Source of the DNA: a virus
Lineage: Duplodnaviria; Caudoviricetes
Length of the DNA: 50,811 nucleotides
Strand: one strand, 5' to 3'
IMG/VR virus record: IMGVR_UViG_3300037485_001666
Span: 1-50,811 of that record
Part shown: in pieces, positions 1 to 50,811 of the stretch
Layout: every line of letters starts with the position of its first letter
How positions within the stretch are numbered: position 1 is the stretch's first letter
The notes under the pieces: generated by a model
Databases searched by the model: none
Told to the model about the DNA's origin: nothing
Seen by the model: only the letters and a program-made list of their open reading frames with translations
Position numbers and translations under genes: made by a program

Positions 1-251
1 AGAAGCCGTTCGGTGGGTGAGCTCCTGGCACAACGGCGGAACGATTCAACCCCTCCACTTTGCAGGTGGCGGACCGGTTCCTGGGTTCGGTTTTACGGAC
101 TCCGTCCCAGCTATGTTGACTCCCGGAGAACACGTCCTCACACAGTCTCAGACAGCCGCTATGCAAGCAGGCCAGCTCGGGGGAACAACGATCAACATTC
201 ACATCGCCCCTAACGCTGACGTGTCCGAAAACGCGATTCGCCGATACCTCG
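1..251. repeat. Terminal direct repeat, left copy (circularisation overlap)
   Basis: 1-251 matches 50561-50811 except C124 vs A50684 (CCC/CCA, synonymous Pro in the tape-measure frame). Confidence 0.97.
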
Positions 252-334
252 TTCCCGCTGTCATCGACGCCATCGACAGGAACACGACGAACGGCAGGCG
301 GTTTGTCAACGGACGTGGAGTGTACGGCACATGA
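1..334 (+). CDS. Tape measure protein, C-terminal end (continues from 46758 across the junction)
   Basis: ORF 17..334 is in frame with the ORF opened at 46758. It carries the FAGGGPV...TDSVPAMLTPGEHVL motif typical of tape-measure C-termini. Stop at 332-334 overlaps the next ATG. Confidence 0.9.
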   Translation, partial: EAVRWVSSWHNGGTIQPLHFAGGGPVPGFGFTDSVPAMLTPGEHVLTQSQTAAMQAGQLGGTTINIHIAPNADVSENAIRRYLVPAVIDAIDRNTTNGRRFVNGRGVYGT

Positions 335-1296
335 CCGATCCAGTGCTCCGATGGAAAGAAGACAACCCAGGCTACTCTGGCCTCCAGTGGGCAGAGAGCC
401 GTTGGCCTTTTGTTCACGAGGTTCCTGGCATCAATTTAATGTGGAGAGTTTCAATGTACAATATGACTCAGATGAGAATCCTGTGGGAGTTCGGCAGCGA
501 CGGAATCGAGTACGCCAACTTCGACAAATCCAGCGAGGCAAGCAACGATCACGAAATCGTCAACATCAAAAGTGACATCGTGGAAAAGACTTGGCGGTCC
601 ACGGGGTGCGCCTCCGAGTGGGTCCAGTGGGACGCCGGAGCTGGAAACACGATCGCCATCGACACGTTCGCGCTCATCAACACGAACTTCTCACCCACGG
701 CTGTTCTCACGCTCCTGGCCTACGGGACGGGTTCAGACGATGCTCCCGCTGATTGGGGAGTGTCAGGAATTCCGATAGCGACCATCGCCATGCCCACGGA
801 CGAAACTGAGGACAACGTCATTTGGTGCAATCCAGGCGCGCCCCCATTCACTGCCTATCGTCACTGGAGATTAGTCATCGAAGACCCGTCCAACACGGAT
901 GGATTTGTCGAAATTGGTCGACTGATTGGCGGTGAGGCGTTCGTGTTCGACAGCGAGAACTGCACAAAAGACATTGAGTTCGGTTTCAAGAACTTCAAGA
1001 ACGAAGTCAACCTCAATGGCTTCACCTCTGCCAGCAACAATCGCGCTCTCAAAAAACATCTGCGCCTGACCTTCCAGGACCTCAACGTCGTCTCGCAGGC
1101 GAACTATGGCGAATGGAACCGCATGGTCAAATACTGTAGGGACACTCTCAAGATGCTTGTCATAATCGATCCGACTGAGCCGTATCGATTCTCAGTCTTC
1201 TCGAAGCTCACGGAGATTCCATCTGAGAAGTCTCGATACGTCGATGCTTCAAACCTCTATGCAACCATCGCGGCCTCCTGGGACGAGGGGAGATAA
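331..1296 (+). CDS. Putative distal tail / tail-tip protein
   Basis: Directly after the tape measure with ATGA overlap. YRHWRLVIED...VEIGRL pattern as seen in tail proteins. Confidence 0.65.
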   Translation: MTDPVLRWKEDNPGYSGLQWAESRWPFVHEVPGINLMWRVSMYNMTQMRILWEFGSDGIEYANFDKSSEASNDHEIVNIKSDIVEKTWRSTGCASEWVQWDAGAGNTIAIDTFALINTNFSPTAVLTLLAYGTGSDDAPADWGVSGIPIATIAMPTDETEDNVIWCNPGAPPFTAYRHWRLVIEDPSNTDGFVEIGRLIGGEAFVFDSENCTKDIEFGFKNFKNEVNLNGFTSASNNRALKKHLRLTFQDLNVVSQANYGEWNRMVKYCRDTLKMLVIIDPTEPYRFSVFSKLTEIPSEKSRYVDASNLYATIAASWDEGR

Positions 1297-1298
1297 CC

Positions 1299-3158
1299 AT
1301 GACAAGGATTCCAGTAGCCAATGACCGACGTGTGGATTCTTGGCGAAATGCAACCACCATGGATTTTACTCTGCGAAAGGAATCCTTTCTCGGCACAGAG
1401 ACCAAAATCAACTTCATCGTCACCATAGAGCTTTCAAATTCAAATGACACCCTATACTTTGCTGATAAACCTCTTTACATAGACGGCGTCTACTACGAGT
1501 CCAGATTGAAGATTCCGGAAATCAAGAACCAGTTGTCCGATTTGTTGGAGCCGTCGATTGAAGCGTCAGAAGTTACGCTGACCCTAGATAACTCAGACGG
1601 ATTCTACAACGATTATCTCGTAGGTGGAACCAAGTACACGTCCTTTGTGGGTAGCATCGTCAAAGTTTACTATGGTGTTGGCGATGTTCTTTCCACTGGC
1701 TACATCCGTGTCTTTTGGGGACAGGTGCATCAAGAGGGTGCCGTCACCAGGAACGTAAAGACCCTCACCGTGCGAGCGCGAGACGTGTTGTCCATCTACG
1801 TTGGAACGAAACTCACACCCGAAATAATCCTAACGGACGTTGGCATTCCAGCCGTTGACATCAAGCTGACAGAGAAGAAGACCTGGCCCTACATGATTGG
1901 CGACTGGAGCGTAGACAGGAACGCAGACACGACGTTCCCTGATTCCAGCAACGGCAACACAAACAACGTGCGACAGGTAAGCGTCGTTGAAGGCTTCGAG
2001 GGTGTTTACCTGGGAACGTACAATTTCGACGGCCAGGGGGCTGTGGGCGAGAATGGGGTGTCGTTTTCGGGAACCCTGCACGTCGTTGCTGTTTGTAATG
2101 CCGTTGCATCGACACACCACATGCACCTTGTCACGGACGGCGAAGGAACGGCCAAGCTACGGCCACACAATTTTGTCGTCCAGGATGACAGGCTCATTTC
2201 CATTGGCAACGACATGTACGACTTCTGGACAGGTCCAGATACAACGGGTGTTCTCAAGTATTATGTGTTCGATACGTCATGGCAGAGTGCTCTTGCTGAA
2301 GTTCAATATGAGTGGAAGTCGGGTGACAAGTTTCTGTTCCTGACCTACCCAGCAGATGATGCAGACGTCTGCACCTATGACGATCCAGTGTCTGCTGCAA
2401 AGATTCTCATGAAGACCTTTGCCAATCTTGACGATGCAGCCTTCGATGGGTTCTCATGGTCTGAATACACGACTGCCGCGCAAAGATTCCGGTGGGGATA
2501 TTTCGAGTCAGAGGCTAAGCCACTCATTGAAATAGCTCTGAGTTTTCTCAAGCAACACCGTCTTGACATGTTCCTAACCAAGGACGTGACGTTCAAGCTG
2601 ACGTCTCTCAAGACAGAAGTTCTTCCAACGGTTGCTGTTATTCGCCAAGTCGAGAATCTCGACATCGATGAAGACTCGGTTCAACTAGAGACTCTCCGCA
2701 AGGAGCACATGAATTATGCCCAAGGTAAATACAACTTCCTGCCGTTCTATCGACAGACTATTGACTCAACTCCAGTGCGCACGAACTATCAGTCCCTCAA
2801 CCGTGCCTTCATTAGCGTAGGCAAATTGATCGATATGCCCAACCATTCAGACCTGACTATTGTTCAGGAGCATATCGACGAGTGGTTGAGGCTCCTTGGT
2901 GCAGGGCTTGAGTTTGTAGACATGAAGGTCAGCTACAAACATATCGACATCGAGCCTGGAGAGTTCATCTCAGTGACATTCTCGCCAGGGTTCCATGTGT
3001 TTGACAATGCTCCCATGCAGGTCAGAAGCGTGTCGATTGACCCTCAGTCAGCCTTCATTGAGATTCGTTGCTTGGGTCTAGCCAATTACGCGTGGACGGC
3101 CTACGAACCTGCGAACGTTGCCTTGCTCCTTTCCACATCAAGCGCGGGGATATCCTGA
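1299..3158 (+). CDS. Putative tail-tip hub (Tal-like) protein
   Basis: 619 aa in tail-module synteny. LTLDNSDG, VKVYYG and IEPGEFISV motifs typical of hub proteins. Confidence 0.6.
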   Translation: MTRIPVANDRRVDSWRNATTMDFTLRKESFLGTETKINFIVTIELSNSNDTLYFADKPLYIDGVYYESRLKIPEIKNQLSDLLEPSIEASEVTLTLDNSDGFYNDYLVGGTKYTSFVGSIVKVYYGVGDVLSTGYIRVFWGQVHQEGAVTRNVKTLTVRARDVLSIYVGTKLTPEIILTDVGIPAVDIKLTEKKTWPYMIGDWSVDRNADTTFPDSSNGNTNNVRQVSVVEGFEGVYLGTYNFDGQGAVGENGVSFSGTLHVVAVCNAVASTHHMHLVTDGEGTAKLRPHNFVVQDDRLISIGNDMYDFWTGPDTTGVLKYYVFDTSWQSALAEVQYEWKSGDKFLFLTYPADDADVCTYDDPVSAAKILMKTFANLDDAAFDGFSWSEYTTAAQRFRWGYFESEAKPLIEIALSFLKQHRLDMFLTKDVTFKLTSLKTEVLPTVAVIRQVENLDIDEDSVQLETLRKEHMNYAQGKYNFLPFYRQTIDSTPVRTNYQSLNRAFISVGKLIDMPNHSDLTIVQEHIDEWLRLLGAGLEFVDMKVSYKHIDIEPGEFISVTFSPGFHVFDNAPMQVRSVSIDPQSAFIEIRCLGLANYAWTAYEPANVALLLSTSSAGIS

Positions 3159-3742
3159 TGGGTCACTTGTGGGTGCGTCTCAATTCAGACGAGACGATCA
3201 GATATCGCCAACGCCTTTACACGGGCCTGTTCGCGTATGGACTCAACTTCGGACAAATCCAGGATGGCCAAACGAGCGCGGAGATTGACCTGTGGGTGTA
3301 CCACACATATCAATACCTAATTCGAGACGTGGTTTATTGGGTAGAGCCTACGTTCTTGCACCCATACGGCGGTGACTATTCCCCTCGTTCCGACCATGCG
3401 GAAATCATCGCGGACGGTGAGGACGACGTTGGGTTTCAGATCGAGGAAGACCCGGACGCCGTTGTTCCGTTCGCGTCGCCCATCATTCCATACGACGGAT
3501 TTATGGACAAAAAGACCAATGCCCGAACAGTGCCTGCGGTGAGCATGAGGCGCACGAATCCGCAACCCGAGACCGTTCCACCGGTTGCGACGGATGGAAT
3601 CATTGGCGAGTCAGGGAACGAGTTTTACGGGGATGCCGCTCATCTCAAGGTTCGCATGGTCCTGGGTGCGCAGGGACGTCATCTCCTCGGCAGAAGAATG
3701 CTTGGTCTCCGTTTCGCCTACACATACGAAGCTCCATCATAA
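3158..3742 (+). CDS. Putative minor tail protein
   Basis: TGATG coupling to the upstream gene (start MGHLWVRL); tail-module position. Confidence 0.5.
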   Translation: MGHLWVRLNSDETIRYRQRLYTGLFAYGLNFGQIQDGQTSAEIDLWVYHTYQYLIRDVVYWVEPTFLHPYGGDYSPRSDHAEIIADGEDDVGFQIEEDPDAVVPFASPIIPYDGFMDKKTNARTVPAVSMRRTNPQPETVPPVATDGIIGESGNEFYGDAAHLKVRMVLGAQGRHLLGRRMLGLRFAYTYEAPS

Positions 3743-3752
3743 GGACATTGCG

Positions 3753-5834
3753 ATGACAAAGACAACGACACCGACCGGACGTCTCAAACTGGAAACTCCC
3801 GACTATCACTACGACGTGGACGACGACTACGGCTTGGCGTTGTTCAACACACTGACGTCTGCCTGGGAGCATCTTTCAGACAACATCGGCACCAGGTGGT
3901 TTTCCCAGCAGACCGTTGCCGTCGGCGCGCTTCTGTCCTTTGATCACAATTTCGGTTTGCATCTTACGAAACTCATGCTCTATTACCACCAGGACGGAAG
4001 TCAGTTGACAAAGGCCGAGGCTGCGGCCAAGTTCTCAGCCTATTATGTCAACACGGATACCATCACCATCGAGAGTCTTTCGAGCGTTGAGGAGACCTTC
4101 GACCTCACGATTCTCTCTTGGAAGTTCGACAACGACTCTCAGATTGACCTCGATGCCTTGGAACGCCTCACAGCCAACCGTGCTTTGAAATCTGGAAGCG
4201 GTGGCGGAATTGAAGCATCGGACGTGACAGCAACGGAACTTGGATATCTGGATGGTGCCAGTTCCAACATCCAATTACAAATCAACATGCTCACATCTGC
4301 CAATGTTGACTCAAACGAATTGACAGGATTCTATGACACCATTGTTCCACTTGCTTATGATGCGGACACAAGAATATGCACAGTCGGCGATGGTAATCCT
4401 TTTCTTTTGTGGCTGGCAGGAACGCGATACACAAGAACATCAGACACGGCGCAAGCAACGGCGTCGGACGGAGATCATTTCTTTGTTTATGATGTGAGCG
4501 CGGCTGGAAGTCTCAGTGTTTCCCAAACCGTGTTTGATTTTTCGTCGGAAGCGCAAGTGCTTTATGTTCGGGCGAACGCGGCGTGCAGTCCCACAAGCTA
4601 CGCGGTGCGAGAGACTCACGGCTTGATGCCTTGGCAAGCACACCTTCAAATGCACGAGGCGGAAGGCACCTATCGTGGGACGGGATTTGTGTTCACTGGC
4701 TACACGGTTGACAGCACAACGGCACCGAACAGCGACAACCCGACCGATGCCGAGAACACGTTCGCGATCTCTTCTGGAATACCGATTGATGAAGACTTAC
4801 GCGATAGTCTAGCGGCGTTCTCTGATGGAAATGGAACTGGCGCGAATCACACCCATGTCTATGCGGAAGGCTCGCCAGCCTTGATGACATGGAGTGTCGG
4901 GAATAACTTCTGTTTTCCCTATGCCACATATCCAAAATACAACAAGAACACGTCGGGAACGTGGTCACTCACAGAGATGACAACGCCAACGATTGCAGCG
5001 CCAAGATGGATCAATATCTTTGTTGCTGTCCAATTGGCGCTTGATGCTTCCTTTCAGCATTTATTTATTCCAGGGCAAAATGAATTCACTTCGTTGGTGG
5101 CAGCACAGGCGGAAACGTGGGACTCACTTGACAAGACTTGGCTAGTCGCCCCAGAGGTTTTGCCGATTGCAAAGTTCACTTTGCGCGGCCACAACAACGG
5201 ATGGACTGGCACGGGCGCATGTCGCATTGAATCCTTTGAGAACATTTACGGAACGAAGAATGCAAGGCTAGCTGTATCAAGTGGAAGTGCTATTACCAAT
5301 CTTTCGATTTCTGGCGCGTTGGCTTGGCAGACAAACGAGGCTTACGCTATCGGGCAAGTGGTGCTTTATGCCAACATGTTGTGGGAGTGTATTGTTTCCC
5401 ACACGTCAAGCGCGGCGTTCTTAACTGACTTTGGCAATGCCTCGCCACGGTGGATCAACATCAACGCCAAAGTCCAGAACAGACAAGACAACACAAGCGC
5501 GGTGCGCGACAACTACGCGGCCGATGCTTTCCCCTCGGTCAGCAATTTACAGTCGGCGACTTTTACGTTCGCAAGCACAAATGCAATTGAGTTCCTTCTC
5601 ACCCTTTCCACCGGGGAAGGCATTCTTGTGGGGTGCGACTACAAGGCAGCGACGGTCAACGCTATCTCCGATCCGAACGGCGTTGCCTTGTTCACCGATG
5701 CGGGCGTTGGGATCGTCGTCACGAAGGGCGCGAACTCGGCGGTCATCACCATAAAAAATCGAACAGGCGGTGCCGTGGGCATCGGTGTCCTGGCAATCCG
5801 AGGGAACATATCAGCGGCGACGGCTTGGGCATAA
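3753..5834 (+). CDS. Putative tail fibre / virion structural protein
   Basis: AAGGA SD before ATG 3753. Ser/Thr/Ala-rich; LTANRAL..SDVTATELGYLDG motif; WQTNEAYAIGQVVLY...LWEC resembles a small carbohydrate-binding module. Confidence 0.65.
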   Translation: MTKTTTPTGRLKLETPDYHYDVDDDYGLALFNTLTSAWEHLSDNIGTRWFSQQTVAVGALLSFDHNFGLHLTKLMLYYHQDGSQLTKAEAAAKFSAYYVNTDTITIESLSSVEETFDLTILSWKFDNDSQIDLDALERLTANRALKSGSGGGIEASDVTATELGYLDGASSNIQLQINMLTSANVDSNELTGFYDTIVPLAYDADTRICTVGDGNPFLLWLAGTRYTRTSDTAQATASDGDHFFVYDVSAAGSLSVSQTVFDFSSEAQVLYVRANAACSPTSYAVRETHGLMPWQAHLQMHEAEGTYRGTGFVFTGYTVDSTTAPNSDNPTDAENTFAISSGIPIDEDLRDSLAAFSDGNGTGANHTHVYAEGSPALMTWSVGNNFCFPYATYPKYNKNTSGTWSLTEMTTPTIAAPRWINIFVAVQLALDASFQHLFIPGQNEFTSLVAAQAETWDSLDKTWLVAPEVLPIAKFTLRGHNNGWTGTGACRIESFENIYGTKNARLAVSSGSAITNLSISGALAWQTNEAYAIGQVVLYANMLWECIVSHTSSAAFLTDFGNASPRWININAKVQNRQDNTSAVRDNYAADAFPSVSNLQSATFTFASTNAIEFLLTLSTGEGILVGCDYKAATVNAISDPNGVALFTDAGVGIVVTKGANSAVITIKNRTGGAVGIGVLAIRGNISAATAWA

Positions 5835-5847
5835 GGGAGGTCTTAGA

Positions 5848-8295
5848 ATGGCAGCATGGAATGAGCTAGTCAGTTTGAACAAAGGCGTCGTCCTTGGAAT
5901 TCTAACCGCTTCCGTTGCGGGTGGCATCGGTCTGATGTCGAACATTATGAAGGTCCACGCGGGTAGTTCTGGCGGTGCCTTGTGTCACACCGATGGAACA
6001 CAGGTTGTCGGGTGGACTGATATCGCGGTGTCGATGGCCAAGCCACTCACCATCACTTACACATCGGGACTCACAAGCCTTGCTCTTCGCGCAACGGGCG
6101 GTGCTACCGCGTTCAACGCCTTCGTGACAGAGGACACGGGTGTCAGGTTTGAATCCTACGAAAGCACGTCGGCGCGGATTTATGACTTCCGAACGTACAT
6201 CGGCGGCGATATAAACAGCATCCTGATAAGCAACACGACGGGCGGTTGGACGTTTCCAATAAACACAACATACACCATCGGAAATGTTACGACGGAAGCT
6301 GCAACAATCCTGTCAATAATATCCGGCGGAACAAACAGCGTAACTAGAATCGGCCTATATCCAAAAGGAACCGGCTACGCTCAGATCGTGAACTATACCG
6401 TGGGCAAGACCACCTACTTTTCTTGTTCAAATGCTTCATCCGCTGATACCGATGCCGGATACTACACAAGCGTAGGCGGATGGGTTTTCGGCTATTCACC
6501 TAACAGCGAACAGTTACATTATTTCTATGGTAGACGGCTTTATCTATCCACAGAAAGCGCAACGGCAAGCGATAGCAATACTGCAATTTGGTACACTCGA
6601 TTAGGTCAATCAACTAACCTCGGAACGGTATATGCAAACCAAATCACGTTGATCAAATCCACATCGGAAGATACAGGCACGGTTCCCATTACGCAATACA
6701 TGACGTTCGTGCCGAACGTTGGAACCATTGCAACACGTCCATTGTATGCTTGGTACAACTACACAACGAAGATGATGGAACTAGCGGCTAACGGAACCTG
6801 TTCAATAAATTGTACGTCGGGATATTCGCTGATAGTTACGAAATCAAATGACGCTCCTGCGGTGAAAATAACTGGAAAGGCAGGAGACTCAAATGATTTT
6901 GTGTTGGGAACAGACACGGGCGCAACGACTGCGAAGCGGTTTAATATCTATGCGAATAATGCTAGCACTATTTTGTTCGGAACAAATCAACTTGGCTCAT
7001 GCCAGTTAGGTATATCAACATCCAACGACGCATTGACTCACATCGCCTACGGTTCTCTTTTCGTGGGAGATGTTGGCGCATTCTCAACGGTAAACTATCG
7101 CAACATGGGAAACACTTCGGGAGGATTCCTTCTTGGCAATGGCAGGCGAGACTCATATCTGTACGCCGGTGGATACTATAATGGGTCACAATGGATAGCC
7201 AAGCAACAGAATATCGGCATCACATATTGCACGATCTATGGGCCTTCCGCTGAATCGTCATATTGCTTTACGGTCAATAAGTTCACAGATTCAACCGCGA
7301 CAGATTACACCTTCGCGGCAGGAACTTCACTAGTAACCTCAACGGAATTGTTTGCTGTTTATGCCGAAGGATCGATCACGGTCGGTTCAATCGTAGCGGC
7401 ATATCGTACCTATTACGGCTATTCGTCATCCTATCGATGTATGCAGATTGGGCCAACAATATCTAGCACTCAATCAATATCCTTGGGATGCAATCCAAGC
7501 ACGATGGCAACGGGTGGATTCAACGGTGATCACATTATCATTCCATACAACATATCCATGATAGCGGCTAACGTAGCGGGCAATGCGTTTTATGGGATTC
7601 TCAGGCATGACGGAACATCCCTCTACATAGGCGGTTCAAACTATTCTGTACCAACGGCAACTGCGATCAAAATAACGGCAGCGACGGGCGCGGTATGGAT
7701 GGGTCCGGCCGTAGGCGGTGTTACCAATTATCTATTCGGTGTCACTTGGATCGATAATAGCGGTTCGTCCGGAGGAGCGGCGTATCTCGTTTTGAACGCA
7801 AAGACTGACGCACAACCCAACTTGTACTTCTTTGAAAACGGCGGGCAGAAGTGGCGCATGTACAATGATGCCACAAATGATAGGCTTTACATCTCGGATG
7901 CGGACGAGTCAGCGGGCGCATACATGCCACAGAATACCGCAGGGTGGACGGGATATTCTGATATCCGTTTGAAGCGTAGGGACAGCATCAAGCCACTTGT
8001 CGATTGCCTTGCTACGGTCTGCCAGATCGATCCAGTGTACTATCTGTTTAAGACTGACCACGAACACGCGACACCACGGCAAGGATTTATCGCGCAAGAT
8101 GTGTTTAAGGTTTTCCCCTACGCGGTGGATATTGGATGCACGGTGAACTGTATGTGGGGCATCACTCCCACAAACTTTATACCTCTTCTTGTCGGGTCCA
8201 CAAAAGAACTGTATCGTCATTTGAAGAATCTTGAGTCAGAGAATATTGCCTTGCGTTCCCGGATCGAAACACTTGAAAGGAGACTAGCAGCATGA
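5848..8295 (+). CDS. Tail fibre/spike with C-terminal intramolecular chaperone (peptidase S74-like)
   Basis: GGGAGG SD before ATG 5848. Beta-rich Gly/Thr/Ser body; C-terminal SDIRLK...GFIAQDV..VFPYAV followed by a coiled coil. Confidence 0.88.
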   Translation: MAAWNELVSLNKGVVLGILTASVAGGIGLMSNIMKVHAGSSGGALCHTDGTQVVGWTDIAVSMAKPLTITYTSGLTSLALRATGGATAFNAFVTEDTGVRFESYESTSARIYDFRTYIGGDINSILISNTTGGWTFPINTTYTIGNVTTEAATILSIISGGTNSVTRIGLYPKGTGYAQIVNYTVGKTTYFSCSNASSADTDAGYYTSVGGWVFGYSPNSEQLHYFYGRRLYLSTESATASDSNTAIWYTRLGQSTNLGTVYANQITLIKSTSEDTGTVPITQYMTFVPNVGTIATRPLYAWYNYTTKMMELAANGTCSINCTSGYSLIVTKSNDAPAVKITGKAGDSNDFVLGTDTGATTAKRFNIYANNASTILFGTNQLGSCQLGISTSNDALTHIAYGSLFVGDVGAFSTVNYRNMGNTSGGFLLGNGRRDSYLYAGGYYNGSQWIAKQQNIGITYCTIYGPSAESSYCFTVNKFTDSTATDYTFAAGTSLVTSTELFAVYAEGSITVGSIVAAYRTYYGYSSSYRCMQIGPTISSTQSISLGCNPSTMATGGFNGDHIIIPYNISMIAANVAGNAFYGILRHDGTSLYIGGSNYSVPTATAIKITAATGAVWMGPAVGGVTNYLFGVTWIDNSGSSGGAAYLVLNAKTDAQPNLYFFENGGQKWRMYNDATNDRLYISDADESAGAYMPQNTAGWTGYSDIRLKRRDSIKPLVDCLATVCQIDPVYYLFKTDHEHATPRQGFIAQDVFKVFPYAVDIGCTVNCMWGITPTNFIPLLVGSTKELYRHLKNLESENIALRSRIETLERRLAA

Positions 8296-8750
8296 TTCCA
8301 GAAGAAGGTATCTCACCAGTAGACAAGAAGGACGAGAAGAAGAAGAACGAAATTGACTTGTCGTTCGTTCCCGTATCACCCGATGGCACAAAGATTTTCG
8401 ACACTGAACCCATCAAGGACGCGAATGGAAATGATCTGATTCGAGGTGATGGGCGCGTTCATGTAAAGGAAATTGGCGAACCCAAGACCATGCTTCATTT
8501 CTGTTTCATGGCATTGAAGGCTGGCATCGAAAGCGACAAAGACAAAGGCATTGACGAAGTGCGGAAGTGCATGAGACTTATCCGCCGTCTGGAAAAGTAT
8601 GGTGATAAACCGATCGCACTTAAGACAGACAACTGGCAATATATCAGGGACAGAATGCTCAAGGTTTCCCCTGGACTTCGCTATATCGTGGGGCAGTTCG
8701 ATATCCTCATTGAAGGCGAACCAAGCGACGAGGAATTGGCGACACTCTAA
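8292..8750 (+). CDS. Hypothetical protein (possible tail fibre assembly factor)
   Basis: ATGA-coupled to the fibre gene; 152 aa, charged. Confidence 0.5.
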   Translation: MIPEEGISPVDKKDEKKKNEIDLSFVPVSPDGTKIFDTEPIKDANGNDLIRGDGRVHVKEIGEPKTMLHFCFMALKAGIESDKDKGIDEVRKCMRLIRRLEKYGDKPIALKTDNWQYIRDRMLKVSPGLRYIVGQFDILIEGEPSDEELATL

Positions 8751-8761
8751 CGAGGTGGAAC

Positions 8762-8986
8762 GTGGTCAAAGAAGTCATCACCGCAGGTCAGATCGTTTCC
8801 GTTGTTCTCGTTCCCGTGATCAGCGGTCTTTGTGGCATTGGCGTTGCGCTTGGCTTCAAAGTCCATGAGTCACTGACAGAGATACAGACCCACGTCGGCG
8901 CAATCGAACGAACACTGTCTGTTCTGCAAACGCGATATGAGATAGAATCTATCAACTGGAATCAACATCTAAAGGAACCAAAATGA
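8762..8986 (+). CDS. Putative holin-like membrane protein
   Basis: 74 aa with one hydrophobic helix then a coiled-coil-like segment; immediately precedes the endolysin. Confidence 0.5.
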   Translation: MVKEVITAGQIVSVVLVPVISGLCGIGVALGFKVHESLTEIQTHVGAIERTLSVLQTRYEIESINWNQHLKEPK

Positions 8987-10473
8987 GTTACGTCAAGCTA
9001 TTTGAGAATGGCGCTATCGTTGAAATCCACGAGTCAGGCAGGCCGCTGAAGTCCGCAACATGCAACGTCGGCAACGGTCGGGAATGCCGACTTGCGGCCA
9101 ACATCCTCACGTCAATGATGCAAACCTCAAAGACCTTTTGTCTCGGCCAACCCGATGAACTCCCACCTGCGATCGTTCCAAAGACCACTTGGCGCAAGGT
9201 GGCGCACTCTTACATCAACGGCGGCGACAACTCCAAACCGCCAGAAATCTATTTCTCCGAAGGCGGCTACGTGCGGATTGTCAGCGATGGAGATATCGAC
9301 GCTGACGGCTCACCGAGGGCGCTTGAAATCGATCCAGGCAACGGCCAATTGGAAACGGCACTCGGCAAAGACAACGGGTGGAAAGGTGGAACTGACTATG
9401 TGGACTCTGAAAAGATTCCCTACTTTGTTTTGCCGATGAACTTTGTCAGAGTTGGCGCGGGTGATCCGAAGCTCGGCGACATTGCACGGGTCACGAACTC
9501 ACGCGGCGGATTCATCTTTGCCATCCTTGCCGACAAAGGGCCGAACACCTTGTTGGGCGAGATATCGATCAAGCTCGCCGAAGCCTTGGGATTCAACCCA
9601 TGGAACAGCGACAAGACACAAATCGTTCGTGGGATTCCAATGGGCCTCACCTATGAGATCATGCCAGACAGCGCCAAGCTCTCACGGTGCAAGGATTATG
9701 CGAGCATTCAATCCTACGGCTACGAAGTCTTCGGCGGTGGTCTTCCTGACAGCGGCCGATCGTTCCCTCCCTTTGAAGCCGAGTCAGTTCCACCGGGCGG
9801 CGTCATTCCCAACAAGATTCCCTTCGCAGTCCAGTATAAGAACAAGATGAAAACCCACGGCGCGTATCCGGAAGGAATGCGCGGCGCGGTGGTTCACTTC
9901 ACGGCGGGCGAACCCGGAACGGGCATTATCGATTGGGGAATTCAACAGGGCTTTGCGTATCTCTACATTGATAGGGATGGCAAAATCTATCAGGCGCACA
10001 ACATCAACGAGTGGGGATATCACGCGGGTGTCAGCGCCAATCCGAAGCTGAAGGGATCAGTCACCGATGACTTGATTGGTATTGAGATCGCTTGCGCGGG
10101 CCGACTCCGTCCGGTCGCAGGAAGGGATCTTCTCGCTCCCTGGTTTGCCATCAAGGACGGCGCACCTTCCACGGGTGATCTTGATGTACAGTGGGTGAAA
10201 GAATCGCGATGTCTCCCCGCTTCGGAATGCCGATACGAAAGCCAGAACGACGAGGACAGTGTTGCCGGTTGGTACCACAAGTTCACTCGTGAGCAAGAAG
10301 ACACCTTGGTCAAAACACTTGGGTGGCTCAAGAACAACATTCCGACTTTTGACTGTGACCTGATCTTTTCTCACTTCGAGGTGGCGAAGCCAGTGGGCCG
10401 CAAGAACGACGTGTCCGGTGCGCTTGGCATGTCGATGGATCAACTTCGTGCATCCGTCAAGGCTCTGCCGTAG
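8983..10473 (+). CDS. Endolysin: GH75 chitosanase-like domain fused to Amidase_2 (N-acetylmuramoyl-L-alanine amidase)
   Basis: GH75-like motifs DIDADG, IPYFVLP, KLGDIARV, AILADKGP, GEISIKLAEALG. Amidase motifs VVHFTAG, YHAG, IGIEI, SHFEV..RKND. Confidence 0.82.
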   Translation: MSYVKLFENGAIVEIHESGRPLKSATCNVGNGRECRLAANILTSMMQTSKTFCLGQPDELPPAIVPKTTWRKVAHSYINGGDNSKPPEIYFSEGGYVRIVSDGDIDADGSPRALEIDPGNGQLETALGKDNGWKGGTDYVDSEKIPYFVLPMNFVRVGAGDPKLGDIARVTNSRGGFIFAILADKGPNTLLGEISIKLAEALGFNPWNSDKTQIVRGIPMGLTYEIMPDSAKLSRCKDYASIQSYGYEVFGGGLPDSGRSFPPFEAESVPPGGVIPNKIPFAVQYKNKMKTHGAYPEGMRGAVVHFTAGEPGTGIIDWGIQQGFAYLYIDRDGKIYQAHNINEWGYHAGVSANPKLKGSVTDDLIGIEIACAGRLRPVAGRDLLAPWFAIKDGAPSTGDLDVQWVKESRCLPASECRYESQNDEDSVAGWYHKFTREQEDTLVKTLGWLKNNIPTFDCDLIFSHFEVAKPVGRKNDVSGALGMSMDQLRASVKALP

Positions 10474-10584
10474 GACTTGCATTGGTGCTGTCTGGGTGAG
10501 ATGATCAACGTGTCATCAACCTTACAGGGTAGGAATTCGGCTTCATGCCTCGCGGCAAGGGGCCTTTGTTTTAGAGGTCACACA

Positions 10585-11304
10585 GTGTCTCCTTTCAGAC
10601 TATCCAGTCATGCCTGCCTGCTTCTCATAGCAGGTGGGATTTCCGTTGCCTGCTGCACGCCTCAGGGCCAGACAGGACAGGTTCCGGGAGCGGTCGTGAG
10701 GGCGTCCCTACGCTTCCAGGTTGATGGCGCGAAATGCACGGGCACCTGTGTCGTGCAGAGGAAGACGTCGAACAAGTTCACATTCTATCTGCCTGAGAAG
10801 GCCAAACGGATTCTCATCCAGACGTGTCACCGCCAGGTCGCAATCAACAATCCGCCGAGGGATTTTGTCTATGACTACCTCCCTGCGATGTTTCTGGAGA
10901 ATTGGGACGAGTGCGGATTGGAAGCCGTTGTCACGACACAGACGGGCAACGTACTCGTGGCGATGGCTGAGTTTACGTCGAACGAGACGCTCGCAGCGCG
11001 TCATTGGTGCAACGGAGGATTCGCTCAGAGCACGGCTGGAGTTTCGTTCTGCCAGTCTCGCGCCGGACTCGTTCAGAGGATTGCGTTCGACGAACCTGTC
11101 ATTATGGAGCCTGGAAAAGGGTGTCCTCCGCTCGAATCGGAAGGTGGGTCAAAACAAATCTTCACCTACAAGGTAGCCAAAGACTTGTGCATATATGCCT
11201 TCCTGGCGACCGCCGCCGGCAGCACAAAATTCCACAGGCTTGTCACTCGTGGGTATGAGAAGATTGAAGAGGAAGTCGTCACGGACAGTCAGCCACCATG
11301 GTGA
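10585..11304 (+). CDS. Cys-rich exported protein / putative lipoprotein in the lysis module
   Basis: GAGGT SD before GTG 10585. Hydrophobic N-terminus ending ISVAC(C), an imperfect lipobox; many cysteines. Confidence 0.5.
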   Translation: MSPFRLSSHACLLLIAGGISVACCTPQGQTGQVPGAVVRASLRFQVDGAKCTGTCVVQRKTSNKFTFYLPEKAKRILIQTCHRQVAINNPPRDFVYDYLPAMFLENWDECGLEAVVTTQTGNVLVAMAEFTSNETLAARHWCNGGFAQSTAGVSFCQSRAGLVQRIAFDEPVIMEPGKGCPPLESEGGSKQIFTYKVAKDLCIYAFLATAAGSTKFHRLVTRGYEKIEEEVVTDSQPPW

Positions 11305-11311
11305 GGAACAT

Positions 11312-11524
11312 ATGAACGCTCTATTTGCTGAAGTGTTGTTGATGCTGGTTCGCGCTTTCTTTGCCAAGCAGGCTGAACGTGAGTTGTGGAAACAGAGAAT
11401 TGATTTGGCGTTCAAAGAACAGGACGCGACAGGTGATCACATCGCAGTGATTCGCTCAGAGGACCAGCGACTCAAACAGGTCCTCAGGGAGAGAAAGAAT
11501 GCTGGAGGAACGAACCCTCAGTAA
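11312..11524 (+). CDS. Small protein with N-terminal hydrophobic helix (spanin-like candidate)
   Basis: GAGGA SD; MNALFAEVLLMLVRAFF then a charged helical region. Confidence 0.45.
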   Translation: MNALFAEVLLMLVRAFFAKQAERELWKQRIDLAFKEQDATGDHIAVIRSEDQRLKQVLRERKNAGGTNPQ

Positions 11525-11699
11525 TTCAGTCGAGACGGTCATCTGTTTTGTGTCTGGCCTTCTGCTGTTCTGGCGTCGTTTATTTCGCGTCTTAGTTTGG
11601 TTGGTCGAACGATTGCGGATGGTATTCGCAATCTACGGGATGGCTCGGAAGGTCCAAGCCCATCTCGTGTCTCTTGAACGATTGAAAGGGGAATCCGTT

Positions 11700-12050
11700 A
11701 TGACAGGTAAATTCGGAATTAAAGACACCAAGGAATTGATCTCTTTTGGCATGGCCATTGCGGGCGCTCTCTACGCTGCGAAGACCAACGACGGAGTCAT
11801 TGATGGCAAAGACTTGCCTCTTGCAATGCCTGCACTCCTGGAAATGCCTACTGCCATTGAAGGTGTGCAGTTGGTTGTTCCTGAGCTGGGAGACTTGCAG
11901 GAAGACGAGCTTCTGGAAATCAAAGACCTCGTCCTGGCGAAACTTCCTGGGGTTGGCGACAAATGGAAAAGCGTTGCCACCCATGCGCTCATGGTCGCTC
12001 AAGGCGCTGTCGGCCTCTGGAATGATTTCAAGCCTGCTCCCGTCGCCTAA
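11700..12050 (+). CDS. Hypothetical protein (possible holin)
   Basis: AAAGGGG SD before ATG 11700; amphipathic/hydrophobic helices; last gene of the lysis block. Confidence 0.5.
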   Translation: MTGKFGIKDTKELISFGMAIAGALYAAKTNDGVIDGKDLPLAMPALLEMPTAIEGVQLVVPELGDLQEDELLEIKDLVLAKLPGVGDKWKSVATHALMVAQGAVGLWNDFKPAPVA

Positions 12051-12173
12051 TTAACGCCGTCCTATTTCACGGGCGGCCCACCTATTCCCCCCTAATATGT
12101 GTTGACGTTTCCCCCCGAAAATGCGAAAATATCACGCGCCATCGTTGAATGGCGCACACATGAAAGGAGCTAT

Positions 12174-13082
12174 ATGTGGCAGTTTGATTTAGACGTTCCG
12201 ATAGGATGGTGGCCCGACGATAGGAAACCGATGGAGGACGAGGAGTATCATCGAACGAAGAGATGGTCGTCGTCCATCTTCAAGAAGCATTTGATTGAGC
12301 ACCCGATCCGAGCAATTCAGGAATTGAACAAGACCGAAGAGGACAGGGAGGACGACGAAAAGAAGAAGGCTTTGCGGACGGGCAAGATCTTCCACATGCT
12401 TCTGCTGGAGCCTGAGAAGTTCGATCAACTCGCAACAGTCGCCCCCAAGCTCGATCGTCGCAAGACCGAGGACAAGGCTAAGTGGGCCGCATTCCAATCC
12501 AGCATTCCCCCCGGTGGATTCTTGCTCGACCAGGAAGAGCTTGAGCAGTTCAAGGCAATGAGAGCCGCCTGCGATTCACAACCGTTCTGGCATCCCTCGG
12601 TCAAAGCCAATTTCGGCTACGTCTACGAGGTGCCCGGTTTCGCAATGTACAACGGAAACCTGCCTCTCAAGATCAAACCCGATGTCAGATCGACCGCCTG
12701 TCCGTTGATGCTTGATCTGAAGTCATGTGACGACGTGCTCGACTTCCCGAGTGGGATCGATAACCACAACTACATGGTGCAGGCCGCATACTATTGCATC
12801 GTGGCTGAACTCATTGATGGGTCGCCTCATTTCGATTGGCGCTGGTTGGCGGTGTCGAAACGTGCGCCGTTCGAGGCGGTCGAATGGAGAGCTCCAATCT
12901 CGGGTGACTGTGGCCTCATCGCCTGGAAGCATTTCCTGCGGATGGAGATGGACGAGCTTTCGAAACGGATCGCTGACAAGGACTTCCCGAAGTTCCCCGC
13001 AGTTCTGGAATATGAACCAAAACCGTACATGAACCCCGAACGTCAAATCACTGGAGGATTCCGCCCATGGCAAACGAAGTGA
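12174..13082 (+). CDS. RecE/exonuclease VIII-like PD-(D/E)XK nuclease (DUF3799-like)
   Basis: EEYH..SSS, GKIFHMLLLEPEKF, KIKPD..DLKS, YMVQAAYY motifs; AAAGGAG SD; adjacent to a Bet-like gene. Confidence 0.88.
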   Translation: MWQFDLDVPIGWWPDDRKPMEDEEYHRTKRWSSSIFKKHLIEHPIRAIQELNKTEEDREDDEKKKALRTGKIFHMLLLEPEKFDQLATVAPKLDRRKTEDKAKWAAFQSSIPPGGFLLDQEELEQFKAMRAACDSQPFWHPSVKANFGYVYEVPGFAMYNGNLPLKIKPDVRSTACPLMLDLKSCDDVLDFPSGIDNHNYMVQAAYYCIVAELIDGSPHFDWRWLAVSKRAPFEAVEWRAPISGDCGLIAWKHFLRMEMDELSKRIADKDFPKFPAVLEYEPKPYMNPERQITGGFRPWQTK

Positions 13083-14338
13083 CCCCATCGACCGAGGTCT
13101 CGACTTTGGTTGATTCCCTGCTCCCAGATGCGAACGGACTTATCTTTGGCTTCAAAAAGGAGGTGGTCGAAATCTTCTGGCTCACCAATGCGGCTGACGC
13201 AGTGACCCCAGCAGAGCGCGTCTACTTCTTGAGCGTGTGCCAGTCGATGGCTCTCGACCCTCGTCGAGGTCACATCTTTTTCACCAAGCGCTGGGACTCG
13301 AAACGGAACTGTCACCGGCCCGCAATCATCACGGCCGTGGCCGGCCTGCGAACGATCGCCGAACGGTCCCGCGAGTACGTCGGGTGCGTCAAGAAAGAGT
13401 GGTGCGGCAAGGATGGAGTTTGGAAGGACGTCTGGCTTTCTGACGAACTGCCGGTCGCGGCCAGGGCCTGGGTTGCTCGACGTGGAACCGATCATTTGAT
13501 TCAAGCGGTCGTCCTGATGAAGCACCTCATGGATCCGAAGTCGCCGACGTGGCAAAAGATGCCGGAACACATGCTCGGCAAATGTGCTGAGGCCGCGGCG
13601 CTTCGTGCAGCCTATCCTGGGGAAGTGCAGGGCATCGAAACATTCGAGGAAGCGAACGAGAATCTGATCGACGTGACGCCCCCCCGCGAACGTATCCCGG
13701 AAGGCTTCGAACGCCCCGCCCTCACCGTTCCCCCCCCTTCCCCGTTGCGGGATCCGATCGACGTTCCCCCGACACCCCCTGCCCCGCCCCCGCCCCCGCA
13801 GGAACGCCCCCCAACGCCCCCCCCTAACGTTCCCCCCGCAGGGAAACAGACACCCCCTGCGGCCCCGCAAGGGGCGCAAATGTCGCCACCCCCGTTGAAC
13901 TCCGGATCTCCTGAGGTTGGTGCTTGCTTGCAGGGAACGTCCAAACCCGCAAGTCCAAAGTCGGACACCAAAGCGAATCCCGCCACCGTGTCTGAGAAAG
14001 AACATTTCTCGAAAGCGCCTGGCCGCAAGCCGATGCCGTGGGACGAGTGCGAGTTCGCGTCCATGTATCGCTGGGACGATTCAGTGGTCTTCGTCAAGAA
14101 CATTGAATCCCACTACACTTTCATGTTCGACTGCGCGGCTGAGTTTGGTGTTCCGTTCAATCCAGGAAACAAGCCATTTCTGACGCAGGTCTATAACGCT
14201 TGCGTGAAGATGCCACTGCGCAATCTTCCCGAGTTCGTGTGGACTCAAATCTTCCGATGGAAGAATCCCACACATGCGGGTCCAGTTCCTCCGATGGCTC
14301 ATGGTGAAAAGGTTCCAGATACCGAAGTGCCGTTCTAG
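13067..14338 (+). CDS. bet: Bet/RecT-family single-strand annealing recombinase with Pro-rich linker
   Basis: FLSVCQSMALDP..GHIFFTKRWDS, GLRTIAERS, WQKMPEHMLGKCAEAAALRAAYP match lambda Bet-like proteins. Confidence 0.88.
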   Translation: MANEVTPSTEVSTLVDSLLPDANGLIFGFKKEVVEIFWLTNAADAVTPAERVYFLSVCQSMALDPRRGHIFFTKRWDSKRNCHRPAIITAVAGLRTIAERSREYVGCVKKEWCGKDGVWKDVWLSDELPVAARAWVARRGTDHLIQAVVLMKHLMDPKSPTWQKMPEHMLGKCAEAAALRAAYPGEVQGIETFEEANENLIDVTPPRERIPEGFERPALTVPPPSPLRDPIDVPPTPPAPPPPPQERPPTPPPNVPPAGKQTPPAAPQGAQMSPPPLNSGSPEVGACLQGTSKPASPKSDTKANPATVSEKEHFSKAPGRKPMPWDECEFASMYRWDDSVVFVKNIESHYTFMFDCAAEFGVPFNPGNKPFLTQVYNACVKMPLRNLPEFVWTQIFRWKNPTHAGPVPPMAHGEKVPDTEVPF

Positions 14339-14423
14339 TTCGGCGCTCCTTAGGCTACGCTTTATTCTGAGCGTAGTCGTTCCCCCACCTGCATATCTCG
14401 CCAAAGAAAAACGTAAAGAAAAA

Positions 14424-14452
14424 TTGACGGAACGTCAAACATTCTGTAAATT
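14424..14452 (+). promoter_or_regulatory. Sigma70-like promoter with a palindrome over the -35
   Basis: TTGACG-17 bp-TAAATT with an A-rich upstream tract; TTGACG-GAA-CGTCAA inverted repeat at 14424-14438. Confidence 0.65.
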
Positions 14453-14502
14453 GTATGTTCCCCCCCGCAATTCCGCGTGGTGGATTTGGTTAGGAGTTCC
14501 CA

Positions 14503-15516
14503 TTGGCGCACGAGATAACGGAGCATGATTCAATGTTCAGCGTTGGCGAGACACCGTGGCACGGTTTAGGACACGTGCTCGAATGCCCGCCGTCGATTGA
14601 CGAAGCTCTCCAGTTGACAGGATTGGATTGGGAGGTCGATTTACGACCACTGTATTTGGAAGATGGACGGAAGGTCACACACAACGCTGTGTGTCGAACG
14701 GATCGAAACGAAGTGCTTGGTGTGGTTGGGCCGAACTACAAGCCCCTGCAAAACCGAGAAGCGTTCGGTGTGTTCCAACCGTTCGTGGAGCAGAAGATTC
14801 TCGCGCTGGAAACGGGTGGATCGTTGCGCGCTGGTCGCAGGGTTTGGCTTCTCGGAAGGTTCCTTGGCCTCGACCCGCAGGAGGTCGTTGCTGGTGACGA
14901 GGTGCGGCCCTATTTGCTCCTCAGCACAGGACACGATGGATTGGTTTGTGTTCGGTACGGACTGACGCCAATTCGGGTCGTGTGCAACAACACCCTCCAG
15001 GCTGCTCACGCCAATGGAAAAGAGTCGGGCCTTCTTCGCGTTCTTCACACAGAAAACGTCGTCGAGTCGCTCGGTGACGTTTCCCAGATTGTTCTTGAGC
15101 AACACAAGTCGTTCGACATTATGATGGAGTCATTTCGACTTCTCGCGAAACGCCAGATCGTTTCATCGGCACAGTTGAAACGGTACATCAAGGAAGTGTT
15201 TCGGAAGGCTGAGGACGAGGACGTTGAAGAGGCTGAGGACACGTTAGGCACAGCGCTCAATGCGATCACAGGCACCATCGTAAAGCCAGAAAGCACAGCC
15301 AGAGAGGACGAGATTCTCGCCCTGTTCGAACATGGCCGGGGAAGTCACATCGAAGCCACGCGAGGCACATGGTGGGCCGCTTACAACGCAATCAACGAGT
15401 GGGTTCTTTATTCCCGTGGCCGTTCTCAAGAGTCACGGTTCGAACAAGCCCTCTGGGGGGCGGGGCGTTCCATCGACGCCAAGGCCCTGCAAATCGCTCT
15501 CAAAATGGCTGCGTGA
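14503..15516 (+). CDS. DUF932-family protein
   Basis: MAHEI...MFSVGETPWHGLG, LDWEV, LETGGSLRAGRRVW, TPIRVVCNNTL, GTWWAAYNAINEW; TAGGAG SD with TTG start. Confidence 0.9.
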   Translation: MAHEITEHDSMFSVGETPWHGLGHVLECPPSIDEALQLTGLDWEVDLRPLYLEDGRKVTHNAVCRTDRNEVLGVVGPNYKPLQNREAFGVFQPFVEQKILALETGGSLRAGRRVWLLGRFLGLDPQEVVAGDEVRPYLLLSTGHDGLVCVRYGLTPIRVVCNNTLQAAHANGKESGLLRVLHTENVVESLGDVSQIVLEQHKSFDIMMESFRLLAKRQIVSSAQLKRYIKEVFRKAEDEDVEEAEDTLGTALNAITGTIVKPESTAREDEILALFEHGRGSHIEATRGTWWAAYNAINEWVLYSRGRSQESRFEQALWGAGRSIDAKALQIALKMAA

Positions 15517-15584
15517 TGGGCACAGGTGTATCGGGGGGAAGGTTCCCCCCCGGTTCCTTTCCCCCCTTAGATTCGAGGTGAAAC

Positions 15585-16328
15585 ATGACAGAAGCTCCAC
15601 AGGTGATCACATTCAATTGCACAGAGAAACTCAAGGGAATCATCAAAGGCGTTGAGCAGGCCAATTCTCAAGAGCAGTTCCGCTACTTCCTGGAAGAAGT
15701 CAGGGACGTCATTCATGTTGTAGAGAACTTTATCAGGATATACAAGAGAGATGAATATGCGCGCCAAGCACAGTTTCTCGTAGACAAAGCAATCAGTGCC
15801 GATATGAGAGAGAGAGGTCGTGAAGTGACGTGTTTCGGTTGTCGAGCAGCGCACTGTTGTAGCATCCACGTTGCGGTTTCTGACCTAGAAGTCGAGACGA
15901 TGTTCGACCGATTGTTTCCGATCGGATTGACTCATTCGCTGTTCAAGGCAACTTATGGACGAGAAGCATATGAGAGACTGAAACGACAAGCCGCCGCTTT
16001 GAATGCTCTCGACAAAGAGGTCAACTATTCGACCGAGTATGGCCTTGTTCTTTCCAAGGACGATAGACGCTGTGTGTTCCTCGGAGACAACAACTTGTGC
16101 ATGGTCTATTCCCAACGTCCCCTGCTGTGTCGGCTTCATTTCGTTGCTGACAAGCCAGCCAATTGCGAGTGGGATGGAGTTACGGAAAAGCCACTCAGAA
16201 TCTGGGCTTCGTATCGTGGCGAAGCGTCTTTCATCGCCTTCACGAACGTCCGAGGAAACAATGAAGGCGTGCCGTTGTCAGTCGCAGTGTGGAAGTTTCT
16301 CCAAGGCTGCAAGGAGAGATACATATGA
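15585..16328 (+). CDS. YkgJ-family cysteine-cluster (zinc/iron-chelating) protein
   Basis: CFGCRAAHCC and CVFLGDNNLCMVYSQRPLLCR motifs. Confidence 0.8.
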   Translation: MTEAPQVITFNCTEKLKGIIKGVEQANSQEQFRYFLEEVRDVIHVVENFIRIYKRDEYARQAQFLVDKAISADMRERGREVTCFGCRAAHCCSIHVAVSDLEVETMFDRLFPIGLTHSLFKATYGREAYERLKRQAAALNALDKEVNYSTEYGLVLSKDDRRCVFLGDNNLCMVYSQRPLLCRLHFVADKPANCEWDGVTEKPLRIWASYRGEASFIAFTNVRGNNEGVPLSVAVWKFLQGCKERYI

Positions 16329-16909
16329 CTATGCTACTCATAGAGATTGATGATATAGCTGGAATAAAGCAACCGAAAAGCACTCGTAAGGTTCTCGGAA
16401 AGGACCCCGTCCTGTACGCAGCAGCCGCCATAGCTCGTCTCAATAAGTGCGCCGTGTGGTGGCCCGATGGTGAGCATAATTCATTCCCTCATTCAGTCGT
16501 TCTCAAAAGACGGACGAGTATTTCGAGTATCGGAGGTGAGGTCAAGATTGGATTCCGAATAGTTGAATGTGAGTGCACAAGCAGGTATGGTCTAGGCAAA
16601 TGTCCAGTTCATCAGGTTCCCCCCATGGTCTGGGATTCGCTTTCGGTCAAGGGATATAAGAGAAAAAGGCTATGGGAAGTCTGGTGTCCGTTATGCGAAA
16701 AGGAGAATCTAGTTCATGGAACGAGCGTCAGAGTTTGCAAATCAACCCGTGGAGAAGCCGCTAAGACGTGGAACTTCGTCATTGAATTTGGATGGCTTGC
16801 TAAACGAGCCAGAGAAGTCGCTGTCGAGAAAGCGCGCCGTCGAGAGAGACCGGTGGAGACGACGGAAGTACAAGTTCCCAGTGTGTGCGATATGCGGGAA
16901 GAGCATTGA
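16325..16909 (+). CDS. Hypothetical Cys-containing protein
   Basis: ATGA-coupled, GGAGAG SD; CxC/CPxC motifs. The 3' part overlaps the next ORF. Confidence 0.5.
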   Translation: MTMLLIEIDDIAGIKQPKSTRKVLGKDPVLYAAAAIARLNKCAVWWPDGEHNSFPHSVVLKRRTSISSIGGEVKIGFRIVECECTSRYGLGKCPVHQVPPMVWDSLSVKGYKRKRLWEVWCPLCEKENLVHGTSVRVCKSTRGEAAKTWNFVIEFGWLAKRAREVAVEKARRRERPVETTEVQVPSVCDMREEH

Positions 16910-17027
16910 GAAGCTGAACTCATGGAAGTATTGTTCCTCTCGATGCCTACAGAGAGGACAGGCGAAGATGTGTTTAGCTCGATACTACAAGAGGAAAGAG
17001 TTAGCTAATGGAAAAACCGGTGTCTGA
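16782..17027 (+). CDS. Small Zn-ribbon protein
   Basis: CAICGK...YCSSRC motif within ORF 16716..17027; start uncertain. Confidence 0.45.
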   Translation: MNLDGLLNEPEKSLSRKRAVERDRWRRRKYKFPVCAICGKSIEKLNSWKYCSSRCLQRGQAKMCLARYYKRKELANGKTGV

Positions 17028-17265
17028 GTTTGACCAACTTGAGTTGCTTTTCACGGAAGCCGCCTGGGCCGCTCACGAGCTTTTCAAGATCGCTGGTCAT
17101 GAGAACGTCACGCTACTGGTGGACGCTTTCCGAGCCGGAATAGCGTATGAGCTTCGCCTTCACTATGGCACCTTCGAAGAAGCCTCAACTCATGTTGACG
17201 TATCCCGCCAAACCATAAGCAACTGGACACGGATGTGGAGACAACGGGAAAAGAAATCCCTTTGA
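17008..17265 (+). CDS. Small helix-turn-helix protein
   Basis: TFEEASTHVDVSRQTISNW resembles an HTH motif. Confidence 0.6.
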   Translation: MEKPVSEFDQLELLFTEAAWAAHELFKIAGHENVTLLVDAFRAGIAYELRLHYGTFEEASTHVDVSRQTISNWTRMWRQREKKSL

Positions 17266-17403
17266 CTTCCCTGTCCTTGTCCTGTCTGCAAAAAATGCAA
17301 CAAAAAGATGCAAAGCGAAACATGGGGTTGGGGTTTGCGCCCCCCCCCTTTGCTGTGTTAATGTTTTCCTGCAATCATTTTCAGCGCACGAAATCGTGAA
17401 TCT

Positions 17404-17727
17404 TTGGGGGAAACAGTGTCACACAAGAACAATAGTGATGTTAATTCGGGGGAAGCGGGGTATCGTTTCGACAAAATGAAGTGCGACCCGGCCATTATTG
17501 AGTTGGGTAAGTTCATCAAAAAGAACGTTTCCGAGGAAGCCTTCGCAAGCCTCGTCATTGATGGGCTGGGACAGGCGCTCTATGTGAACTTCTCATTCCT
17601 GAAGTTCGGTTGTGCCTCACGACAGACAATCGTGGATTGGTTTGGATTCGACGAGGCGGTCACTCTCGCACTTAGCCTTGGCTACATCGCGGAGGAAGAC
17701 GGTCAGTTCAAACTAAATTTCGCGTAG
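17404..17727 (+). CDS. Hypothetical protein
   Basis: 107 aa ORF upstream of the replication initiator; start uncertain. Confidence 0.45.
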   Translation: MGETVSHKNNSDVNSGEAGYRFDKMKCDPAIIELGKFIKKNVSEEAFASLVIDGLGQALYVNFSFLKFGCASRQTIVDWFGFDEAVTLALSLGYIAEEDGQFKLNFA

Positions 17728-17737
17728 TGGGTGACTC

Positions 17738-18778
17738 ATGACAAAGTTGAAGAAGGGAAACTTCACTATGATAGATAATGACATGGAGTTTATCTTAGGT
17801 GATCCTGAATTCAGAATCTTTTTCCATTTGGTTAGAATGACGCGCTACGGGGAGAAGGTATTTGACACCAGCGCTCATATCTTAGCAAAAAGGTTTCTTG
17901 TAAATAAGAGGACATTTCTAAAAGCGTTATCAACGCTAATTGATAAAGAACTAATTTCAGTTTCAACTTCAAGTTCTGGAACTAGAGTTGAAATCCTTAA
18001 GTGCTCAATGATCGAGTTTCAAGATGACGGGGGGGGTTGTGCACCCAGTACACAACGAAACAGGGGGGGGGTTGTGCACCCAGTACACAACGAAACGGGG
18101 GGGGTTGTGCACCCAGTACACAAGGGGCTGTGCACCCAGTGCACAACGGTTGTGCACCCAGTGCACAACGACGACATTCTAGATCGAAAAAAAGAAGATC
18201 AAAGAAAGATCAAAGAACAATACAAAGAAGATCTCAAACCATCGAATTTTTCCCCGGACGTTCCCTCGAGCATTCCCCCCCCCCTCGCTCCCGCTTGCGC
18301 GGTCGCACTTTTGGAGGTCGTCCCAATCGAGAGTTCGAAGAAGCGACCAAAGGGACCAACGGATGGCTCCCTGGTCTTCCAGGCATATGTCGAGGCTATG
18401 GAAAAGAGATGGAACGTGACCCCGCCGAGAAGCGCAGCTGTTTCTTCAATGGCGAAGTCACTGATTGCCAGGGTAGGGATTGACAATGCCATTGCACTGG
18501 CAAAGTATTTTCCAACAAGGCTCGATCCAGCTTACATCAAATGCGGACATCCATTCGAACAATTACTTAAGCATCACATGGTTCTTCTGGGTGAAATCAG
18601 CACCGGGGTAAAACGAACGTCGGGAATTATTCGGAGATTGTCAGAACAGGAGGCAACACTTCAGTCAATCGACATGCTTGAAAACGGATTGGATTTTCTA
18701 CCAATAGGTCCAAGTACGCAAGAAAGGAAGAAAATAGCCGCAACAGCGACCATCACATCACGATGCGGCACGAAGTAA
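17738..18778 (+). CDS. Phage replication initiator (lambda O-like organisation)
   Basis: N-terminal GNFTMIDN plus winged-helix-like region; internal iteron array followed by an A-rich tract. Confidence 0.82.
   Translation: MTKLKKGNFTMIDNDMEFILGDPEFRIFFHLVRMTRYGEKVFDTSAHILAKRFLVNKRTFLKALSTLIDKELISVSTSSSGTRVEILKCSMIEFQDDGGGCAPSTQRNRGGVVHPVHNETGGVVHPVHKGLCTQCTTVVHPVHNDDILDRKKEDQRKIKEQYKEDLKPSNFSPDVPSSIPPPLAPACAVALLEVVPIESSKKRPKGPTDGSLVFQAYVEAMEKRWNVTPPRSAAVSSMAKSLIARVGIDNAIALAKYFPTRLDPAYIKCGHPFEQLLKHHMVLLGEISTGVKRTSGIIRRLSEQEATLQSIDMLENGLDFLPIGPSTQERKKIAATATITSRCGTK
18037..18235. repeat. Replication origin: five 19-bp palindromic iterons plus A-rich tract
   Basis: (T/C)TGTGCAC-CCA-GT(A/G)CACAA at 18037, 18072, 18105, 18128 and 18150; then an A-rich region with repeated AGATC. 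Confidence 0.88.
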
Positions 18779-18790
18779 CCCCCAAAGGAT

Positions 18791-19411
18791 ATGAGGGATG
18801 AAACCTATATGACGAAAGAAGAGTTTGAGCAAGTCATTTCTATTTTATCGGAACTTTCGAGAGTTTCTTTGATGGATAGAGCGAAGCAATTCTATTGGGC
18901 CCACATTCGGCACATACCATATGACGAGATTAAACCAGCGATAAACCTGTTCTGTTCTCGTGGCAAAATGCCCACAGTCGAAGAGCTCCTTCGCGAATGC
19001 GGACGCACCGGAGTTCAAGACGCTGAAGAACGTCTCATGGAAGAGGCTACACCAGAGTTTCTGAAAAAGTCGCCAAAGTCATCAATTGACAACGCTTTAG
19101 GTCACCTTACGGTTTGCATTGATGCTAATGACGTTCAAGATAATGAAGAAGCAGAAGTAACTATATCAAACAAAATAGCAGAGCTATGTGCTAAAGGATG
19201 GATTGTAATTGATATGAGCGAACTATTCATGAATACATTCCACTCAGAGGCATTGAATTTAGGATGGAGAGTAACCAAGAAGCGCTTCTATCGCAACGTC
19301 AACTTCTTCCGATCAAGCATCGACGGAAAGAATGTCGAAGTCGATTCTCAGTACGGAAACTTTCAACGTTGGTTCAAGCGAGGCATCTTGCAGAAAACAA
19401 CGGAGGGATAA
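18791..19411 (+). CDS. Putative helicase loader/inhibitor (G39P-like N-terminus)
   Basis: Follows the initiator; MTKEEFEQVISIL...YWAHIRHIPYD...MPTVEEL pattern. Confidence 0.5.
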   Translation: MRDETYMTKEEFEQVISILSELSRVSLMDRAKQFYWAHIRHIPYDEIKPAINLFCSRGKMPTVEELLRECGRTGVQDAEERLMEEATPEFLKKSPKSSIDNALGHLTVCIDANDVQDNEEAEVTISNKIAELCAKGWIVIDMSELFMNTFHSEALNLGWRVTKKRFYRNVNFFRSSIDGKNVEVDSQYGNFQRWFKRGILQKTTEG

Positions 19412-19432
19412 TCGTGAACATGACCCGATTGC

Positions 19433-19458
19433 TTTTCCCCCGTATACGTTCCCCTCAT
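19433..19458. repeat. C-rich dispersed repeat TTTTCCCCCG(T)ATACGTTCCCCTCAT
   Basis: Matches 31836-31860 except for a 1-nt indel; related copy at 30156-30175. Confidence 0.85.
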
Positions 19459-19547
19459 TCCCCCCTTTCCCCCACTCCCTTGAGTACGGGAGCGGGGCAG
19501 GGACCAACGTTTCGGGGTATCGTTTCCCCCCCGAATGCACAGGGGGC

Positions 19548-19817
19548 ATGACGGTGGACTTGTCGAAGCTCAATGAGATTGACTGGAATCAAACGCCGAC
19601 GGTCTGCGTGGAGATCACACCGCAGTCAGAACAGCAGGCCGAGTTCCATGCAGCAATGCACATCCGCCAAATCGAGTTCGAGAAAAGCCTCCCGCCTCAC
19701 ATCGTCGTCATTCACAAGACCGAGTACGTCATCGGCGCCAAGCTCAAACTGTTCGTTACAATTTGTCACATCGACCACCCACATAGGAGATCATTATGTC
19801 GCCAATCTGCGCAGTAG
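19548..19817 (+). CDS. Hypothetical protein
   Basis: Start MTVDLSKL after AGGGGG; protein-like composition. Confidence 0.5.
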   Translation: MTVDLSKLNEIDWNQTPTVCVEITPQSEQQAEFHAAMHIRQIEFEKSLPPHIVVIHKTEYVIGAKLKLFVTICHIDHPHRRSLCRQSAQ

Positions 19818-19951
19818 ATACAAAGTCGATCGCTGAGATATTCAAGAGGAAGGTCATCGAAGCAACCTCAACCGAGGAGTACGACCGATTGACTGCTCTC
19901 TTCAAGGAAATCCTCGGACACGCTCAAATCTATCAGGAGCTGACAAAATGA
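19796..19951 (+). CDS. Small hypothetical protein (51 aa, not in ORF track)
   Basis: TAGGAG SD, MSPICAVDTK...QELTK; ATGA-coupled to the next gene. Confidence 0.5.
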   Translation: MSPICAVDTKSIAEIFKRKVIEATSTEEYDRLTALFKEILGHAQIYQELTK

Positions 19952-20271
19952 TGGAAGCTCTCGATGTCATCTGTGGCGGTACCTGGGGTGAGCGATACGG
20001 CGTCTGTCGTCGCTACTGGACGACGAAGATTCCAAACGACACGCCACCCATCGCCAAAATGCAATCCCGCAAGTGGACAGGCATCACGTTCCCATGGAAA
20101 GAGTTCGGGCCAGATTGCACTCACGAAGTACCAGAGGAAAGAATCAAGCCCCGTTGGATACTCTGGTGCGAGAAACTCAAGAACGATTCAAGCCAGGTTT
20201 CAATCATCACGATCCTACTCGACGAGCCCACCTTCATTCGGGACGTAGAAAATATCGTCCACGTTCTCTGA
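19948..20271 (+). CDS. Hypothetical protein
   Basis: CAGGAG SD; 107 aa. Confidence 0.6.
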   Translation: MMEALDVICGGTWGERYGVCRRYWTTKIPNDTPPIAKMQSRKWTGITFPWKEFGPDCTHEVPEERIKPRWILWCEKLKNDSSQVSIITILLDEPTFIRDVENIVHVL

Positions 20272-20285
20272 ATCCAAACCGACGA

Positions 20286-20314
20286 TTGACAACCGCCATT
20301 CGTCGTTGTACTCT
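20286..20314 (+). promoter_or_regulatory. Sigma70-like promoter carrying a conserved 23-bp box
   Basis: TTGACA-17 bp-TACTCT; box shared with 43635-43657 on the minus strand. Confidence 0.7.
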
Positions 20315-20418
20315 GCGGAATGCGAGAATAAAGGATATCTCCAATTTAGCGCTTGACTCCGGAGACGAAAGAACGGGAACGTGAATGACCGAAATCAATT
20401 CAAAAGAGGCGAGATATT

Positions 20419-20640
20419 ATGGTCAGTTTTGATATGCTTGGTCGTATTATCTTGGTTTGGCTATCGGTTGGTCTATTCATCAATCTGTCGGTTTTAATCA
20501 TACGTCCCACAGTCTTCTCCGACTTTCAATGGCACGAGAAGTTCGTCATCCTCGGGATGATCCAAACCGGTTGGTTGTTCCTGGCCGTCTATCTCATTGG
20601 GGATGGTCTCAAGAAACGATCTCCCTCGGATCGGCTTTAA
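20419..20640 (+). CDS. Small two-helix membrane protein
   Basis: 73 aa with two hydrophobic segments. Confidence 0.55.
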   Translation: MVSFDMLGRIILVWLSVGLFINLSVLIIRPTVFSDFQWHEKFVILGMIQTGWLFLAVYLIGDGLKKRSPSDRL

Positions 20641-20642
20641 TT

Positions 20643-20843
20643 ATGGGACGAGTTGTTATTACTCTCATGGACACAGAGGGAACTCTTGACGTTCGTTTGA
20701 GCGCGATAGTTCACAGGGAAGAGCACGATCCGGACACAGAATTACCGTGCGAACATGTCGCTCGGTGGCTTCTTCTTCAGTGCAGGGATGCTCAGGAGAT
20801 GTTCAAACGAAACCAGGAGAACGGCGGCAGTGAACTCAACTGA
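20643..20843 (+). CDS. Hypothetical protein
   Basis: MGRVVITL start in a tightly packed gene run. Confidence 0.5.
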   Translation: MGRVVITLMDTEGTLDVRLSAIVHREEHDPDTELPCEHVARWLLLQCRDAQEMFKRNQENGGSELN

Positions 20844-21120
20844 GGACGACATCGTTGAAAGCGGGGCGTCAGCATTCGATCGTTGCATCTTGCACGAGTT
20901 TGAAGCATTGGACAAGCATCATTTCGGAATGTCCAAGCGTTACAAGTGCAAGCACTGCAAGTCGATTTGCTACTCGTCGTTCGTGGCTGGCTATCATCTC
21001 GGAAGGATTCATCAGGCTAATCAACACGCTATCAAGAAGTTTCAGGAGCATATAGATGCCGGAAGATGCAGAAATAACGCGGCTCACTCTGAGGATAAAT
21101 CACCTACAAGCCAAGCTTGA
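20830..21120 (+). CDS. Hypothetical protein with C2H2-like motif
   Basis: CKHCKS...YHLGRIH; CAGGAG SD before GTG. Confidence 0.5.
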   Translation: MNSTEDDIVESGASAFDRCILHEFEALDKHHFGMSKRYKCKHCKSICYSSFVAGYHLGRIHQANQHAIKKFQEHIDAGRCRNNAAHSEDKSPTSQA

Positions 21121-21316
21121 GCGTGACAACGAACTGTTCGAACGGATATTCGGCAACATGTACGTTGGTTGTGCGGGGTGTCTCATCTCTCATTATCAGC
21201 CGAACGGCAAGTGGGGTTGCGCCTTGCGACCTCCACAGAAGCGTCACTGCAAACCCGCAGGTCAAGGCAGACACGAAGATTGTCCATGGATAGCTCATGT
21301 GAAAGGAAGATTTTGA
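21056..21316 (+). CDS. Hypothetical Cys-rich protein
   Basis: CAGGAG SD; CAGC...C...C...HEDCPW. Confidence 0.55.
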   Translation: MPEDAEITRLTLRINHLQAKLERDNELFERIFGNMYVGCAGCLISHYQPNGKWGCALRPPQKRHCKPAGQGRHEDCPWIAHVKGRF

Positions 21317-21579
21317 TGCACCCTAGTAATAAGATCACCCGTGAGAATCTGAAAGATGTTGTCTACTGGCACAGTCCAAAGCCAGAACAAGTACGAGGAA
21401 TGGAAAGGATAGCCGAGTCATGTGAGATACTCATGCACGCTATTCTGATTTCGTGTCCAGATTGTGCAGACAGAAGCGCAGCTTTGCGATGTGCTCGTGA
21501 GGCAAGGATGTGGGCGAACGCCGCAATCGTTCTTGACCCTGAGCATCACAATCCAATCGACCACACGAGAGGTGTGTGA
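21316..21579 (+). CDS. Acb2/Tad1-like cyclic-nucleotide sponge (anti-defence protein)
   Basis: YWHSPKPEQ...CPDCADRSAALRCAREARMWANAAI matches the family pattern YHxP...CP.SRE.S.A...EA.MWANAAI. Confidence 0.72.
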   Translation: MHPSNKITRENLKDVVYWHSPKPEQVRGMERIAESCEILMHAILISCPDCADRSAALRCAREARMWANAAIVLDPEHHNPIDHTRGV

Positions 21580-21833
21580 TGGAATTAGTCAACACATACA
21601 CCATCACCGTGCAAGAAAAAGTCAACGCGGATGGCTCGGGTCAAACCAATTTCAACATCGTCGTCGAACATCCAAACAATGCAGTGACACGAAGTCGTGT
21701 CCTCACGGAGCTTGCTTTCAAGGAACTCAAGCAACGGTTGGAAGCGTTTTCCGATAGCCACACAAAAGAAATTCCAACACCAGAGAATTTTCCCAAGCCA
21801 CCCGGCACGGATGTAAAGGGGCCAGTCAATTGA
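21576..21833 (+). CDS. Hypothetical protein
   Basis: GAGG SD; overlaps both neighbours. Confidence 0.55.
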   Translation: MMELVNTYTITVQEKVNADGSGQTNFNIVVEHPNNAVTRSRVLTELAFKELKQRLEAFSDSHTKEIPTPENFPKPPGTDVKGPVN

Positions 21834-22228
21834 AAATGCTCTGCCCTCACTGCCTCACACTCATCACTGACAGGCAACGGATGCTCGCATTCTACAACCT
21901 GCTCAAGATGCACGATTGGGACAGGGGGAGAGCATCGCAGGACTGCGGCATTTCCCGACGCCTCGCTACGCAATGGGTAGAGGCACTGCGAAACGAGGGC
22001 GTCCCTGTCCCAAGGACGGTGTTCCTCATTGATGGGCACCTCGATCACCCCTTCGGAAACAAGCGCAGGAATCACGCTTGGGTCCCTGGAGAGATCAAAT
22101 ACCTTACTCAATCGTGGGACAAGATTCCGCTCGACAAGATTCTGTTCGTGCTTGGTAGGCGTGACGCTAAAGTGATCGCTATGGCTGAACGACTAGGATT
22201 GAAAAGGGAGACACATGGAGATAAATGA
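21830..22228 (+). CDS. Putative HTH DNA-binding protein
   Basis: CPHC N-terminus; RASQDCGISRRLATQW HTH-like; WVPGEIKYL...LGRR Myb-like C-terminus. Confidence 0.55.
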   Translation: MKMLCPHCLTLITDRQRMLAFYNLLKMHDWDRGRASQDCGISRRLATQWVEALRNEGVPVPRTVFLIDGHLDHPFGNKRRNHAWVPGEIKYLTQSWDKIPLDKILFVLGRRDAKVIAMAERLGLKRETHGDK

Positions 22229-22421
22229 GCGTCCAAATATCCACCAAGTCATTGCTCAACTTCGGGATGATATAGATTGCGCTGGATATCATATGGCAGA
22301 GGGTAGCCTTCTCGATTGTCATAGTGAGGCAACCAAAGAGTTCGCTCACGGATGTCTCAAAATTCTGATCGGAGTAGCTGCCGTTTTAGTCTTTGCTCTT
22401 GAGGATGCAAATGAAACGTGA
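22215..22421 (+). CDS. Hypothetical protein
   Basis: AAGGGAG SD; 68 aa. Confidence 0.5.
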   Translation: MEINERPNIHQVIAQLRDDIDCAGYHMAEGSLLDCHSEATKEFAHGCLKILIGVAAVLVFALEDANET

Positions 22422-22680
22422 ACGCATGGTGCGTCCGTCCGATCGTCCTCTCTGCGCGACACAACCGATCGGATTGGCGCACCAAATCTCAATGGTGAGC
22501 GGAGGGCTGAGTGCATGGACGGAACCTCACACGTTAGCCCTTTGCTACCACTGTCTCGTTGGGAGCGGCTCGGAGGCTGTGAGACTCCGGGTTGACTCCA
22601 GGTCTCAATGGTGAGCGGCTTGGGTGTATGGCGTGCCCTTCATTCGCCCAAGTTGCCACTGTTCTGAAAGGAACATCTGC

Positions 22681-23157
22681 ATGAGAATCTACAAAGGCCA
22701 GGTCTTCCGAGAAGGACAGCATTTCATCTCAACCATCTCGAAGATAGCTGGTCGAGTTTGGACTGTCGCCAAGGTTCGTTTCACGGACGCCAACGGATGG
22801 CTCTACGTTCGTCCAATCATCGTCATGCAGCGCACCACTGGACAGCTTCTCATGCTCAACTGCATGGGAGCAGAGAAGGTCGTTGTTCCACCTGCGATGG
22901 TCAAAAGAAAACCAACGCCTAAACCACGACCTGGAAGCATCTATCGCCCAAGCTCTGTCTGTGCGTCGCCTCATTGCCTTTGTGTGTTGAGAGTCGTCTC
23001 TCGGGATTTGGTCGAAGTCATCGCCGTCCATTTAGATGAAGACGTTTGGATGAGAGTTGAGAATGCACGAAAGAGGCCGATGTCCATTCATCGTCTTCAC
23101 TGGAGATACAAGCCACACGCTACCGACATCAATCTGATAGGAGACAACCCATGTTGA
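22681..23157 (+). CDS. Hypothetical protein
   Basis: AAAGGA SD before ATG 22681; overlaps the queD start. Confidence 0.55.
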   Translation: MRIYKGQVFREGQHFISTISKIAGRVWTVAKVRFTDANGWLYVRPIIVMQRTTGQLLMLNCMGAEKVVVPPAMVKRKPTPKPRPGSIYRPSSVCASPHCLCVLRVVSRDLVEVIAVHLDEDVWMRVENARKRPMSIHRLHWRYKPHATDINLIGDNPC

Positions 23158-23579
23158 GAGTATCGAAGAAGTTCCATTTCTGTGCTGCCCATCGCCTCAT
23201 TGGACACAAAGGATTGTGCAAGAACCTCCACGGCCATCGCTACGAGTTGCAGGTATTCTGCGAAGCCGACGAGCCAGACGACGTTGGGTGCACTGTCGAT
23301 TTTGGTGAACTCAAAGACACTGTAGGCGAATGGATCGATGCTCATCTTGACCATGCTACAATGGTGTTCGATGAAGATACAGAACTGCTGGAATTCTGTA
23401 TGCGAACTGGCTCAAAGAGATTCTATTTTAGCGCCAACACGACCGTGGAAAACATGATTCAAAAAATCTACGTCAGGATGCAATCTGAATTGCTCAACCA
23501 ACGTTGGCGTCTGGTCGGTATGAAAATGTGGGAAAGTCCGAACAACTGCGTGACCTATACGGGTCCCAAAGGAGAATAA
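23151..23579 (+). CDS. queD: 6-carboxy-5,6,7,8-tetrahydropterin synthase
   Basis: FHFCAAHRL, CKNLHGHRY, VDFGELK, LDH, TTVENM, WESPNN. Confidence 0.95.
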   Translation: MLRVSKKFHFCAAHRLIGHKGLCKNLHGHRYELQVFCEADEPDDVGCTVDFGELKDTVGEWIDAHLDHATMVFDEDTELLEFCMRTGSKRFYFSANTTVENMIQKIYVRMQSELLNQRWRLVGMKMWESPNNCVTYTGPKGE

Positions 23580-23582
23580 GCT

Positions 23583-24356
23583 ATGTGGCAGGTGTCAGAA
23601 ATTTTCCGGAGTATTCAGGGTGAGGGCATTCGAACGGGCCGCGCTACGACGTTCCTGCGCCTTGCAGGGTGCAACCTGCGATGCTCCTGGCGGTGCGACA
23701 AAAGGGGACCGGGGGGGCGAATCATTCCCACCTACATCTCCTGCGACACCGAACACGCTCAGAACGCAATCCACGTCCCACGGCCCGTTCCCGATTCTCA
23801 GAGCCTCGCACAGTGGCTGGGAAGCATCGTCAAACCCATGGATGACATCGTGGTCACTGGGGGCGAGCCGACCATGCAATCCATCGACTCGTTCCTGGAA
23901 GACAACGACCTCCGCAGGATCCTGACCAACCATCACTGCACCCTGGAAACGAACGGCACAGCCGCCGTCAAGGTCCCGTGGGCGAAGCTCCTGAGCATCT
24001 CCCCAAAGGTCACAGCCGATGGAACGGACGGCCGCATGATGGCCATGTGGGCATCGGAGACGGCCCAGCTCATCACAGAAAATCCCGGCTCGCAGGTCCA
24101 GCTCAAGTTCGTTCTGGGCAACGTCGGAGATATCGACATCATCACCTCGTTCCTGCAGGACGTTTACAACCAGATGTCCTATGCAAGCAACTCTGAGATT
24201 CTGGTCATGCTCATGCCGGTGTCGGTTAATCCGTCCTATTTCGACCAACTGTCGCGTGACATTGTAGACAACATTGTGCTCCAGAACTCAGGCATTGATT
24301 TCAGATTGTGCGACCGCCTGCACTATCGACTCTGGAAAGGGGAGCAGGGAAAATGA
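23583..24356 (+). CDS. queE: 7-carboxy-7-deazaguanine synthase (radical SAM)
   Basis: EIFRSIQGEG..TG, FLRLAGCNLRC...CDT, VVTGGEP, LETNGT, SISPK, LKFV, RLH. Confidence 0.95.
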   Translation: MWQVSEIFRSIQGEGIRTGRATTFLRLAGCNLRCSWRCDKRGPGGRIIPTYISCDTEHAQNAIHVPRPVPDSQSLAQWLGSIVKPMDDIVVTGGEPTMQSIDSFLEDNDLRRILTNHHCTLETNGTAAVKVPWAKLLSISPKVTADGTDGRMMAMWASETAQLITENPGSQVQLKFVLGNVGDIDIITSFLQDVYNQMSYASNSEILVMLMPVSVNPSYFDQLSRDIVDNIVLQNSGIDFRLCDRLHYRLWKGEQGK

Positions 24357-24901
24357 TGTTCCACACAGCCAAATACCTGCGCCGTCTTTTTGAGGAGTAC
24401 GGAGAAAACCCAGAACGGGAAGGACTCGTCGATACCCCAAACCGAGTTCTCAGGGCCTGGCGCGAAATCTTGAAAGGATACAAAAGTGAACCAAGGAACA
24501 TCCTCAGCGCCACCTTTCAAAGCTCAGCAGCAGGCATTGTCTGTTGTAAAGAAATCGAGTTCTACTCAACTTGTGAGCATCACTTGCTCCCGTTCTTTGG
24601 ACGCGCTCACATCGCATACATACCTGACGGAAAAGTCGTCGGTGTGTCGAAACTCGTCCGACTCGTCGAGTGCTATGCACAGCGACTGCAAATCCAGGAA
24701 GAAATAACGGAGCGTGTCTCGTCGGATTTGATGACCTATCTTCAACCTCGTGGCTGTATGGTCGTCGTCGAAGCGCAGCATCTGTGCATGAAAGCACGCG
24801 GCGTCAAGAACCACAGCTCCGTCATGGTCACGAGTTCAATCCGTGGATGTTTCGATGACCACGCCATTCGCATGGAAACCCTCAAACTGTTCGGGATGTG
24901 A
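24353..24901 (+). CDS. folE: GTP cyclohydrolase I
   Basis: REGLVDTPNRV, CEHHLLPFFG, GVSKLVR, RLQIQE, AQHLCMKARGV. Confidence 0.97.
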   Translation: MMFHTAKYLRRLFEEYGENPEREGLVDTPNRVLRAWREILKGYKSEPRNILSATFQSSAAGIVCCKEIEFYSTCEHHLLPFFGRAHIAYIPDGKVVGVSKLVRLVECYAQRLQIQEEITERVSSDLMTYLQPRGCMVVVEAQHLCMKARGVKNHSSVMVTSSIRGCFDDHAIRMETLKLFGM

Positions 24902-24904
24902 CAC

Positions 24905-26299
24905 ATGAGAAGAAGACGCGCAGTGATCGTTGTTCCCGTCGCCAAAGAACGTATCAACACCCCCATGAGCTTCGCCCCGTTCGGCATGTATGCCATGCTG
25001 GACATGAAAGGTATCGATGTTCACTTTGAGTTCGTGCGATACGAGGACGATGTTGAGGAACGAGTTTGGTCAAAGATGATCGACTACGACGAACTCTATG
25101 TGAGCATCACCAATCCTGACCAAGAATGGATCATCGAGTTTTGTCAGAAAGAGATTGCAGCACACAACAAGATGCTTGAGAAATTCATCACACCTCACTG
25201 GTGCGAGCCTCAGTTCTTTGGACTCAAAGACTACATTCCCGACGACTGCCTGACCGCTTCGGACGACTGGATACAGGGAATGTTTCGCATTCATCTCTAC
25301 TACCAAACCTTCAAACGTTATCGCGCCTACAACGGGGAACTCGACCATCATTTCTGTACCGTGTCCAATCGAACGGTCGTTCCAGTGTTCACGTCCTGGG
25401 GTTGCAAGAACAGATGTCCTTTCTGTTACAACTCATCTGAGAAGAGATATGAGTACGTTGAGTGCTCACTCGACGACCTCGAAACCATGGCTCACATGAT
25501 GGACCACGAGAATATCTCATTCCATTTCATGGACGAGGATTTGTGCAAGCATTCAAAACTCAAACTCATCCTTGAGATGTGTAAGGATAGTCAGAGTATC
25601 TGTCTGTCCAGCATCGAAGCTTATCTCCATCTTCACTACTCAAGACAAGAGCAGTTCAACAAAGCCTTTTTCTGTATTGAAGTGGGTGTCGAAGACCTGG
25701 ACGAAAAGATTTCAGGAAAGAAGCAGAACGTGCAAGGGTTCGCTTCGCAGATTATGGAAGACGGACCATACCCCTACTTTCTCACCCAGACGTTCCTTCC
25801 AGGACAGACGGTCGGTTCCCTGTATCGACTCGGAAAGGCACTCAGGGACTCCATCGGAGCGTCCTACATGGGCATGATTCAACCTCGCGGTCGATGCAAC
25901 GGTCACGCAAACTGCATCGGTCAGATGTTCAATCCCATCAAGGGAACAACCTACTGGAAGAAGATTGAAGCCAAGGAGCCGGGCTATGAAGGCCGCTGGC
26001 TTGAACGTCCAGGCACGAGAATGAGTCCGTCCTGGGTTCCTCAGTCGTTCATTGATAGCGTCAAGAAGTCACGCTTCGTCATGAGTAACTACCTCGCATT
26101 CAAGCGTGACCTGTTCGCCGGCTTGTGGGCATGGCACAGAATTAGCGCCAATGATGCTGAGTTCATCATCGAACGAATTCAGTTGTCGGCTTGGGATTTC
26201 ATGTCTCTCGAACCTTGCCTGTCGCATCTGCTAAAGAAAGAAGCCGTGGTTGCTGCGATGCTTGCGCGGTTCGGTGCGCTCCAGGAGGCACTGAAATGA
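24905..26299 (+). CDS. Radical SAM protein of unknown function
   Basis: TSWGCKNRCPFC (CxxxCxxC), FHFMDED, IEVGVE, FLPGQT; about 150 aa N-terminal extension. Confidence 0.85.
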   Translation: MRRRRAVIVVPVAKERINTPMSFAPFGMYAMLDMKGIDVHFEFVRYEDDVEERVWSKMIDYDELYVSITNPDQEWIIEFCQKEIAAHNKMLEKFITPHWCEPQFFGLKDYIPDDCLTASDDWIQGMFRIHLYYQTFKRYRAYNGELDHHFCTVSNRTVVPVFTSWGCKNRCPFCYNSSEKRYEYVECSLDDLETMAHMMDHENISFHFMDEDLCKHSKLKLILEMCKDSQSICLSSIEAYLHLHYSRQEQFNKAFFCIEVGVEDLDEKISGKKQNVQGFASQIMEDGPYPYFLTQTFLPGQTVGSLYRLGKALRDSIGASYMGMIQPRGRCNGHANCIGQMFNPIKGTTYWKKIEAKEPGYEGRWLERPGTRMSPSWVPQSFIDSVKKSRFVMSNYLAFKRDLFAGLWAWHRISANDAEFIIERIQLSAWDFMSLEPCLSHLLKKEAVVAAMLARFGALQEALK

Positions 26300-27342
26300 A
26301 GACCAAAGTCCTGCTTGTTCCATCAACCAACGACGACTCACGCCCGCAGTGGCACATGCTAAACGAGATCAAGAGCTACTCGTTCCCAAGCATGTGTCGT
26401 CTGCCTTTTGTGGAGAATCCACTCGACCAGAAATTCCACACCCAAAGGCACTGCGAGTCGTTCTTCCACAAGACTGAACTCATCGTCGGCTGGTCCGATA
26501 TGGTTCGGCCAATCATCGAAACTGTGCTCAAAGAGATTCGAGACAAGGGAAGCAACGTCACCGTGTTTTGGATGGACGGATTTACCCCAGCCATTTTCTC
26601 AGTCAAGTCCATTCTCGACGCTATGAACGTCTCACGGGAACGTGTCAAACACGTCTGCTTTTTCCACGGCTCGCCTAACATTCCAGAAGACTCATTCATG
26701 CACGCTAAGTATCTTCAGGTGCTCGATTTCCACATCTGGAGTCAATACGACCAGATATTCATCGCCCGAGAATATCTCAAGAAGTACTTGCCCGATGCAC
26801 CAAAGAAGGTCTGTCTTGACTGGCTTCCACTCGACAGAAAGCTGTTCAATCAGACGCCGCTCATGCCAGACGATCGCGATCCGGTCGTGGTCTTTCCTCA
26901 CAGATGGTGCTACACAAAAGCCAGATATGACTTCATTAGACAGTGTCTTGAAAACAAACGTCGTGGCCTCATTCTGACACCCGTCCCAATCCCAAAGGCC
27001 CAGATTTGGAATGGCACCAAAACTCAATGCGACAAGATTTTCAAGCTGGTCGAAATCCGCTTGTGCACCAGGGAAACCTACCTCGCTTCGCTGGCCAGAT
27101 CGAAATGGATATTCAATGAGAGCGAGTACGAGACGTTCGGAATTGCGACTGTCGAAGGCATGGCACTCGGCTGTGAGCTTCTACCTCTTCCTGACTGCAA
27201 AGTGAAATTGGTTCCCGAGGCTGTTACACTGCTACACGAGGAACGACTAGACATCGAAACAGCACAGGTCAGGCAACGAAAATGCCTCAAGCTCATCGGT
27301 GATTCAGTTCGCGACCTCTGGGGGTATCACGGACATGGCTAA
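26296..27342 (+). CDS. Glycosyltransferase (GT-B fold, GT4-like)
   Basis: VVVFPHRW..K and ETFGIATVEGMALGC (ExFG-x4-E signature); CAGGAGG SD; ATGA coupling. Confidence 0.82.
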   Translation: MKTKVLLVPSTNDDSRPQWHMLNEIKSYSFPSMCRLPFVENPLDQKFHTQRHCESFFHKTELIVGWSDMVRPIIETVLKEIRDKGSNVTVFWMDGFTPAIFSVKSILDAMNVSRERVKHVCFFHGSPNIPEDSFMHAKYLQVLDFHIWSQYDQIFIAREYLKKYLPDAPKKVCLDWLPLDRKLFNQTPLMPDDRDPVVVFPHRWCYTKARYDFIRQCLENKRRGLILTPVPIPKAQIWNGTKTQCDKIFKLVEIRLCTRETYLASLARSKWIFNESEYETFGIATVEGMALGCELLPLPDCKVKLVPEAVTLLHEERLDIETAQVRQRKCLKLIGDSVRDLWGYHGHG

Positions 27343-27919
27343 GAAAAAGGCACACGCGAAGTTCGAGATTGAGACGTTTCCATTGGTCATGTTGTCCAAG
27401 TACGAACGTAATCCACGCTACAACGAGATGGCCGTCGATGCGGTCATGAAAAGCATTGAGAAGTTCGGCTTCAACAATCCCATCCTCGTCAATAAAGAAA
27501 TGACAATCCTCGCTGGACACACCAGATATGAAGCATGCAAGCGCCTCGGCTACACGGAGGTTCCCTGTATTGTTCTGGACCATCTCACACCTCAGGAACA
27601 GAAAGCGTTCCTCATCGCGGACAACAAGACGTCCGAGCTTGCCGGCTGGAATGAGTCGATGCTCTCGGAGCTGTTCAACGAACTCAAGCTCGATGATTTT
27701 GATTTGGAGTTTACGGCATTTTCAAAGACGGAAATTGACGTCCTTGCCGGTGGGTTCAACTACGAAAACATCGAGCCGTCCGACCGCAAGTCAAAGAACA
27801 AGGGAACCACCGCTACCCTGAAACTGACACTGCCGGTTGAACGACTCCCAACCTTCAAGGCCAGTCTCGAAAATTGGCTTCAGGAGAACAAGCATGAGTA
27901 CGTGGCCGTTAGCCAGTGA
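27335..27919 (+). CDS. ParB/sulfiredoxin-like N-terminal domain protein
   Basis: YERNPR, SIEKFGFNNPILV, ILAGHTRYEA, FLIADNKTSELAGWN. Confidence 0.9.
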   Translation: MAKKKAHAKFEIETFPLVMLSKYERNPRYNEMAVDAVMKSIEKFGFNNPILVNKEMTILAGHTRYEACKRLGYTEVPCIVLDHLTPQEQKAFLIADNKTSELAGWNESMLSELFNELKLDDFDLEFTAFSKTEIDVLAGGFNYENIEPSDRKSKNKGTTATLKLTLPVERLPTFKASLENWLQENKHEYVAVSQ

Positions 27920-28850
27920 CGACTCATACTGCATGAACATTCTCTTGTCCTATGTGTACTTCCCCCGAAACGGGCGCGCGGCACAGAGGCTGCTCCAGGT
28001 TCTGGCCGAAATGCACCCAGGCGGATATCGGCTCCTCATTGACTCGGGCGCGTTCTCGGCTGCGAACTCCGGGAAGATTGTGTCGCTGGACGAGTACAAC
28101 GCTTTCCTCAAGAAGCTGCCACGCGACCTGAACTACCGCGCCATCCAGCTCGACGTGGTCAACGATCCACAGGCCTCTTTCGAGAACTACCTGCGACAAC
28201 GGGACGCCGGGGTCAACGTCGTGCCGGTCTGGCAGAAAGGGGCCTCCCTGGAGCAACTGGAAAAGCTCTACTCGGTGACCGACTATGTGATGCTCGCAGG
28301 GGGCCGGGTCGACAGAACCTACCTGCTCGAAGCTCACAAGCTCATTGGCGACCGGAAGGTGCACTGGCTCGGGAACACCCACATGCGCTGCATCTACGAG
28401 GGGAAGCCCTGGTCGTGCGACTCGGTGACGTGGCTGAACTCCGGCCGGTTCGGATCCGTTCCCATCTTCTCGGCCAGGTCTGATTTCGACCAGTGGTGGA
28501 TCCGGAAAGACCCCGGAGCGGTCGGGAAGGTCGCCGACTGTCTGCGCGACTGCGGAATCTCGATCAAGGAATCCTTCGATATCCTCAACTGGAAGGTGAC
28601 CCAAATCTCCGGATTGGAGGGTCGTCTCGAACTCCATCGCTTCGTGGGTCGCCTCGTGTGGGCCTACAAAGCCAACTTCATTTTCCGCAGACTGAACACT
28701 CGAGTCTTTTTGGCAATCGCTGGATATCACGACCTTCTCAGTTTCATTCTTGCAAACCAAGCCCTACTTCGAAGAGGAGTCATTCAAGATGACGATTTCA
28801 AGCAACGATTCTCAAGACAGATGCGTCATTCTTTTTTCAGGCGGGATTGA
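27894..28850 (+). CDS. dpdA: DpdA-like DNA guanine transglycosylase (TGT-fold)
   Basis: LLIDSGAFSA, QLDVV, VVPVWQ, KVHWLG, SCDSVTW motifs; embedded in the que operon. Alternative start at 27933. Confidence 0.78.
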   Translation: MSTWPLASDDSYCMNILLSYVYFPRNGRAAQRLLQVLAEMHPGGYRLLIDSGAFSAANSGKIVSLDEYNAFLKKLPRDLNYRAIQLDVVNDPQASFENYLRQRDAGVNVVPVWQKGASLEQLEKLYSVTDYVMLAGGRVDRTYLLEAHKLIGDRKVHWLGNTHMRCIYEGKPWSCDSVTWLNSGRFGSVPIFSARSDFDQWWIRKDPGAVGKVADCLRDCGISIKESFDILNWKVTQISGLEGRLELHRFVGRLVWAYKANFIFRRLNTRVFLAIAGYHDLLSFILANQALLRRGVIQDDDFKQRFSRQMRHSFFRRD

Positions 28851-29490
28851 CTCAATCTGCGCAACCATGATTATGCAGGCGAGACATTCAACTCCCACAC
28901 TAATCTTTATGGATTATGGACAGAAGCATTATGTGGCAGAAAAACGGGCGTCCATTCTAACCTCAAAGCTACTCGACATTCCACCGACCGATCTTCACAA
29001 TGTTGGGTTGACGGCCTTCTTCAATGAGAGCAAGGACTGGCTCCTTTCCGAACAAGCACAACGGGACATGAGAATTGGCAGGCATCATTTCTCATTCGTC
29101 CAGGGCCGGAACGCCGCCATGATTCTGAGGGCCGCCATGTTCGCGTCCGTCCGTGGCATCAACAAAGTCGTGATAGGGGCGAATGAGAATGACGTTATCG
29201 GGGGCTTTCCCGATTGCTCCCTGCCATTCCTGGAAGCAATGCAAGTCGTTTTGTCAACCTCTTTCCGGGATCCGATTCAACTTGTTGCGCCTTGTAGGGG
29301 AATGATGAAGACGCAGACGATCGCCTACATCCTCAAGATTGGTGCTCGCGGTGAACAACTTCTTGAGAATTCATGGTCCTGCTACGAGGGGAAGACCACC
29401 CCGTGCGGCTCCTGCGGCTCTTGTGTCGTCCGGCAGAATGCTATTCAGGCTTCTCGAAGCCCTGCAACACTTTTGAATCAAGATCAATGA
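28789..29490 (+). CDS. queC: 7-cyano-7-deazaguanine (preQ0) synthase
   Basis: LFSGGIDS PP-loop, DYGQ, FVQGRN, FPDC, SWSCY...PCGSCGSC; AGGAG SD. Confidence 0.95.
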   Translation: MTISSNDSQDRCVILFSGGIDSICATMIMQARHSTPTLIFMDYGQKHYVAEKRASILTSKLLDIPPTDLHNVGLTAFFNESKDWLLSEQAQRDMRIGRHHFSFVQGRNAAMILRAAMFASVRGINKVVIGANENDVIGGFPDCSLPFLEAMQVVLSTSFRDPIQLVAPCRGMMKTQTIAYILKIGARGEQLLENSWSCYEGKTTPCGSCGSCVVRQNAIQASRSPATLLNQDQ

Positions 29491-29683
29491 AAATATACGG
29501 GGGAATCGTCAGAACGACGTTGACCCAAAATGAGGTGTACGGCTCGTCCTCGGAAAGCAACTCTCGCATGTGTACTTCGTCCCTCAATTTATTGCCTTGA
29601 TGGTCCTTGTAACAGGCAACGCAATTGTCATCACCATACTGTTGCAACAATTCCCACACTCTCATCTTCATAGGAAACTTCAT
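29441..29683 (-). CDS. Hypothetical protein
   Basis: GAGGG SD before MKFPMK; convergent with queC. Confidence 0.5.
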   Translation of the reverse strand: MKFPMKMRVWELLQQYGDDNCVACYKDHQGNKLRDEVHMRELLSEDEPYTSFWVNVVLTIPPYIFIDLDSKVLQGFEKPE

Positions 29684-29684
29684 T

Positions 29685-29876
29685 TCAACCCTCGTCTCTT
29701 TCTGCACACAACTGTTCTGCGGCTTCGCTCACGGCGTCGTGTGCGCACTCGATACAGGAATCATTGTCTAGGATCCAGATCGCCCGCTTGATAAGAACAC
29801 TCGCGGAACTCTCGGAACGGGAACACTGTCTCGCTAAATGAACAATCTTTCGGATCTTCATTTCTCGTGTTGTCAT
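29685..29876 (-). CDS. Hypothetical protein
   Basis: AAAGGAG SD before MTTREMK. Confidence 0.55.
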   Translation of the reverse strand: MTTREMKIRKIVHLARQCSRSESSASVLIKRAIWILDNDSCIECAHDAVSEAAEQLCAERDEG

Positions 29877-30437
29877 GTGTCGTCTCCTTTCTCGTTTCGT
29901 CGTCACATGAAAACGTTAATGCAAGGACCGTTCCACCTCTAACCACCACTGATCAGTGACACCCCCCTGTGGGAAGTGCACAAGGACTTCCCATCTAGAC
30001 ACTGTTTCGTAACTGGTCTCACGGGGTTACAAGTTCGACACCACCCAATCGCTGAACACTTCCCCCCGTTCCCCCCCCCTCGTTTCCGGGGGAAACCCCC
30101 CGTCATTCCCTACCCTGAAAATCGCCCTGCGCCCCCCGGAAACACCACCGGAACGTTCCCCCGTTACGTTCCCCTGTGCCCCCGGAAGCGCACACATATA
30201 GAAGGGGAAACGCCTGGTGTTCACAGACTCGACACCACCCATTCATCTGACACCAACGACGTGCACCTGGGGCACCAACGGGAAGTGAATCGACGCGAAA
30301 ACGCACCCATTCTTTGAACATATCGCCTTGTCCTGTGCGCACTAATGTTCACTAGTTAGAGTTGTCACGGTTCTTGCATTATCGTTTTTGTCGGGGGAAA
30401 CAAACAAACAACAAAGCCTCGACAAAAGGAGTTTCAA

Positions 30438-30608
30438 ATGGCTAAGAGTGTGTATCGGTTCCGTGTTGCGAAGATCCTGGGCAAGTTCCGCGTTTGTCGT
30501 TTCGGTGAGTGTTTGGGTTGGGTTGATGCAGTTGATCATGAGGAAGCCCTGGAAGTCGTGTGCAAGTTGAATGGAATTCCCGTTCCCCGCGAGTTCGTCG
30601 CAGCGTAA
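30438..30608 (+). CDS. Small hypothetical protein (56 aa, not in ORF track)
   Basis: AAAAGGAG SD, MAKSVYRFRV...REFVAA; stop lies just upstream of the ribozyme. Confidence 0.65.
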   Translation: MAKSVYRFRVAKILGKFRVCRFGECLGWVDAVDHEEALEVVCKLNGIPVPREFVAA

Positions 30609-30612
30609 GCAA

Positions 30613-30680
30613 GCCGAAACCCCCCTCGGGTGGGGTCGCGCTGGAGTGTCCTACAGCGCCTGATGATGGCAGGACAACAC
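30613..30680 (+). ncRNA. Type II hammerhead ribozyme with pseudoknot
   Basis: GCC-GAAA, stem III CCCC/GGGG, GUC cleavage triplet (cut after 30637), stem I GCGCUG/CAGCGC, CUGAUGA-U-GGC closing stem II. Loop I GUCCU pairs with downstream AGGAC. Confidence 0.88.
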
Positions 30681-30697
30681 TGAAAGGAGTGTGATTC

Positions 30698-31180
30698 ATG
30701 ACTAACGCGAAGCGCGTTACGATCAATAAGTTCCAGTTTGTGATGTGGGTTCATACGAACGGGTTGTGGCGGGGTAAGTTGTTCTGTCGTGTGAAGCGCG
30801 AGAACGGCACGAAGTACACCCCCACCTGGAACAAGAAGAGCGAAGGGGCGCTTGGAAAAGCGATTCTGACGTTCGGTGTTCAGAAAGGGATTTGGACCGA
30901 GGAGATGTTGAAAGATACGAAGAATGTGCTGGTTGAGATGATTGAATATCACCCCATCACGCGAGACGGGAACGTCAGCATCATGAGCGAGAATGAGGCG
31001 TACGATATTCTTTCCGTTCGCAAGGACGAGATTCTCGCAGTGGTTGAAACGGGCGAGGAAGGCGACGACGAGTTCGCGGACGAGGAAGAAGCGGAAGGCG
31101 ACGACGAGTTGCCCCCTCCCCCCGCAGCGCCCGCAGGGGAATGGACGAACAAGGCCACCAAGGGCCGGAAGAAGAAGTAG
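30698..31180 (+). CDS. Hypothetical protein with acidic, Pro-rich and basic C-terminal tail
   Basis: AAAGGAG SD directly after the ribozyme; 160 aa. Confidence 0.75.
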   Translation: MTNAKRVTINKFQFVMWVHTNGLWRGKLFCRVKRENGTKYTPTWNKKSEGALGKAILTFGVQKGIWTEEMLKDTKNVLVEMIEYHPITRDGNVSIMSENEAYDILSVRKDEILAVVETGEEGDDEFADEEEAEGDDELPPPPAAPAGEWTNKATKGRKKK

Positions 31181-31312
31181 GGAATGGTTCCCCCCCTTTC
31201 CCTTTCCCTTTCCCCTGAATGTTCCCAAGGCAGGAGTTCCCGTTGGGCCAGGAGGCCCCTGAGGTGTCGCAGGCATGCGGATAATCGAAACGGGTTTAGT
31301 TAGGAGTTATGT

Positions 31313-31537
31313 ATGCTGAACAAGCTGCAAGAGTTGGTATTAGCGCGTGCTAGTTTGATTGACTATACGAGGAACACGAGAGAGGACGTCAAAAGGTGTG
31401 AGGAAAAGGTCGCTATTGTTCACGAAAAGTTGAGAAAAGCTGAAGCTGATTTGCTCGCCAAAGAAGCTGAACTGATGGCTCACGTCGAACAGATGAGCAA
31501 CGAGAAGCATCCAGCGAATGTGGAGGTGACAAAATGA
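31313..31537 (+). CDS. Small coiled-coil protein
   Basis: TAGGAG SD; heptad-like sequence. Confidence 0.65.
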   Translation: MLNKLQELVLARASLIDYTRNTREDVKRCEEKVAIVHEKLRKAEADLLAKEAELMAHVEQMSNEKHPANVEVTK

Positions 31538-31794
31538 TTGGTTGGAACATGACCCCGAGACGGTTGCAGATATGGTTTGGGATCTGGAACTGCATGTCGT
31601 TCCGGGAATTCGCTCAGGTGATCTACGGCAGAACGAGCGACGACGCTTTGCAGAACGCGGAGTATTTGATGGAGAAGTTTGAGAAGTGGAAGCGTTCGCC
31701 TCTCGATTTAGTGTGCTACCTGGACACGCCACGAGTGAAGCGCTTGATGGAATATAGCGAAGAGCAGGAAGAGAAAGAAAAAAGAAGCTTCTGA
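31534..31794 (+). CDS. Hypothetical protein
   Basis: GGAGG SD; ATGA coupling. Confidence 0.6.
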   Translation: MIGWNMTPRRLQIWFGIWNCMSFREFAQVIYGRTSDDALQNAEYLMEKFEKWKRSPLDLVCYLDTPRVKRLMEYSEEQEEKEKRSF

Positions 31795-31835
31795 CGTTCC
31801 CCCCCCTCATTCCCCCCGCCCCTCACACCATCACG

Positions 31836-31860
31836 TTTTCCCCCGATACGTTCCCCTCAT
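31836..31860. repeat. C-rich dispersed repeat, second copy
   Basis: TTTTCCCCCGATACGTTCCCCTCAT, near-identical to 19433-19458; intergenic, upstream of the head genes. Confidence 0.85.
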
Positions 31861-32012
31861 CGGTCCCCTCACGAGCGCGTGACGCTCCCCCTAGGGCGAT
31901 TCCAACGACACCCGATTGACACTCCCTGACGTACTGTTTGACATCACACAACAACTCGCTGATCATTGCCGTAGGACATAGTCCTTCCCAAGCATACAAG
32001 GAGATTCACCCG

Positions 32013-32378
32013 ATGAATGACCCACTCAGGCGCTACGAAATCATCGCGCTTTCTTCCTTTAGCGACGCAGACATAACCAGTGAACCAATTGAGTTGAGCG
32101 AGTTCGACGGCCCAGCACTCATGCAACTTTCATGGACTGGTCTTGCGGGTGACGCTCTCAACACGCCCACATTCACCGTCGAGCAATCTGTCGACAAAGC
32201 GCAGTGGGACACGGTCAGCACAACGACCATGACCTCTGCTATGGCTGCTGCTGGTGGGACTGCAATCACCCTCGACATCCTCCACGCTCAATATTATCGC
32301 CTCAAGGTTCTCGCAGCTGACGTCACCGAGGGCCTGGTCAAAGCCCTTGGCACCTTCAAGGGGAGAACCAGACCGTGA
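32013..32378 (+). CDS. Putative virion structural protein
   Basis: AAGGAG SD; beta-rich; immediately precedes the portal. Confidence 0.55.
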   Translation: MNDPLRRYEIIALSSFSDADITSEPIELSEFDGPALMQLSWTGLAGDALNTPTFTVEQSVDKAQWDTVSTTTMTSAMAAAGGTAITLDILHAQYYRLKVLAADVTEGLVKALGTFKGRTRP

Positions 32379-34666
32379 AATTTCCTTGGTCACTCGGGCC
32401 AAGGGAGAAGTCCCAACGGCCAACCGAAAACCCAGCTCCGGTTGAGGCACAGGCCACAGACGAAAGCGGTCGTCTCATCTCGTTGAAGCACGAAGTCGAA
32501 GACCTCCTTGATGTCATGACACAGCAGGTCAACGGCAACATCGTTTCCAAAGCGTTCGACTGGCAACATTATTCGATGGTGACCGAGGGCGGCATCAACG
32601 GAATGTTCCAGGGCGAGTTCGCGACGACACCAAACCTCCGCACACTCAAGTCACTCTACGTTCGTGAGAACTGGGTCGGCATCGGAGTCGATGCGATCGC
32701 CCGTCAATTCCTTCGCCTGCGCTTCATCCTCGTCAGGCAATTGGACGACTCCCGAGTTGAAATAGTCAAGCGGCATGCGGCTATTGACTTGCTAAACAAG
32801 GTTGACTCAAAGCTTCACAGTGAACTTATGTGTGATCTTATACTCACGGGTCAAGCGTATTTCTGGACTAGACCCGACCTAACAAACCTCATCCTTCTTC
32901 CAGCCGAGCGGATGGAGCCCAAGTTTGGAATCCGCAAAGATGGAAAGTATGGCGTCATTGAATATGAGTTCATCAAGGACATCACGCAGAGCGGCAAGAG
33001 TATTGTCAAGCTCACTGCGGAAGAAGTGACCCACATAAAGATGCCCAACCCATTTTCCAATCTGTTTGGACTGCCGCCCTTGGTCACAGCGGCCATGCCA
33101 ATCCTGATCGACCGCTACGGCAAGGAATACGTCATAAGTTTTTTCCTCCGTGGCGGCACGACAGCAGGTATCTGCGAAACGCAAGCGACCAGCGCCGACC
33201 AAATCACTCGCCTGTTGAAAACAATCCAGACGGCATTTTCGACTCGGCGCAATATGCACTCCGACAAAATCCTGCCGGGTGGCGTGACCTGGAAGACACG
33301 CGGACTGTCCTTCTCGGAGATCATGTTCGACGTGCTCCAGGACAAGAACGCAAAGCAGATTCTGGCGCGGTTGGGTGTTCCCCCCGTGTGCGCCGGCATG
33401 ACCGAGAGTGTGAATTATGCGAACGCCGAGGCCCAATTGGAGGAGTTCCATCGTCAGACGATCCTCCCGATGGCGTCCCTGCTCTGTGGTGGCATCCAGC
33501 GCGGAGCCTTTGGTGCTCAGATGGGCATCCAGGAAGACGGCCTCGAACTCGCAATCGACTTCAGCGACAACCGGTATGTTAACGAGTTTGGAAAGAAGCT
33601 CAACGAGGACGCAAAGCTCGCGCCCATCACCACCGTGAACGAGCGCCGTCAGCGTCTGGGATTCCAGCCTCTGCCGCAGGGAGATTCACGCGGCGACCTT
33701 CTTTCCTCGGAGCTGACCAAACCTGCGCCGTCGGGCCTGGGCCTCTTTGGAATGCCGGAGCCTGTGGTGGCAGAACTGCCGGTGACGACCCCCGAAGAGT
33801 CAAGCCAGGATTCAAAAGGAATCCCGATGTCGGCCCGGGCCTCGCTCAAAGCCTCGCAGGATAATCTAGAAAGGAATCTGCCGAAGAGTTTGTCCGACCT
33901 TTTCTCCCGAGAGTTTGGTGCCTGGGAACAGATTGTGCTCGACAATCCGGGAAACGAATCTGAGTCCACTTCGAAGATTCTCAAGCGTGCGAAGGCGTTC
34001 TCAGAGAAGTACGCGGACACCGTCATCGAGCATGTGATGTTGGCCTATGACGCACAGATGTCTCAGGCCGTTAAGAAATTTAACCTCTCCCGAAAGGCCC
34101 CCGCAGGTCGTGGCACACAGACGGAAGCTGACCGACAGGCCAACCTTGCAGCCGTCCGGGAGCGGTCCAAGAAGTTGCTCCAGGGGAAGATAGCCAACAT
34201 CGAACACGGACGCTTTCAGGGCTACTCCAAGAGCGAAATGACCAGGGTCTACAGCCAAATCCAATCCGACATGGAAGCAGGAAAATCAGGTGATGAAATC
34301 TCGTCAGGAATTCGAACCAAGTTCGGCGAGTTCTACGAAGGACAAGCAACCACGATCGTCCGAACCGAGTACGGCGCATCCATGGCCGAATCCCAGTCCC
34401 AGTTCTCAAAAGACCTCGGTTCGCAATGCACTTCGATCCGCAAGGTGTGGCTCGCCATCGTTGATGACCACACCCGAGATTCGCACGTCGCCGCAGACGG
34501 ACTCGAAATCGAAGGAGAGCCAGACGTGGTTCTCGATAAGAAGTTTTCAGAGGTAGATGGCAATGCACCAGACCTTCGATATCCCAAAGAGGAAGGCGGA
34601 GAGGCCGGAGAGTGCATCAATTGTCGATGCCAAGTCAGCTATGAGCCAGTTGAATGGAAGGACTAA
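32375..34666 (+). CDS. Portal protein (HK97-like) fused to a MuF/gp7-type head morphogenesis domain
   Basis: EEVTHIK.PNP, ARLGVPP, NYANAEAQ, TVNERRQRLGFQPL; C-terminal IVRTE, KVW..DDHTRDSH, LRYP, INCRC. Confidence 0.9.
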   Translation: MKFPWSLGPREKSQRPTENPAPVEAQATDESGRLISLKHEVEDLLDVMTQQVNGNIVSKAFDWQHYSMVTEGGINGMFQGEFATTPNLRTLKSLYVRENWVGIGVDAIARQFLRLRFILVRQLDDSRVEIVKRHAAIDLLNKVDSKLHSELMCDLILTGQAYFWTRPDLTNLILLPAERMEPKFGIRKDGKYGVIEYEFIKDITQSGKSIVKLTAEEVTHIKMPNPFSNLFGLPPLVTAAMPILIDRYGKEYVISFFLRGGTTAGICETQATSADQITRLLKTIQTAFSTRRNMHSDKILPGGVTWKTRGLSFSEIMFDVLQDKNAKQILARLGVPPVCAGMTESVNYANAEAQLEEFHRQTILPMASLLCGGIQRGAFGAQMGIQEDGLELAIDFSDNRYVNEFGKKLNEDAKLAPITTVNERRQRLGFQPLPQGDSRGDLLSSELTKPAPSGLGLFGMPEPVVAELPVTTPEESSQDSKGIPMSARASLKASQDNLERNLPKSLSDLFSREFGAWEQIVLDNPGNESESTSKILKRAKAFSEKYADTVIEHVMLAYDAQMSQAVKKFNLSRKAPAGRGTQTEADRQANLAAVRERSKKLLQGKIANIEHGRFQGYSKSEMTRVYSQIQSDMEAGKSGDEISSGIRTKFGEFYEGQATTIVRTEYGASMAESQSQFSKDLGSQCTSIRKVWLAIVDDHTRDSHVAADGLEIEGEPDVVLDKKFSEVDGNAPDLRYPKEEGGEAGECINCRCQVSYEPVEWKD

Positions 34667-34669
34667 CAA

Positions 34670-35566
34670 ATGAGTCAGATCGCGATTGACGGTACAAAAT
34701 TCCATGAGGTCAGTGACACGCTGAAGGACCGAATCTTCAAGTCACTCAAGGCTCCTCACCTTCTTCCGTTCACCAAGAAAGAGTTTGCAGCCGACAAGCC
34801 ACTTGTCATCGAAGGCTACGGCAACATCGCCAAACCAGATCGTGGCGGGGAAGTGATGCCCAAGGAATGTTGGGACCTCGCCAATTACCTGATGAATCCT
34901 ATTCTGTGCCGCGACCATTGTTGGTCGAAAATCGTTGGCATCGCCGAGGTCGTTGAAGCTCGGGACGAGGGCCTTTTCGTGCGTGGTCCCATCGGAATTC
35001 CGACTGAGTTCGGATTCACCGAAGACCAAATTGAGACACGTTCCCTCGTGGCACAGGGTTTCCTCAGAATGATGTCCGTCGGTTTCATTCCGTGGCAGAT
35101 GCTCTTCGACGAGGAGCAAGACTTGATCATCCATCAAAAGGCTGAGCTTCTCGAAATCTCTCTCGTCTCAATTCCGATGCAGCAAGAATCTAGTTTCAAT
35201 ATCGTCAAGAGCATGTTGCTCCGAAACGATCCGATCATGATTGGAGGAAAAGGCATGGCTACCAAGGGCGAAGGTGAAGGCGCAGGAACGGAAGATCCGA
35301 AAAAGCCTGAGGGCGACAAACCCATCATGGAAGTCGTCACTAAGATGTATGAGGAACTCCAGCAAAACACCAAGCTCTGTAGCGAAATGCACGGCAAGGT
35401 TTGCGGTGGAGACAACTCCAAAGAACTCGAAGCGGCTCAAGAGGAAATCAAAAACCTCACCGCCAAGGTCGAGGAGCTGACAAAGGAATTGGAGGTCGTC
35501 AAGACCGAAAAGACAGAAATCGAAAAGAGCTTGGAAGGTGTCCTCGCTCTCGTCGAGACGAAATAA
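34670..35566 (+). CDS. HK97-type prohead protease with scaffold-like coiled-coil tail
   Basis: IEGY, DRGGE, NPILCRDH, MSVGF, LLEISLVSIP; C-terminal coiled coil. Confidence 0.9.
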   Translation: MSQIAIDGTKFHEVSDTLKDRIFKSLKAPHLLPFTKKEFAADKPLVIEGYGNIAKPDRGGEVMPKECWDLANYLMNPILCRDHCWSKIVGIAEVVEARDEGLFVRGPIGIPTEFGFTEDQIETRSLVAQGFLRMMSVGFIPWQMLFDEEQDLIIHQKAELLEISLVSIPMQQESSFNIVKSMLLRNDPIMIGGKGMATKGEGEGAGTEDPKKPEGDKPIMEVVTKMYEELQQNTKLCSEMHGKVCGGDNSKELEAAQEEIKNLTAKVEELTKELEVVKTEKTEIEKSLEGVLALVETK

Positions 35567-35577
35567 CGGGGGGAGTT

Positions 35578-36954
35578 ATGCCAACGATTCAAGAACGTGC
35601 AGCGACCGCAATCAAGAACCATTCTGATAACAAGGAGAATTCACTCATGCCTGGAAACGCACCTGCTCTTCTCAAGGGAAATGCTCATTTCGTCAAGAGT
35701 CTTCCTTCTCTCATGGGCTACGGCTCCATCGCTGCGATGCTCGGAAACGGCGACGCAGAGCTTGGCTCCAAGGCTCACCTGCGTGGCGAAGGAACCAAGT
35801 CCGCCAACTTTGGCGACAAGGAAATGTACGGCCATATTGACGGCGAACTCCTGGACGCCGGCCTCACCCTCAAGAAGACCATCCACGCTGCCATCCTGAA
35901 AGAGCAGATTGACGCTGGCGTGCAGAAAAGAAACCCTCGTCCTCTCCAGGAGACGGAGTTCTTCAAGGTCTTTTGTGAGCCGCTGGTGAAGGCTTATGAC
36001 TTGACCGACTTCAGCAACTGGGCACCCACGTCCAACTTCCGTTTTTATCTGGACGAGTTTCATGTGCCTCCTGGCTTGGCTGAGATGTTTCCTCAGCAGC
36101 CGATGCAGACCCGAGTCCAAGAAGTTCCCACTGCGACTGGAGAACTCCTGGGTCGCTTGGAAGCTGACAACGCAACCTTCGGTGCTCAGTATGAAAGCCA
36201 ATCCAAGATCACGCTGACCACGAAGGACAACGTCGTCCACACGGACATCACGGAAGACCTCATTGAGGACGCCGTGCCGAGCGCCTTCGACCGCCTGCGC
36301 GAGAAGGTCCTCATTGGTTTGCAGAAGTCGCGTGACCGCGCCATTTTGGACGGTGACACGACCAACCCCCACATGGACAACGACGTGACGGCAGGTTCAA
36401 CGGACTTCCGCACGGCCTGGATGGGGCTCCGCAAAAAGGCATTGGCCAACACCACGAACGGTTCTGTGTCCAACGCCGGCGACCCTCTGAACAAGGCCAT
36501 CCTGGACGCCATGATCACGTTGATGGGAGAGTTCTTTGACGACACCAACGATCTAATCTGGATTCTTTCTGCGAAGCAGAAGAACAAGATCATCACTGGT
36601 GCCCTGCCCGAATTGCTCACCCTCTGGGCATTTGGAAATCAGGCGACTCTCCTCACGGGCAAGTGTCCTCCCATCTATGGCGTTCCTGTCCACGTCGCTC
36701 GCCACATGCGAAACGACCTGCACACCTCCGGTGTCAACACTGTCGGCGGTCCCAACGTTTCCACGGGCGTTCTGCTCGTCAAGAAAAGCCGCTTCATGGT
36801 CGGTACCAAGGCTGGCGCACGGGTCTGGATTTCTCCCTCGTTGCCCACGTCTGACAAGATGCTGTGCACCGGAAAAGAGCGCGTGTCCTTCGGCGGCGTG
36901 ACCCAAAGCGCAACCGAACAGAGCGTCATTTACGGATACAATGTTCTGTCGTGA
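35578..36954 (+). CDS. Major capsid protein (HK97 fold)
   Basis: GGGGAG SD; follows the protease; DITEDLIED, DRAILDGD, IYGVPV motifs. Confidence 0.85.
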   Translation: MPTIQERAATAIKNHSDNKENSLMPGNAPALLKGNAHFVKSLPSLMGYGSIAAMLGNGDAELGSKAHLRGEGTKSANFGDKEMYGHIDGELLDAGLTLKKTIHAAILKEQIDAGVQKRNPRPLQETEFFKVFCEPLVKAYDLTDFSNWAPTSNFRFYLDEFHVPPGLAEMFPQQPMQTRVQEVPTATGELLGRLEADNATFGAQYESQSKITLTTKDNVVHTDITEDLIEDAVPSAFDRLREKVLIGLQKSRDRAILDGDTTNPHMDNDVTAGSTDFRTAWMGLRKKALANTTNGSVSNAGDPLNKAILDAMITLMGEFFDDTNDLIWILSAKQKNKIITGALPELLTLWAFGNQATLLTGKCPPIYGVPVHVARHMRNDLHTSGVNTVGGPNVSTGVLLVKKSRFMVGTKAGARVWISPSLPTSDKMLCTGKERVSFGGVTQSATEQSVIYGYNVLS

Positions 36955-37005
36955 TAGCTGAAAGGCTATCCGGCCCACTGTGTGTTTGACTAGGAGATTC
37001 CGGAA

Positions 37006-37224
37006 ATGAAGTACCAAGTGTCCATGCCAGGAAACAAAAAAACGACGATCATGTACGTCGGCCGCAAAGGCGAAGCCTATGTCGAAATCCGAGACGGTCT
37101 GGAAATCGAACTGACCGACGCGGAGTTTGCCTGTGCTCTCAGTGAGTGCAGTGGTGGGTTTAGTCTCAAGACCGCAGGAGTCGTCAAGGAGCCTGTGAAG
37201 GCCAAGGGAAAGGATGAGAAGTGA
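37006..37224 (+). CDS. Small head-associated hypothetical protein
   Basis: TAGGAG SD; lies between capsid and connector genes. Confidence 0.6.
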   Translation: MKYQVSMPGNKKTTIMYVGRKGEAYVEIRDGLEIELTDAEFACALSECSGGFSLKTAGVVKEPVKAKGKDEK

Positions 37225-37865
37225 CACTGAACCTCGGCACACATTCGCTTGTCACTGAGGACGATGTTGAAGCGTATCTGAGCGTGACTATTTCTTCTCT
37301 GTCAAGCGCGGACGCGAACAAGATGTCGTTCCTGTTGAATATTGCGAGCCAACAGATTTGCTCCTTTGCGGGTCGGCTGTTCGCACTGGCGAGTTATTCC
37401 GAGTGTTTCGATGGTGTCAGCACGGACATGTTCGTGCCTCGTGAGTGGCCGGTCCAATCAATTGTCAGCTTGAAGTTCAGCTCCGACGGTGATTTCATAA
37501 ACTCAACCGATCAAAAGGCTGAGGCTGGAATCTCGGCGGACGGAACTTCCGTTGACCTTCACGATGGTCTGACTACGCCTCGCGGTCGTGCAACGTGCGA
37601 ACTCGTCTACACGGCAGGCTATCCAAGCCTTCCCTACGACCTTCGATACGCGGCTCTCATTCAGTATCAGTATCTGACCAGGAACAGCGGAAGCACAGCG
37701 GGGAGTGCCATGCTGGGCCTCAAGTCAATTTCGAAAATGGGTGAGGGACAAACAAAAGATTCCAACATCGAGACACACGGATTGTGTGGTGAGGCGCTTG
37801 GTATCGTAGAAAAATATCGACGCATGGAAGCCCCCCGAGTGACCATGTTTCAAAGGATGACGTGA
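37221..37865 (+). CDS. Head-tail connector (gp6-like adaptor)
   Basis: LVTEDDVEAYL, WPVQSI, YTAGY..LPYDLRYA. Confidence 0.8.
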   Translation: MTLNLGTHSLVTEDDVEAYLSVTISSLSSADANKMSFLLNIASQQICSFAGRLFALASYSECFDGVSTDMFVPREWPVQSIVSLKFSSDGDFINSTDQKAEAGISADGTSVDLHDGLTTPRGRATCELVYTAGYPSLPYDLRYAALIQYQYLTRNSGSTAGSAMLGLKSISKMGEGQTKDSNIETHGLCGEALGIVEKYRRMEAPRVTMFQRMT

Positions 37866-37866
37866 C

Positions 37867-38433
37867 GTGGCAACCATCATGACGGTGCAGGAATTTATAG
37901 CATCCATGAAGACCATGAACAAAGGTCTTGACCGTCAGTTTGCCAAGTTCACTCTCTACGTTGCAACGGGTGTTCGCCGTGAGGCGATCCGGAATGCACA
38001 GCGGACTTTCAACAAAACTCAACGGGTCAACTCTCGCGGAGGTTCTGTCGCTGGAGTGCGTGGCGGTCTCGCTGGTTCAATCCAGCTCGGCATCGTCGGG
38101 CGATGGCCTGGTGTGACTATTGGGAGTCCGACTGTTCCGTACGCTGCCATCCACGAGTTTGGCGGCGTCATTCGCGCAAAGAAGCGCTTCCTCACGATTC
38201 CACTGGATCCACTATTTCAGGGACGCAGGGCGCGTGAGTTCAGCACCCTAGGGTTCGTTCGTGTCAGGGGTAATCTGTTCCTGGTCGACAAGCTCACGGG
38301 CGTCTTTGCGTACCTTCTCAAGCCCAGCGTTCGTATGCCTGCGCGGCCCTACTTGGCACCCGCCATGGAGACGATCGCGAATGCACCGGACACTGAGGCA
38401 CAGGCACAGAAACTTTTCGGAGGACTTATCTGA
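37867..38433 (+). CDS. Neck / tail completion protein (HK97 gp10-like)
   Basis: GGLAGSI, VPYAAIHEFGG, MPARPYLAPA. Confidence 0.8.
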   Translation: MATIMTVQEFIASMKTMNKGLDRQFAKFTLYVATGVRREAIRNAQRTFNKTQRVNSRGGSVAGVRGGLAGSIQLGIVGRWPGVTIGSPTVPYAAIHEFGGVIRAKKRFLTIPLDPLFQGRRAREFSTLGFVRVRGNLFLVDKLTGVFAYLLKPSVRMPARPYLAPAMETIANAPDTEAQAQKLFGGLI

Positions 38434-38912
38434 TGGCCACACCCGGACAGCGAGTCCTCGCAGCTCTCCAAGCAAGGCTTCAAAAAATCACGGTGGCGAA
38501 CGGCTATCCGATCACAGTGAAAGAAGTTCTGCTGAACAAAGGAGAAATCGAGTTTTCGATAGGTGCAGATCGATTGCCACTCATCGACATAATCCAGGTG
38601 ACGGAAAACTACGAGCCTGAATCCTCGGGCTACGTTGGCGTCAACGCTGCTGTCATCCTTCGTTTGGTGATGCCGCAAGGCAACACGGACTCGAATATGG
38701 AGGAGTTTAAGAGTGCGGTCGTCAGGAACATCTACTCAGATGGCTACGCTATGTCGGGACACGCGGGTGTCCATCTCTCGGACGCCAACGGCGGAACCAT
38801 TGCGTGGCCCAGGCTGATTTCCTGCGAGGCTGACATTGCGTTGGTCAACGGAAATCGAATCTATGCTCTCATGATCGAGTTACACAGTAAGAGAACTTTC
38901 AGAGAATTCTGA
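38433..38912 (+). CDS. Putative tail terminator
   Basis: LQKITVANGY motif and synteny. Confidence 0.6.
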   Translation: MATPGQRVLAALQARLQKITVANGYPITVKEVLLNKGEIEFSIGADRLPLIDIIQVTENYEPESSGYVGVNAAVILRLVMPQGNTDSNMEEFKSAVVRNIYSDGYAMSGHAGVHLSDANGGTIAWPRLISCEADIALVNGNRIYALMIELHSKRTFREF

Positions 38913-38926
38913 TGGAGGATTTTGAT

Positions 38927-39718
38927 ATGGGAAGGTTTGGTAGGCTTTACGTTTTAGGGTGCGTTTTGCTTGGGTTTGTCGGGTTCGCTGTGGCGCAAAC
39001 CTCGATCACAAATCCAGCTTCGGTGGAAGTGATCAACAGAGCGGCAAAGGTTCAGTACCAGTTGTCTGTTGCTATCGCAACGGGCACGCCATCGGCAATC
39101 AGTTTCACCGACCGCAAGGGTGGTGCTCTCAGTTCAACCCGAGACGGCGCATGGATTGAGATTGCTGGAATTCCGTATTGGGTGAAATCTGCGAAGTCTC
39201 TTTCACTTCCAGCCGACCTTGATGGCGCAAGTGGATGGACCCAGTATGACGGCGCACCTCTGTTCGTTTATGCAATCTACAATGCCGCCACGGGCGTGAA
39301 TCTGTGCATCGGAGACGAGCCCAACCGCACGACCAAAGGTGCTGTGGTGGCTCCAAATTATGGTTATATGCTCTGCGGTGGAACGACTGCGACGAGTTCT
39401 CCCGTCCGCATGATTGGCAAAGTCACGATGAATACCACTCCCAATACCGTCACTGGCTATACAGAAGCTGGGATCGAAAACGGTGTGTGGGTGTTCCCCT
39501 ACAAGTTCGCAGGCCAGGCTAGTTCCGCTGCTGGTGGCGCAACCACAAGTTACACGGTGGCAGGGCTGACCGGTTCCAACAAGTGCATGACTCAGAACGT
39601 TGAGCAAGGCGTTGGCACTGTCCTCAAGGCAGTTCCCACATCCGATGCGATCATTGTGACCTATGCAGTGACTCCAGTCGGCACGCCGACCACGACCATC
39701 AACTATATTTGCTGGTAA
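38927..39718 (+). CDS. Beta-rich protein with apparent Sec signal peptide
   Basis: MGRFGR-LYVLGCVLLGFVGF-AVA|Q; GGAGG SD before ATG 38927. Confidence 0.6.
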   Translation: MGRFGRLYVLGCVLLGFVGFAVAQTSITNPASVEVINRAAKVQYQLSVAIATGTPSAISFTDRKGGALSSTRDGAWIEIAGIPYWVKSAKSLSLPADLDGASGWTQYDGAPLFVYAIYNAATGVNLCIGDEPNRTTKGAVVAPNYGYMLCGGTTATSSPVRMIGKVTMNTTPNTVTGYTEAGIENGVWVFPYKFAGQASSAAGGATTSYTVAGLTGSNKCMTQNVEQGVGTVLKAVPTSDAIIVTYAVTPVGTPTTTINYICW

Positions 39719-39769
39719 GGACCAGCGCGGAATCTAGTTCTCTAACGTATCTTTTCGGAGGTTTTGACC

Positions 39770-41377
39770 ATGGCAAAGTGGAGATCCAGTTTCAACTTCT
39801 CCAGCCAGTATTCGAGCAACAAACAAGGTTTCTCGATTGGCATTGAGAACTTCGTTTTCCTCAAGGAAGAGTCCGTGGCCGGAACCTTCGTGGCTCCCGG
39901 CATCGGCACCCAGGGCATGATCACCGGAGCGGCTGCGGCATCGTCGGACCTTGCCGGTTCTGCCAACGTCCTCATCAAAGCCGCGATCGACGGTGAGGCT
40001 GCCGTCACGGGAACGGCTGTGCTCACGACGGCATCGACACCCACGCTCATCGCCGCTGCGGCCGAGCTGGCTCTCAACACGGCCCTTGCAGCCGCAGGAC
40101 AGGACGGCCGCGTCTGGGCGACGTTCTCGGGTGCTGGCGCTTCCCTGGCCTACATCCTCAGAAGCCAGAAGCCCGGAACCTTTTCGTCCGTTGCTATCCA
40201 GGCCGCGGCTTCCCTCGACTTCGCAGGCGACCTGAAGCTCGACAGTGGCAGCTCTCCAGTGGCTGTTGCTGGAACCTATTCAGCCGACTTCCTTTGGCAG
40301 ACAAAGTTTGGTGCCAAGTACGAACAACCGTTTGAGCCCTCGGCTCACAAGGTCGGTCGTCAGGCCGCCGACATTATTCTCAGCAAGAAGAAGGTCGAAG
40401 GCGATCTTGAAACCTATGTGTGCTTCTCAGAGACCGCAGCATCCGCCGTGGTGGACACTCCCATCCAGCTCCTGCTGGAACAGATCATGGGCGTGAAGGA
40501 CACGACTGAGGTCGGCGTGATCAAATTCAACGCCAAAAATGGACCAACGAAATACTTCACCGCCGTTCAAGGCAACAACATTTTCAGTCGAGTTGTGACC
40601 GGAGCCTACGTCAAGAACAACAAGTTGACGCTCCCCGGCGACTCACCTGCGAAATACACCTTCCAGTTCAAGGGACGGGACGCGAAGGAAGCAGGCATCG
40701 CTCGGGTCAACGCGGCTGCAAGTGCCAGCATCCAAACGATGGAGACAGGCGAAGGCCTGCGTTTCGACATCCTGTCCAGAGTTATGCACGTCAGTAGCGA
40801 TGGACGAACCGTGTTGGCAGGTTCTGCCGGCGACCTCACGGTCTCTGCTGCGGCTTCTTCCAGCATGACTTTCAGCCAGGTCTTGGCAACGGCCAGCGGT
40901 GATTTCATTGTCGGCTGGATGCCTCACGTCTTTGGCTTCGCTGGACAGAACACGCCTGTGGTTGGTCTTGAGGGAACCATTTCTTTCGACGGTGGAAGCT
41001 CCACCATCGAGCAAATCCGAAACGTCGAGTTCACGTTCGACCCCAAAGTCGAGGACCAGGACAACTGGTACGGGGCTGACTCGAACCGTGGATATATCGT
41101 TGCGGACAAGGCAGAAATCAACCTGAAAGTCGACATGCTTCTGAGTGCATCGGAATGGTCTAAGGTCATCGCAGCCAAGAGCCAAACCACTTATGCCATG
41201 AGAATCATTCTTGGCGACGGTTCGGGACGACGGCTCCAGCTCGACATTCCCAAGTTCATTCCGAAGAGCCCCGCCGTGGAATTGCCAGACAGCGGTTCCG
41301 TGATGGTGTCCTACGAGGGTCCTTGTCTCCAGAGTGCGATTGGTGAAAACGACGCTTTCGAGTTATCCTACCGGTAA
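39770..41377 (+). CDS. Major tail tube protein
   Basis: FLKEESVAGTF, KKKVEGDLETY, LQLDIPK, FELSYR; GGAGG SD; followed by a terminator. Confidence 0.75.
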   Translation: MAKWRSSFNFSSQYSSNKQGFSIGIENFVFLKEESVAGTFVAPGIGTQGMITGAAAASSDLAGSANVLIKAAIDGEAAVTGTAVLTTASTPTLIAAAAELALNTALAAAGQDGRVWATFSGAGASLAYILRSQKPGTFSSVAIQAAASLDFAGDLKLDSGSSPVAVAGTYSADFLWQTKFGAKYEQPFEPSAHKVGRQAADIILSKKKVEGDLETYVCFSETAASAVVDTPIQLLLEQIMGVKDTTEVGVIKFNAKNGPTKYFTAVQGNNIFSRVVTGAYVKNNKLTLPGDSPAKYTFQFKGRDAKEAGIARVNAAASASIQTMETGEGLRFDILSRVMHVSSDGRTVLAGSAGDLTVSAAASSSMTFSQVLATASGDFIVGWMPHVFGFAGQNTPVVGLEGTISFDGGSSTIEQIRNVEFTFDPKVEDQDNWYGADSNRGYIVADKAEINLKVDMLLSASEWSKVIAAKSQTTYAMRIILGDGSGRRLQLDIPKFIPKSPAVELPDSGSVMVSYEGPCLQSAIGENDAFELSYR

Positions 41378-41405
41378 GCGATCCTGTTTTGCATGAACCA
41401 ATCTG

Positions 41406-41436
41406 GCATCTGTCACTTGACAGGTGCTTCTTTTTT
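41406..41436 (+). terminator. Rho-independent terminator after the tail tube gene
   Basis: GCATCTGTC-ACTT-GACAGGTGC hairpin followed by TTCTTTTTT. Confidence 0.7.
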
Positions 41437-41477
41437 GTCCATCATTCCTTTAGTCCAATGGGTTAACGAACATTGCT

Positions 41478-41503
41478 GCCTCCGCTTCCTGTGGAGGCTT
41501 TTT
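41478..41503 (+). terminator. Second terminator-like hairpin
   Basis: GCCTCC-9 nt-GGAGGC followed by TTTTT. Confidence 0.5.
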
Positions 41504-41691
41504 CACGGAGAGGGTTCTCGTGGATAGACAAGAAAAGGAAGCGCTCATCACGAAGTCGTTTGCCAGTATGGGACTCTGCAACATTCAGTCATTCGAGCAT
41601 CTTGACGAATGGCGCACCCGAGTGGTCGTCCAGTACATGGAATCCGGTTTCTCAATGGTCCACTCAATCATTGTCACAGAAGGAATACCCA

Positions 41692-42336
41692 ATGACAGAA
41701 GATGCAATCTATGGAGCAGACTACCTCGCAAAGTTCAAGCGCCTGGAGTCTATCGAAAGCACCTGGGCACTCAACCGTTGGCGTGCGGAGAAAGCACGGA
41801 TGAGCCTTGTCGATTCAGCGCCTGTGATTATTGACGTTGGGTGCGCGGCGGGAACCTTTATCAAGGCAATGAAAAACAAACTTCCCTGCGCTCGTGTGGT
41901 CGGCATCGACATCAATCCGTTGGCCGTCGCGGAATGTACAGCGGCTTCCATTGAGGCATACACCAACGAGCAGTTTGAATATGTGTGGGAGAATCACTTC
42001 TCGAAGTTCCACTTGTTGATGACCTTCTGGGACAGCCTCGAACACATGAGAGACCCCATCGGGTTTCTCGACAAGTACAAACCCAATCAGATTTGCGTCA
42101 GCTTGCCTTGCCTGGACGGATTTCTCATGCACCATTCCAGCATCGACATCGTGCTGTGGAAACACCACCGACCTTTGGAACACCTGTGGACGTTCACGGC
42201 GTATCAGTTCCAGGAGTTCATGAAACGTGCTGGCTATAAGGTCGACGAAGGCCCTATTTTCGGTGAGAGCTTCTGGCGAAGGGACGACGTACTCGGGGAA
42301 AAAAACATCATGACTTTTATTCTGAGTCGTGTTTGA
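41692..42336 (+). CDS. Class I SAM-dependent methyltransferase
   Basis: IIDVGCAAG, VGIDIN, TFWDSLEHMRDP, WKHHRPLEHLW. Confidence 0.85.
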   Translation: MTEDAIYGADYLAKFKRLESIESTWALNRWRAEKARMSLVDSAPVIIDVGCAAGTFIKAMKNKLPCARVVGIDINPLAVAECTAASIEAYTNEQFEYVWENHFSKFHLLMTFWDSLEHMRDPIGFLDKYKPNQICVSLPCLDGFLMHHSSIDIVLWKHHRPLEHLWTFTAYQFQEFMKRAGYKVDEGPIFGESFWRRDDVLGEKNIMTFILSRV

Positions 42337-42607
42337 TCATGCCTGCCTCGGGTATCTCTGGACCGAACATGTGGTTCACGAAGACGACAGAATCGTAGAC
42401 GGGAATCTGTCTGACAAACCATTCAACGATGCCTAGTTGCTTGATCAATTCCTCTGGCCTTTTCTTGGCCGCTTCCATGTTGGCAAGATGCTCACGTTCT
42501 TTTCGCACCATCAAGAGAAGAACCTTTTGATACCAATTACAGGTGTCGTCGTCGTACACCTTTTTCTTGTCGCCTTCGCCTATCGTAATTTCGCAGTTTG
42601 TTTCCAC
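42317..42607 (-). CDS. Hypothetical protein
   Basis: GGAGG upstream of GTG; follows the GT9 gene on the same strand. Confidence 0.55.
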   Translation of the reverse strand: METNCEITIGEGDKKKVYDDDTCNWYQKVLLLMVRKEREHLANMEAAKKRPEELIKQLGIVEWFVRQIPVYDSVVFVNHMFGPEIPEAGMIKHDSE

Positions 42608-43590
42608 GGTCTCTCAGCCTCCATTTTGATTAGTGCGTTGATGCAAGCCTGCGCCACAACCTTTGCGGACTCAGTTCGGGTGGGTGCGTCTCGGAGGCTT
42701 ATTCGCTCCTCAAGAAGCTTGTTCTGCGTGGGATAGTAGTCATCTTTCGCAGGTACAATAGTTGAGCGATAGTCCTGACTGCCATTCCTGTGTGGCATCC
42801 TAAACTCTGGATTGATCAATGATGCAGCATAGACAATGTGACACCTATTGGAACATCCTGCGATGGGCAAGTGTCCCGTCTCCGTCGTCAGAACGACCTC
42901 ACATTCATCGTAGAGTGCGGCCAATTGATGCAGTGAAGTCATGTTGTATAAGCATAAGTCGTGTGGAATGAGGGATGCAGGGTGGAGACCTTTCTTTTCA
43001 TTCACCTCAAGGACGTCTGTATCCGCTCCGATATCTCTTGGACTGATGTCTCGACCCACGAGAACGACAGCAAACCCAGCCTCACGCACCCGCGCAGCAA
43101 TGGACGCGTACCACTCGACTGGCATGGTCCGGCTCGGCCACCCGATGACCGGAGACATTGCGAGAACAGCACGTCGGGTTTTCCCGTCCCTGCGATGACG
43201 GATGGCATTCAACCGCGCCCTAGCGTGAAAAGATTGAGCTTCTGTCCAGAACAGGTCGAGGGACTTGTCCTTGTTCACGAGCATGGCGCGGAATAGGTTT
43301 GCAGAAATGTAGTCAACCGTGTGCGATTGAGGATGAGACACACCGGCAAGAGAGTTCCCAACCATGAAATGACCCCATGGATAGAACATCGTAGCGATCG
43401 GAATATGGTCAGTATTGCACTTATACATGTTGTCTATGTAGGGATTGTTTAGGAACGGCTCCGCGTTCTTGACCCACATGTCAACTATGTATCCCTTTCT
43501 CTTGAGCATTCGAATGATAGGGGTGTGGTACAAAAGGTCGCCGAAACCAATGAACGTTGTCACGATCAAACACTTCTTCGCTTGCTCCAT
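42580..43590 (-). CDS. Glycosyltransferase family 9-like (heptosyltransferase fold)
   Basis: GFGDLLYHTP, FLNNPYID, WPSRT, TSLHQLAAL, TETGHLPIAG; AAGGAG SD. Confidence 0.82.
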   Translation of the reverse strand: MEQAKKCLIVTTFIGFGDLLYHTPIIRMLKRKGYIVDMWVKNAEPFLNNPYIDNMYKCNTDHIPIATMFYPWGHFMVGNSLAGVSHPQSHTVDYISANLFRAMLVNKDKSLDLFWTEAQSFHARARLNAIRHRRDGKTRRAVLAMSPVIGWPSRTMPVEWYASIAARVREAGFAVVLVGRDISPRDIGADTDVLEVNEKKGLHPASLIPHDLCLYNMTSLHQLAALYDECEVVLTTETGHLPIAGCSNRCHIVYAASLINPEFRMPHRNGSQDYRSTIVPAKDDYYPTQNKLLEERISLRDAPTRTESAKVVAQACINALIKMEAERPWKQTAKLR

Positions 43591-43624
43591 TGAATCTCCT
43601 TCGGACTCGAAACGGCTATGATGG

Positions 43625-43662
43625 AGTGTCGCTTGACGAACGGCGGCTGTCAATCGTACCAT
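43625..43662. promoter_or_regulatory. Overlapping divergent sigma70-like promoters
   Basis: Rightward TTGACG-18 bp-TACCAT; leftward TTGACA-17 bp-GACACT. Confidence 0.6.
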
Positions 43663-43680
43663 CAAGAGAAGGAGACATCG

Positions 43681-43959
43681 ATGAAGAAGTACATTTTCGA
43701 CAAGTGCGGGAACGTTCTCTATGACTCAATCCGCGAAGCTGAACGAGATTTCGGAAAGACTTCTGTCTGTATAGCAAAGAGCGATAGCGTCGTTTTTCTG
43801 ACCCACGAGCAAGTCGAAGAGGCGGTTTCGCAGTATATTCGATCTAGGGGACCTACTAATGCCTCGACAAAGCAGAACGTCAGAAATGGGAAAGAAATGG
43901 CGACAACCGAGAAGACCGAAAACTCTAGGCCGTCCAGGCGGAAGACCGACAAAGTATAG
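43681..43959 (+). CDS. Small protein with NUMOD1-like motif
   Basis: AAGGAG SD; YDSIREAERDFG. Confidence 0.5.
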   Translation: MKKYIFDKCGNVLYDSIREAERDFGKTSVCIAKSDSVVFLTHEQVEEAVSQYIRSRGPTNASTKQNVRNGKEMATTEKTENSRPSRRKTDKV

Positions 43960-44392
43960 ACCAATCGACCATTGTCAAGCGCTGTGGGAACACCTCGCCG
44001 CAGGCCACACGATTGAATCCTTCGGGGCAATCATTGGTGTCCATCGGGAGACCGTCTTCGAATGGCTTGCTGTGCATAAGGAGTTCGCTGATGCCCGAGA
44101 GTTCGGTGAGCTTGCGCGCGCCCATCTCACAGAGAAGATTGGACTCAACCAAGCACTGACAGGACGAGGAAACTACTCGACCTGGATCGTCTTTGCGAAC
44201 AAGTACCTGGGTTGGAATCCTCCACAGCAGGGACACGTTCACCAAGGCGGCCTGACTCCCATCGGATTCAACTTCGGTGGCGCCACGACGGAAGAGAAGC
44301 GCGCGCGCCTGGACGAGCTTCTTGCCAAGCGGGAAGGCCGAACGAAGCCCGGGCAGGCCATCGACCTGTCGGTTGAGGAAAAGACCGAATGA
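43859..44392 (+). CDS. Terminase small subunit
   Basis: GRPTKY, IGVHRETVFEW..H.EFADA HTH; directly upstream of the large subunit. Confidence 0.82.
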   Translation: MPRQSRTSEMGKKWRQPRRPKTLGRPGGRPTKYRPIDHCQALWEHLAAGHTIESFGAIIGVHRETVFEWLAVHKEFADAREFGELARAHLTEKIGLNQALTGRGNYSTWIVFANKYLGWNPPQQGHVHQGGLTPIGFNFGGATTEEKRARLDELLAKREGRTKPGQAIDLSVEEKTE

Positions 44393-45843
44393 GCTTGACG
44401 GAGCGCGAACACGCCGAACTTGAGGCTCTGGCCTCCTGGGACGATCAGGTGTTCGACTTTCCGTTGTTCGTTCGTGAGACGTTCCCAAAGATTATGTGGG
44501 GCTGGTTTTACGATCACCTGTGTGAAGTGCTCACCAAATTTCTGTCCGCTACCGTCAGGGGGGAATCACCCCGCCTCATCGTGAACGTTCCCCCACGCCA
44601 CGGAAAAAGCGAAATTTGCACCGTTCGTTTCCCCTTGTGGGCCATGTTGAATCACCCCGGCCTGGAAATTATTGCATGCTCCTACGCCCAATCTTTGGCG
44701 ATTGACTTTTCAAGGAAGGCTCGGGAACTCGTGTTCCACCCTCACATCGAGGGGCTGTGGGGCAACCAATCGAGGGGGGGGAAGTTCGCAGCGGAAAAGT
44801 GGACTCTTGGCAACAAGTCCTCGTACCAAGCGACTTCCGTGCTTGGGTCCATCGTCGGCAAGGGCGCTCACATTTTGCTCATCGATGACCCAATGAAGAA
44901 TCTCCAGGAGGCGGATTCCTCGAACCACAGGGAGCGGATCTATGAGTGGTATGGATCGTCGGCCTACACCCGGCTTTCCCCCGGAGGTGGAGTCATTGTC
45001 ATCATGCAGCGGTGGCATGAGTTTGACCTGACGGGCCAGCTCCTGCGAGCCGAGAAGCTCGACGGTGGCGACAAGTGGGCTCACATTGAATACCAGGCCA
45101 TCGCCGAGAACGACGAACGGTGGCGCAAGAAAGGGGAAGCCCTGCTGCCCAACCGGTTCCCGGTCACCCTCCTCAGGAAGACCGAGAGCAACATGGTCAC
45201 CCGCGTCTGGCGTGCAAACTACATGCAGCGGCCCACTCGCAAGGGCGGCAACATTTTCCAGGCGGCATGGTTCCAACGCTTCGACAGCCTCCCGAAGTTC
45301 CGGGACGACGAGAGCCAGGAATGGATCAGTTCGTGGGACCTTCGCTTCGGAGCAAGCCAGAAGAAGTCGTCCTCTTTTGTCTGCGGTCAAATCTGGCTTC
45401 GGGTCGGTGCCAGAAAGTACCTCGTCGACCAAGCGCGTGGACGTTGGGATTTCTCGCAGACGCTCGACGCTTTCGAAAGCCTGCTGTCCAGGTATCCCCA
45501 ATGCCACACCCATCTCGTGGAGGACAAAGCGAACGGGCCGGCTATGCAAAGCATCCTGCAGGACAAGGTTTCAGGGATCCTCCTGAGAGCCCCCAAAGGC
45601 GACAAGGTGCAGCGTGCGGAAGCGGCCCAGCCGACGACCCGGGCCGGGAACGTCCACATCCCGGACGAGAATTATCATGTGTGGGTGACGACGTGGCTTG
45701 ACGAGGTCACGCGCTTTCCCGGAGCTGAGGACGACGACCAAGTTGACTGCATGAGTCAAGCAATAATCTACATGCTCGAAAATGAAACGTGTCTTGAGGA
45801 AGTGATTTGCATGGACGGATACCATGTGAATGAAGAGGATTGA
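44389..45843 (+). CDS. terL: Terminase large subunit
   Basis: Walker A VPPRHGKS, Walker B LLIDDPMK, IMQRWH, SWD, VEDKANG, DDDQVD nuclease motif. Confidence 0.96.
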   Translation: MSLTEREHAELEALASWDDQVFDFPLFVRETFPKIMWGWFYDHLCEVLTKFLSATVRGESPRLIVNVPPRHGKSEICTVRFPLWAMLNHPGLEIIACSYAQSLAIDFSRKARELVFHPHIEGLWGNQSRGGKFAAEKWTLGNKSSYQATSVLGSIVGKGAHILLIDDPMKNLQEADSSNHRERIYEWYGSSAYTRLSPGGGVIVIMQRWHEFDLTGQLLRAEKLDGGDKWAHIEYQAIAENDERWRKKGEALLPNRFPVTLLRKTESNMVTRVWRANYMQRPTRKGGNIFQAAWFQRFDSLPKFRDDESQEWISSWDLRFGASQKKSSSFVCGQIWLRVGARKYLVDQARGRWDFSQTLDAFESLLSRYPQCHTHLVEDKANGPAMQSILQDKVSGILLRAPKGDKVQRAEAAQPTTRAGNVHIPDENYHVWVTTWLDEVTRFPGAEDDDQVDCMSQAIIYMLENETCLEEVICMDGYHVNEED

Positions 45844-45854
45844 AAGGAGACAGT

Positions 45855-46376
45855 ATGGCTATCAGTTTGAAGGCTCGTGTGTCACGCAATGAAGTGAGAC
45901 TTATTTCTGTTCGGGACGAGGCTATTGACTGGGAGAAAATGGCTACCGGTGCGGGCCTGTCCGTGCCGGAAGCAAAGACCAAATATAGCAACGACAGAGA
46001 CCCGTCATTCCTCGCTTTCAAAGAGGGTCATTTGCCAACCGTGTTCGTTTTCAACGACCCCCGAAACGCAACATCCCACGGCAAGATGCAGAACCTTCTC
46101 ATTGGTATGTCTGGACTTGCTGAAGGCAAAAGCCAAGTGGACTCAAACCGAGTCGTCTGGGAAGAACTCTACGTTGGCAGCTTCGACGGCATTTGGGACG
46201 GCTCGCCATCACCAGTTAATCGTGATAAACGTGGACATCTCAATGATGCCTACATTCAAGCCTTGATCGATGCAGGTGTCTACATGGAATTAGCCTTGGC
46301 AATCGTGGCTATCTTTTCGACCAGCATCGAGGGAGGCTCGGTCTCCGAGGATTCAAAAAGTCCGCGCGTGGATTGA
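45855..46376 (+). CDS. Tail assembly chaperone (gpG-like)
   Basis: AAAGGAG SD; first of two ORFs preceding the tape measure. Confidence 0.6.
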   Translation: MAISLKARVSRNEVRLISVRDEAIDWEKMATGAGLSVPEAKTKYSNDRDPSFLAFKEGHLPTVFVFNDPRNATSHGKMQNLLIGMSGLAEGKSQVDSNRVVWEELYVGSFDGIWDGSPSPVNRDKRGHLNDAYIQALIDAGVYMELALAIVAIFSTSIEGGSVSEDSKSPRVD

Positions 46377-46758
46377 GTGGCAGTTCATCACACCTGAGGA
46401 AGTGGACAAAAAGGCGCTCTCCTGTGCCAAGTGCCACGCCGATACCAAGAGGCTCCGCAGGTGCGAGGAGGACCGATGGGACTTTGGCAAACGTGACGGG
46501 AGTTCGTTCCCCATCAAAATGCGCGACGAGCAGGACGGTTACGGATTCTGTCCGGCCAAAGTCATCCGGGACTCTCCCGGAACGACGGTTCTCTGTCAGG
46601 GTCTTTACGTCCAGTGGAAGGCAGGCAAGGTGGAATATGATAACCTAACTTTTGAAGAGGTCAATCGACTCTATCTTTTCATCCGGCGTTGGGAAGGTTT
46701 TGAAAAGTCTAGGGACTACCACTTCCTTTCCCGCCTGCTCGTGGGAGACAAGAAATAA
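46357..46758 (+). CDS. Tail assembly chaperone extension (gpT-like), probably reached by frameshift
   Basis: Frame open from 46294 across TCAAAAAG; no well-spaced SD for GTG 46402; TAATG coupling to the tape measure. Confidence 0.5.
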   Translation, partial: KVRAWIEWQFITPEEVDKKALSCAKCHADTKRLRRCEEDRWDFGKRDGSSFPIKMRDEQDGYGFCPAKVIRDSPGTTVLCQGLYVQWKAGKVEYDNLTFEEVNRLYLFIRRWEGFEKSRDYHFLSRLLVGDKK

Positions 46759-49700
46759 TGACAGTCACTCTTGCTATGCAAATTGAAGTCAAAGGCAAAG
46801 ACGAAGCCTCGAAAATGTTTGACGGCATCGGCAAGAGTGCCCAGAAAGCCACAGCCGAAATCAAGGGATCTGTCGGGGGAATGACAGGTGCCGCCGTTGC
46901 CATGAGCGCCCTCACGAACGCAATCGGGATCGTGAAGCAGGGATATGATGCCGTCATTGGCACCATCAAAATGTCCGTCGGTGCCTATATGGATGCTGAG
47001 GCAGGCACCAACAAAATGGTGCAGGCAATGAAGAATGCAGGCACCTACACCGATTCAGCTTTGAAGAGTTTTGAGAAGTTCGCTTCTCAGATTATGAAGA
47101 CCACGAAGTACGACGACGACGCCGTGATCTCTTTGATAGCTCTCGGAAAGGCCGCTGGATATACCGACGAAACGACAAAGGCAATGGTCGTCGCTGCGAC
47201 CAATCTTGCGACCGTGCAGAATACAGAACTGCGGCCTGCCTTTGAGGCTTTGCAAGGAAGTATGATTGGTCAGACCAGAGCTATCGCAAAGAACGCGTCT
47301 GAGGTTTTGAGGTTGACACCCATTCAACTCGCGCAAGGTGCCGCCATTGACTTGGTCAACACGAAGTGGAAAGACTACGCGAAGAACGTTGACAGTCTTG
47401 AGAATAGCCACGCCAAGATGAACAACTCGTTTGATGACTTCATCGAAAAGGTCGGCAAGGCCATCGTCGATTTCGTTGACCTCAAGAAGCAGATGGAAAC
47501 GAGCAAGAGCTTTTTTGAGACCCTTAGCGGTGTCATGGACAGAATAGATTTCTCGAAACTCGGCGACGCCTTCGGGAAATTTATGGGCCTACTTTTCGCA
47601 GGAACCTCGTCCATCTTTTCCAGGATGGTTGACCTTATCACTCTCAACATGAACAAGGTCGAGGCTATCTGGAACATCACTTGGAGCAGCATGAAGGTTG
47701 TTGCTCTCCAGGCGCTGAAATTTATCTACCAACAGTTCGCTGGCATCACAATGATGTTCGGTGGCCTTGCTGGAAAATGGCAAGACAAAGTCGATCAGAT
47801 TGATGCTGATACAGCGGCACTTGTCGTGGGTGTGAACAAAAGCAAAGAGAACCTAGCCAAAGGTTGGGAACTCGGAATGATTGGCGACCTGTTTGATGCC
47901 TTCAAGGGCCTCTGGGGTGACGCCAAGGAAGCGGAAAAGGAAACGGAAGACCAGACCTACAAGGCCAACGAAGCCGCGAAGCTACTGAAGAAGTCTATCG
48001 ACGATGCCGTGAACGCATTCAATGACCTCGAAAAGACCATGCTTGGCATTGCCAGAGCCAACGAAGAGTTCGGCAAGACCGATTCTGAACTCGCGGATAT
48101 GTCCTACCAGCGCCGACTGAAAGAGATTTCTCTCGTCGAAGACCAGCTTCGCAAGGTCGGACAATTGATGTCCAAGCAAAAGGAGTTTGAGAACTTCCGA
48201 AAGATAGCACAGCAAGAGTACGCACAAAAGAAAGGTGCGGCGGATGCCAAAGAACTCGAAGACGCTATCAATAAGGAGATGAGTTTTCTTCGCCACAATG
48301 AAGTGCAGGGAACAGACCTTTTGGTCGTTCAGCTCAAGGCGGAATTGCAGTCCGCCAAAGCCTTGGTGCAATGGTTCGAGGTGCTAGCCAAACGCGGATT
48401 GGAAATCAGTCTTGACGAGACATCGATCATCGCTGAGGCTGAGCACGCGGCTAGGATTATTCAAGGTAAGCTCCGAGACATCACGATCTACCAGCCCATG
48501 CTCGAAGGCATAAACGCCGTCAAGGGAGGCTTCGGTGGCCTCGTAGATTTCATTGGCAGCAAGTTTGGCGTCATCGGTCAGATTATCGCGTCCCTAGTGA
48601 AGATGCTTGACATGGACCCGAAAGACTTCAAGGAGTTTTTCAACAAACTCTTCGATGACATCTGGGGTGGATTCTTTGATCGACTTGCAGAAAACCTTCC
48701 CACTTTGATCACAGCCATGGTTCGTTCCATCGGCCAGAGCTTCGAGTTTTTGACGCAGGGATTCCCTGTGCTCATCCCGAAAATCATCCTCGGTATGATC
48801 GGTGCTCTCGTCTCAGCCGCACGAGAATTGACGATCAAGACCATCGACCCAAAGTACATTGTCAACCTCGTCAAGGGAGCATTCAGACAGATTGGTCGTG
48901 AGTTTGAAAAGCTCTTTGGCGGCAAAGGCTCGGACGTCCAATCAACCGAAACCGTCAAGAGCCAGAAGAGCGTCACCACGTCCTACAAGGAAGTCTACGA
49001 CACGTCTGCCGGCCAGAATGAATTCAGGGTGCGCGAATATGAGGCCAACCAAACCACATACAACGAGTGGAAAACGAAGGTCACTGAGGTCACGGAAGCG
49101 CAGGGTCGAACGTTGATGGACATGCTCAACGACCTCGGCCAAATCATTGTCGATGCACTCAATGGCGTCATTCCTGGACTTGGCGACGGCCTCAGACAAA
49201 GTATCAGAGACGGTTGGCAGTGGGTTGGAGACAACATTATCACACCGTTTCCAAAGGCCGTCGAAAACGCATTCAAGGTTGGATCAGATTATGCCAAAGA
49301 CGCGCTTGCCCTTTCCACAACAGGAGCGACCTCAGGAGTTCTGGAAAGATTCGTCTATTGGATTGGCGACTTCATTTCCATGTTGGCCATCGCCTTGGGT
49401 GACTTGTTCGCGAACCTGACGGTCATGATCACAAACCTCGTCATCAAGATTGTCTTTGGCATCGTGGGTCTTATCGGAGGACTCGTCACCGTTGCCATTG
49501 TCGGACCCTTTCAGCAGATTGTAGGATTCTTCAAAGGTCGCAGTCAAAAAGATACGACAAAGGCTATTAGTACCGCAGCGTACGGAACCGCAAACTCCAT
49601 CTGGGAAACCGGACAGTCCTTGCAGGACCAAGTCACGAACAGATGGCTTGCTAAACCGTCCGGTAGTTCTACCAATGGAACAACGACAACGACCACACCA

Positions 49701-50811
49701 ACACGAGAGCCGTCGCGAGGAGGAGCCAATTTTTCGCTGGACGGAGAAGGAACAACTTCGACCAGTACCGCGCAGACAAGTGGTAGTTCTAGCAGTAATG
49801 ACAGTGGAATGTTCGATGACCTTGCAAACAAAATGTCACCAGACTTTTCTGGATTCGCAGACTCCATCGGAAACTTCTTTTCGGACGTTGGCGTCAAGCT
49901 GTGGAACGGTTTCTGGGAAAAGGCTCAGCAGCTCGGCACATGGCTGTATGAGCAGGGAGCCAAGCTGTGGAACGGTTTCTGGGAAAAGACTTCCGCGATC
50001 ACAAAGTGGGCAGCCGATGCAGGTCTGGAATTGTGGAATGGCTTTTGGAACATGACCTCGAAAATCACGAAGTGGGCAGGTGACGCGGGCCTCGCATTGT
50101 GGAACGGCTTCTGGAATAAAGTTGGAGAATTCAACGATACAGTCGTCGCCAAGGTCAAGAGTTGGGGATCGGATATTTGGAACGGCTTTTGGAACACGCT
50201 CACAGGTGCTTGGACAACTACCCTTACCAAGTTTCAAGGCTGTGGAAATAGCATCTGGAATAGCTTTTGGAACACCATGAGCGCAGGTTGGTCTAGCCTC
50301 ACATCCTGGTTTGGCAAGACCGGTGTCGCGATTTGGGATGGCTTTTGGAACACCTTCGTGGGCGCGTGGAAAAGCCTGATCGGCTGGATGGGAAATGTAG
50401 GCTCCGCAATCTGGGACGGTCTTTCTGCTGCCATTGTCAAGGCGTGGTCCTTTTTCTCTCGCATTGGTCGCGAGATTTGGGCAGGCGTTGGAACAGCCGC
50501 TGGTGGTGGAACCTCTTCGGCCTCTCGGGTGGCAACGGCAGTCGCAACGGGTGGTGTGTCAGAAGCCGTTCGGTGGGTGAGCTCCTGGCACAACGGCGGA
50601 ACGATTCAACCCCTCCACTTTGCAGGTGGCGGACCGGTTCCTGGGTTCGGTTTTACGGACTCCGTCCCAGCTATGTTGACTCCAGGAGAACACGTCCTCA
50701 CACAGTCTCAGACAGCCGCTATGCAAGCAGGCCAGCTCGGGGGAACAACGATCAACATTCACATCGCCCCTAACGCTGACGTGTCCGAAAACGCGATTCG
50801 CCGATACCTCG
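46758..50811 (+). CDS. Tape measure protein (about 1378 aa once joined through the junction to 334)
   Basis: Missing from the ORF track because it runs off the window end. MTVTLAMQIEVKGKDEAS start; Ala/Gly-rich helical sequence; Trp-periodic repeats. Confidence 0.92.
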   Translation, partial: MTVTLAMQIEVKGKDEASKMFDGIGKSAQKATAEIKGSVGGMTGAAVAMSALTNAIGIVKQGYDAVIGTIKMSVGAYMDAEAGTNKMVQAMKNAGTYTDSALKSFEKFASQIMKTTKYDDDAVISLIALGKAAGYTDETTKAMVVAATNLATVQNTELRPAFEALQGSMIGQTRAIAKNASEVLRLTPIQLAQGAAIDLVNTKWKDYAKNVDSLENSHAKMNNSFDDFIEKVGKAIVDFVDLKKQMETSKSFFETLSGVMDRIDFSKLGDAFGKFMGLLFAGTSSIFSRMVDLITLNMNKVEAIWNITWSSMKVVALQALKFIYQQFAGITMMFGGLAGKWQDKVDQIDADTAALVVGVNKSKENLAKGWELGMIGDLFDAFKGLWGDAKEAEKETEDQTYKANEAAKLLKKSIDDAVNAFNDLEKTMLGIARANEEFGKTDSELADMSYQRRLKEISLVEDQLRKVGQLMSKQKEFENFRKIAQQEYAQKKGAADAKELEDAINKEMSFLRHNEVQGTDLLVVQLKAELQSAKALVQWFEVLAKRGLEISLDETSIIAEAEHAARIIQGKLRDITIYQPMLEGINAVKGGFGGLVDFIGSKFGVIGQIIASLVKMLDMDPKDFKEFFNKLFDDIWGGFFDRLAENLPTLITAMVRSIGQSFEFLTQGFPVLIPKIILGMIGALVSAARELTIKTIDPKYIVNLVKGAFRQIGREFEKLFGGKGSDVQSTETVKSQKSVTTSYKEVYDTSAGQNEFRVREYEANQTTYNEWKTKVTEVTEAQGRTLMDMLNDLGQIIVDALNGVIPGLGDGLRQSIRDGWQWVGDNIITPFPKAVENAFKVGSDYAKDALALSTTGATSGVLERFVYWIGDFISMLAIALGDLFANLTVMITNLVIKIVFGIVGLIGGLVTVAIVGPFQQIVGFFKGRSQKDTTKAISTAAYGTANSIWETGQSLQDQVTNRWLAKPSGSSTNGTTTTTTPTREPSRGGANFSLDGEGTTSTSTAQTSGSSSSNDSGMFDDLANKMSPDFSGFADSIGNFFSDVGVKLWNGFWEKAQQLGTWLYEQGAKLWNGFWEKTSAITKWAADAGLELWNGFWNMTSKITKWAGDAGLALWNGFWNKVGEFNDTVVAKVKSWGSDIWNGFWNTLTGAWTTTLTKFQGCGNSIWNSFWNTMSAGWSSLTSWFGKTGVAIWDGFWNTFVGAWKSLIGWMGNVGSAIWDGLSAAIVKAWSFFSRIGREIWAGVGTAAGGGTSSASRVATAVATGGVSEAVRWVSSWHNGGTIQPLHFAGGGPVPGFGFTDSVPAMLTPGEHVLTQSQTAAMQAGQLGGTTINIHIAPNADVSENAIRRYL
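49899..50420 (+). repeat. Trp-periodic tape-measure repeats (mostly 22 aa)
   Basis: Recurrent (L/I)W(N/D)(G/S)FW, about 8 copies, TGGAACGGYTTYTGG-like at DNA level. Confidence 0.85.
50561..50811. repeat. Terminal direct repeat, right copy
   Basis: Matches 1-251 with one mismatch. Confidence 0.97.

Follow-up and report, generated by a model that had tools for sequence, protein, structure and literature searches.

In lambdoid phages, Rho-dependent terminators end or attenuate transcription between the gene blocks of early operons. Cluster A mycobacteriophages carry stoperators, in which many copies of an asymmetric word lie across intergenic spacers and are co-oriented with transcription. According to excerpts of work on E. 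coli and Salmonella, known terminators contain at least one (YC)N9-13 x4 motif in C>G bubbles of ~80 bp or longer, and all tested templates with bubbles >78 bp or an area >700 terminated with Rho (PMC6144790). The host of the phage described here may lack Rho. The same excerpts give ~2.2 bubbles of at least 80 bp per kb in E. coli, a poor specificity that counts against a Rho-based reading (PMC6144790).

The window is the whole 50,811-nt stretch of DNA that was analyzed. The phage is novel and comes from sediment. A preliminary description placed eleven patches of C-runs in this genome, and all 11 positions agree with the sequence. Eight are islands in early spacers (I1 to I8), and the patches at 13678-13895, 18250-18290, and 44558-44635 lie inside ORFs, so the patches are intergenic only in part. 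Like the rut tracts of E. coli and Salmonella, the tracts here are C-rich, G-poor, poorly structured, untranslated, located on the non-template strand, and found past stop codons, with YC dinucleotides 9-13 nt apart; in length and area, their bubbles greatly exceed the limits beyond which every tested template of those species terminated (excerpts of PMC6144790). Rut sites have no consensus word, whereas the islands recur with a TT (often CGTT) prefix and a C4-9 homopolymer, and their termination is predicted. The window words resemble stoperators in being many, asymmetric, intergenic, and co-oriented with transcription. They differ in that just 6-9 bp are conserved, with a variable homopolymer tail and several copies per spacer; in that they are limited to the early region; and in that ORF annotation and profile search found no cognate repressor or integrase. 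The identical 9-mer, ACGTTCCCC, forms iteron or operator arrays in other viral contigs (L013, L018, L039, L060, L065, L068, and L036), with the same start-to-start spacings of 9, 12, and 13 nt. There, 9-16 copies lie in both orientations within one ~400-bp region, beside a Toprim primase or inside an initiator-like ORF, whereas the window word keeps one orientation across nine spacers. These contigs share no protein with the window apart from a ParB_N domain, and the window's own origin-like iterons (18029-18176) differ in sequence from the 9-mer. G-quadruplex and i-motif sequences are matched at six places in the window, with at least four runs of at least three C (G on the template) and loops of 1-7, but most islands have one or two runs and prefix specificity is not a quadruplex feature.

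The strand-specific clusters of TT-plus-C-run words in the early-gene spacers are confirmed as real. The window contains 55 C5+ and 28 C6+ runs against 24 G5+ and 9 G6+ runs, and the words are counted on the plus and minus strands as 13/0 for CGTTCCCC, 8/0 for ACGTTCCCC, 20/3 for GTTCCCC, and 27/11 for TTCCCCC, which bears out the earlier remark that the C-runs are mostly on the plus strand. Enrichment over a Markov background, raised in the same description, is also present: the 13 copies of CGTTCCCC compare with simulated means of 0.69-3.06 and a maximum of 7 (200 simulations at each of orders 1-4), and the 28 C6+ runs compare with averages of 5.2 at order 1 and 5.6 at order 2. Order 4 matches the C6+ count (25.9) because the frequency of CCCCC is already built into that model. 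On an ORF-based gene map, non-coding DNA amounts to 3,317 of 50,811 bases (6.5%), yet it holds 17 of the 28 C6+ runs, a density of 5.13 per kb versus 0.23 per kb in coding DNA, and one of the nine G6+ runs. Spacers with C-runs are confined to 12051-32012, the early/middle region; outside it, seven of the eight spacers of at least 25 nt lack a C4+ run, and the one at 3159-3584 has a single run. In the early-region spacers (1,985 nt), TTCCCCC occurs 17 times versus 0.41 expected from its frequency in the rest of the genome, with its reverse complement occurring 3 times, and TTCCCC occurs 21 times in the sense orientation versus 4 on the opposite strand. TT precedes 21 of the 31 intergenic C4+ runs (background 10.7%, P = 6e-14), GTT precedes 10 (background 3.4%), and CGTT precedes 7 (background 0.9%), so the proposed prefix stands in its TT core, and the full CGTT form belongs to a minority. 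In 29 of these 31, a T or G directly follows the run. TT also precedes 21 of the 77 other C4+ runs, which are mostly coding (P = 4e-5).

Homopolymer assembly error had been named as a possible source of the runs. This is unlikely because Logan's separate assembly agrees and the coding C-runs leave their reading frames open. That assembly, made from the only public sequencing run in which the phage is present (one that probably stems from its source sample and so is not an independent sample), has 0 other letters and 0 gaps over 12020-32015 at a depth of 42-46 and reproduces every run length; its sole difference is one skipped 35-nt iteron copy.

The islands all lie on the plus strand and vary in architecture. 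I1 (12084-12116) occupies the spacer between ORF 11499-12050 and an exonuclease ORF (ATG at 12174), where two C6 runs, one after ATT and the other after TTT, lie on either side of the first hexamer of a sigma-70-like site (12102-12130), downstream of a hairpin (12056-12077). Its fold has a z of -2.6 relative to shuffled sequence, and the 5' extension of the exonuclease ORF (12099-12173) scores -0.04 per codon. In I2 (14376-14468), a hairpin (14354-14375) is followed by CGTT-C5, a sigma-70-like site (14424-14452), and GTT-C7 at the expected transcript start; the ORFs overlapping it score -0.07 and -0.03 per codon. I3 (15533-15566) is a G6AA/TTC7 hairpin located 17 nt past the stop of ORF 14533-15516 and followed by a pyrimidine tract containing a C6 run. 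The hairpin, flagged as terminator-like, has 7 pairs, 6 of them G-C, and I3 looks like an intrinsic terminator. I3 and I7 are 83% alike over 29 nt (repeat D17), a common hairpin-plus-pyrimidine module. I4 (17324-17348), in the spacer 3' of ORF 17008-17265, pairs a G4TTG4 segment with a C9 run in a hairpin ahead of a T-rich tail.

I5 (19433-19535) has five C-runs with start-to-start distances of 14, 9, 9, and 57 nt. The last, a C7 run (19526-19532), can pair with a G5 run (19542-19546) just 5' of the re-assigned start of ORF 19548-19817. I5 and I8 match at 78% over 36 nt (repeat D10). I6 (30060-30185) has seven C-runs within a 531-nt divergent control region, including two ACGTTCCCC copies with starts 13 nt apart, and an 11-bp inverted repeat (30082-30092 with 30133-30143). 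It folds with a z of -3.1, and 0 of 200 shuffles fold as well; the overlapping ORF 29976-30317 scores -0.08 per codon. I7 (31187-31230) consists of a short GGGAA/TTCCC hairpin at the stop of ORF 30698-31180 and a pure pyrimidine tract after it, and has less predicted structure than its shuffled versions (z +1.75; an equal or better fold in 196 of 200). I8 (31794-31891) has seven C-runs in an array that starts one base past the stop of ORF 31534-31794. Its tract is unstructured (z +0.54), the whole spacer is 42% C and 17% G, and a sigma-70-like site (31938-31966) lies downstream, ahead of the structural genes. Sigma-70-like sites thus adjoin three islands; I1 and I2 hold single-word copies, and I5, I6, and I8 hold multi-word arrays. 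The preliminary description did not consider the transcript level, though all islands are sense-strand.

Proline codons account for the three remaining plus-strand patches, and each of the 30 coding C5+ runs in the window overlaps such codons. Patch 13678-13895 encodes the proline-rich linker of a RecT-like ORF (13067-14338); its 11 C5+ runs are all read as proline codons, and it carries CGTTCCCC three times, two of these as ACGTTCCCC. The C-terminal 140 residues of this ORF have no relative among 1.84 billion representative proteins. Patch 18250-18290 is a proline run (C10) in an initiator-like ORF (17738-18778), and the origin-like iterons (repeat D1), with an A/T-rich stretch, lie just 5' of it. 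Patch 44558-44635 encodes the large terminase's Walker-A segment and is not an island; the relative L009 encodes the same Walker-A residues without any C-run.

The intergenic islands are best, if tentatively, read as strand-specific, transcript-level punctuation of early/middle transcription units, an account that is plausible without being probable, in which the words most likely serve to mark transcript ends or boundaries. The islands would act during or after plus-strand transcription. In one sub-type, arrays of (A)CGTT, ATT, or TTT followed by C4-9 would place long, G-poor, C-rich tracts directly past stop codons or within a leader; I5, I6, and I8 would belong here, along with I7 as a pure pyrimidine tract and I1 and I2 as single copies. 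Because Rho loads on untranslated C-rich RNA of this kind, such tracts would end or attenuate transcription between gene blocks. In the other sub-type (I3, I4, and I7), a C-run and a nearby G-run would form G-C hairpins past stop codons that serve as hairpin terminators. In I5, a G-rich ribosome-binding site may in addition be masked by a C-run. What the sequence shows directly is where the words lie and on which strand, what they are composed of, how little structure is predicted for them, and how specific their sequence is; from this we infer actual termination at the islands and the identity of the factor.

The confinement of the C-run spacers to the early/middle region counts for transcript punctuation, as do the sense orientation of the words (that of the ACGTTCCC copy at 43708, described below, included), the lack of structure in I7 and I8 beyond that of shuffled sequence, and the terminator-like hairpin of I3. 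The first C-run starts 5-75 nt past the stop codon in seven islands and the ribozyme spacer, which are those after a plus-strand gene. Island-overlapping ORFs score -0.03 to -0.21 per codon versus +0.05 to +0.27 for 22 confident genes. By a 78-nt C>G bubble measure (maximum %C-%G, area, and starts of the (YC)N9-13 x4 motif), the top three untranslated bubbles in the genome are I8 (maximum 47.4, the highest of any untranslated region; area 5685; 23 motif starts), I6 (39.7; 10631; 34), and I5 (30.8; 1631; 8). Against the Rho reading, bubbles of any size are common, with 696 on the plus strand of the window, and those of I2, I3, I4, and I7 are moderate (82.9th to 97.6th percentile). Rho needs YC richness alone, which leaves unexplained the TT and CGTT preference in the spacers as well as the TT before other C4+ runs. 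The stable fold of I6 also counts against punctuation, as does its location in a divergent control region whose plus-strand transcription is putative. Annotation and profile search recognized no antiterminator gene among the window ORFs.

The prefix is what a DNA-binding protein would account for, and the preliminary description had offered binding sites as one option. The words would then be asymmetric sites of ~6-9 bp (CGTTCCCC or TTCCCC) that a phage or host protein recognizes by sequence; they would form arrays in early spacers, pointing the same way as transcription, and the binder would be a polar roadblock, repressor, or activator, as at the stoperators of Cluster A mycobacteriophages. 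This is rather unlikely, despite the specific flanks on both sides of the runs, the exact multi-copy words with tandem copies starting 9-14 nt apart, the longer modules common to I5/I8 and I3/I7, and the three islands adjoining sigma-70-like sites. TT-C-run words are over-used in genes as well: the codon before Pro-Pro pairs starting with CCC ends in TT in 8 of 15 cases versus 6.8% of all codons. Excerpts of one report describe repressors that halt elongation at numerous asymmetric sites across a phage genome, which counts for a binder (PMC9283540). The 9-mer arrays, which lie beside a primase ORF in a large high-GC viral family and are iteron-like in L068 and L036, make it plausible that proteins reading the 9-mer exist. 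However, the C-runs range from 4 to 9 bases, copies spaced 7-36 nt apart show no helical phase, no -10 element stands at a fixed distance after the runs (within 1 nt for 3 of 31), and the 9-mer elsewhere has a different layout, in both orientations and a single region. The three binders suggested earlier also lack support. No repressor or integrase is recognized in the window ORFs, and the profile search gives just two weak HTH_23 matches; the ParB-like ORF matches the ParB N-terminal domain alone, with no helix-turn-helix part detected; and the gene for the terminase small subunit (43859-44392) is far from all islands, with flanking spacers free of C-runs. By tblastn (E up to 0.05), contigs bearing the 9-mer have the ParB_N domain in common with the window (28 loci), plus a single distant terminase match; all other matches are short and marginal, and the shared domain counts as one event because it is confined to one high-GC family. 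It is improbable that the runs are functionless, spread by homopolymer slippage and by duplication or recombination of short spacer modules, and retained on the plus strand since G-runs in mRNA would be harmful and C-runs would not. Modules D10 and D17 could be duplications, TT-prefixed C-runs occur in coding DNA too, and run lengths are heterogeneous. Yet the non-coding strand ratio is 17 C6+ to 1 G6+, the prefix is highly specific, and the late-gene spacers of the same genome are almost run-free. In addition, a low-depth contig of a low-abundance relative in the same run keeps 19445-19499 of I5 (51 of 55 positions, 4 differences) with three C-runs unchanged in length, although the flanks differ. 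Viral loci generally have fewer G/C6+ runs than their composition predicts (0.20-0.52 of expectation), so a run-rich genome needs explanation.

7-Deazaguanine lacks the N7 needed for G-quartets, and a set of 7-deazaguanine genes lies on the plus strand at 23151-29490 (QueD, QueE, FolE, two unassigned ORFs, a ParB_N-only ORF at 27299-27919, a DpdA-like ORF at 27837-28850, and QueC). In the reading of the preliminary description, G-runs of the minus (template) strand would form G-quadruplexes, with the modification making the tracts harmless or a switch that tells modified from newly replicated DNA; this is highly improbable. The capacity for quadruplexes proposed earlier holds to the extent that six canonical motifs (four G3+ runs, loops of 1-7) occur on the minus strand, at 13775, 13807, 19451, 26980, 31190, and 31799, and none on the plus strand, compared with simulated means of 0.2-0.4 and a maximum of 2 (40 simulations at each of two Markov orders). 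Only three of the nine C-run-bearing early spacers have one, however; two motifs are in the translated RecT linker, 26980 is outside every island, and quadruplex formation neither needs nor explains the TT/CGTT prefix. Comparison with dpdA-carrying viruses runs against the link to modification: G/C6+ runs stand at 0.20 of expectation in 62 DpdA-like viral loci (at least 8 kb each, 1.03 Mb; distant homologues of 23-35% identity, ~20 kb around each gene), at 0.52 in 27 control loci, and at 1.51 in the window. Quadruplex motifs per 10 kb number 0.28 in the 62 loci, 0.16 in 26 GC-matched loci, and 1.18 in the window. The word quadruplex is not mentioned in the literature found on 7-deazaguanine, DpdA, and phage, and excerpts of one report state that known DpdA enzymes can be motif-limited, which also counts against quadruplexes (PMC10164549). 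Nothing was found here that links the islands to the guanine-modification genes.

The C6 run at 30620 falls outside the TT-C-run word family and is explained by the stem of a type II hammerhead ribozyme at 30612-30678 on the plus strand (RF02276; 38.3 bits, gathering threshold 37, E 2.5e-4 for the window as a whole). The ACGTTCCC copy at 43708 is the sole one adjoining a minus-strand gene (42580-43665), and it lies upstream, in the sense orientation of that gene.

The C-run islands of this phage genome are a real and statistically strong feature of mixed parts. The window is a viral record of 50,811 bases, rated 100% complete by CheckV and lacking end repeats, with 52.5% G+C. It has 55 runs of five or more C against 24 such runs of G, and 28 against 9 at six or more. 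All 13 copies of the 8-mer CGTTCCCC are on the plus strand, against a simulated mean of 0.69-3.06 with a maximum of 7 (200 simulations per Markov order, orders 1-4). The longer ACGTTCCCC is found 8 times on the plus strand and 0 times on the minus strand, and TTCCCCC is found 27 and 11 times, respectively. For C6+ runs the simulated mean is 5.2-5.6 at Markov orders 1-2; an order-4 model matches the observed count because pentamer frequency is already built into it. The enrichment and plus-strand preference claimed in the preliminary description are therefore upheld.

A gene map was built from PHROGs, Pfam, and NCBIfam matches, and the plus strand carries almost all of its genes. Tail genes reach to ~11.3 kb and are followed by an early/middle block (~12 to 32 kb) and then by the portal, head, terminase (44389-45843), and tape-measure genes. 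The early/middle block encodes an exonuclease (12174-13082), a RecT-like protein (13067-14338), a DUF932 protein (14533-15516), an initiator-like ORF (17738-18778), and a 7-deazaguanine gene set composed of QueD, QueE, FolE, a ParB_N-only ORF (27299-27919, +), a DpdA-like ORF (27837-28850, +), and QueC. ORF 21169-21579 (+) matches the Pfam family Acb2_Tad1_hairpin (E 1.9e-8) and is a candidate anti-defence nucleotide sponge. No tRNA genes were found in the window.

On this ORF-based map, only 3317 bases (6.5%) are non-coding, and they contain 17 of the 28 C6+ runs but 1 of the 9 G6+ runs. The spacers that bear C-runs all lie within 12051-32012. Outside this interval, C4+ runs are absent from seven of the eight spacers of at least 25 nt, and the eighth has a single one. 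The 11 patches had been taken as one motif family, with many of them intergenic or beside promoters. Eight are intergenic, namely I1 (12084-12116), I2 (14376-14468), I3 (15533-15566), I4 (17324-17348), I5 (19433-19535), I6 (30060-30185, in a divergent control region), I7 (31187-31230), and I8 (31794-31891). The other three are coding, and sigma-70-like sites are present in I1, in I2, and beyond I8. ORFs that overlap the islands score -0.03 to -0.21 per codon in codon usage, compared with +0.05 to +0.27 for 22 confident genes, which makes translation of the islands very improbable. The same test relocated the gene start after I5 to ~19548, in the frame of ORF 19332-19817. ORF 19573-19836, the pick of the longest-ORF map for this gene, was rejected in favor of 19548-19817 (+).

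The preliminary description had allowed for the runs being homopolymer assembly errors. A separate Logan assembly of a single public sequencing run is identical to the window over 12020-32015, with 0 substitutions and 0 indels at a depth of 42-46, and the sole difference is the collapse of one 35-nt iteron copy. That run is probably the source sample, so an assembler artefact is excluded while a bias of the sequencing chemistry is not. Among public sequencing runs, one DNA run holds the phage and no RNA run is listed.

The intergenic words have a specific prefix. Among the 31 C4+ runs of the nine spacers, 21 are preceded by TT, 10 by GTT, and 7 by CGTT, against backgrounds of 10.7%, 3.4%, and 0.9% (P = 6e-14, 4e-8, and 1e-8). 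In 29 of the 31, the next base is T or G. Run length is 4-9, and the starts of neighboring runs are 7-36 nt apart, often 9-14. I5 and I8 have a 36-nt module in common (78% identity), and I3 and I7 have a 29-nt hairpin-plus-pyrimidine module in common (83% identity). Folding predicts G-C hairpins from pairing of C-runs with G-runs in I3, I4, I6, and I7, and the last C7 run of I5 can pair with a G5 run just ahead of the start of ORF 19548-19817. Of the 31 runs, 3 have a -10-like hexamer within 1 nt past them, and the other distances are scattered (8, 15, 16, 20, 24, and 24 nt); because the spacing is not constant, the word was rejected as a sigma-70 promoter element or activator box. The reverse-orientation word ACGTTCCC was also set aside, as its 8 copies (1.7 expected) are not significant across the 65,536 words tested. 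Rfam gave no match over the islands apart from a hammerhead ribozyme, and a full-text literature search with four 8-mers returned only primer-type listings among the matches listed. The spacer motif formed by these words is new and strand-exclusive, and the phage lineage that carries it is under-sampled. Within the divergent control region, a ~16-nt direct repeat (30044-30056 and 30228-30243, +) brackets I6 and is a possible operator pair.

The coding patches are ordinary, and each of the 30 C5+ runs located in a plus-strand ORF overlaps proline codons. The patch at 13678-13895 encodes the RecT-like protein's Pro-rich linker and keeps an open frame throughout, and that at 18250-18290 is a Pro run beyond the origin iterons. 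The patch at 44558-44635 is the Walker-A segment of the terminase; it is a coincidence, because in a relative with 72% identity these residues are encoded with no C-run. For the 140 C-terminal residues of the RecT-like protein (13916-14335, +), 3' of the linker, a search of 1.84 billion representative proteins gave no relative. An in-frame ATG at 13880 has a G-rich stretch ahead of it and could permit separate translation of this C-terminal part.

The intergenic words are best read, tentatively and from sequence features, as transcript punctuation, with a role at the level of the RNA. Every word lies on the sense strand. In spacers after a plus-strand gene, the first run starts 5-75 nt past the stop codon, and the single 8-mer copy beside a minus-strand gene is in the sense orientation for that gene. 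PMC6144790 describes Rho-loading (rut) tracts by a non-template-strand C>G bubble of at least ~80 nt that contains one or more (YC)N9-13 x4 motifs, and the 78-nt C>G-bubble measure used here follows the main-text definition of that paper. I8, I6, and I5 are the strongest untranslated bubbles in the genome (maximum %C-%G of 47.4, 39.7, and 30.8) and reach the rut bubble, and I2, I3, I4, and I7 are weaker. The bubbles of I8, I6, I5, and I1 extend over 335, 815, 99, and 156 window starts, with 23, 34, 8, and 0 starts of the (YC)N9-13 x4 motif. According to the same paper, all enterobacterial templates tested with a bubble >78 bp terminated with Rho. Against shuffled sequence, I7 (z +1.75) and I8 (z +0.54) are no more structured, and I6 (z -3.1) and I1 (z -2.6) are structured. 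Hairpins may contribute at other islands. A hairpin in I3 (15533-15550; 7 pairs, tail with 5 T in 8) was flagged as terminator-like, I4 folds into a G/C hairpin with a T-rich tail without being flagged in the same scan, and the hairpins of I1 and I2 are followed by mixed C/T. Terminator-like sites number 18 in 11300-20500, compared with 10.1 in shuffled sequence.

The C-rich tract of I5 follows the replication genes, that of I6 lies in the rightward operon's leader, and that of I8 precedes the structural genes. Early operons of lambdoid phages consist of blocks separated by terminators, a layout that the arrangement of tracts in the window appears to resemble. The bubble descriptors have low specificity for rut tracts, Rho binding leaves the TT/CGTT prefix unexplained, and the stable fold of I6 (z -3.1) is a weakness of the rut reading. 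Repeated short words that organize transcription are common in phage genomes, but descriptions from phages other than the models are few. As Rho-loading or hairpin terminators, the words would provide a readable map of the temporal gene blocks of the phage. They would also exemplify rut-like tracts with a recognizable consensus, which is what the prediction of Rho-dependent terminators lacks.

The main alternative to transcript punctuation, possible but less probable, is that the words are a polar system of DNA sites. The specific prefix points to recognition of a word rather than to composition, and the words are over-used within genes too: TT stands ahead of 21 of the 77 other C4+ runs (P = 4e-5), and, of 15 codons that precede a Pro-Pro pair starting with CCC, 8 end in TT (6.8% among codons overall). 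The identical 9-mer is arrayed beside a primase ORF (Toprim/DUF7146) in a large viral family of high GC, with 9-16 copies over ~400 bp and both orientations present in the matches listed; in the pattern search it is also in iteron-like arrays elsewhere among the matches listed. At E up to 0.05, though, the window and the array loci have no proteins in common except a ParB N-terminal domain, and this sharing counts as one event because it comes from one family. No repressor, integrase, or ParB helix-turn-helix domain was recognized in the window with PHROGs, Pfam, and NCBIfam. A ParB-like binder had been proposed for the words, an idea that finds no footing here: ORF 27299-27919 is ParB_N only, aligning to positions 20-103 of the 186-position ParB profile, no ParA was found, and the word is asymmetric rather than palindromic. 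A ParB-parS centromere was rejected on the same grounds. Like stoperators, the words are asymmetric, multi-copy, and oriented with transcription (13/0; 31 intergenic runs, 21 TT-prefixed). Unlike stoperators, which have a fixed-length conserved site and, in a temperate phage, a cognate immunity repressor, they conserve 6-9 bp with a C tail of 4-9, and no repressor or integrase match accompanies them. As protein sites, the words would amount to a polar operator system not described before. That the C-runs are a neutral by-product is improbable, and four results are hard to reconcile with it: the 17:1 ratio of C6+ to G6+ in non-coding DNA, the prefix specificity, the near-absence of C-runs from late spacers, and a low-depth contig from the same run that keeps 51 of 55 I5 positions with run lengths unchanged while its flanks differ.

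The preliminary description had offered another explanation, quadruplexes tied to 7-deazaguanine, and this is now very unlikely. Canonical G4 motifs (four runs of three or more G, loops of 1-7 nt) number 6 on the template (minus) strand and 0 on the other, against 0.2-0.4 in simulations. By motif, the proposed G4 capacity applies to I5, I7, I8, the RecT linker (two motifs), and 26980, and it fails for the other six of the nine C-run-bearing spacers. The template-strand G-runs could form quadruplexes on unmodified new DNA and block early transcription, with no folding on 7-deazaguanine-substituted DNA. G-run content was expected to track dpdA. Instead, G/C6+ runs stand at 0.20 of the composition-based expectation in 62 DpdA-like viral loci (1.03 Mb), 0.52 in 27 controls, and 1.51 in the window, and G4-motif density is 0.28 per 10 kb at DpdA-like loci versus 1.18 in the window. 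Because these homologues are distant (23-35% identity) and ~20 kb was examined around each gene, the comparison weakens the quadruplex idea, short of excluding it. The proposed 7-deazaguanine link is unsupported by the comparisons possible so far. It would be most surprising, on this evidence, if the G-runs were a modification switch, or if, in a variant, (A)CGTT-Cn were loading sites for the overlapping ParB-fold/DpdA-like gene pair, either of which would couple modification state to phage gene expression. The 7-deazaguanine link, if true, would be the most interesting outcome.

The ParB_N-only ORF (27299-27919) overlaps the start of the DpdA-like ORF (27837-28850, +). In bacteria, DpdA is described as working with the ParB-fold ATPase DpdB (PMC10164549). 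It is therefore possible that the overlapping ParB_N ORF is part of the modification machinery and has no role in partition, and the pair may be an analogue of bacterial DpdB/DpdA. PADLOC gave no Dpd match in the window, and a search of 5.8 billion clusters at E up to 1e-10 gave only 5 relatives for the DpdA-like protein.

The lineage is poorly sampled. The DUF932 protein has no relative among viral contigs, and a search of metagenome contigs with a DUF932 alignment gave relatives at 39-44% identity only. The large terminase matches one 11.9-kb viral contig at 72% identity, which carries late genes only and no C5+ run, and has no match among 185,579 species genomes. The portal protein has no match among viral contigs, and the closest cultured phage has a terminase that is 38% identical. 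Nearer relatives are a 35-kb ENA contig (DUF932 protein, 73%) and a 13-kb Logan contig (DpdA-like protein, 77%). The two-copy ACGTTCCCC pattern is present in at least 119 viral stretches, mostly from one high-GC family and unrelated tandem repeats, with no relative among the matches listed. A 15-mer common to I5 and I8 is found at 37 loci, none related, and their C5 runs are without the TT prefix. Arrays such as L013:5992-6385, L039:376-710, and L018:5974-6279, on contigs of a high-GC IMG/VR phage family, hold 9-16 copies of one 9-mer in both orientations and tandem triplets. They border a core of alternating purines and pyrimidines, lie immediately 3' of a primase ORF (Toprim/DUF7146), and are likely origin iterons; the L013 array region has no match in 50,697 deposited phage records.

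In the window, origin features have a different repeat. Five origin-type iterons (repeat set D1), three ~35-nt copies and two shorter ones, lie at 18029-18176 (+) inside the initiator-like ORF 17738-18778. Each ~35-nt iteron begins with a G8-9 run, and beyond the iterons comes an A/T-rich stretch that contains several GATC sites; the segment resembles an origin inside an initiator gene. The C-run words themselves, spread over 20 kb, were rejected as replication-origin iterons. Loss of the 35-nt copy missing from Logan would shift the reading frame, and its absence is therefore probably a k-mer collapse.

A type II hammerhead ribozyme match (RF02276) lies at 30612-30678 (+) and scores 38.3 bits, with a gathering score of 37. 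It occupies the spacer that separates ORF 30438-30608 from ORF 30698-31180, a position that suggests self-cleavage of the polycistronic early RNA. Type II hammerheads have been reported (PMC3088659). The words form an unusually clean strand-exclusive, homopolymer-based motif in early-gene gaps beside a hammerhead, in a lineage with almost no sequenced relatives. Both the CUGAUGA and GAAAC cores of the ribozyme are present, and one of its stems accounts for the extra C6 run at 30620.

What the first reader, a model, noticed from the sequence alone, without database searches (positions are those of the whole stretch)
23151..29490. Extended 7-deazaguanine operon with a second radical SAM enzyme and a glycosyltransferase: candidate pathway to an undescribed DNA base
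Seen: eight co-oriented genes that abut or overlap, queD-queE-folE-rSAM-GT-ParB-dpdA-queC. Established: FolE, QueD, QueE and QueC make preQ0, and DpdA-type transglycosylases swap it for guanine in DNA. Known downstream derivatives use QueF (preQ1) or ArcS/Gat-QueC/QueF-like enzymes (G+). I recognised none of those here. Their place is taken by an uncharacterised CxxxCxxC radical SAM protein and a GT-B glycosyltransferase. Inference: preQ0 has no obvious sugar acceptor, so the radical SAM enzyme may create a handle that the GT glycosylates, giving a hypermodified deazaguanine.
Basis: partly seen in the sequence, partly recalled or inferred. Interest (0 to 1): 0.9.

Follow-up and report, generated by a model that had tools for sequence, protein, structure and literature searches.

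The report
Sugar-tailoring genes in phage deazaguanine operon
An uncultured phage has one tight operon that makes the guanine analogue preQ0 and swaps it into its DNA, and the operon also holds a sugar-transferring enzyme and a radical enzyme that accompany such pathways in many other phages, which predicts a sugar-bearing purine in DNA that has not been described.

Summary
Eight co-oriented genes at 23151-29490 abut or overlap: queD, queE, folE, radical SAM (rSAM), glycosyltransferase (GT), ParB-like, dpdA, queC.

The window is a complete 50.8-kb virus record.

The rSAM is not an orphan. It is a very divergent member of a family I found only on viral or metagenome contigs. In 69 IMG/VR loci holding this rSAM, my profiles found the same GT family in 64, DpdA in 63 and FolE in 65. 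DpdL was in 64 and QueC in 3. Thirty-eight further metagenome loci show the same linkage.

The GT is a GT4-type GT-B enzyme. It also sits in deazaguanine clusters of 23 cultured phage records, among them ACP17 and PA5oct-like phages, where I found no rSAM.

So the GT does not need the rSAM to make its acceptor. The pair works with either a DpdL or a QueC pathway. I infer that the sugar goes on a position shared by both bases and that the rSAM (best solved match AprD4) tailors it.

This is untested chemistry; I found no paper on it.

This scan has noted the DpdL form of the module before, in at least 59 other genomes. This window is the rarer QueC plus ParB form.

The parts
23151..23579 (+). 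queD, 6-carboxytetrahydropterin synthase (142 aa)
   Evidence: PF01242 1.1e-30, 106.5 bits; phrog_2389 1.9e-30. The translation holds CKNLHGH, which fits the QueD signature CxxxHGH quoted in PMC10516641. It is not the DpdL form LxxxHRHxF.
23583..24356 (+). queE, 7-carboxy-7-deazaguanine synthase (257 aa, radical SAM)
   Evidence: phrog_2076 3.6e-31. NCBIfam QueE models match from 1e-17 to 2.8e-11, all below their curated cut-offs. Its cysteine string reads CNLRCSWRC.
24353..24901 (+). folE, GTP cyclohydrolase I
   Evidence: PF01227 5.4e-67; TIGR00063 207.8 bits, above its cut-off of 181.6. The ATG at 24353 has an upstream aggggag string.
24905..26299 (+). Radical SAM enzyme (464 aa) with a class-B-like architecture: an N-terminal Rossmann-like domain followed by a CxxxCxxC core. 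Very divergent member of a family seen only on viral or metagenome contigs.
   Evidence: - CKNRCPFC at residues 167-174.
- 67 other proteins at E<=0.001 among 1.84 billion representatives.
- The window protein keeps all 13 family-invariant residues: Q73 G106 H149 C167 C171 C174 H207 E259 G261 E263 G339 Q340 R372.
- The family profile's best solved matches are AprD4 (6fd2, 7e-14) and CysS (9n1b, 1.3e-8).
- The Atlas model's structural neighbours are B12-binding/rSAM proteins, TM 0.64-0.68 over residues 4-438.
26296..27342 (+). GT4-type GT-B glycosyltransferase (348 aa) of a deazaguanine-linked phage family
   Evidence: - Family alignment A3 has invariant H124, D132, R203, K208 and E287, with E279 nearly invariant (E-x7-E).
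- 39 of 48 members match PF00534; the window protein itself matches none.
- AlphaFold2 with A3: pLDDT 80.8, pTM 0.83.
- Foldseek top matches are sucrose-phosphate synthase, BshA, PimB' and MshA.
- The best viral match is the GT1-domain protein of Acidovorax phage ACP17.
27335..27919 (+). ParB/Srx-like N-terminal-domain protein (194 aa), candidate NTPase helper of DpdA
   Evidence: - PF02195 29.6 bits; phrog_620 6.3e-52.
- PDB sequence matches Noc and ParB, 8.4e-6.
- GHTRYEA at residues 61-67 fits the ParB GxxRxxA nucleotide motif quoted in PMC10164549. G61 and R64 are invariant in the 12-row alignment A6.
- A ParB-like gene lies next to dpdA in 11 of the 69 related loci.
27894..28850 (+). dpdA, DNA-guanine transglycosylase (318 aa; the start may instead be 27933)
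   Evidence: - phrog_887 1.2e-19.
- tblastn: 162 phage records, including the annotated DpdA of Pseudomonas phage Iggy (29.9% over 58%, 2e-9).
- The only PDB match of the family profile is 7ui4, DNA-guanine transglycosylase, E 0.055 (weak).
- Invariant D50, G52, D87, H157, D176, S177.
28789..29490 (+). queC, 7-cyano-7-deazaguanine (preQ0) synthase
   Evidence: PF06508 1.6e-37, 129.5 bits against a cut-off of 22; phrog_1550 5.4e-37.

Best explanation
The eight genes form one DNA-hypermodification operon of a phage.

Established chemistry, inferred here from homology:
- FolE, QueD, QueE and QueC make the free base preQ0 from GTP.
- DpdA exchanges it for guanine in the phage's DNA.

Inferred:
- The ParB-like protein serves DpdA as a nucleotide-driven helper on DNA, as the ParB-like ATPase DpdB does for bacterial DpdA.
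- The GT4-type glycosyltransferase puts a sugar from a nucleotide-sugar onto the deazaguanine, either as the free base or in DNA.
- The sugar goes to a position that preQ0 and 7-deazaguanine share. The exocyclic N2 amine is the one with a precedent.
- The class-B-like radical SAM enzyme acts after the GT and tailors that sugar, by radical dehydration/deoxygenation or C-methylation like its nearest solved relatives AprD4 and CysS.
- The product would be a sugar-bearing 7-deazaguanine in virion DNA, and would protect it from host nucleases.
For: 1. Operon and identities.

2. The rSAM family was found only on viral or metagenome contigs and is locked to the pathway.
- 69 IMG/VR loci hold it. My iterated profiles found FolE in 65, GT in 64, DpdA in 63, QueE in 55 and QueD in 52 of the 69.
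- The usual order is queD-queE-folE-dpdL-rSAM-GT-dpdA.
- Three of the 5 loci without the GT end at the rSAM (L009, L034, L070).
- 38 further non-duplicate metagenome loci gave GT in 32, DpdL in 29 and DpdA in 21; most are short contigs.
- A pattern scan of one genome for each of 185,579 prokaryote species gave 2 contigs. Both are copies of viral contigs already held.

3. The GT is a real GT4/GT-B enzyme.

4. The GT is linked to deazaguanine genes without the rSAM.
- The GT profile hits ACP17 gp124 (1.8e-63), which lies between a DpdA-like gene and DpdL. It hits the GT of Xanthomonas phage PhiXhv-12 (9.5e-40), which lies beside a Gat-QueC fusion and a PIG-L deacetylase.
- tblastn finds the family in 23 cultured phage records. 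At least 16 of them have a DpdL match within 2 kb.
- No rSAM was found in the phage collection.

5. Every untruncated rSAM locus has DpdL (64 of 69) or QueC (3; one locus has both). QueC is in 3 of 50 whole records and in 0 of 13 that are at least 90% complete. The tailoring pair therefore serves two different 7-substituents.

6. The rSAM's nearest solved relative by sequence, AprD4, acts on a sugar. 23 of 42 members also match HpnJ and 14 match AprD4 NCBIfam models.

7. Precedent for a GT acting on N2 of a 7-cyano-7-deazapurine: huimycin HuiG (PMC7439116). GTs of that family carry PF13439 (bioRxiv 10.64898/2026.04.15.718813), which 8 of 48 members of the phage GT family also match.

8. ParB.
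- The GxxRxxA motif is kept.
- In the DpdA tree a branch with 99% support separates 35 DpdAs without a ParB neighbour from 13, of which 11 have one.
- DpdB is a ParB-like ATPase needed for insertion by bacterial DpdA (PMC10164549).
Against: - There are no chemical data for this or any related phage. Sugar, acceptor atom, order of steps and substrate (free base or DNA) are all inference.
- The window's rSAM sits on a very long branch (3.98 changes per site; best identity 26%). Alone, it and the GT fall below Pfam thresholds, so their function here may have drifted.
- L036 and L038 carry the rSAM without this GT. A papain-like gene sits in its place in L038. The rSAM can therefore exist without this GT.
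- Cellulophaga phage phiST replaces all its G by plain dDG with FolE, QueD, QueE, DpdL and DpdA3 and has neither extra gene (PMC10516641). The extras are not needed for insertion.
- No nucleotide-sugar synthesis gene lies in the operon.
- No member matches the Pfam B12-binding domain (0 of 42), so use of cobalamin is open.
- A bulky group on N2 would sit in the minor groove and touch base pairing.
- The 69 loci are not independent. A crude filter on shared 4-residue words left 49 different rSAMs.
Confidence: 0.5

Rival explanations
1. The radical SAM enzyme first installs a handle on the deazaguanine (for example a hydroxylated or alkylated carbon), and the GT then glycosylates that handle.
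For: - The two genes are adjacent and overlap by 4 nt here. They are neighbours in most related loci.
- Class-B-like rSAM enzymes can functionalise unactivated carbons; family members match PhpK, CysS and TsrM-type methylases.
Against: - The same GT family sits in deazaguanine clusters of 23 cultured phage records. No rSAM homologue was found there, so the GT has an acceptor without the rSAM.
- A handle on the C7 side chain cannot be common to the DpdL and QueC forms.
- N2 glycosylation of a preQ0 derivative needs no handle (PMC7439116).
Confidence: 0.15
2. The DNA carries only dPreQ0. The rSAM and the GT act elsewhere, for example on a soluble deazapurine glycoside (huimycin-like), a virion protein or a host glycan. 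They are linked to the que genes only by shared regulation or shared precursors.
For: - GT4 enzymes mostly serve glycan and small-molecule pathways.
- The window has a second methyltransferase-containing island in the virion module.
- Huimycin shows that glycosylated preQ0 derivatives exist as free metabolites.
Against: - The position between folE/dpdL and dpdA is kept in 64 of 69 loci, and again in 32 of 38 further loci, across very divergent phages.
- The GT is adjacent to a DpdA-like gene in ACP17 and PA5oct.
- That is a tighter linkage than shared regulation would explain.
- PA5oct DNA resists enzymes whose sites hold G (PMC12191111). This shows a modified G, not which one.
Confidence: 0.15
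3. Two independent decorations of the base. The rSAM alkylates the pyrrole ring (for example at C8, as TsrM methylates C2 of an indole) and the GT separately glycosylates another atom.
For: - The family profile weakly matches TsrM (6wte, 0.0015) and CysS (1.3e-8).
- 28 of 42 members match the PhpK methylase model.
- L036 and L038 hold the rSAM without the GT.
Against: - The best solved match is the sugar dehydratase AprD4 (7e-14).
- No member matches the Pfam B12-binding domain (0 of 42). Known class-B methylases need cobalamin (my recollection).
- The rSAM has the GT beside it in 64 of the 66 loci where that position can be seen.
Confidence: 0.1

Closest known systems
Phage preQ0/DpdA DNA modification (for example Pseudomonas phage Iggy, Escherichia phage CAjan; Hutinet 2019 PMC6884629, abstract and listing only; PMC10484667, abstract and listing only)
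   Same: FolE, QueD, QueE and QueC plus a DpdA transglycosylase in one phage gene block. The window's DpdA gives tblastn matches to the annotated DpdA of Iggy.
   Different: Three extra genes sit inside the operon: a class-B-like rSAM, a GT4 glycosyltransferase and a ParB-like protein. The word glycosyltransferase occurs 0 times in the main texts of PMC6884629, PMC10484667 and the bioRxiv copy of PMC10516641 (listing). 'glycosyl' occurs 0 times in PMC10516641.
DpdL-type dDG system of Cellulophaga phage phiST (FolE, QueD, QueE, DpdL, DpdA3; Cui, Hutinet et al. 2023, PMC10516641, passages read)
   Same: Most relatives of this window's rSAM-GT module (64 of 69 loci) carry DpdL and lack QueC, like phiST.
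   Different: The window has QueC and no DpdL. phiST has neither the rSAM nor the GT. My DpdA profile does not match phiST's DpdA3 gene at E<=0.01.
Bacterial Dpd modification module DpdA-DpdB (Salmonella Montevideo; PMC10164549, passages read)
   Same: A TGT-like DNA transglycosylase is encoded next to a ParB-superfamily protein that keeps a nucleotide-binding motif. DpdA's only PDB match is 7ui4.
   Different: The window's ParB-like protein is a 194-aa single domain with GxxRxxA. DpdB has a DGQQR motif and an added C-terminal helical domain. No DpdC or restriction genes are present. PADLOC gave only a match to the ParB-like N-terminus of a type II methyltransferase model.
Huimycin and dapiramicin tailoring (HuiG; PMC7439116; bioRxiv 10.64898/2026.04.15.718813; passages read)
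   Same: A glycosyltransferase encoded beside folE, queD, queE and queC puts a sugar on a 7-cyano-7-deazapurine, at the 2-amino group. GTs of that family carry the GT4 N-terminal domain PF13439.
   Different: That is an actinomycete metabolite pathway without DpdA, and its product is a free compound, not DNA. I could not compare the sequences because HuiG was not available to me.
AprD4 (PDB 6fd2) and other class-B-like radical SAM enzymes that tailor sugars (HpnJ)
   Same: An N-terminal Rossmann-like domain plus a CxxxCxxC radical SAM core. AprD4 is the best solved sequence match of the family profile (7e-14). 23 of 42 members match HpnJ and 14 match AprD4 NCBIfam models.
   Different: The matches cover about 170 residues of the core only and lie far below the family cut-offs. 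The substrate is unknown. This family was found only on viral or metagenome contigs.

Membership tests
Phage 7-deazaguanine (preQ0) DNA modification system | Complete preQ0 pathway: FolE, QueD, QueE and QueC | tested here: met
   PF01227 225 bits; PF01242 106.5 bits; phrog_2076 3.6e-31; PF06508 129.5 bits. QueE lies below the NCBIfam equivalog cut-offs.
Phage 7-deazaguanine (preQ0) DNA modification system | A DpdA (TGT-like) DNA transglycosylase | tested here: met
   phrog_887 1.2e-19. tblastn to annotated DpdA genes. The profile's only PDB match is 7ui4, at a weak E of 0.055. No Pfam or NCBIfam match. I did not assign a subfamily (DpdA1 to DpdA4, bDpdA).
Phage 7-deazaguanine (preQ0) DNA modification system | The modified base is present in virion DNA | not testable with these tools
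   Needs mass spectrometry of DNA. The phage is uncultured.
DpdL-type dDG system | A DpdL (QueD paralogue with LxxxHRHxF) and no QueC | tested here: not met
   The DpdL profile has no match in the window, even at E<=1. QueC is present. The window's QueD has CKNLHGH.
Bacterial DpdA-DpdB pair | A ParB-superfamily NTPase partner with its nucleotide motif, next to dpdA | tested here: inconclusive
   The ParB N-domain with GHTRYEA (GxxRxxA) is adjacent to and overlaps dpdA. DpdB's DGQQR motif and C-terminal domain are not seen. No direct comparison with a DpdB sequence was possible.
Radical SAM superfamily, class B (B12-binding) type | CxxxCxxC cluster motif and radical SAM core | tested here: met
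   C167, C171 and C174 are invariant. PF04055 matches 42 of 42 family members at E<=0.01, but the window protein scores only 18.4 bits against a cut-off of 29.5.
Radical SAM superfamily, class B (B12-binding) type | N-terminal cobalamin-binding domain | tested here: inconclusive
   PF02310 matches 0 of 42 members. The Atlas model's structural neighbours over residues 4-438 are B12-binding/rSAM proteins, TM 0.64-0.68. My own single-sequence model failed, pLDDT 33.
GT4-type GT-B glycosyltransferases | Two-Rossmann-domain GT-B fold | tested here: met
   AlphaFold2 model pLDDT 80.8, pTM 0.83. The listed Foldseek PDB matches are almost all glycosyltransferases (sucrose-phosphate synthase, BshA, PimB', MshA and others), E from 1.3e-8, TM about 0.5-0.58.
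GT4-type GT-B glycosyltransferases | C-terminal donor-binding motifs (R/K pair and E-x7-E) and a Pfam Glycos_transf_1 match | tested here: met
   R203, K208 and E287 are invariant and E279 is nearly invariant. That these are the donor-site motifs is my recollection of GT4 enzymes. PF00534 matches 39 of 48 members. The window protein itself matches no Pfam family.

The most novel reading that the evidence does not exclude
Phages make a sugar-bearing purine in DNA. A GT4 enzyme that travels with DpdA glycosylates 7-deazaguanines whatever their C7 substituent (H in DpdL phages, CN here, formamidino next to Gat-QueC), probably at N2. A virus-specific AprD4-like radical SAM enzyme then deoxygenates or methylates that sugar. 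This would be the first glycosylated purine in any genome. It would be testable at once in cultured carriers of the GT (ACP17, PA5oct-like phages, Phosso, BUCT-ZZ01).
Probability: 0.4. Interest if true: 0.9.

Novelty: new variant of a known kind. Interest (0 to 1): 0.78.

Why it matters
The sugar-bearing DNA bases I know of are all pyrimidines: glucosyl- and arabinosyl-hydroxymethylcytosine and base J (my recollection). A glycosylated 7-deazaguanine would be a new class of natural DNA base.

It would bring two enzyme types new to DNA modification: a GT that accepts a deazapurine, and a radical SAM enzyme that tailors a sugar attached to DNA or to a base.

It bears on how phages escape restriction, CRISPR and modification-dependent nucleases. 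It may also explain two open results. Heterologous DpdL plus DpdA from ACP17 gave no dDG (PMC10516641). PA5oct has a modified G of unknown structure (PMC12191111).

The window adds one specific point: the pair also works with a QueC (preQ0) pathway and a ParB-coupled DpdA. That narrows where the sugar can sit.

Tried and rejected
Searches that led nowhere:
- The word-index homologue search with the rSAM returned only itself. The single-protein scan of viral contigs found nothing. Only the exhaustive HMMER search found the family.
- The GT's word-index search gave one relative, P0003, at 42% identity. Its contig could not be fetched. Scans with alignment A1 of viral and metagenome contigs found nothing.
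- AlphaFold2 on the rSAM alone failed, pLDDT 33. I made no fold search with it.
- No close relative of the window was found. Best rSAM identity is 31% over a segment. The 619-aa product of 1299-3155 has no match in 50,697 phage records. There are no tRNA genes. The host is unknown.
- The promoter and terminator scan was no better than shuffles.

Complex prediction, DpdA plus ParB: the tool gave no verdict. I draw nothing from it.

Readings considered and rejected:
- The rSAM as a second QueE. It matches no QueE model, and a true QueE is present.
- ACP17 gp123 as a hidden rSAM. hhalign probability 0.3. Its translation holds a DSGG string like the DSGA of the DpdA family.
- QueF hidden in the genome. 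The only match lies inside folE.

Literature searches for prior description found no paper that links a glycosyltransferase or a second radical SAM enzyme to DpdA systems or reports a glycosylated deazaguanine in DNA. The library lacks most subscription journals.

Full report
**What is there.** The window is a whole IMG/VR virus record of 50,811 bases, which CheckV rates complete. Between 23151 and 29490 lie eight + strand genes. They are separated by 3 nt or overlap by 4 to about 62 nt. Seven of the eight starts are preceded by purine-rich ribosome-binding strings.

Profile searches name six of the genes with confidence:
- QueD: PF01242, 106.5 bits, with the string CKNLHGH.
- QueE: phrog_2076, 3.6e-31.
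- FolE: PF01227, 225 bits.
- A ParB N-domain protein: PF02195, 29.6 bits; phrog_620, 6e-52.
- DpdA: phrog_887, 1.2e-19, plus tblastn matches to 162 phage records, including the annotated DpdA of phage Iggy.
- QueC: PF06508, 129.5 bits.

The other two genes are weak on their own. The 464-aa protein has CKNRCPFC and a sub-threshold PF04055 match. The 348-aa protein has only a 3.5e-4 match to a PHROG glycosyltransferase. The only QueF-model match in the genome lies inside folE.

**The radical SAM protein is not an orphan.** A word-index search found only itself. An exhaustive HMMER search of 1.84 billion representatives found 67 other proteins at E<=0.001, most of them 400-490 aa.

I aligned 41 of these with the query (A2). 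Thirteen residues are invariant, including the three cysteines, and the window protein keeps them all.
- All 42 rows match PF04055; none matches the B12-binding domain PF02310.
- 28 of 42 match the PhpK model, 23 HpnJ and 14 AprD4 in NCBIfam.
- The profile's best solved matches are AprD4 (6fd2, 7e-14) and CysS (9n1b, 1.3e-8).
- The ESM Atlas model of the protein aligns over residues 4-438 with B12-binding/rSAM proteins, TM 0.64-0.68. The top three feature-space clusters shown are 100% viral.

It is therefore a class-B-like radical SAM enzyme whose use of cobalamin is open.

A scan of IMG/VR with A2 gave 69 loci. I translated all frames and iterated profiles that started from the eight window proteins. 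The counts out of 69 were FolE 65, GT 64, DpdA 63, QueE 55, QueD 52, ParB 12 and QueC 3.
- The usual order is queD-queE-folE-(a gene of about 120 aa)-rSAM-GT-dpdA, followed by replication genes.
- Of the five loci without the GT, three end at the rSAM (L009, L034, L070). Two (L036, L038) truly lack it; L038 has a papain-like gene in its place.
- The loci are not independent. A crude filter on shared 4-residue words left 49 different rSAMs.
- A second scan, of metagenome contigs, gave 78 loci. With the 2 MAG contigs that made 80 analysed, of which 38 are not copies of the first set. Among those 38, GT was found in 32, DpdL in 29, FolE in 23, DpdA in 21, ParB in 4 and QueC in 0. Most misses are contigs of 1-2 kb.
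- A pattern scan of one genome for each of 185,579 prokaryote species returned two MAG contigs. Both are copies of viral contigs already held.

**The small gene is DpdL, and the window is the exception.** The 120-aa gene carries the string HRHIF. It matches CGPG_00067 of Cellulophaga phage phiST (1e-12) and gp125 of Acidovorax phage ACP17 (6e-11). Cui, Hutinet et al. named this family DpdL, the proposed CDG decarboxylase, with the motif LxxxHRHxF. phiST DNA has all its G replaced by dDG (PMC10516641, passages read).

With a DpdL profile, 64 of the 69 loci have it. Of the five that do not, two have QueC (L003, L069) and three begin at or just before the rSAM. L038 has both. QueC (PF06508) is found in 3 of the 50 whole records I gave the search, and in 0 of the 13 that are at least 90% complete.

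The window has QueC and no DpdL. The rSAM-GT pair thus serves pathways that end in 7-deazaguanine and, more rarely, pathways that end in preQ0.

**The glycosyltransferase.** I aligned 46 of the 64 family members with the window protein and P0003 (A3).
- H124, D132, R203, K208 and E287 are invariant, and E279 nearly so.
- 39 of 48 rows match PF00534 and 8 match PF13439. The window protein itself matches none.
- AlphaFold2 with A3 gave pLDDT 80.8 and pTM 0.83.
- Foldseek's best solved matches are GT4-type GT-B enzymes: sucrose-phosphate synthase, BshA, PimB' and MshA.
- The best viral match is a GT1-domain protein of ACP17.

**The GT travels with deazaguanine genes even without the rSAM.** The GT profile matches ACP17 gp124 at 1.8e-63. 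That gene lies between gp123 and DpdL gp125, in a block with queD, folE and queE. The gp123 translation holds a DSGG string like the DSGA of the DpdA family, and gp123 is not an rSAM by hhalign.

The profile also matches the GT of Xanthomonas phage PhiXhv-12 at 9.5e-40. That GT is flanked by a 521-aa Gat-QueC-like fusion (my QueC profile, 5.8e-43, residues 292-510), a PIG-L deacetylase and a GFO/IDH-type oxidoreductase.

tblastn with ACP17 gp124 finds 23 cultured phage records: ACP17, Phosso, eleven PA5oct-like phages, BUDD, X1, BCSR5, BUCT-ZZ01 and five PhiXhv/Ep phages. In at least 16 of them a DpdL match lies within 2 kb.

Two rSAM queries found nothing in the 50,697 phage records. The A2 profile found nothing in the whole genomes of ACP17, PhiXhv-12, phiST and MA9V-3.

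The GT therefore has its substrate without the rSAM, while the rSAM nearly always has the GT beside it.

**Where the sugar could go.** The same pair is combined with DpdL, QueC or Gat-QueC, so the acceptor is unlikely to be the C7 side chain. Positions common to all three bases are N2, O6/N1 and C8.

N2 has a precedent. In huimycin, GlcNAc sits on the 2-amino group of a 7-cyano-7-deazapurine, and the GT HuiG, encoded beside folE/queD/queE/queC homologues, is proposed to attach it (PMC7439116). GTs of that family carry the GT4 domain PF13439 (bioRxiv 10.64898/2026.04.15.718813).

This is an analogy, not a test. I could not compare the sequences.

**ParB and DpdA.** The ParB-like protein keeps GHTRYEA, which fits the ParB nucleotide motif GxxRxxA. 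G61 and R64 are invariant among 12 relatives. Its solved sequence relatives are Noc and ParB.

In bacteria the ParB-like ATPase DpdB is required for DpdA to insert preQ0. The two did not form a complex on size-exclusion chromatography (PMC10164549).

For the DpdA tree I used 47 of the 63 homologues plus the window; duplicates and lengths outside 250-450 aa were dropped. One branch with 99% SH-aLRT support separates 35 DpdAs without a ParB neighbour from 13, of which 11 have one. The window falls in the group of 13, on a long branch. Relatives share labels, so this shows a ParB-coupled DpdA type, not co-evolution.

The DpdA profile's only PDB match is 7ui4, DNA-guanine transglycosylase, at a weak E of 0.055.

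**How it most likely works.**
- Established for the families, and inferred here from homology: GTP is converted to preQ0 by FolE, QueD, QueE and QueC, and DpdA exchanges preQ0 for guanine in DNA.
- Inferred from context: the ParB-like protein helps DpdA on DNA, the GT adds a sugar to the deazaguanine, and the rSAM tailors that sugar.
- Unknown: the sugar, the atom, and whether the GT acts before or after insertion.

**Weak points.**
- There is no chemistry for any carrier.
- The window's rSAM is the most divergent member, with a branch of 3.98 and 26% best identity. That tree used 59 different sequences of at least 300 aa plus the window, in quick mode because the careful search did not finish.
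- Two loci carry the rSAM without the GT.
- The operon holds no nucleotide-sugar genes.

**Novelty.** Six searches of the held literature found no paper that links a GT or a second rSAM to DpdA systems or reports a glycosylated deazaguanine in DNA.

PA5oct is reported only to resist enzymes whose sites hold G and to carry que genes (PMC12191111). Cui et al. note that DpdL plus DpdA of ACP17 gave no dDG in E. coli and that other enzymes may be needed.

Earlier notes of this scan describe the DpdL form of the same module in at least 59 other genomes and one preQ0 form with several GTs. My counts were made independently and agree with them. This window is the QueC plus ParB form.

**Verdict.** I class it as a new variant of a known kind. 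It makes a concrete prediction that can be tested in cultured phages.

Noticed in passing
window 21316-21576 (+): An 87-aa protein just upstream of the operon matches the Acb2/Tad1 hairpin domain (PF24729, 6.7e-9, 36.3 bits against a cut-off of 27).
   Followed up: partly
window 41473-42336 (+) and 42580-43665 (-): The 287-aa product is a class I SAM methyltransferase (PF13489, 3.7e-11). I did not test whether either acts on the DNA-linked sugar.
   Followed up: partly
L001 (Xanthomonas phage PhiXhv-12, record 115047-131922): The same GT family lies in a larger block: a Leu/Phe-tRNA protein transferase, a 545-aa double GNAT/FemAB-like protein, a Gat-QueC fusion, a PIG-L deacetylase, the GT and a GFO/IDH oxidoreductase. 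This suggests an amino-sugar-bearing, perhaps aminoacylated, archaeosine-type base in jumbo Xanthomonas phages.
   Followed up: partly
L003 4731-5069; L005 1165-1863; L038 3650-4459: Relatives closest to the window carry further accessory genes inside the module. L003 has a phosphoribosyltransferase-domain protein (PF00156, 6e-12) between queC and ParB. L005 has a Methyltransf_24 protein (2.3e-21) between queE and folE. L038 has a papain-like protein (PF00112, 8.4e-7) where the GT usually sits.
   Followed up: no
L057, L062, L064, L068, L069, L071 (rSAM genes of about 310-320 aa): One deep clade of the rSAM family lacks the N-terminal Rossmann-like domain. It is separated from the rest by a branch with 100% support and length 3.39. 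So the core alone can be the functional unit, or the domain is encoded apart.
   Followed up: no
window 23583-24356 (queE): The cluster-binding string of this QueE reads CNLRCSWRC, that is C-x3-C-x3-C as printed, not the usual C-x3-C-x2-C spacing. All NCBIfam QueE models score far below their cut-offs.
   Followed up: no
L065 5156-7321: One rSAM homologue is 722 aa within one open frame.
   Followed up: no

Follow-up and report, generated by a model that had tools for sequence, protein, structure and literature searches.

In an uncultured phage, does the short spacer that separates two small genes encode a self-cleaving ribozyme, and if so, what would the cut do to the message in which it lies? 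The phage is represented in IMG/VR by a record of a virus judged complete (CheckV 100%; IMGVR_UViG_3300037485_001666, Duplodnaviria, Caudoviricetes), and the window studied here is this whole record of 50,811 bases. The original prediction placed a pseudoknotted type II hammerhead ribozyme between an open reading frame (ORF) of 56 amino acids (aa) and one of 160 aa, with cleavage after position 30637.

Type II hammerheads of bacteria and phages were described as a class in 2011 by Perreault et al. (PMC3088659). The screening rules given in that paper concern the core positions and allow no mispair in the core-adjacent pair of any of the three stems. The pseudoknot is placed there at the first base past stem II, and in a related type II ribozyme it was needed for fast cleavage. 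The same authors proposed that long phage transcripts are processed into single-gene or operon-length mRNAs. The ends produced by hammerhead cleavage are a 2',3'-cyclic phosphate and a 5'-OH (PMC8782182).

Materials and methods

IMG/VR was scanned with a pattern limited to the core, the extra U of the phage sequence (see below), and two pairs of stem II. For detailed comparison, we took 80 loci of the at least 117 matching stretches. These loci contained 84 pattern matches, 82 of which parsed as three-stem hammerheads and gave 75 unique sequences. The subclass covariance model, designated R1, was built from 16 other viral sequences in which stem I has 6 bp and its loop 10 nt, and the phage hammerhead was left out. 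For the covariation analysis, the phage hammerhead was aligned with the 16 model sequences (n = 17).

Three sequencing runs match the stretch. Positions 30407-30808 were covered only by the DNA run, which contains the entire stretch and is its likely source, and small shares were present in the other two runs, one of which was an RNA library. Contigs from such runs cannot show RNA ends and bear on cleavage neither way.

Results

Parts of the hammerhead

The element occupies positions 30613-30676 and consists of the following parts.

30613..30615, + strand: 5' strand of stem II (11.3-11.1), pairing with 30668-30670 (3 bp)
30616..30619, + strand: core G12 A13 A14 and A15.1 (GAAA), invariant across the 17-sequence alignment
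30619..30636, + strand: stem III hairpin, with the A15.1-U16.1 pair, four C-G pairs, and the C30625-G30630 pair closing a UCGG tetraloop
30635-30637, + strand: GUC cleavage triplet
30637..30638, + strand: predicted cleavage site, C17 (30637) followed by G1.1 (30638), from the hammerhead core alignment
30638..30659, + strand: stem I hairpin of six perfect pairs (30638-30643 with 30654-30659)
30644-30653, + strand: loop of stem I, 10 nt
30660-30666, + strand: core C3-A9 (CUGAUGA)
U30667, + strand: extra U between A9 and G10.1, an insertion in the Rfam alignment
30668..30670, + strand: 3' strand of stem II (10.1-10.3), G30668-C30670
30671..30676, + strand: 3' tail of the 6-bp pseudoknot, forming Watson-Crick pairs with U30647-U30652 of loop I

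All of the conserved hammerhead core positions are present (C3 U4 G5 A6 N7 G8 A9, G12 A13 A14, A15.1-U16.1, and H17). The core-adjacent pairs (G30638-C30659, G30668-C30615, and A30619-U30636) are all intact, provided that U30667 is read as an inserted base; otherwise, 10.1-11.1 would be a U/C mispair. In both the Rfam and the subclass model alignments, loops cap stems I and III, and the strand ends lie at stem II, which is the type II topology. Loop I pairs over 6 bp with the bases immediately 3' of stem II, and the tail of this pseudoknot begins at the first base past stem II (offset 0); a pseudoknot of at least 4 bp at this place is a majority feature among type II hammerheads, not a universal one. 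There is a single mismatch in stem III (C30624/U30631), five pairs off the core. Each feature named in the original prediction (CUGAUGA, GAAA, GUC, the 6-bp stem I, stem III, the short stem II with its extra U, and the pseudoknot) thus lies where it had been placed, and the position predicted for the cut, after 30637, agrees with both the Rfam and the subclass core alignment.

Rfam match and chance resemblance

A search with the Rfam hammerhead models had been set beforehand as a test. Hammerhead_II (RF02276) matched 30612-30678 at 38.3 bits, 1.3 bits above its gathering score of 37; covariance models do not score the loop I/tail pseudoknot as pairing. The E-value was 2.5e-4 for the whole 50.8-kb genome against all 4227 families, and 5.9e-8 for the single family. 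No RNA family besides RF02276 was found in the Rfam scan of the whole genome at E-values of up to 5. The scan of 25000-36000 gave two further matches only, to microRNA models and far under their cut-offs, and the RF02276 search of 14 control genomes gave nothing above the cut-off.

Given such short core motifs and an Rfam score near the threshold, the spacer might resemble the hammerhead consensus by chance, with no ribozyme ancestry. However, both E-values speak against such a coincidence, as does the subclass model, in which the phage sequence had a rough E-value of 5.3e-16. A three-stem descriptor that is much looser than the actual structure matched the real sequence once, and only 2 of 200 dinucleotide shuffles contained one or more matches. 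A pseudoknot of at least 6 bp that starts no more than two bases from stem II arises in 0.36% of random 10-mer/12-mer pairs from the genome. The element also fits the intergenic spacer exactly and lies on the coding strand. The shuffles, the pseudoknot statistic, and the subclass model effectively refute a chance likeness, to which we give almost no credence.

The MFE structure of the single sequence was a different, nested fold and not the hammerhead (z-score -0.57). Such folding does not model the pseudoknot, so this result was to be expected. When about -8.5 kcal/mol is counted for the pseudoknot duplex, the hammerhead fold together with the Shine-Dalgarno hairpin (-26.0 kcal/mol) is competitive with the nested MFE fold (-31.4 kcal/mol).

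A viral subclass with an extra U

At least 117 stretches in IMG/VR have the same extra-U layout, the extra U having been written into the search pattern. Among the 75 unique members from the 80 loci compared, stem II is 3 bp long in 64, and in 16 stem I is of the same form as in the phage hammerhead (6 bp, loop of 10 nt). A helix of at least 5 bp between loop I and the tail can form in 44 of the 75, compared with a mean of 8.5 and a maximum of 16 when the partners were permuted (1000 permutations).

Model R1 gave the phage hammerhead a score of 64.7 bits, and this was the single match in the genome. Over 81 sources, the model gave 94 matches, among which the phage hammerhead ranks 26th. The assignment as a type II pseudoknotted hammerhead, made from the core and the pairing, is thus upheld by a complete core and by the scores with both RF02276 and the subclass model.

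In the 17-sequence alignment, 94.7% of the cells are paired, and both partners change in 14 of the 21 pairs. In 500 shuffles, none of five measures was reached, and controls in which the alignment was slid paired 28-48% of the cells. Stem I is 100% paired, with changes on both sides in five of its six pairs, and stem III is 99% paired, with such changes in four of six. In stem II, pair 2-62 covaries, and the remaining two pairs are invariant C-G. The pseudoknot changes on both sides in four of its six pairs, and the phage sequence has the same register. All four helices, the pseudoknot included, covary at the subclass level.

The phage hammerhead shares with the extra-U subclass the frame AGCC-GAAAC ... 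CUGAUGA-U-GGC-AGG, the register of the pseudoknot, and the placement from the stop codon to the ribosome-binding site. It differs in the third-from-last position of the pseudoknot, where it has a pair of its own (U-A, seen in 1 of the 17 sequences). It also has five extra bases and a small hairpin before the Shine-Dalgarno sequence, whereas many relatives run directly into GAAAGGAG. Near-identical copies of the phage hammerhead were not found in metagenome or viral contigs.

When RF02276 was run on 20 subclass loci, 21 matches of 34.0-55.1 bits were obtained, 18 of them at or above 37. Because Rfam itself recognises the subclass loci, the near-threshold score of the phage sequence reflects the form with a 6-bp stem I and a 10-nt loop and not a dubious motif.

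These comparisons bear on whether the element could be a decayed or slow relic of a hammerhead, in a spacer that is now merely structured intergenic RNA. The C30624/U30631 mismatch and the extra U30667 in the junction would fit such decay, and so would the Rfam score barely over the cut-off and the occurrence of a single copy in the genome and none in the nearest relative; slow or inactive variants exist among phage hammerheads according to Perreault et al. (PMC3088659). However, every core nucleotide and core-adjacent pair is intact, and the mismatch, distant from the core, is followed by a C-G pair that closes the UCGG loop. The extra U recurs in at least 117 viral stretches, whose subclass has covarying helices, the 6-bp pseudoknot is perfect, and the subclass model score lies in the middle of the family. 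We regard a relic as very improbable. The analysis confirmed, at the level of sequence and predicted structure, that 30613-30676 is a genuine type II hammerhead motif, typical of a very common kind that has already been described.

Several of the viral loci contained more than one candidate. Second hammerheads were observed about 230-320 nt from the first in nine loci (L023, L034, L036, L045, L056, L059, L065, L088, and L021), and L039, L054, and L069 have two or three extra-U pattern matches each. Gene-by-gene arrays of hammerheads are known from prophages, and the viral loci with two hammerheads are of that kind. In another viral contig, a partial match to Rfam RAGATH-8 (L028:331-388, - strand; 44.7 bits against a cut-off of 86.7) directly adjoins a hammerhead.

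Placement between the flanking genes

The following features flank the element.

30438..30608, + strand: upstream 56-aa ORF (from the ORF list), with the Shine-Dalgarno sequence AAGGAG at 30426-30431 and the stop codon TAA at 30606-30608
30677..30692, + strand: small hairpin, 30677-30681 with 30688-30692 (-5.3 kcal/mol)
30684-30689, + strand: Shine-Dalgarno sequence AAGGAG of the 160-aa ORF
30698..31180, + strand: downstream 160-aa ORF, with ATG at 30698, an acidic repeat, and a lysine-rich C-terminus

The phage hammerhead fills the spacer, with 4 nt from the upstream stop codon to stem II and 21 nt from the pseudoknot to the downstream start codon. The coordinates agree with the earlier description of a ribozyme that begins 4 nt after the stop of the 56-aa gene and ends just before the Shine-Dalgarno sequence of the 160-aa gene. 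Similar placement was seen in the subclass by crude ORF criteria, which gave an upstream stop codon for 61 of the 94 matches (median gap to stem II, 1 nt; 0-4 nt in 47 of the 61) and a downstream start for 76 of the 94 (median, 14.5 nt past the pseudoknot).

The small hairpin forms in the MFE fold and again when the 3' product is folded, and the Shine-Dalgarno sequence AAGGAG is split between its loop (AAGG) and its stem. The 5-base insert accounts for the extra length of the spacer and pairs with the bases just past the Shine-Dalgarno core. As judged from the downstream sequences of relatives, the hairpin is no general feature of the family.

Neither the 56-aa nor the 160-aa protein had a Pfam or PHROG family or an ESM Atlas assignment. 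For the 160-aa protein, an exhaustive HMMER search of 1.84 billion cluster representatives gave only two remote homologues (38% identity), and no relatives were found in viral, metagenome, or genome contigs. A perfect 18-nt direct repeat in the 160-aa ORF (31057-31074 and 31093-31110) codes for a repeated acidic motif in the C-terminal tail.

The close packing raises the question of whether an active ribozyme would cut constitutively, or whether its cleavage would be gated by translation traffic or by a switch at the ribosome-binding site. With a ribosome at the stop codon, stem II, the GAAA, and some of stem III would be covered, which would make the cut dependent on translation. In a variant of this reading, access to the ribosome-binding site would be switched, either by the downstream hairpin or by 30677-30681 pairing with loop I instead. 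The stop codon does abut the ribozyme, here and in most of the subclass matches with an upstream ORF, and there are two possible partners for 30677-30681, namely 30688-30692 at the Shine-Dalgarno site and 30645-49 in loop I. Regulated cleavage was raised as a possibility for phage hammerheads by Perreault et al. (PMC3088659). However, compact phage genomes give tight spacing anyway, the hairpin is weak and not conserved in relatives, and the 7-nt repeat shared by loop I and the Shine-Dalgarno site is not significant alone. Gated cleavage is, in our judgement, unlikely.

This repeat, GGAGUGU, was itself considered as a switch and was rejected, since loop I follows the family pattern and a 7-nt repeat less than 100 nt apart is not significant.

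The extra-U subclass as a whole might be read as a modular intercistronic cassette, with the upstream stop codon directly at stem II and a ribosome-binding site soon past the pseudoknot. Folding of the ribozyme and upstream termination would be mutually exclusive, ribosomes would gate the cut, and in this phage the added hairpin would further tune translation of the released downstream message. We consider this reading unlikely; if it were true, the place and time of the cut in the phage message would depend on ribosome traffic.

Genome context and relatives

Nearly all of the phage genes are on the + strand. The tape-measure gene is split, running off the 3' end at 46758-50810 with its last part at 17-334. 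Because this gene spans both ends of the record, the genome is circularly permuted, the linear record having been cut inside the gene. The tail, lysis, and recombination genes come first in the gene order and are followed by the 7-deazaguanine set. This set of DNA modification genes (23151-29490) comprises genes for QueD-like and QueE-like proteins, GTP cyclohydrolase, a transglycosylase-like protein, and QueC; a ParB-like nuclease gene and two unassigned large ORFs lie among them. The region 3' of the ribozyme contains three small ORFs, a portal/Mu F fusion gene (32375-34666), protease, capsid, and connector genes, and the terminase gene. The portal protein has a C-terminal Mu F-like head-morphogenesis domain, and the fusion is kept in most of the relatives found.

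Between QueC and the 56-aa ORF are a C-rich non-coding stretch and two small ORFs directed leftward.

29441-29707, - strand: small leftward ORF
29685-29876, - strand: small leftward ORF with a strong Shine-Dalgarno sequence

Neither of these ORFs was assigned by Pfam, PHROGs, or ESM Atlas. The C-rich stretch, 411 nt long and situated between the leftward ORFs and the 56-aa ORF, looks like a divergent control region. Since this stretch and the leftward ORFs precede the 56-aa ORF, the rightward transcript with the ribozyme probably starts no more than a few hundred bases upstream. A promoter and terminator scan of 29300-32000 gave nothing useful upstream of the 56-aa ORF.

Two kinds of repeat were observed. 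A 34-nt inverted repeat (29910-29943 and 30355-30388, 85% complementary) flanks the 411-nt stretch. Three + strand copies of a C-rich 20-mer, TTCCCCCGNTACGTTCCCCT, are present (19436-19455, 30156-30175, and 31838-31857; two are exact and one has three mismatches), and no such repeat is expected from 100 shuffles. Two of the copies, at 30156 and 31838, fall between ORF calls, and the third, at 19436, is 25 nt past the end of the 18791-19411 ORF and inside an overlapping ORF call (19332-19817). The 20-mer might serve as a phage promoter or bind a protein.

Relatives of the locus were sought in several ways. Comparison of 29500-32400 with 50,697 phage records by blastn gave no match, and exact-peptide patterns of the portal protein gave no relatives. 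An alignment-based portal scan gave 11 loci, none of which had a hammerhead at the gathering score, and the whole records of the portal-relative loci had no hammerhead match at E-values of up to 1. The closest relative found is an 8-kb fragment in which the portal is 65% identical and the 146-aa ORF beside the portal gene is kept. Upstream of its portal gene, this fragment lacks a hammerhead as well as homologues of the 56-, 160-, 74-, and 86-aa ORFs; we thus consider that the hammerhead cassette sits in a variable region. An orthologous locus with a hammerhead was found neither in the contig searches nor among the portal-based relatives.

Discussion

Proposed mechanism

We consider it quite likely that 30613-30676 acts as an active type II hammerhead of the common phage extra-U subclass and splits the 56-aa/160-aa message. 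Its most likely role would be to divide a polycistronic transcript, made rightward, into two messages. That the two ORFs are co-transcribed is assumed here, because no promoter was identified upstream.

The process may be pictured as follows. The rightward message would carry the 56-aa ORF, then the ribozyme, and then the 160-aa ORF. During synthesis, stems III and I would form in this order as local hairpins, and the final 10 nt or so would close stem II and the pseudoknot, after which the RNA would cut itself after C30637. The halves should then part, because they would be held together only by the 3-bp stem II and tertiary contacts. The upstream message would keep its stop codon, 29 nt before the cut, and its 3' end would be the G+C-rich hairpin of stem III, terminated by a 2',3'-cyclic phosphate. 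In the downstream message, the first base, with its 5'-OH, would lie directly at the foot of stem I; the pseudoknot would come next, and then the small hairpin that would present the ribosome-binding site. The outcome would be two independent mRNAs with fixed, structured ends, whose stability and translation would be uncoupled.

In bacterial mRNA decay, a hairpin ending in a cyclic phosphate and a structured 5'-OH end of this kind should slow exonucleases and 5'-end-dependent attack. It is therefore reasonable to infer, as the original prediction did, that the split transcript and its structured 5'-OH leader could stabilise the downstream mRNA or tune its translation.

This element is one more well-formed member of a large set, the phage hammerheads, for which the biological role is still inferred. 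A single ribozyme in a defined spacer between two small genes would make a clean single-copy test case for the setting of mRNA ends and for the insulation of the translation of the next gene.

Comparison with known hammerhead systems

RiboJ is an engineered insulator derived from a satellite-RNA hammerhead, in which the ribozyme and a small hairpin before the ribosome-binding site fix the downstream 5' end regardless of the upstream sequence. The likeness of RiboJ to the phage hammerhead is one of working only, with no family relation. As for a natural coupling of a phage hammerhead with a Shine-Dalgarno sequence, we found no relevant literature beyond PMC3088659.

An insertion at the same core position as U30667 occurs in the plus-strand hammerhead of chrysanthemum chlorotic mottle viroid and in hammerheads of Penelope-like elements. 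According to a review, the viroid hammerhead has an extra A10 between A9 and G10.1, and its change to U raised trans-cleavage 3-4 fold (PMC3705267). Hammerheads of Penelope elements conserve a nucleotide between A9 and G10.1 (PMC4209133). Going by what these two papers report, a U at this position is compatible with cleavage and may even favour it. The viroid and Penelope hammerheads are of type III or type I, belong to viroids or eukaryotes, and are without the loop I/tail pseudoknot, whereas the phage hammerhead is of type II.

In Desulfovibrio vulgaris, three predicted type II hammerheads near phage-like genes were found by cyPhyRNA-seq to cleave in vivo, with the 2',3'-cyclic phosphate and 5'-OH ends that the class should yield (PMC8782182). 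They resemble the phage hammerhead in being predicted type II members located, according to that report, near hypothetical and phage-like genes. They differ in that they lie on a bacterial chromosome and their cleavage has been detected, whereas the phage hammerhead comes from an uncultured phage and its cleavage is predicted.

The phage hammerhead also corresponds to the type II hammerheads of RF02276 and PMC3088659, which, as described there, have the same core, the same topology, and the loop I/tail pseudoknot, and which also lie between varied phage genes. The phage hammerhead differs from RF02276 type II in the extra U between A9 and G10.1 and in being single and not clustered. It leaves our knowledge of the type II class unchanged and is an ordinary further instance of this well-known class, above the Rfam threshold.
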